The notes beneath the pieces are model-generated. The model searched no databases. It saw only the letters and a list, made by a program, of their open reading frames with translations, and was not told the DNA's origin. Positions 1 through 28,795 of a DNA stretch of 28,795 bases are shown here, in pieces. Both the position numbers and the translations under genes were made by a program. Source of the DNA: an uncultured Clostridia bacterium. Lineage in GTDB: Bacteria > Aerophobota > Aerophobia > Aerophobales > AE-B3A. The DNA is taken from the NCBI GenBank assembly GCA_964471775.1, contig CAYYHL010000002.1, positions 1 through 28,795 of the forward strand. The letters are read 5' to 3'. Every line of letters starts with the position of its first letter. Position 1 is the stretch's first letter.

Positions 1-60
1 TGCGAATAGACCCCCTGCGCCGCCCCCCACAACGACTACATCAAATTGGTGCCTGTGCAC
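1..60 (-). CDS. 5' fragment of an FAD-dependent oxidoreductase (pyridine nucleotide-disulfide / mercuric reductase / dihydrolipoamide dehydrogenase-like); runs off the window edge
   Basis: Not in the ORF track. Manual translation from GTG at 60 gives MHRHQFDVVVVGGGAGGLFA, a Rossmann GxGxxG dinucleotide-binding start. GGGAGAG RBS lies 5 nt upstream, directly after the glycosyltransferase stop codon. Confidence 0.75.
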   Translation of the reverse strand, partial: MHRHQFDVVVVGGGAGGLFA

Positions 61-71
61 AGTGTCTCTCC

Positions 72-767
72 CTAGTTAGCCCTTTCACTTTTTCCTATCC
101 GGGTGTACCTTGCTGCCAACCGATATGGTGAGACCCCCGATAAATAGCGCAACAAATACCAGATATCACGGCAGCACTGCTTGATTACTCCATTTTCCAG
201 GAATCTACGAGCTGATGTCGTCACGGTCCCCGGAAAAAGGTGGATGTGCGTCCTTTTTCGCGCCTTTTGCAACAGTCGCACATCTTCATACAGCGGCCAA
301 TCAGGAAAACCGCCTATGCTATCAAAGAAGGATGAGCGCACTACAATCCCCTGGTCGCCAAAACGTGTCAATACCGAATCAAAACGGTTGCACAGTGCAT
401 AGAAATTGAGGAGTGGGTGCTTCGTATCCAAGGAGAGTCGAAAAACGCCAATATTGACCTTCTCATCCTGAAAAATCGCCCTGAGCTGGACAAACACGTC
501 ATCCGGCAGCCTGGTATCAGCATGAAGAAAGACAAGAACATCACCAGAAGCACGGGCAGCGCCGGCGTTGCACTGCTGCCCGCGTCCCCTTTGGGCAGAG
601 CACACAACAGCTCCCAGCTTCCTCGCCGCACGGGGTGTGCTGTCCTCACTTCTTCCATCAGCGACAACTATCTCCATGTCAGGGTCAAGTTGACGCAGGT
701 GTCTAATGCAGGCCCCTATGAGTTTCTCTTCATTTAAGGTGGGAATAATAACGGAAAATCTGGTCAA
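72..767 (-). CDS. GT2 glycosyltransferase, TIGR04283-like (rSAM/selenodomain-associated; often annotated arsenosugar-biosynthesis glycosyltransferase)
   Basis: Motifs SVIIPTLNEE, VVADGRSED, GRGQQCNAGA, VFLHADT (DxD-like), FGDQG, GGFPDWPLYED, VTTSARRF; 231 aa; TTG start. Confidence 0.88.
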   Translation of the reverse strand: MTRFSVIIPTLNEEKLIGACIRHLRQLDPDMEIVVADGRSEDSTPRAARKLGAVVCSAQRGRGQQCNAGAARASGDVLVFLHADTRLPDDVFVQLRAIFQDEKVNIGVFRLSLDTKHPLLNFYALCNRFDSVLTRFGDQGIVVRSSFFDSIGGFPDWPLYEDVRLLQKARKRTHIHLFPGTVTTSARRFLENGVIKQCCRDIWYLLRYLSGVSPYRLAARYTRIGKSERAN

Positions 768-956
768 AGTCTGCCTTCTGCCTGCCTGGTGTTTTTCTCG
801 GGCAAGCTGCCTGTCGACAGCCTTTTTACACCAGTAGTGTATTCATTTTTCCATAGAATGCAAAGGTTAGTATTGAGCTACGCGGCCCTGTTCTGTCTCC
901 TTCCTCTTACATTTCTGATTGCCCCCTTTCACCAGGTGCCTTAGGCTTTCTGATCT

Positions 957-1097
957 CTAGCGTTCTGAGGGTAGCCAAAGCTCTTTTGCGGAATACATGA
1001 CCGCACCTCGATTAGGATACTGTGGTGAAAAAGCATATTGCCTCCAGAAACGAAGGGGCGGTGGCTCTAGCGGCTGGTGGGAGGGTCTTGCCAGCAT
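957..1097 (-). CDS. candidate small ORF (46 aa, MLARPSHQPLEPPPLRFWRQ...), unknown function
   Basis: ATG preceded by TAGGGAGACAA, nearly the same RBS context as the molybdoenzyme gene (TAGGGAGACAC) and the FAD gene (TAGGGAGAGACAC). It fills part of a 400-bp gap in the operon. No recognisable motif. Confidence 0.2.
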   Translation of the reverse strand: MLARPSHQPLEPPPLRFWRQYAFSPQYPNRGAVMYSAKELWLPSER

Positions 1098-1162
1098 TTG
1101 TCTCCCTAGCAATGCAGAAGCCGAACCTGCGTCTAGAACGGATCGCAGACGACCAAGGAAAA

Positions 1163-1426
1163 CTAGTCAGCGGCCTTTTCCTTCTCTTTTCTACCCAATG
1201 AAGCAAGGAATCTAAGAACAAGATGCAGACCCAACAGTATGAGAAAAGGTGCCCACAGTGCGTCGTGAACCCTAAAAGATAATGCCTTGCCAAGCAAACC
1301 GAACGTCGCGGGGGTGACAATTCTAAACGCGGTAATTCCAAAACCCGTAACAATGTAGAGCGCTGTTAGAGCCAGCAAGGACCAGCTAATTAGTCGTTTG
1401 ATTAAATGTCCAATGCTGTATTTCAT
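1163..1426 (-). CDS. small two-helix membrane protein (DUF4405 / cytochrome b-like), probable partner of the adjacent molybdoenzyme
   Basis: 87 aa with two hydrophobic segments, TG in helix 1, and His54 and His68 (14 apart) flanking helix 2. Starts 14 nt after the molybdoenzyme stop. Confidence 0.75.
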   Translation of the reverse strand: MKYSIGHLIKRLISWSLLALTALYIVTGFGITAFRIVTPATFGLLGKALSFRVHDALWAPFLILLGLHLVLRFLASLGRKEKEKAAD

Positions 1427-1440
1427 TGTCCCAGCCTTGA

Positions 1441-2118
1441 CTATTCAAAAAACCCCTCATCCAGGTTCCCTCTATTCGAATAGCCTCGTCGCTCCCAATA
1501 TCCTCGGTAGCTTGTGTCATCGGAGAGTTCGATTTTGGTGATCCACTTTATCCACTTGTAGCCCCATTTGTTCTCAGCCACGAGCTGGAAGGGAAATCCT
1601 CTCTCCGGCGGGAGGATAATCTCATTCATCTTGTACGCCATAATGATGTCATTATCCACGATGTAGCTCAAGGGTAGGGAGGTAGAGTATCCATCATGAG
1701 CATGGAATATAACGACTTTTGCACCAGGAAGAACACCGACCTCTTTGAACAAATCTTTCACCAGCACCCCTTCCCACAGTATTTTGACACTCCAGCCCTC
1801 AACACAGTTCAGGGTGACCACCTTGCTGTAATGTTGATTTTCCAGGATCTCATCGTAGGTGTAGGTTGTGAGATTCCTCACCAGGCCGGCTACCTCAAGC
1901 GTGTACGTCTCCTTGTCCACATTCTGTGGTCCCCGTATCGAGTTCTCTCTGAAGCTACCTATTGAAGAAAGTTTTTCACCCTGGTATTCCCTAACCTCAA
2001 CTGGCTTTAGTTCTTTTGCCTCTTCACCAAGGGTGACGCTGGAACGTGTCCACAAGGTGACAGACATCAGTACAAGAATGCCCGTCATGGTAACAATAGC
2101 TCCTGTTCTAAGTTTCAT
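1441..2118 (-). CDS. molybdopterin-dependent oxidoreductase, sulfite oxidase / MsrP(YedY)-like family, with N-terminal hydrophobic segment
   Basis: Mo-ligand Cys in VVTLNCVEGWS, plus WEGV, HAHDGYSTSLPL and GFPFQLVAENKWGYKWIKWITKIEL. Start moved from 2205 to ATG 2118 (MKLRTG...) because GGGAG lies 7 nt upstream. Confidence 0.92.
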   Translation of the reverse strand: MKLRTGAIVTMTGILVLMSVTLWTRSSVTLGEEAKELKPVEVREYQGEKLSSIGSFRENSIRGPQNVDKETYTLEVAGLVRNLTTYTYDEILENQHYSKVVTLNCVEGWSVKILWEGVLVKDLFKEVGVLPGAKVVIFHAHDGYSTSLPLSYIVDNDIIMAYKMNEIILPPERGFPFQLVAENKWGYKWIKWITKIELSDDTSYRGYWERRGYSNRGNLDEGFFE

Positions 2119-2450
2119 GGCGTGTCTCCCTATATTCTGTTTTTTAAGACCGCGTTTACTGGAAAAAGAAGGCGAAACCTTTTGCTCACACCTCAGTGCC
2201 GACAATACTTTTCTCGAAGACCTCTTGCCAGACCGTTCTCCTCTTGGAGGATCTCTATTGTTTTGCCCAAGTTTGACCTATGTTGTCGCAAGACCTCTTC
2301 AGCAATGACGCAAGTTCATAAGACCTCATCCACAGAATGGCGGAGGCCCTGTCTTCTTATCATGTCTCAGGCAGGACACAGCCTCAATCCATAATTTGAA
2401 TTCTGGCCTAACGGTACTGGCCGACACCTTAAAAGGACCATTTTGGTCTT

Positions 2451-2478
2451 ATTATACTCTCCCAGAAAACTTTGTCAA
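2451..2478 (-). promoter_or_regulatory. sigma70-type promoter
   Basis: Minus strand reads TTGACA-N16-TATAAT (both hexamers perfect consensus), pointing toward the molybdoenzyme operon about 330 nt downstream. Confidence 0.8.
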
Positions 2479-2894
2479 CCCCCCACACAGATTGCCCTCC
2501 AATACCCCATAAAAGCTGCTGTTTCAGGCTTCCTTCACCCGTTGGGATAAGTTCGCGGAGAATCTCTTTCGGTGGATACTCGTGTGGTGGAGGAGAATTT
2601 TCCCCTATATTTCGGAAACGCCAGGAAATGTTGGACTCAGATACACCTCTTTCATAGGGCCAAGATGCGATACACCCGAATGTGAATCTTGTGCTGAGCA
2701 TTCTCGCAAAAAGTCCTTCTCTATGAGTTTTCAAGCTCCTGAGCTTCACTCTCTGGAAATCAATCCTCTCTTCGTCACTGTGATGATACAAGAAAGCTTA
2801 TCCGAACTCTCACTTCCTTAATCTGACAAGGAGCCTTTATGAGGTCGACGACTTTGAAGGATAGCTGGAGAATCAGCCCGTGGACCAATTGGGA

Positions 2895-3140
2895 TCAAGG
2901 TGGAGTGCTGAAGACAGGGATGTGCATCTCTTCCTCGGTTCTCCCCAAAGAAATTCTAACATCGAGAAAATCCGTCGGGTTACGCATTATATAATTGACT
3001 CTGCCCTTCAAGAGAGAAAAATCCATGTAGGAGGCGCTATGCTCCCATCTCCATTGTTCAACTTCCCCATATCCCAAAGCAGGCACAAGATAAAGACCCA
3101 CAGCCAGCAGAATGGCGACCAATAACTCTTGGGTTTTCAC
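2895..3140 (-). CDS. secreted hypothetical protein, possibly truncated (pseudogene candidate)
   Basis: Strong GAGGAGG RBS, GTG start, signal-peptide-like N terminus (MKTQELLVAILLAVGLYLVPALG). Only 81 aa; the same frame continues stop-free for 39 codons past the TGA. Confidence 0.55.
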   Translation of the reverse strand: MKTQELLVAILLAVGLYLVPALGYGEVEQWRWEHSASYMDFSLLKGRVNYIMRNPTDFLDVRISLGRTEEEMHIPVFSTPP

Positions 3141-3156
3141 CTTGCCTCCTCTCTTT

Positions 3157-3414
3157 TTAGTCTACAGCGGGGGCGTAACAGCAGCGACAGTAACCGTACT
3201 GCTCGTTATGGCAATTTCTGATCGGCAAAGGCGACTTTTTAATAGCCTTCTTTAATGCGATTTTCTTGCCTTCCCATTTTTCGCAAGCGTAACACGCATT
3301 TCGAGCAGGAAGAACATCCACAGCTTTGACCAGTCCTGAGCGCAGATACCCTTCTAGAGCTCCTTTGTTAGATTTAGCAATAAATTTCTTGGTTTCTTCG
3401 TGTCTTTTCTTCAT
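3157..3414 (-). CDS. small basic Cys-rich (putative metal-binding) hypothetical protein
   Basis: AGAGGAG RBS; pattern CYAC...PLPIRNC...GYCRCCY in 85 aa. Confidence 0.7.
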   Translation of the reverse strand: MKKRHEETKKFIAKSNKGALEGYLRSGLVKAVDVLPARNACYACEKWEGKKIALKKAIKKSPLPIRNCHNEQYGYCRCCYAPAVD

Positions 3415-3599
3415 AGTTCTCCTCTGTTACACTAAACTGCCAAGCGTCCTCTATCCCACAACTGGCTTTAAAAAAAGTCTCTTGATGAAGGGGCTGTAAT
3501 TCTAACCAAGATATAGGTTGCCTTCGACCAAGATCAGGCCTCTATGAACGTCTATGGAGCTCTTTTCCTCTTGTCAATCGGCGCAAAACCTGGATTTGC

Positions 3600-3833
3600 T
3601 CAGCTTTCTTCCTTGGCAACACTCCTGGCAATCACTATGGTCACAATAACGGCTACGACTGTCACTACAATCGCATAGATGAGCATCGCCACAATGGTGT
3701 CAGGGTCTCCGAAGACCTTGGCAAAAATTGCCCTAATAGCTCCATTCCAGGCGAGGGCTGCTACTAAACCAAAAGCTGCTGTGAGTAGGGCTGCTATCCT
3801 TTCCCGAACCTGCTTGCGTACCTCGCTCTTCAT
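3600..3833 (-). CDS. small two-helix membrane protein, DUF5654-like
   Basis: AAGGAGG RBS; signature TAAFGLVAALAWNGAI followed by a second hydrophobic helix; 77 aa. Confidence 0.82.
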   Translation of the reverse strand: MKSEVRKQVRERIAALLTAAFGLVAALAWNGAIRAIFAKVFGDPDTIVAMLIYAIVVTVVAVIVTIVIARSVAKEES

Positions 3834-4433
3834 CCTCTTCCTCCTTTGCTAAATTTGATGAAGCTCACCTCCGAAAGTTACTCTTCCAGCTCTAAAGAAG
3901 TCGACGCTTTTTTCGTCATGTCGTCTCGAACCTACACTCTTCACCCTGGTCAGCACCCTGAGTTTTCAAAACATGTTGCATCCTGCGTGTCAACTCTCAG
4001 GATATGCCCAGATGTCATTTGGGGTATGCTCCCGCTCCCCTTTGCCTTCGTCATAATCAGCGCTCTTAGAGGCACTTAGAGGCAAGAGAGGCCCAAGAGA
4101 AAACGTCAAAATCTATCAATGTAGCTTTCCCATTGAAAAGCTCGAAGCCCTTATTTTGGCTAATTTTGCGTCTTGTGTTAGAGCGTAGGGGTGTGTTTTC
4201 AACCAGCCTCATCTGTCTGTTCAGGTTGACGACGCCTGGTCGGGTGAAGGAGTGAAGCGGTGTCGCTTGACTTAAAGGGAACCAAGGGCTCTTGTCGGTT
4301 CTTCATGAAGCCACTCTTCTTCATCGAGGGGTATAGCTACTATCCAGGAAATCAACTGATCAGGAAACCCCTTGTAGGTAGTGGGATTGTAGTATAGATG
4401 GGGCGGCGATTTAACGAGGCGCGTTCTGCCATA

Positions 4434-4453
4434 TAAAAGAGAGCTCTGAAAAA
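4434..4453 (+). repeat. left terminal inverted repeat (including TA)
   Basis: TAAAAGAGAGCTCTGAAAAA, exact reverse complement of 4947-4966. Confidence 0.92.
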
Positions 4454-4964
4454 GTCGGCCTAATCTGGCTGAAGTTGTGAGGTTCTTTCTCAATTCTTCT
4501 TTCTTGTAGTTGACTAAAGTCCAGATTTGGTCTATCTTTGAAGTGATTTTGTCTCAGAATTCTGCAAGGAGGAAATCTAAGTGATCGGGAAAACTGACGC
4601 TCAAGGAAACTTCTTCGACTCCTACATCCAAGAGTACTTTCTACCCAAAGAGCATGAACTTCTCAAGATAAAGGAGAGTGTGGACTTTTCCTTCGTTGAG
4701 GAGGAGACCAGGGAACTTTATTCAGAAGACGTGGGAAGACCTTCTCATCCTCCAGTGGTAATGTTCAAGATTCTCTTCCTGGAGTTCTACTACAACCCCT
4801 CTGTTCAGGATAAAAAGGACTCAAAGAGCAAGAATTCTCTAGAAACGGGGAAAACCTGAAGAAGGATAAGGAAGAAAAGAGGATTTTCCGCCTCCACCGC
4901 CCGAAAAAACTTGAGTCAAGGCGAGAGAATTCGAAAAAGAAGCTAATTTTTCAGAGCTCTCTTT
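4436..4964 (+). mobile_element. internally deleted, non-autonomous IS (IS5/IS1182-like), 529 bp, both ends intact
   Basis: Perfect inverted repeats AAAGAGAGCTCTGAAAAA at 4436-4453 and 4947-4964, each flanked by TA (4434-4435, 4965-4966; possible target duplication). They enclose a transposase 5' fragment. Confidence 0.85.
4581..4859 (+). pseudogene. truncated transposase, IS5/IS1182-type N-terminal (DUF772-like) domain
   Basis: AAGGAGG RBS. HELLKIKESVDFSFVEEETRELYSEDVGRPSHPPVVMFKILFLEFYYN is the typical N-terminal motif. Similarity stops near 4800; no DDE catalytic domain follows. Confidence 0.88.
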
Positions 4965-4966
4965 TA
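4947..4966 (-). repeat. right terminal inverted repeat (including TA)
   Basis: TTTTTCAGAGCTCTCTTTTA on the + strand, exact reverse complement of 4434-4453. Confidence 0.92.
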
Positions 4967-4985
4967 CGTGATTCAATTCGCGGTA

Positions 4986-5018
4986 TTGACAAATTTTTTT
5001 TGTTGAGCATAATATAAT
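4986..5018 (+). promoter_or_regulatory. sigma70-type promoter of the regulator / catabolic island
   Basis: TTGACA (4986-4991)-N16-CATAAT (5008-5013), with an overlapping TATAAT at 5013-5018; AT-rich. Confidence 0.7.
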
Positions 5019-5080
5019 GTAGAATTTCGTCTCTATTTTCAAAAAACGTACTACATGAGTGAATCTATGGCGGTGGAACC

Positions 5081-5647
5081 ATGAGTCTGGGGAGAAGCAT
5101 TCGGCGCCGAAGAATGGAATTGGGTTTGAGGGGAATGGACCTGGCACGGACAAGTGGTCTGAGTTCGAGCTTTTTGAGCCAGATAGAAAAGGATAGAACG
5201 AGTCCTTCCGTGAGCACATTGAAGAAAATCGCTGAGGCACTTAATACATCTGTTGCCTCGTTTTTCGAATCAGCCTTTTCTGATGAAGAACAGGGAGAAG
5301 AACTTCAACATCAGTCACCTGTTGTTCGTGAAAGCGAACGCAAGGTCCTCTCCCTTGGTGAAGGAGTCAACTTTTTCCTTCTCAATCAAAATCTAAACGA
5401 GGGAGTCAAACTCATACTCAATATCCTGAGCCCGGGAGCAACGACATCTAAAGAACTGTACAGCCACCAGGGAGAAGAAGCCGGGTTAGTGTTGGAGGGA
5501 GAATTAGAAATTCAATTGGGGAATAGGAAGTATCACTTACAAAGTGGTGATAGCATTAGTTTCAAATCCACGATCCCTCATAGAAAGACAAACACAGGGC
5601 AATCTAAGTCGATTTCCGTGTGGGGGAACACCATGGTACCATTTTGA
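5081..5647 (+). CDS. XRE-family transcriptional regulator with C-terminal cupin sensor domain
   Basis: N-terminal HTH (LARTSGLSSSFLSQIEKDRTSPSVSTLKKIAEAL); cupin motifs HQGEEAGLVLEG and GDSISFKSTIPHR. Confidence 0.95.
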   Translation: MSLGRSIRRRRMELGLRGMDLARTSGLSSSFLSQIEKDRTSPSVSTLKKIAEALNTSVASFFESAFSDEEQGEELQHQSPVVRESERKVLSLGEGVNFFLLNQNLNEGVKLILNILSPGATTSKELYSHQGEEAGLVLEGELEIQLGNRKYHLQSGDSISFKSTIPHRKTNTGQSKSISVWGNTMVPF

Positions 5648-5941
5648 AGATGAGGATGGGTATTCCAAGACAATACTCAAGCCAGACTGGAAAAAGGCGG
5701 TGGTGTGAGGCAAAAGTGGCTGAGAAATGGGCTATCAAGGACCATAAGGAAAAGACAGGAGATCTTGTCTTCTTGCTAGATCCGTGATAACACAGAAAGG
5801 GGGTGATGCACAAAGGGGAGAGAAGTCGACTGGCTTTCAAGCGAGAGAAGGCCCAGGAGAGAAGAGAAGTCAAAATGACCGACTATTGTTCCCTAAGCCG
5901 ATCGGTAGTGATATGAACAAGACAATCATGAGGAGGACAAA

Positions 5942-7342
5942 ATGAAACGGAGGATGAGAATAGGCCTAGCCAGTCTGTGTTTGGCAGTTCTGATGCTTGT
6001 AGCGTTCACAGCTTCTGGCTGGGCTGTTGAGTATATTGATGGAACCTGGCCACACCTGCGGGCTGGCAAACCTTTTGCGGGAACAACGATTGTGGTTTCC
6101 ACAATGGAGGGATGGACTTGCATTGCGCCGGCAGTAGAGCGAACTGGCCAATTCGAGGAACTGACTGGCATCAAAGTCGAGTGGTTCCAGCTCCCGGGGA
6201 GTGAGCTTTATGCGAAGCAAATCATCGAGCTGAGCGCTCATACAGGGTATGCGGATGTTGTTCAGCAGCCCGGGATATTCATGCTCCCGTGTTTTCCCTA
6301 CTTGGAACCCCTTGATAGCTACATCACGGAAGGATGGGGAAGCACCGCCCAGTTCGAGGACGAGATGTGGGAGCTTCAGAAGCAGGTAAAGGGACCTTCT
6401 GGTCAGTATGCTATGGTGCAGTTCCATGCTAACGCTCAGGTTACATACTACAGAAAAGAGCTCTTTGAGGATCCTTCCGAAAAAGCTGCATTCCGCGAGC
6501 AATATGGCTACGACCTCAAAGTCCCCGAGACACTCCAACAGCTAAAGGATGTTGCAACGTTCTTCACGCGACCGCCTGACATGTATGGGTTCGTCATGAA
6601 CCTGGGTATGGACCAAGGTTATACTGCTCAGAACGACCTGTACCTGGAGACCGGGAGAGACTGGGTGGAAAAAGTTGACGGTGGCTATCGCTGCACGTAT
6701 GCCAGCGGAGAAGGCCGTGAGGAGCAGATAATGCTCGCTCAATGGCTGCAGGATGCCATATACAAGGACAAGTACATGGCCCCCGACTCTGCTACATTGA
6801 CAACAGGGCCCGTTTCCGAGTACTTCTTCGGGGGTCACGCAGCAATGGCCTGGGGTTGGCTCTCTGACTTCTGGGGATATATGCAGACTCCAGAGATCAA
6901 GAACAAAGTCGGTGAGATTGGGACATTTCGTCTTCCCCTGCCCGTGCCTATCCGCGGCGGTGGGCATGCATCCTATTGGGGTGTCGGCATCAACGGGGAT
7001 AGCAGACACAAAGATGCGGCATGGGAATTCATAAAATGGCTGATGCAGGAAGACATCCAGTTGCCAATGGCCAAAGATGGTGGGCAATTGCCTCCCTACA
7101 AGAAACTTGCCTACTACACGTCCGTCGATCCGGGGGGAATCAATCCGAGGACACTTTACGACAAGTACCTTGAGGCCAGACATCCCTATCTCGTGCCTCT
7201 CCTTGGGCTGGGACCATTCACACAAGCCTCGGATCTCCACAACTTGTTGACTGCAAATAAGATTACGGGAGAGGAGTTTACTGATCGGGCAGCGAAGGCT
7301 ACAGAGGACGCTTTGGACAGAGCAGGACTGCTCGCAAAGTGA
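5942..7342 (+). CDS. ABC transporter substrate-binding protein, CUT1 (carbohydrate uptake 1) type
   Basis: Signal peptide; YYRKELFE, PETLQQLKD, FFGGHAAMAWGW, SYWGVGINGDSRHKDAAWEFIKWL; 466 aa; GAGGAGG RBS. Confidence 0.92.
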   Translation: MKRRMRIGLASLCLAVLMLVAFTASGWAVEYIDGTWPHLRAGKPFAGTTIVVSTMEGWTCIAPAVERTGQFEELTGIKVEWFQLPGSELYAKQIIELSAHTGYADVVQQPGIFMLPCFPYLEPLDSYITEGWGSTAQFEDEMWELQKQVKGPSGQYAMVQFHANAQVTYYRKELFEDPSEKAAFREQYGYDLKVPETLQQLKDVATFFTRPPDMYGFVMNLGMDQGYTAQNDLYLETGRDWVEKVDGGYRCTYASGEGREEQIMLAQWLQDAIYKDKYMAPDSATLTTGPVSEYFFGGHAAMAWGWLSDFWGYMQTPEIKNKVGEIGTFRLPLPVPIRGGGHASYWGVGINGDSRHKDAAWEFIKWLMQEDIQLPMAKDGGQLPPYKKLAYYTSVDPGGINPRTLYDKYLEARHPYLVPLLGLGPFTQASDLHNLLTANKITGEEFTDRAAKATEDALDRAGLLAK

Positions 7343-8253
7343 GTGAGAATCAAGTAGGGACTGCTGCGAGAGAATCAGTCCTGAAAAGGGTGGGGCTACT
7401 CTTATGGGTAGTCCCACCACTTGTTTTCTTCGCAGTGTTCCTCGGCTATCCGCTGGGAATGCTTGTTTACACAAGCCTGAGGAATAAGAATATTCCTCTG
7501 ATGATCGACAACTTCGCCGGACTTGCGAACTATGCGAGGCTCTTTAGCTCGTGGAGCTTCTACGCGGCAGTTCTTCGGACCCTGGCATACATAGGAGTGT
7601 GTGTGGGGGTAAGCCTCGTCGGGGGGCTTTTTCTTGCCGTATTTAACGCATCTATAGAGCGCCACATATCACGTGTATTCTCAAGAGTTCTCCACATAAT
7701 CATCATACTGCCATTGTTGCTGATGCCTGCTGCTGCCGCGGTCATGTGGGCTTTCGCCCTTACCGAGCAATACGGATGGGTCAATTACTTGCTCTCATTT
7801 GTGGGCATTAGAGCCCGGCCGTGGCTGGCGACTTACTCTGCGTTCTATTGGGTGATGCTTGCAGATATCTGGTCCTGGACACCGTATGTGTATCTGATCC
7901 TGCTAGCTGGAATTCAGGGGATCCCTGAAGAACCCTTGGAGGCTGCAAGAATTGACGGTGCTTCCCGGTGGCAGTCATTCTTCCTTGTCACACTTCCACT
8001 TCTGAAACGAGTGTTGCTGATTGCCATAGTTCTTAAGACAATTGACACCTCGAAAGCTTTCGACTACCTGTGGATAATGACAAGAGGCGGACCCGGCGAG
8101 GCATCCACAACGCTCAACGTGCATCTTTTCAAGACTGCATTCCGAATGTGGGATACCGGAGGAGGTGCTGCGATTGGTGTGTGTATTTTGTGTCTTGTAT
8201 TGGGCATCGTTCTTCTCTTGTTCAAGGTATCACGACTCAGAAAGGTAGATTGA
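7339..8253 (+). CDS. carbohydrate ABC transporter permease (MalF/UgpA-like)
   Basis: Multiple TM helices; EAA motif EEPLEAARIDGASRWQSFFLVTLPLL; GTGA overlap with the binding-protein stop. Confidence 0.95.
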   Translation: MSENQVGTAARESVLKRVGLLLWVVPPLVFFAVFLGYPLGMLVYTSLRNKNIPLMIDNFAGLANYARLFSSWSFYAAVLRTLAYIGVCVGVSLVGGLFLAVFNASIERHISRVFSRVLHIIIILPLLLMPAAAAVMWAFALTEQYGWVNYLLSFVGIRARPWLATYSAFYWVMLADIWSWTPYVYLILLAGIQGIPEEPLEAARIDGASRWQSFFLVTLPLLKRVLLIAIVLKTIDTSKAFDYLWIMTRGGPGEASTTLNVHLFKTAFRMWDTGGGAAIGVCILCLVLGIVLLLFKVSRLRKVD

Positions 8254-9113
8254 TGAAGTTGCCGTCGTCCAAGCTTACTATGAAAGTGCTCCTGGTGGTT
8301 ATTGCTTGTGTGGTAGTGATGTGGTGTCTTTTCCCGATCGCGTGGTTCGGTTTGGTTTCCTTCACCATACCAGGACATATTCCCGAGGGCTTGGGCATTC
8401 CCGAGGTCCTCAGTTTCGACTCCTACCGGTCAATACTAAACCTCGGTGAGGTTAGCGTTGCCATGTCCCGCTTGTCTGTGGTTGCGGAGATGCGCAATTC
8501 CCTCATAGTTGGCACCATGACCGTGGCGCTGTGCTTACTCCTGGCAATTGGACCAAGCTATATCTTGTCTCGATTTTCGGCTCGCTACCGAGAACTGGGG
8601 GCGATTTTTGGCACATTTCTGGTTGTGCGAACCATACCGCCGGTGACAATTATAATCAGCCTTTTCATAATTCTTAACAAGTATCGACTCATGGATACGT
8701 ATTGGGGATTAGTGCTTATTGAGACGGTATTCCTGTTGCCGATGTCGGTATGGTTACTATCGAGCTTCTTTGACCTAGTTCCTCGAGAACTGGAAGAACA
8801 GGCTTTCACAGACGGCGCGTCGCGATTTGGTACTGTATTCCGCGTTGTCCTACCTCTGGCTGCCCCTGGGATAGCTGTCACCGGATGTCTCGTGTTCCTT
8901 TTCAGTTGGATTGAGTACCTTTTGCCCCTTATCATTACAAGAATAAACACAAAGACGCTTCCTCTCGCCATCGCTGGTTTCTTGGGTGAACACCAGACCT
9001 TCTTTAACGAAATGGGGGCAGCATCTCTTCTGTCGATGATTCCTCTTGCCATTTTCTTTCTAGTGGCTGGAAGGTATATGGTGAGGGGGCTCACGATGGG
9101 AGCCTTCAAGTAG
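8253..9113 (+). CDS. carbohydrate ABC transporter permease (MalG/UgpE-like)
   Basis: EAA motif ELEEQAFTDGASRFGTVFRVVLPLAAPG. Start moved from 8070 to ATG 8253 (TGATG coupling; MKLPSSK). Confidence 0.95.
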   Translation: MKLPSSKLTMKVLLVVIACVVVMWCLFPIAWFGLVSFTIPGHIPEGLGIPEVLSFDSYRSILNLGEVSVAMSRLSVVAEMRNSLIVGTMTVALCLLLAIGPSYILSRFSARYRELGAIFGTFLVVRTIPPVTIIISLFIILNKYRLMDTYWGLVLIETVFLLPMSVWLLSSFFDLVPRELEEQAFTDGASRFGTVFRVVLPLAAPGIAVTGCLVFLFSWIEYLLPLIITRINTKTLPLAIAGFLGEHQTFFNEMGAASLLSMIPLAIFFLVAGRYMVRGLTMGAFK

Positions 9114-9339
9114 AAAGGAGAAAAGGGCTCTTTCAGCACGAGTGGTCGCAGTGTGCGGGGCAAGACGCCTGTGGATAGGACAACTGCCCTATACGAGAAG
9201 TCGGCAGGCTCGGGTGTCTACCGTACGAATACTCGTCGGTGCGTGTATCGCTGGCTGTGTCCGAGCGGTACCTAGCAGTGCATGTTGATAGCAATAATCA
9301 CGGGGCCTGGAAGTGTTCCGGTGGGGTGAGAGGAGTGAA

Positions 9340-10299
9340 ATGAACGTATCCAAACAGGTAATGACCAACATGCTCAGAAGAATGTACACGATAAGAATGT
9401 TCGAGGGCAAAGCTAAGGAACTGTATGCCAAAGGATTGATTACAGGGGCTCTCCATTGCTACAGCGGAGAGGAAGCTATTGCGGTTGGGGCTTGCGCCGT
9501 CATTCAGCCCCAAGACTACGTGGTGAGCACTCATCGAGGTCACGGCCATTGTATAGCCAAGGGTGCGGATATCAAGAGAATGATGGCCGAGCTGTTGGGA
9601 AGAGAGAGCGGCTATTGCAGGGGAAGAGGTGGATCCATGCACTTGACAGATCCGCGGGTAGGAATGCTCACAGCCTGTGGTATTGTGGGCGGAGGGATTC
9701 CAATATCTTTGGGCGTGGCCTTCTCCTCTCAATATCAGGAAAACGGCCGAGTGACATTGTGTTTCTTTGGAGATGGTGCTACCAATCAAGGTACTTTTCA
9801 CGAATCTTTGAATATAGCCTCCCTATGGAAGTTACCGGTGGTTTTCATCTGTGAGAATAACGGCTATGCCATCAGTGTCCCCATAAGTCGTTCTCTCTCC
9901 GTGAAGAATGTCTCAGACAGAGCTATCTCTTATGCAATGCCGGGGAAATCGGTAGACGGAAACGATATCATTGCTGTGTATGAAGTTGTGGATGACGCTG
10001 TGAGAAGGGCGAGAGATCAGGAGGGGCCTACTCTCATCGAGGCCGTTACCTTTCGCCTGGAGCGTCACGCTATGCTTGATATGGAAACACGAACCAGAGA
10101 AGAAATGGACAAGTGCAGGAGGTTAGATCCGATTTCGCGCTTTGAGCGAAAACTCATGCTGGAAAAAGCTATGAACCAAGAAGAGGTAGCACGGATTACG
10201 AAGAAGGTAGAACAAGAGGTGGATGAAGCGGCCAAGTTCGCCCAGAAAGGCTCTTTTCCGGATCCAAAGAGTACCATGGATTACCTCTACTGTGATTGA
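9340..10299 (+). CDS. ThDP-dependent 2-oxoacid/acetoin dehydrogenase E1 component, alpha subunit (PdhA/AcoA-like)
   Basis: GALHCYSGEEA, STHRGHGH, GRGGSMH, ThDP motif FFGDGATNQG...ENN. Start moved to ATG 9340 after GAGGAG. Confidence 0.95.
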   Translation: MNVSKQVMTNMLRRMYTIRMFEGKAKELYAKGLITGALHCYSGEEAIAVGACAVIQPQDYVVSTHRGHGHCIAKGADIKRMMAELLGRESGYCRGRGGSMHLTDPRVGMLTACGIVGGGIPISLGVAFSSQYQENGRVTLCFFGDGATNQGTFHESLNIASLWKLPVVFICENNGYAISVPISRSLSVKNVSDRAISYAMPGKSVDGNDIIAVYEVVDDAVRRARDQEGPTLIEAVTFRLERHAMLDMETRTREEMDKCRRLDPISRFERKLMLEKAMNQEEVARITKKVEQEVDEAAKFAQKGSFPDPKSTMDYLYCD

Positions 10300-10330
10300 G
10301 AGTGCGAATTGACCAAGAAACGAGGATAAA

Positions 10331-11302
10331 GTGAGAGAAATCAGTTATCGTCAGGCTCTAAATGAAGCTATGCAAGAGGAAATGGAAAGAGACGCCTCTG
10401 TGTTCTACATAGGGGAGGACGTGGGAGCCTACGGTGGTGTGCGCCAGATAACAAAAGGCCTTCAGGACAGATTTGGGGAAAAAAGAGTCAAGGATACCCC
10501 AATATCGGAGGCAGCTATTGTGGGGTTGGGAACTGGAGCTGCCATCATGGGTCTGCGTCCTATCGTTGAGATTATGTCAGTCGATTTCGCCACATTGGCC
10601 ATGGATCAGATATGCAATCAAGCAGCCAAACTAAGATATATGAGCGGAGGGGTTCTAGCAGTACCCCTGGTGGTAAGGACGGAGGGCGGATCAGGAAGTG
10701 GAGAGGCAGCCCAACATTGCCAGAGTCTGGAAGCCTGGTTTGTGCACACCCCGGGGTTAAAGGTAGTAATTCCTTCGACTCCGTATGATGCCAAGGGATT
10801 ATTCAAGACCTCAGTTAGGGATAACAATCCGGTGATATTCATTGGGCACAAACTTCTCTACCCACGAACTGGACCTGTGCCAGAAGGGGAATACACTGTT
10901 CCTTTTGGTCAGGCAAAGGTGGTGAGGGAGGGCAAAGACATCACGGTGGTGGCGACGTCTCTAATGGTTCACAGGGCTCTTGAGGCCGCCCGAGTTCTAG
11001 AACAAGAGGGGATAAGCTTGGACATTGTCGACCCTCGAACTTTAGTTCCCTTTGACTCCGAGACCATCCTCAATTCTGTCAAGAGAACTGGCCACCTGGC
11101 GATTGTGCACGAAGCGTGCCTCAGAGGAGGTATAGGCGGAGATATCGCTCGTCAGATGATGAAGGATGGGTTTGATTATCTTGATGGTCCCATCGAGGTT
11201 GTAGCCGGAAAAGACATTCCTATACCCTATGAGAGGAGTATGGAAGAGTCCGCGGTGCCCCAAGTGAGGGATATAGTGGATGTGACGAGACAAATGCTCT
11301 GA
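10331..11302 (+). CDS. ThDP-dependent dehydrogenase E1 component, beta subunit (PdhB/AcoB-like)
   Basis: GEDVGAYGG, DTPISEAAIVG, AQHCQSLEAW, DPRTLVPFD, VHEA. Confidence 0.95.
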   Translation: MREISYRQALNEAMQEEMERDASVFYIGEDVGAYGGVRQITKGLQDRFGEKRVKDTPISEAAIVGLGTGAAIMGLRPIVEIMSVDFATLAMDQICNQAAKLRYMSGGVLAVPLVVRTEGGSGSGEAAQHCQSLEAWFVHTPGLKVVIPSTPYDAKGLFKTSVRDNNPVIFIGHKLLYPRTGPVPEGEYTVPFGQAKVVREGKDITVVATSLMVHRALEAARVLEQEGISLDIVDPRTLVPFDSETILNSVKRTGHLAIVHEACLRGGIGGDIARQMMKDGFDYLDGPIEVVAGKDIPIPYERSMEESAVPQVRDIVDVTRQML

Positions 11303-11405
11303 TGTTTTCGAGGAGCTAGAAAGGGCTGCCCAATGTGGCAGCCTTTGGCACACTCCATTTGTACGATCATAGATATAGACTGTTCTCTTCGAGGGAGGAA
11401 AGCAA

Positions 11406-12131
11406 ATGTATGGATGGCGAGGGCGAATCGGTTTGATGATACCGTCTACTGTAACAACAATAGACTCAGAGTTCCACAGACTCGTTCCTGACGGTGTATC
11501 GGTGCATACCACAAGGATGTTTCACACCAAGAGCACCCCCGAGGGACTGGCCAGTCTGTCCGACAGCATTGAAAGAGCCGCTGAGGAACTCGCAACAGCG
11601 CACGTCAATGTTATCGCTTTCGGTTGCACGTCTGGGGGTCTGCTCAAGGGGGAAAAGTGGGAAAAGGAGATTAGGGAAAGGATTGAGAAAACGAGCGGTA
11701 TCCCAGCCGTGACCACCATAGAATCGGTTGTGGAGGCTCTTCAAATTCTAGGAATGAACAGGGTGATAGTGGCAACGCCCTATGTCCAGGAAGTCAATGA
11801 CTTGGAAAGGAGCTTCTTAGAGAAAAAAGGGGTTGAGGTACTGGGAATAAGGGGAATTGGCATTGTGGAATCGGTAGAGATTGGTGACCAACCTCCCTGG
11901 GTAAGCTACACATTGGCCAAAGAAGTGTTTTTGGAATACCCACAGGCTGGAGGAATCTTCATAAGCTGTACGAATTTTCGGACAATAGAAATAATTGAGA
12001 AGCTGGAAAAAGACGCCCAGATTCCTGTCGTCACCAGTGTTCAGGCCACGTTGTGGAACTGTCTGCGAAAGATCCACTGCAACGAACCGATTCTCGGTTA
12101 CGGAAAGCTTCTCCGAATCACCGATGAATAA
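11406..12131 (+). CDS. maleate cis-trans isomerase / Asp-Glu racemase superfamily protein (two-Cys type)
   Basis: GRIGLMIPS, FGCTSG (Cys74), VATPY, ISCTNF, PVVTSVQATLW. Confidence 0.9.
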   Translation: MYGWRGRIGLMIPSTVTTIDSEFHRLVPDGVSVHTTRMFHTKSTPEGLASLSDSIERAAEELATAHVNVIAFGCTSGGLLKGEKWEKEIRERIEKTSGIPAVTTIESVVEALQILGMNRVIVATPYVQEVNDLERSFLEKKGVEVLGIRGIGIVESVEIGDQPPWVSYTLAKEVFLEYPQAGGIFISCTNFRTIEIIEKLEKDAQIPVVTSVQATLWNCLRKIHCNEPILGYGKLLRITDE

Positions 12132-12170
12132 GCTTCCAAAGACAGAAGCAAAGGATGAAAGGAAAGGACG

Positions 12171-13562
12171 GTGAAGCCAAAAGTTGGGTTGCTAACCTTC
12201 GCCGAGCAAAGAGAGGAATTCTACGTCAAGCGCAAGCACATAGTGGAGGAGGAATCAAGGAACGTAATAGACGCTTTGAGGGGCAGATTTGAATGTGTAT
12301 CGCCAAACCTCATACGGTCAAAAAATGAGCTCGTTTCCGCCATTGAGAAGGTCCGCGAAGAAAGCATAGACTGTCTTGTTGTATCACTCCCGGTCTGGAG
12401 CGCCCCCAATCTTCCCGTCATGGGTGTCAGACTTCTCGAACTTCCCACCATACTGTACAGCAATAATCGGCTTGATTCGTCTAGCCAGGTGGCAATACTT
12501 GCCACTGGTGGAGCACTCGATCAGATAGGCTTCCCCCACCAGCGAGTTGTTGGATCTATTGACGATGCGCAGACACTAGGAGCTATTGATGCATTCTGCA
12601 CAGCGGCGAGCGCTATGAACCGGCTCAAGGGGACAACCTATGGGTGCTTTGGTGGAAGGAGTCTTGGTATCTGCACCGCAACAGCAGATCTTGCGCAATG
12701 GCAAAGTCTCTTCGGCATAGACATTGAACATATTGATCAGATGGAAATCGTGAGGAGAGCAGGAAGTGTGCAAGAAAAGGAGATTCAACAACACATGGAG
12801 TGGATAGAGAAGAACTTCGGCGCAATAGAGTATGATGGCACTTTCCTCACTCCTGAGAAGTTGCGTTCACAGATTCGTGATTACCTTGCCACCAAGAGAA
12901 TCGCCGAAGAGATGGGTCTTGATTTCATAGGCATTAAGTGCCAAACCGAGATGAGCGATCACCACGTACTTCAGTGCTTGAACCAAATGCTGCTCAATGA
13001 TCCCTACGATGCAGAAGGGCCGAAAGAACCCGTCGTATCCAGCTGTGAGGCTGATCATGATGCAGCTCTTTCCATGCAAATTCTGAAGTTCATGTCAGGA
13101 GGAAGCCCCACCTTGTTCTTGGACATAAGACACGTTGCAGAATCGCAGATCATCGGTGCCAATTGTGGTTCTATGCCAAGTTGGTTTGCCAACTACTCTA
13201 AGAACCCTTCACACAATACGAAGGAAGTGCACCTTATCCCCCCAGCATTTGGGAAGGCTGGGGGGTGCGCTGTGCAATTCGTTGCAGGGTCCGGCCCTGT
13301 AACCCTGGCCAGATTGTGTAGAAGAAAGGGTAACTACTGGATGGCTATCCTCAAGGGGTCAATCAATAGGAAACGACGAGAAGAACTGAAGAAAACCACC
13401 TGGGCCTTTCCCCACGCGTTTATCCAGGCCGATTTCGATCACAAAGAGTTTCTAGGCACCTATGGGTCGAATCACATCCATGGCGCACGCGGTGACTGCG
13501 TGAATGAACTGGTTCAGTTCTGCAAGCTACTGTCATTGGACTACATAGTCTATTCACGGTAA
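12171..13562 (+). CDS. L-fucose/L-arabinose isomerase-like aldose-ketose isomerase
   Basis: FIGIKCQTEM, metal-binding CEADHDAALSM, VTLARL, C-terminal YGSNHIHG; 463 aa, shorter than canonical FucI. Confidence 0.85.
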   Translation: MKPKVGLLTFAEQREEFYVKRKHIVEEESRNVIDALRGRFECVSPNLIRSKNELVSAIEKVREESIDCLVVSLPVWSAPNLPVMGVRLLELPTILYSNNRLDSSSQVAILATGGALDQIGFPHQRVVGSIDDAQTLGAIDAFCTAASAMNRLKGTTYGCFGGRSLGICTATADLAQWQSLFGIDIEHIDQMEIVRRAGSVQEKEIQQHMEWIEKNFGAIEYDGTFLTPEKLRSQIRDYLATKRIAEEMGLDFIGIKCQTEMSDHHVLQCLNQMLLNDPYDAEGPKEPVVSSCEADHDAALSMQILKFMSGGSPTLFLDIRHVAESQIIGANCGSMPSWFANYSKNPSHNTKEVHLIPPAFGKAGGCAVQFVAGSGPVTLARLCRRKGNYWMAILKGSINRKRREELKKTTWAFPHAFIQADFDHKEFLGTYGSNHIHGARGDCVNELVQFCKLLSLDYIVYSR

Positions 13563-13655
13563 TACGAACCTATTGAAACGGTGGCCGAGAGACTAGGGAT
13601 GGTGCAAGACACCCGATTCTCCAGTTGCCCAAAATACCAGATAAGGAGTGTCAAT

Positions 13656-14885
13656 GTGAAGTACGGAAGAAATTACATGCCGGACAAATGGTGCGTCAGC
13701 GAGTTCTGTTTCAATGAGGAAGTGCGAAAAGCCATGAGACTCCCAAGCAAATTCCACATACGGGACTCTACCATACGTGAGGGAGATGAACAGCCAGGAT
13801 GCTATATGTCTCCTGACGACAAATTGAAAGTTGCTGAAAAGGTCTATGAAATAGGAATCAAGGAAATCGATGTTGGATTCGTGGGGGCTGTGGATGAACA
13901 CTACAGGACAGCGCAGCTGATCAAGAAACAAATTCCCCAGCTGGAAACCTCAGCAATCATCAAGACATGGGTTCCCACTTGGAAGGATGAGCTCAATAGA
14001 GCTATAGATGCAGGAGTTGATAGGGTTGAACCCTGGAATCATCCCATCATAAACCATGCCTCAGATGAACAGGTCGCAGAGTTAGGCCACACCAGGGAGG
14101 AGCTGATCCCTCGGATTGTGGAAGTGATACAGTGTGCGAAAGGGCAAGGGGTGAAAGTGTCCTACATGCAGTGTGACGCCATGAGGAGTAGCTGGGATTT
14201 CTTGGAGTCAATCCTTTCTGCAGTTGAGAGAGCGGGCGTCGACCGATTGAGTGTAGCCGAGGATGGCTATGCTTCCCCTCCTGCAGTAAGGTTCTTGATG
14301 GATAAGCTCACGGAATTACTAAGGGTACCCATACTTTGGCACAGCCATAATGATTTTGGCCTTTCTGTCGCCAATGTACTGGCAGCCGTCGAGCGTGGGG
14401 CTCAAGCTGCAGATCTCATCATTAACGGCATGGGGGATAAAGCCGGAATAACATCTTTGGAAGAAGTGGTTGTGTCACTGGAATGTATGTACGGAGTTGA
14501 CACGGGAGTGAAGCTGGAAAAGCTCTATGGGCTCTCCAAGTTTGTTGAGGAACTCACCGGCATTCGATGCCAACCTCACAAAGCGATAGTTGGCGAGAAT
14601 GCGTTCCTTCATGAATCAGAGCTGCATGCCTATTGCATTATCACCGGAATCTGGGAGGCAATGGAAGGGTTTCGTGCCGAACTCGTCGGCAACAAAAGAC
14701 GGGTTGTTTTTGGAGATACAACCTTGCACGGCGAGGCTGCCCGAGCAAGACTCAGGGTCCTAGGACTGGAATATACGGATGAGGATGTCAAGAAGATTCT
14801 CGACGAAGTCCGCAAGGTCCTGCCCAAGAAACACACTATCTCGCTTGAAGAATTCGACCAGATCGCGAAGAAGGTGGTAGCTTAG
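13656..14885 (+). CDS. DRE-TIM metallolyase, homocitrate / 2-isopropylmalate / Re-citrate synthase-like, divergent; no LeuA regulatory domain
   Basis: RDSTIREGDEQPG, WHSHNDFGLSVAN, NGMGDKAG, PHKAIVGENAFLHES. Start moved to GTG 13656 after AAGGAG. Confidence 0.85.
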   Translation: MKYGRNYMPDKWCVSEFCFNEEVRKAMRLPSKFHIRDSTIREGDEQPGCYMSPDDKLKVAEKVYEIGIKEIDVGFVGAVDEHYRTAQLIKKQIPQLETSAIIKTWVPTWKDELNRAIDAGVDRVEPWNHPIINHASDEQVAELGHTREELIPRIVEVIQCAKGQGVKVSYMQCDAMRSSWDFLESILSAVERAGVDRLSVAEDGYASPPAVRFLMDKLTELLRVPILWHSHNDFGLSVANVLAAVERGAQAADLIINGMGDKAGITSLEEVVVSLECMYGVDTGVKLEKLYGLSKFVEELTGIRCQPHKAIVGENAFLHESELHAYCIITGIWEAMEGFRAELVGNKRRVVFGDTTLHGEAARARLRVLGLEYTDEDVKKILDEVRKVLPKKHTISLEEFDQIAKKVVA

Positions 14886-15029
14886 ATTTTGGAAGCTACT
14901 GAAGTCCAAGAGGCAGCGTAAGATAAGGCATTTGTACAGTTGAGCAGCAAAGGGTAAGTGCTATTGATGTGACGCAAACTACAAAGAGTAGTGCTTTGAC
15001 ATTGATGACCTGATCAGAAAGGATGAAGA

Positions 15030-16187
15030 ATGCGAAAGATAGATGTCGGTGTTATAGGATGCGGAAGCATAGCGGAAATCGCTCATTTTCCTTCGATCAA
15101 GAAACTTCCTGAAACTGAACTTGTAGCCGTGTGTGATACGGACGAGCCTAGAGCGCAAGAGATGGCAAAAAAATGGGAAGCCCGAACCTACTTCGCTGAC
15201 TATGACAGGATGCTCAATGACACGGACCTTGATGCCGTCGTCATTGCGACTCCGAATTCTCTTCACTACCAGCATGCCATCGCAGCTGCTGGGGCTGGGG
15301 CACATCTCTTGGTGGAGAAGCCTCTTGCCATCACCAACAAACAGGCTTGGGGTATCGTGGAAGCGTACAAAAAAGCAGGAAAGAAGCTGATGGTAGGCTG
15401 TGACAGAAGGTTCTGGCTGCAAAATGAATATGCGAAGCAGTTGATTACGGAGGGAGTGATTGGTGAGCCCGTAATGGGATTTGCGTGCCAATATCAACAC
15501 TTCTTCTACTACCAGGAAAAATTGGCAAGAACTGACTTCAGACTGAAGCCAAACCTGGCCGGTGCAGCAGCTATTCTGGATCTCGGTGCTCACGCCATTG
15601 ACCTTATTACGTGGCTCATGGGAAGCGAGGTAAAGAGTGTCACGGGCATTGCAAAACGTTTGGTGATACCGGAAGAATATACCCCATTGGATGACACTGT
15701 TTGGATTCTTATGGAGCACAAGAACGGTTCCTACAGTTGTGTCACGTGCAATCGATTCTCACCGGTGGTGGTCCAGGCCACCGGTGTTCATGGCAGCCAG
15801 GGAACGATACAGACAAGTTCTGATGCAACCAACCCATTCCAAATGGCACCTTTGGCAGTCTATACAAATAGGGACTACAACGCGGATGAACTACCGGACA
15901 TTATCAGAGACTACCGCTACCCGCAGACATGGTGGGCTGAGGATTTCGTGAGCCAGCCTGTCGGGAAACGCTGGGTTCCGATATATCCTCCGAGAGAATC
16001 AAACTATGAAAGGATGTGGAAGCATTTTGTCAAATGCATTGTTGAAGATACGGAACCACGAGTAACAGGTGAGGATGGAGCACGAGCATTAGAGGTGATG
16101 TGCGGGACTTTCAAATCAATGAAGACAAGGGCATGGGTTGATCTTCCTCTTGAGGAAGAAGTGTTGCCACCACACTATGGTGGATGA
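15030..16187 (+). CDS. Gfo/Idh/MocA family NAD(P)-dependent oxidoreductase
   Basis: VGVIGCGSIA, VIATPNSLH, LVEKPLA, ILDLGAHAID. Confidence 0.95.
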   Translation: MRKIDVGVIGCGSIAEIAHFPSIKKLPETELVAVCDTDEPRAQEMAKKWEARTYFADYDRMLNDTDLDAVVIATPNSLHYQHAIAAAGAGAHLLVEKPLAITNKQAWGIVEAYKKAGKKLMVGCDRRFWLQNEYAKQLITEGVIGEPVMGFACQYQHFFYYQEKLARTDFRLKPNLAGAAAILDLGAHAIDLITWLMGSEVKSVTGIAKRLVIPEEYTPLDDTVWILMEHKNGSYSCVTCNRFSPVVVQATGVHGSQGTIQTSSDATNPFQMAPLAVYTNRDYNADELPDIIRDYRYPQTWWAEDFVSQPVGKRWVPIYPPRESNYERMWKHFVKCIVEDTEPRVTGEDGARALEVMCGTFKSMKTRAWVDLPLEEEVLPPHYGG

Positions 16188-16213
16188 GGGAAGAGAATAC
16201 GGGGGAGAGGACA

Positions 16214-17125
16214 ATGAGTGAAAACAACCGCCACAAGCTGGGGCTGGAACTGAAGAAAAAAGCCTACAAACTCCGGATAACGGAACTTGAGATGATGAGA
16301 GATGCTGAAACAAGTGGACACTACGGCGGGTCTATGTCAGTCATGGACATTCTCACGGTCCTCTATTTCGGCGTCATGCGGCTGGACCCGGCAAATCCAG
16401 ACTGGGAAGACCGGGATCGGTTCGTCTTGAGCAAAGGACACACCTGCAATGCTTTGGCAACGGTTTTGGCGGACAAGGGGTTCATCTCCGGCGAGATCCT
16501 TGCCACGTTCAATAAGCTGGACAGCCCCTTGGGACAGCACCCTGACAGAAACAAGATACGTGGATGTGACGCGAGTACGGGTTCCCTGGGTCACGGAGCT
16601 GCTCTTGCTGTCGGCATGGCTATGGCCGGGAGGGTGTTAAAGAAGGACTACAGGGTGTATACAGTGCTGAGTGACGGCGAGATGGCTGAGGGTTCCACGT
16701 GGGAAGCCATTGAGATCGCTTCCCATTTCAAGGTGGACAATGTGTGTGGAACGATTGACAGGAACGGACTTAGTCTTGATGGCCCCACTGAGGGTCCGGG
16801 GGTCCTTGGAGAACGCGGCTTCGAAGGGACAATGACCCTCGAGCCTCTCGGTAAGAAGCTGGCGCTTTTTGGCTGGCATGTCATAGAATGTGACGGGCAT
16901 GACTTCTCTCAGCTACTCGGTGCTTACGAGGAAGCCGCGAAGACCAAAGGAAAACCGACCATGATCGTAGCAAATACCGTGAAGGGCAAAGGTGTTTCAT
17001 TCATTGAGGATAGATACGAATGGCACTACGGACAATTCAGTGCTGAGCAGTACGAGTTGGCAATTGGCGAGTTGGCAGCTGTAGTGAAAAAGCTGGAGCA
17101 GGAACTGGGGCAAGAATCCGCATAA
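16214..17125 (+). CDS. split transketolase, N-terminal ThDP-binding subunit
   Basis: SGHYGGSMS, FVLSKGH, GQHPD, STGSLGHG, LSDGEMAEGSTWEA, IDRN, TVKGKG, WHYG. An alternative start at 16184 is possible. Confidence 0.93.
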   Translation: MSENNRHKLGLELKKKAYKLRITELEMMRDAETSGHYGGSMSVMDILTVLYFGVMRLDPANPDWEDRDRFVLSKGHTCNALATVLADKGFISGEILATFNKLDSPLGQHPDRNKIRGCDASTGSLGHGAALAVGMAMAGRVLKKDYRVYTVLSDGEMAEGSTWEAIEIASHFKVDNVCGTIDRNGLSLDGPTEGPGVLGERGFEGTMTLEPLGKKLALFGWHVIECDGHDFSQLLGAYEEAAKTKGKPTMIVANTVKGKGVSFIEDRYEWHYGQFSAEQYELAIGELAAVVKKLEQELGQESA

Positions 17126-17139
17126 AGGGAGGAAAACAA

Positions 17140-18129
17140 ATGGCAACAGTATCTAGTTGGACAGAGGCTGACTTAGCGGATACTCTCACTCCCAGGGATG
17201 TTTTCGGGAAGGTGTTAATTGAGCTTGCAAGAGAAAACCCAAGAATCGTTGCACTATGTGCTGATCTTATGGTTTCCACCAAACTGAAGCGTTTTGCACA
17301 GGAATTCCCGGACAGGTTCTTCGAGACCGGACTCACCGAGCAGGCTACTGTGGGGGTTTGCGCGGGAATGGCGAGTTGCGGATTAATACCGTTCTTTGCG
17401 ACCTTCGCCCCATTTGCCACCATGAGACCCTGTGAGCAGGTGAGGACCGATATCACCTACCAGAATCTCAATGCAAAAATTGTCGGGACCCACGCGGGGC
17501 TCAGTATTGGGCCGGCAGGAACAACTCATCATTCTACTGAAGACATAGCCATTACGCGTTCCATGGCTAATATGACAGTGTTGGTACCCTCAGACCTGAT
17601 TCAGACAGTAAAGGTTCTGCAAAGCGCAGCAGATTTTGAGGGTCCATGCTACATTCGGCTTGTCAGAGGAGCCGAGTCCTTGGTTAGCATTTACGAGAGC
17701 GTAGAGAATTGTCCATTTGAGATTGGAAAAGCCACCGTGATCAAAGAGGGTAGTGACCTAACCCTGATTGCTGCGGGGACACCCGTCGTGCAGGAATCGC
17801 TCGTTGCAGCCAGGGGGTTGGAAAAAGAGGGCATCCACGCACGAGTGATTGATATGGCTTCTGTAAAGCCCATTGATAGAGAGAAGATTGTGAAGGCAGC
17901 TGAAGAAACCGGGGGTATAATCACGGTGGAGGATCACAGCATCAAAGGCGGATTAGGCTCGGCAGTCGCTGAAGTGGTGGTAGAAGAGAGGCCAGTCCCC
18001 ATGAAACTGGTGGGAATTCCTGACACCTACTCGGCGCTTGGACCTTGCGAGGAACTATGGAGGAGATACGGCCTGAACAGTGACTGTCTTGCGGAAACAG
18101 TGAGGACTTTTGTCAAACGACTGGGGTAA
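17140..18129 (+). CDS. split transketolase, pyrimidine-binding plus C-terminal subunit
   Basis: FFETGLTEQ, GTTHHSTED, YIRL, KPIDRE, VEDHSIKGGLGSAVAE. Confidence 0.95.
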   Translation: MATVSSWTEADLADTLTPRDVFGKVLIELARENPRIVALCADLMVSTKLKRFAQEFPDRFFETGLTEQATVGVCAGMASCGLIPFFATFAPFATMRPCEQVRTDITYQNLNAKIVGTHAGLSIGPAGTTHHSTEDIAITRSMANMTVLVPSDLIQTVKVLQSAADFEGPCYIRLVRGAESLVSIYESVENCPFEIGKATVIKEGSDLTLIAAGTPVVQESLVAARGLEKEGIHARVIDMASVKPIDREKIVKAAEETGGIITVEDHSIKGGLGSAVAEVVVEERPVPMKLVGIPDTYSALGPCEELWRRYGLNSDCLAETVRTFVKRLG

Positions 18130-27165: not shown

Positions 27166-27441
27166 TCGCCCGTCGTAGCTGAGAGCGAGAGGAAGGTCCT
27201 CTCTCTTGGGCAGGGAGTCAAATCCATGAAGAACACGGTCTGTTTCTGTTCGGGTAAACTACCCGTACCCCATTCTGAAGGTGAATGGTTCGCTCTTCCT
27301 TCACCATTCTCTCCAGGGCTCGCTTTGCCAATCCCGCCTCATAAGTGGTGCAATATGGCTGAGAGCCCTCGGGGCACAACAAAGGAGACCACAGAATACG
27401 TCATCAAAGCTGCCATGAGGAATAGCATGGAGGCCGAGTAA
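27166..27441 (+). pseudogene. remnant of a second XRE-cupin regulator (HTH deleted, cupin decayed)
   Basis: 27166-27222 encodes SPVVAESERKVLSLGQGVK versus SPVVRESERKVLSLGEGVN at 5315-5371 (16/19 identical). The same frame continues to PHSEGEW and IPPHKWCN, which resemble cupin motifs. Confidence 0.75.
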
Positions 27442-27477
27442 GAGGCCTCGTGATAATAGTCTGAAGGAGGGCTCGAG

Positions 27478-28338
27478 ATGAGCAAAATAGGTGCGCATGT
27501 GTTCATATGGACGTCAGGATCCCTTGACGAAAAGCTGAAAAGCTTTTCCCGGGCAAAAGAAATTGGATTCGACGGCGTTGAGGTATCAATAGAAGACACG
27601 TCCATAGGGTTTGAACAGGTTAAACGAGCGCGAAAGGAACTGGAAAGAGTCGGACTAGAGTGCACGTGTGGGACGGGGTTGGGAAAAAGTGAAAACTTGA
27701 TTGATGAAGATGAGGTTGTAAGGGAGCGAGGAAAGCAGCATCTAAGAAGAGCGATTGGTATTTGCTCGGACATGGGCAGTCATATTTTGAGTGGAGTGCT
27801 CTATGGTGCTTTCCAGATGTCAAAGGGTAGAGGGAGAACTCAGGAAGAGTGGGATCTTGCTGTGACGTTACTGAGAGAGGCAGCGGAATTTGCAGAGGAT
27901 AAAGGGGTCACTCTTTGCCTCGAATTTGCTAACCGCTACGAAACCTATTTCCTGAATACTGCTGAGGATGCACTCCGCCTGGCAAGAGATATTGGTAGGA
28001 ATAATGTAAAAGTTCACTTTGATACCTACCACATGAATATCGAGGAAAAGGAGTTTTATGCCCCCATTGTCAATAGCAGGGGATACCTTGGACATCTCCA
28101 CATCTCAGAAAACGACCGAGGTATCCCGGGCACGGGACACGTGAACTGGGACCAGGTTTTTAAAGGCTTATCTGAGATTGACTACAAGGGGTGGCTCGTT
28201 ATCGAGGGATTTTACGGGTACATAAAGGAACTAGCTATCGCTACGTCAATTTGGCGCAAACTGGCAGAGGATCCTGAGGATTTTGCGGTTCAAGGGCTAA
28301 AGTTCGTCCGAGAAAAGGCAAAGGAGTATGGACTTTAG
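27478..28338 (+). CDS. D-tagatose / D-psicose 3-epimerase family ketose epimerase
   Basis: IGFDGVE, LCLEFANRYE, FDTYHMNIEE, HLHISENDRGIPGTG, VIEGF (E-D-H-E metal site). Confidence 0.93.
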   Translation: MSKIGAHVFIWTSGSLDEKLKSFSRAKEIGFDGVEVSIEDTSIGFEQVKRARKELERVGLECTCGTGLGKSENLIDEDEVVRERGKQHLRRAIGICSDMGSHILSGVLYGAFQMSKGRGRTQEEWDLAVTLLREAAEFAEDKGVTLCLEFANRYETYFLNTAEDALRLARDIGRNNVKVHFDTYHMNIEEKEFYAPIVNSRGYLGHLHISENDRGIPGTGHVNWDQVFKGLSEIDYKGWLVIEGFYGYIKELAIATSIWRKLAEDPEDFAVQGLKFVREKAKEYGL

Positions 28339-28339
28339 A

Positions 28340-28795
28340 CCTTAATGCATGGGTCACCTTGAACCGAAAGATTGAAGAGCAGGGCAAGACAGAACTGATG
28401 TTCTTCTCGATAAGATGTAAAGCCCCGGCGTAGGCAGAAATTTGCACCTCTTCCTCGATCATCTCGAAAAAAGTCCGAACATCGTCCTGTTCCCGGGTCT
28501 CAGCGATTCCTCCAGAAGATGAATCCGGATCACGCTCGTAGGCTGTAGGTGGGGATCTCGACAATTTTCTCGGTTATGCGGAAAAAAGTCCGAACATCGT
28601 CCGTCCCCCGGAGCCAAGCGAAAATAGTGGGGGAAGATGAAAGGCGGTCTAATCCCAGGAGAATGAAGTATTTAGGAAGGTTCGAACTCCTGGAATCTTA
28701 ATGGTCTTGAAGATTTCTTCCAGAAAGACCTTCAACAATGCCCGCTCATCTTTCCAATGCAGGTCAAGGCATTATTACAACCTGGTTATTGAGGA
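28340..28795 (-). pseudogene. decayed gene for a protein with ~38-aa internal repeats
   Basis: Different minus-strand frames give IAETREQDDVRTFFEMIEEEVQISAY, FAWLRGTDDVRTFFRITEKIVEIPTY and a weaker KVFLEEIFKTIKIP; interrupted by stops and frameshifts. Confidence 0.45.
28466..28602. repeat. 22-bp perfect direct repeat, two copies, 115-bp period, with weaker flanking similarity
   Basis: GAAAAAAGTCCGAACATCGTCC at 28466-28487 and 28581-28602. Confidence 0.9.

What the first reader, a model, noticed from the sequence alone, without database searches (positions are those of the whole stretch)
5081..28338. Apparently kinase-free catabolic island for an unusual sugar or sugar acid: candidate undescribed pathway
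Seen: 21 genes. They comprise one regulator, two ABC sugar importers, two ThDP enzyme pairs, an aldose-ketose isomerase, a ketose 3-epimerase, a VOC epimerase-like protein, a two-Cys isomerase, two NAD(P) dehydrogenases, a DRE-TIM enzyme, a class I aldolase and two URO-D/MtaA-like proteins. None has a sugar-kinase motif (FGGY, PfkB, ROK, GHMP) or looks like a glycosidase. Known: FucI-type isomerases and DTE-family epimerases act on unphosphorylated sugars, whereas transketolase/transaldolase routes normally need a kinase. Inference: the island may break down a non-phosphorylated, methylated, branched or sulfonated monosaccharide by isomerisation, C2/C3 cleavage and organic-acid chemistry. I do not recognise this gene combination as a described pathway.
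Basis: partly seen in the sequence, partly recalled or inferred. Interest (0 to 1): 0.8.

Follow-up and report, generated by a model that had tools for sequence, protein, structure and literature searches.

The report
Kinase-less sugar island with conserved core
A marine-sediment bacterium carries a real 23-kb sugar-uptake and breakdown island with no kinase gene; about half of it is a rare gene set that recurs in unrelated uncultured bacteria and matches no described pathway, and the rest is add-on modules typical of this genome.

Summary
The gene inventory is confirmed: 21 genes, 20 of them co-oriented, plus one spurious ORF. None has a kinase or classical glycosidase domain. A near-identical metagenome contig shows unrelated genes for 4 kb past the right end.

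The island is composite. The left block (9.3-19.3 kb) holds E1 alpha/beta, a two-Cys isomerase, a FucI-like isomerase, a homocitrate-synthase-like enzyme, a Gfo/Idh/MocA dehydrogenase, a split transketolase and an SDR.
- Its four-gene core recurs at 57-81% identity on seven other metagenome contigs.
- In a MAG labelled Actinomycetota the core sits with a transketolase, E1 alpha/beta and an aldehyde dehydrogenase, in a different order and again without a kinase.
- None of the 30 other species of the phylum has the core.

The right block (CUT2 importer, two URO-D proteins, FSA-like aldolase, VOC, epimerase) consists of modules repeated across this genome. I found no conserved link between it and the left block.

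Several enzymes have altered active sites. The best model is a phosphate-borrowing, ThDP-driven route like sulfo-TK sulfoglycolysis, acting on an unidentified, perhaps acidic or tail-modified, sugar.

Earlier notes from this scan already flagged URO-D paralogs in sugar operons on other DNA. The substrate and the chemistry remain untested.

The parts
5081..5647 (+). XRE-type HTH + cupin regulator (PuuR-like, far below cut-off)
   Evidence: Pfam HTH_3 4e-12 and Cupin_2 1e-14. NCBIfam PuuR scores 97.6 against a cut-off of 211. A promoter-like site, TTGACA-16-CATAAT, lies at 4986-5013.
5942..9113 (+). CUT1-type ABC importer: binding protein 5942-7342, permeases 7339-8253 and 8253-9113; no ATPase gene
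   Evidence: Pfam SBP_bac_1 and BPD_transp_1 x2. The ATG at 8253 overlaps the preceding stop. The binding protein is only weakly similar to trehalose/maltose-binding proteins.
9313..11302 (+). E1 alpha (likely start 9340) and E1 beta of a 2-oxoacid/acetoin dehydrogenase type; no E2 or E3 in the island
   Evidence: Pfam E1_dh 2e-89 and Transket_pyr + Transketolase_C. NCBIfam PDH E1 beta subfamily scores 411 against 321; E1 alpha scores 368 against 394. E1 alpha/beta also sit in the related G041 cluster at 51% and 58% identity. A paralogous E1 alpha/beta with an E2 lies on contig C14.
11406..12131 (+). Two-Cys isomerase/racemase of the Amdase / maleate-isomerase family (core gene)
   Evidence: Pfam Amdase 2e-40. 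Both catalytic Cys align with those of Nocardia maleate isomerase 2XEC. Orthologs at 66-68% sit next to the FucI-like gene in L001, L007, L027 and L056.
12171..13562 (+). FucI-family aldose-ketose isomerase, 463 aa (core gene)
   Evidence: Three Fucose_iso Pfam domains. hhalign to E. coli FucI gives probability 96.8%. E. coli Glu337, Asp361 and His528 align with invariant E293, D318 and H435. NCBIfam SftI scores 66 against 700, and FucI 47-54 against 775-850.
13656..14885 (+). Homocitrate/isopropylmalate-synthase-like DRE-TIM enzyme without a regulatory domain (core gene). Longest ORF starts at 13581; the likely start is GTG 13656, giving 409 aa like the orthologs.
   Evidence: Pfam HMGL-like 4e-43 and HCS_D2. 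The best solved relative is homocitrate synthase 6KTQ. The R-E-G motif, HxH and the catalytic-His motif are kept. The clade is tiny: 11 clusters at 49% identity or more among 5.8 billion proteins, then a drop to 37%.
15030..16187 (+). Gfo/Idh/MocA NAD(P) dehydrogenase (core gene)
   Evidence: Pfam. The closest solved relatives are the C-glycoside 3-oxidase DgpA and levoglucosan dehydrogenases. Orthologs at 69-75% lie in L001, L007, L027, L056 and G041.
16184..18129 (+). Split transketolase (N subunit 16184-17125, C subunit 17140-18129) with an altered substrate site
   Evidence: Pfam. The C subunit matches the Carboxydothermus split transketolase 6YAJ at E 2e-86. The equivalents of human Arg318, Ser345, His416 and Arg474 are kept. 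Human Asp424 is Ala, and T-H-Q reads T-H-H.
18538..19290 (+). Short-chain dehydrogenase/reductase following the transketolase
   Evidence: Pfam adh_short_C2 3e-65. It passes only the 'glucose 1-dehydrogenase' subfamily cut-off (234 against 215). The TK-SDR pair is duplicated on contig C3 at 71-80% identity.
19648..22487 (+). CUT2-type ABC importer: binding protein 19648-20643, permease 20713-21732, single-domain ATPase 21729-22487
   Evidence: Pfam Peripla_BP_4, BPD_transp_2 and ABC_tran. The best NCBIfam match is the rhizopine binding protein, 135 against 420. The same CUT2 + URO-D arrangement recurs on contigs C52 and C6.
22584..23729 (+). URO-D/MtaA-like protein 1 (H-x-C type)
   Evidence: Pfam URO-D 4e-30. 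NCBIfam MtaA/CmuA scores 67 against 235. It is one of 20 URO-D hits in the genome.
23893..25218 (-). URO-D/MtaA-like protein 2, convergent with protein 1
   Evidence: Pfam URO-D 3e-24. NCBIfam scores are below cut-offs.
25780..26454 (+). Divergent FSA/TalC-family class I aldolase lacking the phosphate pocket and the usual acid/base residues
   Evidence: Pfam TAL_FSA. TIGR00875 scores 137.5 against 246. Against Thermoplasma transaldolase, Lys86 and Thr110 are kept. The changes are D6N, E60Q, R135T and R169H, and Ser167 is deleted. The Asn6 pattern is shared by the only three close representatives among 1.84 billion.
26668..27162 (+). VOC/glyoxalase-fold protein (methylmalonyl-CoA-epimerase-like)
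   Evidence: Pfam Glyoxalase_4 2.5e-14. TIGR03081 scores 43.7 against 115.
27478..28338 (+). Xylose-isomerase-like TIM barrel, ketose 3-epimerase-like; last gene of the island
   Evidence: Pfam AP_endonuc_2 6e-45. D-psicose 3-epimerase scores 194 against 300, and IolO 148 against 300. The next genes in a near-identical contig are unrelated and on the other strand.
18110..18541 (+). 143-aa ORF in the TK-SDR spacer: not a gene
   Evidence: It has no Pfam or NCBIfam match. Gene callers do not call it in the near-identical contigs. Two other sediment populations and L025 lack 183 bp (18220-18404) inside it.

Best explanation
The stretch is a composite catabolic island.

Its functional heart is the left block: regulator, CUT1 importer, E1 alpha/beta, two-Cys isomerase, FucI-like isomerase, homocitrate-synthase-like enzyme, Gfo/Idh/MocA dehydrogenase, split transketolase and SDR. 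Together these encode an undescribed route for a free, unphosphorylated sugar or sugar acid.

Proposed mechanism (inferred, not shown):
1. The metal-dependent FucI-like isomerase, and/or the dehydrogenase, turns the imported compound into a ketose.
2. The split transketolase removes a two-carbon ketol. It passes the ketol to a phosphorylated acceptor such as glyceraldehyde 3-phosphate, giving xylulose 5-phosphate. Carbon then enters central metabolism without a dedicated kinase, as in sulfo-TK sulfoglycolysis.
3. The leftover aldehyde is reduced by the SDR. In the related G041 cluster an aldehyde dehydrogenase would oxidise it instead.
4. The second ThDP enzyme (E1 alpha/beta), the homocitrate-synthase-like enzyme and the two-Cys isomerase process carboxylate-bearing or 2-oxo-acid fragments.

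The altered transketolase site (loss of the Asp that reads the sugar's hydroxyl), together with core enzymes whose relatives act on carboxylates, suggests a tail-modified substrate, possibly acidic.

The right block (CUT2 importer plus URO-D pair; FSA-like plus VOC; epimerase with a decayed regulator) consists of separate accessory units typical of this genome. It may act on related sugars.
For: Shown:
- Gene content and absence of any kinase.
- No kinase in the 4 kb beyond the right end.
- The four-gene core is conserved at 57-81% identity on seven other metagenome contigs.
- G041, a MAG labelled Actinomycetota, has HCS-like (71%), split TK, aldehyde dehydrogenase, E1 alpha/beta (51%/58%), URO-D and Gfo-type dehydrogenase (69%) on one contig. 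A FucI ortholog (65%) lies on another contig. The order differs from the window.
- Non-orthologous transketolases sit beside core genes in L006 and L057.
- The FucI catalytic and metal residues are conserved.
- The transketolase keeps its anion-binding residues but lacks the Asp. The G041 enzyme also lacks it.
- The HCS-type catalytic motifs are intact, and both Cys are present in the isomerase.
- More distant relatives of the HCS-like enzyme (36-37%) sit in tricarboxylate and aconitase contexts.
- FucI-like homologs at 47-49% sit beside TRAP transporters.
- The left block is compositionally offset: GC 0.50 against 0.475, with tetranucleotide distance near or just above the genome's 95th percentile.
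- None of the 30 other species of the phylum has the HCS-like or FSA-like ortholog.
- The precedent for the kinase-free logic is PMC9594981.
Against: - No substrate, transcript or enzyme activity is known, and no RNA run was listed.
- The transketolases in G041, L057 and L006 are not orthologs of the window's (33-46% identity). The L006 enzyme keeps the canonical Asp.
- L027, with 12 kb of context, has the core without a transketolase or E1.
- Most related clusters carry a specific URO-D ortholog between the HCS-like and Gfo genes. The window lacks it.
- A homocitrate-synthase-like condensing enzyme is odd in a catabolic route, and I cannot place it or the two-Cys isomerase in a defined step.
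- The genome has 2 FGGY, 6 PfkB, 2 ROK, 4 GHMP and 1 DUF1537 kinases elsewhere and is only 79% complete, so a kinase in trans is possible.
- All related contigs are short, so their full gene sets are unknown.
Confidence: 0.45

Rival explanations
1. Mosaic only. The island is a chance juxtaposition of independent sugar and organic-acid operons in a genome rich in such paralogs. No pathway spans more than the four-gene core. The transketolase, E1 and SDR serve other substrates.
For: - The genome holds 7-8 transketolase-like paralogs, three E1 alpha/beta pairs, 20 URO-D hits and repeated CUT2+URO-D modules.
- The TK-SDR pair is duplicated at 71-80% identity on contig C3 in a different context.
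- L027 has the core without TK or E1.
- A decayed regulator lies at 27166-27441, and strains diverge after the VOC gene.
Against: - TK and E1 alpha/beta recur beside core orthologs in G041, and TK recurs in L057 and L006, in different orders and as non-orthologous copies. That is hard to explain without functional coupling.
- The genes from 9313 to 19290 are co-oriented, with gaps of at most 145 nt apart from the transketolase-SDR spacer (408 nt here, 226 nt in other strains).
- The block is collinear across sediment populations.
Confidence: 0.25
2. Conventional kinase-dependent catabolism. The island's intermediates are phosphorylated by a kinase encoded elsewhere, on an unassembled part of the genome or on another contig. 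The transketolase and the FSA-like enzyme would then act on ordinary sugar phosphates.
For: - The genome is 79% complete, in 445 contigs.
- It has many sugar kinases elsewhere.
- The transketolase retains all four phosphate-binding residues.
- Some FucI-like paralogs in relatives sit next to an FGGY kinase (L045).
Against: - No kinase lies in the island, in its flanks, in the G041 cluster, or in the analogous 20-kb island of G019.
- The FSA-like enzyme has lost its phosphate pocket.
- FucI-family isomerases act on free sugars.
- The phosphate pocket of the transketolase is equally explained by a phosphorylated acceptor.
Confidence: 0.2
3. A variant sulfoquinovose (sulfo-TK or sulfo-TAL) pathway. 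The FucI-like enzyme would isomerise sulfoquinovose, the split transketolase or FSA-like enzyme would cleave sulfofructose, and the SDR would reduce the sulfonated aldehyde.
For: - The best NCBIfam match of the isomerase is the sulfoquinovose isomerase SftI.
- The isomerase + split TK + reductase + ABC importer architecture, without a kinase, mirrors sulfo-TK.
- The transketolase anion pocket is intact.
Against: - The SftI score is 66 against a cut-off of 700.
- There is no GH31 sulfoquinovosidase. GH188 (8QC2) is not among the best 60 solved relatives of the Gfo-type protein.
- There is no RpiB-type isomerase and no sulfonate exporter.
- The FSA-like enzyme lacks the Arg residues that would bind a sulfonate.
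- The conserved core (HCS-like, two-Cys isomerase) has no role in any sulfoglycolysis.
Confidence: 0.05

Closest known systems
Sulfo-TK sulfoglycolysis (SqvD isomerase, SqwGH split transketolase, SqwI, SqwF; review PMC9594981)
   Same: A FucI-family isomerase acts on a free sugar. A split transketolase passes C2 units to glyceraldehyde 3-phosphate. A reductase handles the leftover aldehyde. An ABC importer is present and no kinase is needed.
   Different: The isomerase is not an SftI/SqvD ortholog (66 against 700 bits). The island has no sulfoquinovosidase, no RpiB-type isomerase and no sulfonate exporter. It carries extra conserved enzymes (HCS-like, two-Cys isomerase, Gfo-type dehydrogenase, E1 alpha/beta). 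The transketolase lacks the conserved Asp.
Sulfo-TAL sulfoglycolysis (SF transaldolase, e.g. BmSF-TAL, PDB 8BC3)
   Same: A small TalC/FSA-fold Schiff-base enzyme sits in a kinase-less sugar locus with a FucI-family isomerase.
   Different: The window's enzyme has lost Arg135, Ser167 and Arg169 (the anion pocket), as well as Asp6 and Glu60. It lies in the non-conserved right block.
D-apiose transketolase route (one of four apiose routes, PMC13753588; enzyme details recalled from Carter et al. 2018, not checked here)
   Same: A specialised split transketolase sits in a catabolic cluster for an unusual sugar found through its binding protein.
   Different: As I recall it, that route phosphorylates apulose with a dedicated kinase before cleavage. 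There is no kinase here, and no NCBIfam match to its enzymes.
Homocitrate / 2-isopropylmalate / citramalate synthases (DRE-TIM Claisen-condensing enzymes; PDB 6KTQ, 3RMJ)
   Same: The fold and the HCS_D2 subdomain match. The R-E-G metal/2-oxoacid motif, HxH and the catalytic-His motif are present.
   Different: All equivalog cut-offs are missed (best 291 against 517). There is no regulatory domain. GERxG reads GDKAG. It belongs to a tiny separate clade found only in sugar-type clusters.
Maleate cis-trans isomerase / arylmalonate decarboxylase family
   Same: The fold matches and both catalytic Cys of the isomerase/racemase type are present.
   Different: The arylmalonate decarboxylase model scores 132 against 225, and EutA 122 against 318. 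The protein always sits beside a sugar isomerase, and its substrate is unknown.
Acetoin / pyruvate dehydrogenase E1 alpha-beta (AcoAB, PdhAB)
   Same: A heteromeric ThDP E1 with intact domains. The beta subunit passes the PDH E1-beta subfamily cut-off.
   Different: No E2, E3 or lipoyl carrier lies in the island or in the related G041 cluster. It sits inside a sugar operon.
Glycoside / anhydrosugar C3-dehydrogenases DgpA and LgdA (Gfo/Idh/MocA)
   Same: These are the closest solved relatives of the island's dehydrogenase.
   Different: The match covers only the N-terminal half (about 108 bits). The levoglucosan dehydrogenase model scores 113 against 650. No DgpBC/LgdB-type partner lies in the conserved core.

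Membership tests
Sulfo-TK pathway | SqvD/SftI-type sulfoquinovose isomerase | tested here: not met
   The NCBIfam SftI equivalog scores 66.3 bits against a cut-off of 700.
Sulfo-TK pathway | Sulfoquinovosidase (GH31 YihQ or NAD-dependent GH188) | tested here: not met
   No glycoside hydrolase domain is present. GH188 structure 8QC2 is not among the best 60 solved relatives of the Gfo-type protein.
Sulfo-TK pathway | Split transketolase acting on sulfofructose (SqwGH) | tested here: inconclusive
   A split transketolase with an intact anion pocket is present. No SqwGH sequence was available for comparison.
Sulfo-TK pathway | RpiB/LacAB-type sulfoerythrose isomerase and a sulfonate exporter | tested here: not met
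   No such Pfam family occurs in any island protein.
Sulfo-TAL pathway | Transaldolase with an anion (sulfonate/phosphate) pocket | tested here: not met
   R135T, R169H and deletion of Ser167, in Thermoplasma transaldolase numbering.
FucI-family aldose-ketose isomerases | Three Fucose_iso domains and the Mn/catalytic residues Glu337, Asp361 and His528 (E. coli numbering) | tested here: met
   Pfam. hhalign gives probability 96.8%, with E293, D318 and H435 aligned and invariant among 11 orthologs.
L-fucose isomerase proper (FucI) | Equivalog-level similarity and a length of about 590 aa | tested here: not met
   TIGR01089 scores 46.8 against 850, and PRK10991 scores 54 against 775. The protein is 463 aa.
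Transketolase | ThDP-binding, pyrimidine-binding and C-terminal domains, and the phosphate-binding Arg/Ser/His/Arg | tested here: met
   Pfam. The alignment to human transketolase shows the equivalents of R318, S345, H416 and R474.
Transketolase | Conserved Asp that reads the substrate hydroxyl (human Asp424; I take it to correspond to yeast Asp477, from memory) in the G-x-D-G-x-T-H-Q motif | tested here: not met
   The motif reads G-P-A-G-T-T-H-H. The Asp is also lost in paralogs C3 and C66 and in the G041 cluster enzyme. It is kept in other paralogs and in L006.
Fructose-6-phosphate aldolase / TalC (TIGR00875) | Schiff-base Lys | tested here: met
   Lys aligned with Lys86 of Thermoplasma transaldolase; Thr110 is also kept.
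Fructose-6-phosphate aldolase / TalC (TIGR00875) | Curated score cut-off, catalytic Asp6 with Glu60 (or Gln59 with Tyr131), and phosphate-binding Arg | tested here: not met
   The score is 137.5 against 245.95. D6N and E60Q are present, Phe132 is kept, and R135T and R169H are present.
Homocitrate / isopropylmalate synthase | DRE-TIM metal ligands (R-E/D-G, HxH) and the catalytic His of subdomain II | tested here: met
   Alignment to 6KTQ and 3RMJ.
Homocitrate / isopropylmalate synthase | Equivalog or subfamily score | tested here: not met
   The best score is 291 against 517 (PRK00915.1-2). nifV scores 213 against 463.
Maleate isomerase / two-base racemases (Amdase family) | Two catalytic Cys | tested here: met
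   Both Cys align with those of 2XEC.
Arylmalonate decarboxylase | Gly in place of the first Cys, and an equivalog score | tested here: not met
   The first Cys is present. The score is 132 against 225.
2-oxoacid / acetoin dehydrogenase complex | E2 (lipoyl acyltransferase) and E3 encoded with E1 | tested here: not met
   There is none in the island and none in the G041 cluster. An E2 lies with a paralogous E1 on contig C14.
Corrinoid-dependent methyltransferase system (MtaA-type) | MtaA/CmuA family score and an adjacent corrinoid protein | tested here: not met
   Scores are 67 and 57 against 235. The three small B12-binding proteins of the genome lie on other contigs, which carry no URO-D match.
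D-apiose transketolase route | Dedicated kinase before the transketolase step (recalled from Carter et al. 2018) | tested here: not met
   No kinase domain is present in the island.

The most novel reading that the evidence does not exclude
The conserved block encodes a previously undescribed, kinase-independent way of dismantling a free sugar or sugar acid with two different ThDP enzymes. An Asp-less split transketolase and a stand-alone E1 alpha/beta cut off C2 units, and phosphate enters only through the acceptor. A homocitrate-synthase-like enzyme, a two-Cys isomerase and (in most relatives) a non-zinc URO-D-fold protein carry out new chemistry on the remaining carboxylate fragment.
Probability: 0.2. 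Interest if true: 0.85.

Novelty: new variant of a known kind. Interest (0 to 1): 0.6.

Why it matters
If the model holds, it extends the 'borrowed phosphate' logic beyond sulfoquinovose, the only documented case I found (PMC9594981). Transketolase-based catabolism without a kinase would then apply to another class of sugars. It would also assign first functions to several rare enzyme clades: an HCS-like enzyme seen only in sugar clusters, an Asp-less split transketolase, an E1 alpha/beta without a complex, and a phosphate-pocket-free FSA-like aldolase. The hosts are uncultured bacteria found in marine sediment metagenomes from at least eight studies, so the unknown substrate may be a relevant carbon pool in sediments. 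The enzymes would also interest biocatalysis, because ThDP lyases and aldolases that accept unphosphorylated substrates are sought after.

Tried and rejected
- Rfam scan of the window: no match.
- Promoter and terminator scans: counts no higher than in shuffled sequence, so operon limits could not be set.
- Pattern scans of genome and metagenome collections with single proteins (FucI-like, FSA-like): nothing found. Alignments were needed instead.
I reached its right end through an identical URO-D protein.
- 143-aa ORF at 18110-18541: rejected as a gene. It has no family match, no similarity to the 143-aa ORF beside the paralogous SDR on C3, and 183 bp inside it are missing in other strains.
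- GH188 or other NAD-dependent glycosidase reading of the Gfo-type protein: not supported.
- Sulfo-sugar reading: disfavoured.
- Corrinoid partner for the URO-D proteins: none nearby.
- Shared operator search: the 9-mer CAAGACAAT occurs three times, only upstream of the two binding-protein genes (0 of 100 shuffles reach three). The pattern was chosen after looking at the data, so this is only a hint.
- RNA evidence: no RNA run was listed.
- Two-Cys isomerase in G041: not found, probably because of an assembly gap between two contigs.
- Literature searches for this gene combination and for URO-D proteins in sugar loci: no description found.
- I could not assign a defined step to the HCS-like enzyme, the two-Cys isomerase or E1 alpha/beta. 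The ideas I considered were uronate-type acids, 6-deoxyhexoses cut from both ends, tetruloses and methyl-inositols. None could be told apart with these tools.

Full report
**What is there.**
The window is an entire 28.8-kb contig of a 79%-complete metagenome-assembled genome (445 contigs, 2.26 Mb). A relative in the same order carries a protein that NCBI names 'Candidatus Aerophobetes bacterium'. Marine and other sediment metagenomes from at least eight studies hold part of the stretch searched (11400-19300).

- a cupin-HTH regulator;
- a CUT1 importer without an ATPase;
- E1 alpha/beta;
- an Amdase-family protein;
- a 463-aa FucI-family isomerase;
- an HMGL-like/HCS_D2 enzyme;
- a Gfo/Idh/MocA dehydrogenase;
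- a split transketolase;
- an SDR;
- a CUT2 importer with a single-domain ATPase;
- two convergent URO-D proteins;
- a TAL_FSA protein;
- a VOC protein;
- a xylose-isomerase-like TIM barrel.

No NCBIfam equivalog cut-off is reached by any of them. Rfam finds nothing. A 22nd ORF (18110-18541) is not a gene. It has no family match, it is not called in near-identical contigs, and other populations lack 183 bp inside it.

**Is it kinase-free?**
No island protein carries a kinase domain. Genome-wide family scans give 2 FGGY, 6 PfkB, 2 ROK, 4 GHMP and 1 DUF1537 hits, and none for Dak1. All lie on other contigs.

A JGI contig about 97% identical at protein level extends 4 kb beyond the window's right end. 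It shows a PdaC/DUF3298 protein, a beta-lactamase-family protein and a phosphatidylserine decarboxylase on the opposite strand. The island therefore ends at the epimerase-like gene.

To the left lie a weak transposase remnant (4581-4859), small ORFs, and an unrelated molybdoenzyme/glycosyltransferase group. A kinase acting in trans still cannot be excluded.

**Is it one unit?**
Homolog searches show that the FucI-like and HCS-like proteins belong to small clades. About 11 clusters lie at 60% identity or more for the FucI-like protein, and about 11 at 49% or more for the HCS-like protein, among 5.8 billion proteins. The HCS-like clade then drops to 37%.

Context look-ups reveal a conserved four-gene core of HCS-like, Gfo-type dehydrogenase, two-Cys isomerase and FucI-like genes:
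- The core occurs at 57-81% identity on contigs L001, L007, L027 and L056.
- Partial versions occur on L053-L055 and L057.
- It is usually LacI-regulated and next to CUT2 transporter genes.

The most informative relative is a MAG labelled uncultured Actinomycetota (G041). One contig carries, in this order:
1. HCS-like (71%);
2. split transketolase;
3. aldehyde dehydrogenase;
4. E1 alpha (51%);
5. E1 beta (58%);
6. URO-D;
7. Gfo-type dehydrogenase (69%, cut by the contig end).

A second G041 contig starts inside a FucI ortholog (65%) and ends in a transposase. L057 also has HCS-like followed by a split transketolase. L006 has the FucI ortholog (62%) followed by a fused transketolase.

These transketolases are only 33-46% identical to the window's, so they are not orthologs. 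Repeated recruitment of a transketolase, and once of E1 alpha/beta, to the same core in different orders argues for functional coupling. No kinase is seen in any of these contigs, although all are short.

All 30 other species representatives of the phylum lack orthologs of the HCS-like and FSA-like proteins. The 5-20 kb part of the window is compositionally offset from the genome: GC is 0.50 against 0.475 +/- 0.019, and tetranucleotide distance is near or just above the 95th percentile. The 20-28 kb part is typical. Together this suggests that the left block was acquired horizontally.

**The right block.**
The CUT2 importer plus URO-D arrangement recurs on contigs C52 and C6. The genome has 20 URO-D hits in 2.26 Mb. 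The three small corrinoid proteins lie on contigs that carry no URO-D match.

The specific URO-D ortholog found in most related core clusters (73% identical between L001 and G041) lacks the H-x-C motif. It has no close counterpart in this genome.

After the VOC gene the strains diverge. One carries the start of an HTH gene where the window has only a remnant.

I found no conserved link between the right block and the core. A same-order relative (G019) has an analogous but non-orthologous kinase-less island. It comprises a GntR regulator, a split transketolase, a Gfo-type dehydrogenase, an aminotransferase, a FucI-like isomerase, an M20 hydrolase, URO-D, a CUT1 importer, a second URO-D and an AP_endonuc_2 protein. 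The isomerase + transketolase + URO-D design is therefore a lineage habit.

**Active sites.**
- *FucI-like isomerase.* E. coli Glu337, Asp361 and His528 align with invariant E293, D318 and H435. The enzyme is therefore likely a working metal-dependent aldose-ketose isomerase.
- *Transketolase C subunit.* It matches the characterised Carboxydothermus split enzyme at E 2e-86. It keeps the four phosphate-binding residues. It has Ala in place of human Asp424, and T-H-H in place of T-H-Q. I take human Asp424 to correspond to yeast Asp477, which reads the substrate hydroxyl; that equivalence is from memory. Paralogs C3 and C66 and the G041 enzyme also lack the Asp. Other paralogs and L006 keep it.
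- *FSA-like protein.* It keeps the Schiff-base Lys and Thr110. It has D6N, E60Q, R135T and R169H, and it lacks Ser167. Its only three close representatives among 1.84 billion share the Asn. It is therefore a maintained variant and not a decayed copy.
- *DRE-TIM enzyme.* It aligns without a gap to homocitrate synthase: REGDEQPG against REGEQTPG. HxH and the catalytic-His motif are intact.
- *Amdase-family protein.* It has both Cys of the isomerase/racemase type.
- *Gfo-type dehydrogenase.* Its closest solved relatives are the sugar C3-oxidisers DgpA and levoglucosan dehydrogenase.

**Interpretation.**
Published kinase-free transketolase and transaldolase routes exist. In sulfo-TK and sulfo-TAL sulfoglycolysis, a FucI-family isomerase makes the ketose. 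A split transketolase or a transaldolase then transfers the fragment to glyceraldehyde 3-phosphate (PMC9594981). The left block has the same logic and is best read as working like sulfo-TK.

It fails the membership tests, however. The SftI score is 66 against 700. There is no sulfoquinovosidase, no RpiB-type isomerase and no exporter. It also contains conserved enzymes with no counterpart in those routes.

Two or three of the conserved core proteins have relatives that act on carboxylates: the HCS-like enzyme, the two-Cys isomerase, and possibly the non-zinc URO-D. More distant relatives of the HCS-like enzyme sit in tricarboxylate, aconitase and PrpD contexts. FucI-like homologs at 47-49% sit beside TRAP transporters. 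I therefore infer an acidic or otherwise tail-modified sugar, but I cannot name it or place every enzyme in a step.

**Verdict.**
The 21-gene island as a single pathway is not supported, and the kinase-free principle has a precedent. Everything mechanistic is inference from sequence.

Noticed in passing
whole genome G000 (e.g. C14:4398-12166, C52:3633-4793, C6:15671-16834): The genome has 20 URO-D family hits over the Pfam cut-off in 2.26 Mb. Many sit directly after sugar ABC transporter genes. Contig C14 has four, together with E1 alpha/beta-E2, a tungsten-type aldehyde oxidoreductase and an OMPdecase/HUMPS-like gene.
   Followed up: partly
G000 contig C3:5300-28455 (L032/L033): A second large sugar island carries a 77-80% identical copy of the split transketolase and a 71% copy of the SDR. 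It also holds aldehyde:ferredoxin oxidoreductase, two Fe-ADHs, an aldehyde dehydrogenase, an OYE-type flavoenzyme, a thiolase, a 3-hydroxyacyl-CoA dehydrogenase and a CUT1 importer with two binding proteins. The same-genus genome G001 has a transketolase C-subunit copy at about 80% identity.
   Followed up: partly
window 18220-18404: A 183-bp segment in the transketolase-SDR spacer is present in this assembly. It is absent from contigs of two other sediment populations and from the JGI contig. It creates the false 143-aa ORF.
   Followed up: yes
window 27163-27477; L031:14982-15170: The remnant of a second XRE-cupin regulator lies after the VOC gene. Another strain's contig has an HTH gene start at this position, and the sequences diverge from 27169 on.
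   Followed up: partly
window 5666-5674, 5918-5926, 19295-19303 (minus strand): The 9-mer CAAGACAAT occurs three times in the window, only in the two regions upstream of the two binding-protein genes (0.41 expected). A 12-mer, CTGAGAAATGGG, is also shared in inverted orientation. This may be a common operator, but the pattern was picked after looking at the data.
   Followed up: partly
window 2800-4860: About 2 kb has only short ORFs. One is a DUF5654 protein (3600-3833, minus strand). Another is a weak DUF772 transposase remnant (4581-4859), just left of the island.
   Followed up: partly
L001:1977-3176, L051:989-2182, L056:810-1997: A URO-D-fold protein is conserved at 73% between the HCS-like and Gfo genes of most related clusters. 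It has D-S-D where the window's URO-D proteins have H-x-C, so it is unlikely to be a zinc methyltransferase. It has no close counterpart in the window's genome.
   Followed up: partly
L041 (G019:C5:5203-19739): A same-order relative has an analogous kinase-less operon. It comprises a GntR regulator, a split transketolase, a Gfo-type dehydrogenase, a class-III aminotransferase, a FucI-like isomerase, an M20 hydrolase, URO-D, a CUT1 importer, a second URO-D and a TIM-barrel epimerase-like protein. This suggests an amino-sugar version of the same design.
   Followed up: partly
L027:9367-12273: A glycyl-radical enzyme (PFL-like) and its activase lie 1.5 kb downstream of one orthologous core cluster.
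   Followed up: no
window 1163-2205 (minus strand): A molybdopterin oxidoreductase (Oxidored_molyb) is followed by an 87-aa protein with weak cytochrome-b561 similarity, next to a family-2 glycosyltransferase. These are unrelated to the island.
   Followed up: no

What the first reader, a model, noticed from the sequence alone, without database searches (positions are those of the whole stretch)
9340..11302. E1 alpha/beta pair without E2, E3 or lipoyl carrier, inside a sugar operon
Seen: intact E1 alpha (GDGA...N, His in RLERHAMLD) and E1 beta. The next gene is a maleate-isomerase-family gene; no lipoyl-domain acyltransferase or dihydrolipoamide dehydrogenase lies in the island. Known: PDH, BCKDH and acetoin dehydrogenase operons usually carry E2/E3. 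Inference: this E1 may borrow E2/E3 in trans, or act alone as a decarboxylase or ketol-cleaving/transferring enzyme on a sugar-derived 2-oxo acid or acyloin.
Basis: partly seen in the sequence, partly recalled or inferred. Interest (0 to 1): 0.6.

Follow-up and report, generated by a model that had tools for sequence, protein, structure and literature searches.

The report
Sugar-operon E1 pair lacking its own E2
An uncultured sediment bacterium (Candidatus Aerophobetes) carries an intact thiamine-dependent E1 alpha/beta enzyme inside a sugar-uptake operon with no E2/E3 partner nearby; it most likely feeds a sugar-derived fragment to the genome's single E2/E3 set encoded elsewhere, so it is an uncharacterised member of a known enzyme family and not a new kind of system.

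Summary
Intact E1 alpha (9340-10299) and E1 beta (10331-11302) genes sit in a long same-strand carbohydrate operon, and the 28.8-kb window has no lipoyl, E2 or E3 gene.

The genome is a 79%-complete Candidatus Aerophobetes MAG. Elsewhere it encodes one E1ab-E2 operon, an E3 followed by a lipoate ligase, and a third E1ab pair beside a split transketolase.

The pattern is typical of the lineage. In relatives, 14 of 16 assessable E1ab loci lack an E2, each genome has about one E2, and that E2 usually stands apart from every E1. The E2-less pairs sit in sugar and polyol clusters.

In other phyla the nearest homologues (45-53% identity) carry an adjacent lipoyl E2 in 110 of 128 assessable loci, including loci in sugar contexts.

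The window's E1 keeps both histidines used for reductive acylation and the acidic residue that docks E2. It also has unusual changes in the lipoyl-gating loop.

Best reading (about 0.5): an AcoAB/PDH-type E1 with a sugar-derived substrate that uses E2/E3 in trans. A stand-alone ThDP lyase, carboligase or decarboxylase (about 0.3) is not excluded. The substrate is unknown.

Earlier notes of this scan report similar E2-less pairs on other DNA.

The parts
5081..5647 (+). XRE-HTH plus cupin regulator at the head of the same-strand gene run
   Evidence: Pfam HTH_3 and Cupin_2. An 11/12 sigma-70-like site lies at 4986-5013.
5942..9113 (+). CUT1-type ABC importer: solute-binding protein (5942-7342) and two permeases (7339-8253; 8070/8250-9113)
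   Evidence: Pfam SBP_bac_1 and BPD_transp_1 twice.
9340..10299 (+). E1 alpha subunit (ThDP-binding), 319 aa
   Evidence: E1_dh 299.9 bits. TIGR03182 scores 368 bits, below its cut-off of 393.85. E-value 1.3e-59 (205 bits) to human PDH E1 alpha. H243 aligns with human H263, taken from prior knowledge to be the equivalent of G. stearothermophilus H271 alpha.
10331..11302 (+). E1 beta subunit, 323 aa
   Evidence: Transket_pyr and Transketolase_C. PRK09212 scores 411 bits. E60, F86, H129 and D285 align with G. stearothermophilus E59, F85, H128 and E285; E285 corresponds to human D319.
11406..12131 (+). Asp/Glu-racemase-superfamily gene (arylmalonate decarboxylase / maleate isomerase / EutA-like)
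   Evidence: Pfam Amdase 139 bits. NCBIfam matches all fall below their cut-offs.
12171..13562 (+). Gene of the L-fucose/L-arabinose isomerase family
   Evidence: Pfam Fucose_iso_N1, N2 and C. A rare orthologue group at 60-69% identity exists.
13581..14885 (+). DRE-TIM (HMGL-like, isopropylmalate/homocitrate-synthase-like) gene
   Evidence: Pfam HMGL-like and HCS_D2. Every NCBIfam equivalog scores below its cut-off.
15030..16187 (+). Gfo/Idh/MocA sugar dehydrogenase
   Evidence: Pfam GFO_IDH_MocA and its C-terminal domains.
16184..18129 (+). Split transketolase: N subunit 16184-17125, C subunit 17140-18129
   Evidence: Pfam Transketolase_N, then Transket_pyr and Transketolase_C.
18538..19290 (+). 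SDR oxidoreductase
   Evidence: Pfam adh_short_C2 220 bits.

Best explanation
The two genes encode a working heterotetrameric (alpha2beta2) ThDP-dependent E1 of the acetoin/pyruvate-dehydrogenase type. It has been recruited into a carbohydrate operon. The likely mechanism has three steps. (1) The neighbouring isomerase and dehydrogenases turn the imported sugar into a 2-oxo acid or an acyloin/ketose. (2) The E1 forms an acyl-ThDP (enamine) intermediate, either by decarboxylation or by acetoin-type C-C cleavage, and releases CO2 or an aldehyde. (3) The acyl group is passed reductively to the lipoyl arm of the genome's only E2 (contig C14), which makes acyl-CoA, and the E3 on contig C297 re-oxidises the lipoate. 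Shown here: the gene integrity, the conserved catalytic and E2-docking residues, the presence of E2, E3 and lipoate ligases elsewhere in the genome, and the lineage-wide habit of keeping E1 and E2 genes apart. Inferred: that this E1 really docks on that E2, and what its substrate is.
For: Both genes are full length and match their profiles end to end. Alpha H243 and beta H129 are conserved, as are beta E60 and F86. Their roles in reductive acetylation and ThDP activation are described in PMC2663715. Beta D285 aligns with human beta-D319. The D319N change raises the E1-E2 dissociation constant more than 100-fold (PMC5554223). This Asp is kept in the window and in 19 of 19 E1 beta genes of the phylum. 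In other phyla a non-acidic residue at that column is commoner in E2-less loci (7 of 19) than in E2-linked loci (9 of 113; Fisher p = 0.002). The genome has an E2 with lipoyl, E3-binding and catalytic domains, an E3 directly followed by an LplA/B-type ligase, and two more ligases. Across the phylum, 28 of 31 genomes have a match to the E2 catalytic-domain family (usually a single one) and 0 to 4 E1ab pairs each. In 12 of the 14 genomes examined around the E2 gene, it stands apart from any E1. Homologues in sugar contexts elsewhere do carry E2 and E3: transketolase-E1a-E1b-E2-E3, FucI-like-E1a-E1b-E2, and DRL-E1a-E1b-E2-E3. Overall 110 of 128 assessable loci in other phyla have a lipoyl gene beside the E1.
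Against: No physical or co-expression link to the E2 on C14 was shown, and that E2 already has its own E1 pair. The window's E1 alpha sits on a long branch of 0.67. It carries changes at columns conserved in at least 88% of relatives, and these lie in the outer loop that gates the lipoyl domain: Gly to Arg next to the catalytic His, loss of a conserved Tyr, and a one-residue deletion shared with the 71-76% identical homologues P0002 and P0003. In beta, Ser to Cys next to H129, E172G and R290V are also unusual. The docking Asp is an imperfect predictor: 12 of 19 E2-less loci keep it and 9 of 113 E2-linked loci lack it. The genome is only 79% complete.
Confidence: 0.5

Rival explanations
1. The E1 works alone. 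It acts as a ThDP lyase, carboligase or decarboxylase on a keto-sugar or sugar acid. It either transfers or removes a two-carbon unit, or releases a free aldehyde, and uses no lipoyl acceptor.
For: The window has no E2, E3 or lipoyl gene. In relatives, 14 of 16 assessable E1ab loci lack one, against 18 of 128 in other phyla. The loop that engages the lipoyl domain is remodelled, and several near-invariant residues next to the catalytic histidines are changed. Precedents exist. Crucian-carp E1 paralogues act as a pyruvate decarboxylase free of E2 (PMC5554223). Plm8/Plm9-type E1 alpha/beta pairs attach a pyruvate-derived C2 branch to deoxysugars (PMC4802897). Split transketolase genes recur next to such pairs: the window, contig C412, L030, L109 and L131.
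Against: The carp-type signature, loss of the E2-docking Asp, is absent here. Both histidines needed only for the lipoate half-reaction are kept. No genome of the phylum was found with an E1ab pair and no E2, apart from one genome whose contig ends right after E1 alpha. The sugar-context homologues L109, L189 and L087 do carry E2.
Confidence: 0.3
2. It is an ordinary spare pyruvate or acetoin dehydrogenase E1, and its place in the sugar operon has no bearing on its substrate.
For: The best NCBIfam match is the PDH E1 alpha y-type model, and the beta subunit passes the PDH E1 beta subfamily model. Database sources name homologues as pyruvate dehydrogenase or acetoin:DCPIP oxidoreductase. The closest solved structure is human PDH E1.
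Against: The alpha score of 368 bits is below the equivalog cut-off of 393.85. The three E1 pairs of this genome are only 44-58% identical to one another, so they are old paralogues and not spares. The pair is embedded between an importer and sugar enzymes with no predicted terminator in between. E2-less paralogues in relatives recur in sugar and polyol clusters.
Confidence: 0.15
3. It is a decaying or non-functional remnant of a former complex.
For: A long terminal branch and several substitutions at conserved columns.
Against: Both reading frames are intact and full length, all catalytic residues are kept, and a good ribosome-binding site is present. Homologues at 76% and 71% identity keep the same unusual loop motif, which indicates purifying selection on a distinct subtype.
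Confidence: 0.05

Closest known systems
Acetoin dehydrogenase enzyme system E1 (AcoA/AcoB, acetoin:DCPIP oxidoreductase) with AcoC and AcoL
   Same: It has the same two-gene alpha/beta architecture. It shares the family-typical STHRGHGH motif, with His where PDH has Tyr. Identity is 45-53% to loci that carry E2 or an AcoC-type lipoyl/alpha-beta-hydrolase protein. The chemistry, C-C cleavage of an acyloin to acyl-lipoate plus an aldehyde, would suit a keto-sugar.
   Different: No AcoC or AcoL gene is adjacent. The E1 alpha lies outside the large E2-linked clade of mostly Bacillota/Clostridia loci. The lipoyl-gating loop is remodelled. The context is a sugar importer and sugar enzymes, not acetoin/butanediol genes. 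No characterised AcoA sequence was available to place in the tree.
Pyruvate dehydrogenase E1 alpha2beta2 (human 1NI4; Geobacillus stearothermophilus 1W85)
   Same: The fold family and all catalytic residues match (H271 alpha, H128 beta, E59 beta, F85 beta equivalents), and so does the E2-docking acidic residue. The beta subunit matches both structures at E-values of 1e-83 to 1e-89.
   Different: The score is below the NCBIfam PDH E1 alpha equivalog cut-off. There is no linked E2/E3. The Tyr89/Tyr102-equivalent residue is His. There are no phosphorylation-site serines.
E2-independent E1 alpha/beta enzymes: crucian-carp E1-derived pyruvate decarboxylase; Plm8/Plm9 and AviB1/AviB2 sugar C2-branching enzymes
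   Same: These are an E1 alpha/beta pair with no E2 of its own. The Plm and Avi enzymes use sugars as substrates (PMC5554223, PMC4802897).
   Different: The carp enzyme has lost the docking Asp (D319N), and the window's E1 beta keeps it. The Plm and Avi enzymes sit in antibiotic deoxysugar biosynthesis clusters, not in an import and catabolism operon. Their sequences were not compared here.
E1 genes unlinked to E2 in other prokaryotes (for example archaeal 2-oxoacid dehydrogenase operons of Haloferax volcanii; E2 shared by PDH and ODH in Corynebacterium and Mycobacterium). This item rests on prior knowledge and was not checked here.
   Same: Several E1 specificities exist per genome with fewer E2 cores, and E1 genes lie away from E2.
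   Different: Here the E2-less pairs are wired into sugar and polyol operons of a candidate phylum. No biochemical data exist for them.

Membership tests
Heterotetrameric ThDP-dependent E1 (E1_dh PF00676 with Transket_pyr/Transketolase_C beta subunit) | Full-length matches to the alpha and beta profiles, in adjacent genes | tested here: met
   Alpha covers profile positions 1-299 of 300 at 299.9 bits. Beta covers 2-173 of 174 and 1-124 of 124. The two genes are 31 nt apart.
Heterotetrameric ThDP-dependent E1 (E1_dh PF00676 with Transket_pyr/Transketolase_C beta subunit) | GDG...NN ThDP/Mg motif in alpha and the cofactor-activating Glu in beta | tested here: met
   D145 and N174 (equivalents of human D167 and N196) and beta E60 (equivalent of E59 beta) are conserved.
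Heterotetrameric ThDP-dependent E1 (E1_dh PF00676 with Transket_pyr/Transketolase_C beta subunit) | Histidines for reductive acylation of lipoate (H271 alpha and H128 beta of G. stearothermophilus) | tested here: met
   Alpha H243 and beta H129 align with them. Their roles are taken from PMC2663715.
Pyruvate dehydrogenase E1 alpha, NCBIfam equivalog TIGR03182 | Score at or above the curated cut-off of 393.85 bits | tested here: not met
   The score is 368.1 bits.
Complete 2-oxoacid/acetoin dehydrogenase complex | E2 (lipoyl acyltransferase) and E3 encoded with the E1 | tested here: not met
   No 2-oxoacid_dh, Biotin_lipoyl or Pyr_redox_dim match lies on contig C2. The lipoyl HMM finds nothing in the window.
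Complete 2-oxoacid/acetoin dehydrogenase complex | E2, E3 and lipoate attachment present somewhere in the genome | tested here: met
   E2 on C14 has lipoyl, E3_binding and catalytic domains. E3 on C297 is followed by an LplA/B ligase. Further ligases lie on C64 and C15.
Complete 2-oxoacid/acetoin dehydrogenase complex | Physical docking of this E1 on the E2 peripheral-subunit-binding domain | tested here: inconclusive
   The docking acidic residue is kept (beta D285, equivalent to human D319). That column is only a partial predictor. No complex modelling or binding assay was possible.
Acetoin dehydrogenase E1 (AcoAB) | Acetoin-cleaving activity, with acoC, acoL or butanediol genes alongside | not testable with these tools
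   Only source-given names of homologues at 50-55% identity point to AcoA. No aco partners are adjacent. No characterised AcoA sequence was available for the tree.
E2-independent E1 of the carp pyruvate-decarboxylase type | Loss of the E2-docking Asp in E1 beta | tested here: not met
   The Asp is retained. Lys, Arg or Ala at this column occurs in other E2-less lineages: L086, L108, L113, L097, L159, L166 and L199.

The most novel reading that the evidence does not exclude
Aerophobetes, and scattered members of other phyla, use a radiation of AcoAB-like E1 pairs as sugar-specific 'oxidative ketolases'. Each pair cleaves a particular keto-sugar or deoxy-keto-sugar made in its own operon. Here the route has no kinase gene and may be non-phosphorylative. 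All pairs unload the C2 acyl unit onto one shared E2/E3 hub to give acyl-CoA. This would be a modular way of sugar breakdown not described for these complexes.
Probability: 0.3. Interest if true: 0.7.

Novelty: new member of a known kind. Interest (0 to 1): 0.4.

Why it matters
E1 pairs annotated as 'pyruvate dehydrogenase' or 'acetoin dehydrogenase' and lacking an E2 are common in metagenome-assembled genomes, and they are routinely read as central metabolism. This case and its relatives suggest many of them are substrate-specific parts of sugar and polyol catabolism in subsurface bacteria. They may share one lipoyl E2 core. If so, carbon-flow reconstructions for such lineages are wrong at these steps, and a set of unknown ThDP-dependent sugar-cleaving reactions awaits assay. 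The E2-docking column of E1 beta, used here as a rough indicator, could help sort complex-bound from free-standing E1 enzymes.

Tried and rejected
The contigs of the closest homologues (P0002 76%, P0003 71%, P0004 61%) and of the FucI-like orthologues (P0122-P0131) could therefore not be fetched, and conservation of this exact operon remains untested.
- The scans of genome contigs and metagenome contigs returned nothing above 53% identity.
- The listing of cluster members gave no accessions or organisms for the close homologues.
- Searches of 41 relatives and of the whole phylum (31 genomes) found no orthologue above 53% identity.
- My first labelling of 'E2 present', by tblastn with the C14 E2, missed AcoC-type proteins (lipoyl + E3-binding + alpha/beta-hydrolase) in the Brucella, Ochrobactrum and Gemmobacter loci. 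I replaced it with a lipoyl-domain HMM. The labels on the tree still use the older scheme.
- In L131 an Asp/Glu-racemase-family gene follows the E1 beta gene and looked like a parallel to the window's Amdase-like gene, but the two proteins share no significant pairwise similarity.
- L191 is the only fetched locus with the same shortened alpha loop. It is cut at the contig start and is followed by complex I genes, so it is uninformative.
- The 226-nt spacer upstream of E1 alpha has no Rfam match and folds no better than shuffled sequence.
- Literature searches found no description of sugar-operon AcoAB-like E1 pairs, of a DRL-E1ab module, or of Aerophobetes dehydrogenase complexes.
- An E3-like pseudogene in 2400-4700 was considered and rejected: no Pfam match of that kind was found.
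Full report
**What is there.** The window holds two adjacent, intact genes on the + strand.
- E1 alpha starts at ATG 9340, which has a GAGGAG ribosome-binding site just upstream, and ends at 10299. It covers the Pfam E1_dh profile from position 1 to 299 of 300 at 299.9 bits.
- E1 beta (10331-11302) covers Transket_pyr and Transketolase_C completely.
- NCBIfam places alpha nearest the y-type PDH E1 alpha model, but at 368 bits against a cut-off of 393.85. Beta passes the PDH E1 beta subfamily model at 411 bits against 321.
- The nearest solved structures are human PDH E1 and the Geobacillus stearothermophilus E1.
- The next gene (11406-12131) belongs to the Asp/Glu-racemase superfamily, with a Pfam Amdase match.
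- The gene run 5081-23729 lies on one strand. In order it holds an XRE-cupin regulator, a CUT1 ABC importer, E1 alpha, E1 beta, the Amdase-like gene, a fucose-isomerase-family gene, a DRE-TIM (isopropylmalate-synthase-like) gene, a Gfo/Idh/MocA dehydrogenase, a split transketolase, an SDR, a CUT2 ABC importer and a URO-D-like gene.
- None of the genes annotated in this run matched a kinase family. No + strand terminator-like site is predicted between 7629 and 15071.
- No E2, E3 or lipoyl gene lies in the window.

**The rest of the genome.**
- The window is contig C2 of a 2.26-Mb, 445-contig, 79%-complete MAG.
- Every named relative of its GyrB, at 72-96% identity, is Candidatus Aerophobetes. 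No archaeal ribosomal protein S8e was found.
- Contig C14 carries E1 alpha (cut by the contig end), E1 beta and an E2 of 400 aa with lipoyl, E3-binding and catalytic domains.
- Contig C297 carries an E3 directly followed by an LplA/B-type lipoyl ligase. C36 has a second E3-like gene. C64 and C15 carry further ligases.
- Contig C412 (1.8 kb) holds a third E1 alpha/beta pair followed by the start of a split transketolase.
- The three E1 pairs are 44-58% identical to one another, so they are old paralogues.
- A lipoyl HMM built here finds only the C14 E2 in the whole assembly, plus one weak hit on C23 (23.9 bits; not identified, perhaps a biotin carrier). Two GcvH genes are also present.

**The lineage pattern.**
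- The reference set holds 31 genomes of this phylum, all in one order. Of these, 28 have a match to the E2 catalytic-domain family, usually a single one. Pairs of alpha/beta E1 genes number 0 to 4 per genome. Several genomes also have a fused form of about 800 aa.
- Among 20 E1ab loci fetched from relatives, 14 of the 16 with enough flanking DNA have no lipoyl gene nearby.
- In 12 of the 14 genomes examined around the E2 gene, no E1 lies next to it. Keeping E1 and E2 apart is therefore the rule in this phylum. The absence of E2 from this operon is by itself weak evidence for an E2-free enzyme.
- The E2-less pairs sit repeatedly in sugar and polyol clusters. These hold Zn-dependent alcohol dehydrogenases (12 loci), FGGY sugar kinases (10 loci), DRL/DXR-II-like oxidoreductases, RuBisCO-like proteins, RpiB, SorC regulators and CUT1 importers.
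Loci L029, L031 and L032 show the same pairing.

**Outside the phylum.**
- The nearest homologues in species-representative genomes and in metagenomes are 45-53% identical.
- Of 160 loci, 128 had enough flanking DNA to judge. Of those, 110 carry a lipoyl-domain gene next to the E1 pair and 18 do not.
- E2 linkage also holds in sugar contexts. A Christensenellaceae locus reads SDR, split transketolase, E1a, E1b, E2, E3. A metagenome locus reads FucI-like, E1a, E1b, E2. Mycolicibacterium loci read DRL, E1a, E1b, E2, E3. Brucella and Ochrobactrum loci read DRL, E1a, E1b, then an AcoC-type protein with lipoyl, E3-binding and alpha/beta-hydrolase domains.
- In a quick maximum-likelihood tree of 106 E1 alpha sequences, the window's protein has a long terminal branch of 0.67. 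It joins, without strong support, a Bathyarchaeia sequence and an Aerophobetes pair linked to a RuBisCO-like gene.
- E2-less and E2-linked loci are interleaved in that tree, and starred branches force at least 10-11 changes of state. The labels on that tree miss AcoC-type E2 proteins. There is no single 'E2-free' clade.

**Residue tests.**
- Pei et al. (PMC2663715) assign H128 beta as proton donor and H271 alpha as helper in the reductive acetylation of lipoate. They assign E59 beta and F85 beta to the cofactor.
- The window has beta H129, E60 and F86. Its alpha H243 aligns with human H263, which I take from prior knowledge to be the equivalent of H271 alpha. These residues are invariant or nearly so in the family.
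- Fagernes et al. (PMC5554223) report that beta-D319N in carp E1 breaks the salt bridge to E2, and that the same change raises the human E1-E2 dissociation constant more than 100-fold. The aligned residue is Asp in the window (D285) and in 19 of 19 E1 beta genes of the phylum.
- In other phyla a non-acidic residue at this column is found in 7 of 19 E2-less loci and in 9 of 113 E2-linked loci (Fisher p = 0.002). Related sequences are not independent, and the rule has exceptions both ways.
- On balance these tests say the enzyme is still built to work with a lipoyl E2.

**What is unusual in this copy.**
- At columns conserved in at least 88% of relatives, alpha has Arg instead of Gly just before the catalytic His. 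It has Thr instead of a loop Tyr, and a one-residue deletion. The motif RLERHAMLD...ET-RT is shared with the 71-76% identical homologues P0002 and P0003, and partly with P0004 and P0012. A TACG stretch replaces a GxNG motif.
- Beta has Cys instead of Ser next to H129, Gly for Glu at position 172 and Val for Arg at position 290.
- The alpha changes lie in the outer active-site loop, which in G. stearothermophilus E1 gates the lipoyl domain. They fit a changed substrate channel. They could also mean a changed acceptor, and this keeps the stand-alone reading alive.

**Mechanism.**
- My best reading (about 0.5) is an AcoAB/PDH-type E1 specialised for a product of this operon. The isomerase and the dehydrogenases would make a 2-oxo acid or an acyloin/ketose. 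The E1 would form the acyl-ThDP intermediate and pass the acyl group to the C14 E2, and the E3 would close the cycle.
- The recurrent neighbourhood of split transketolases fits a route in which C2 units are removed from keto-sugars. These neighbourhoods are the window, C412, L030, L109 and L131. The lack of any kinase gene in the operon fits such a route as well.
- One chemically coherent guess is acetoin-like cleavage of a methyl-ketone acyloin made from a 6-deoxy-hexose. That is inference only, and the substrate is unknown.
- The rivals are a free-standing ThDP lyase, carboligase or decarboxylase (about 0.3; precedents), a spare pyruvate or acetoin E1 (about 0.15) and a decaying gene (about 0.05).

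**Novelty and limits.**
- E1 pairs unlinked to E2 are known, and the family is well studied. This is a new, uncharacterised member of a known kind.
- The wider pattern of many sugar-operon E1 pairs per genome with one E2 was not found in the literature searched.
- The main gaps are as follows. No characterised AcoA, PdhA or BkdA sequences could be put in the tree. Docking on E2 was judged from one column only. The genome is incomplete.

Noticed in passing
L061, L066, L088 (Ochrobactrum, Brucella rhizosphaerae, Gemmobacter); L087, L092, L100, L194, L205 (Mycolicibacterium and other Actinomycetota, metagenomes); L035, L038, L040 (Aerophobetes relatives): A DRL/DXR-II-like oxidoreductase gene (Pfam DRL_cat) sits directly upstream of E1 alpha/E1 beta in three phyla. 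It is followed by E2+E3 in Mycolicibacterium, by an AcoC-type lipoyl/hydrolase protein in Brucella, and by nothing in Aerophobetes. The DXR-II family paper (PMC3847144) reports clades of unknown function and, on term search, no genome-context analysis. The module might act on deoxyxylulose- or methylerythritol-type compounds; that idea is speculation.
   Followed up: partly
L029, L031, L032 (Aerophobetes relatives G006, G009): A RuBisCO-like protein gene lies directly beside an E2-less E1 alpha/beta pair, together with FGGY kinases, Zn-dependent alcohol dehydrogenases and a 2-hydroxyacid dehydrogenase.
   Followed up: partly
G000 contig C412 (L004:1-1822); L131:481-4264; L109:1856-8387; L030: Split transketolase genes recur immediately next to AcoAB-like E1 pairs in unrelated contigs, with or without E2/E3. 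The window has the same two enzyme types 5 kb apart.
   Followed up: partly
window 5081-23729: None of the roughly 17 genes annotated in the same-strand sugar gene run matched a kinase family, although it includes a transketolase. Together these hint at a non-phosphorylative route.
   Followed up: no
L086, L108, L096, L094, L166, L181 (Burkholderiales, Rhizobium and metagenome loci); L113, L097 (Dehalococcoidia); L159, L199: These E1 beta genes have Lys, Arg or Ala where E2-docking Asp/Glu normally sits. Most of these loci have no lipoyl gene nearby and the rest are cut by a contig end. They are better candidates for truly E2-independent E1 enzymes than the window's copy.
   Followed up: partly
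G023:C171 (L222:7740-11238), G018:C70 (L217), and reading frames of about 790-818 aa in many genomes of the phylum: A fused E1 alpha-beta gene of about 800 aa, only about 30% identical to the window's alpha, precedes the single E2 in two genomes and occurs unlinked in others. It may be the 'housekeeping' E1 of the phylum. It was not found in G000, which is 79% complete.
   Followed up: no
window 2400-4700: About 2.3 kb has no reading frame longer than about 120 codons on either strand. The only Pfam match is a small DUF5654 membrane protein (3603-3848, minus strand). The region is either a cluster of small genes or degraded sequence.
   Followed up: partly
G000 contig C14 (L015:11141-12166, minus strand), window 22584-25218, L040, L048: URO-D/MtaA-like genes recur beside E1/E2 genes and sugar importers in this genome and its relatives. 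One follows the E2 on C14.
   Followed up: no
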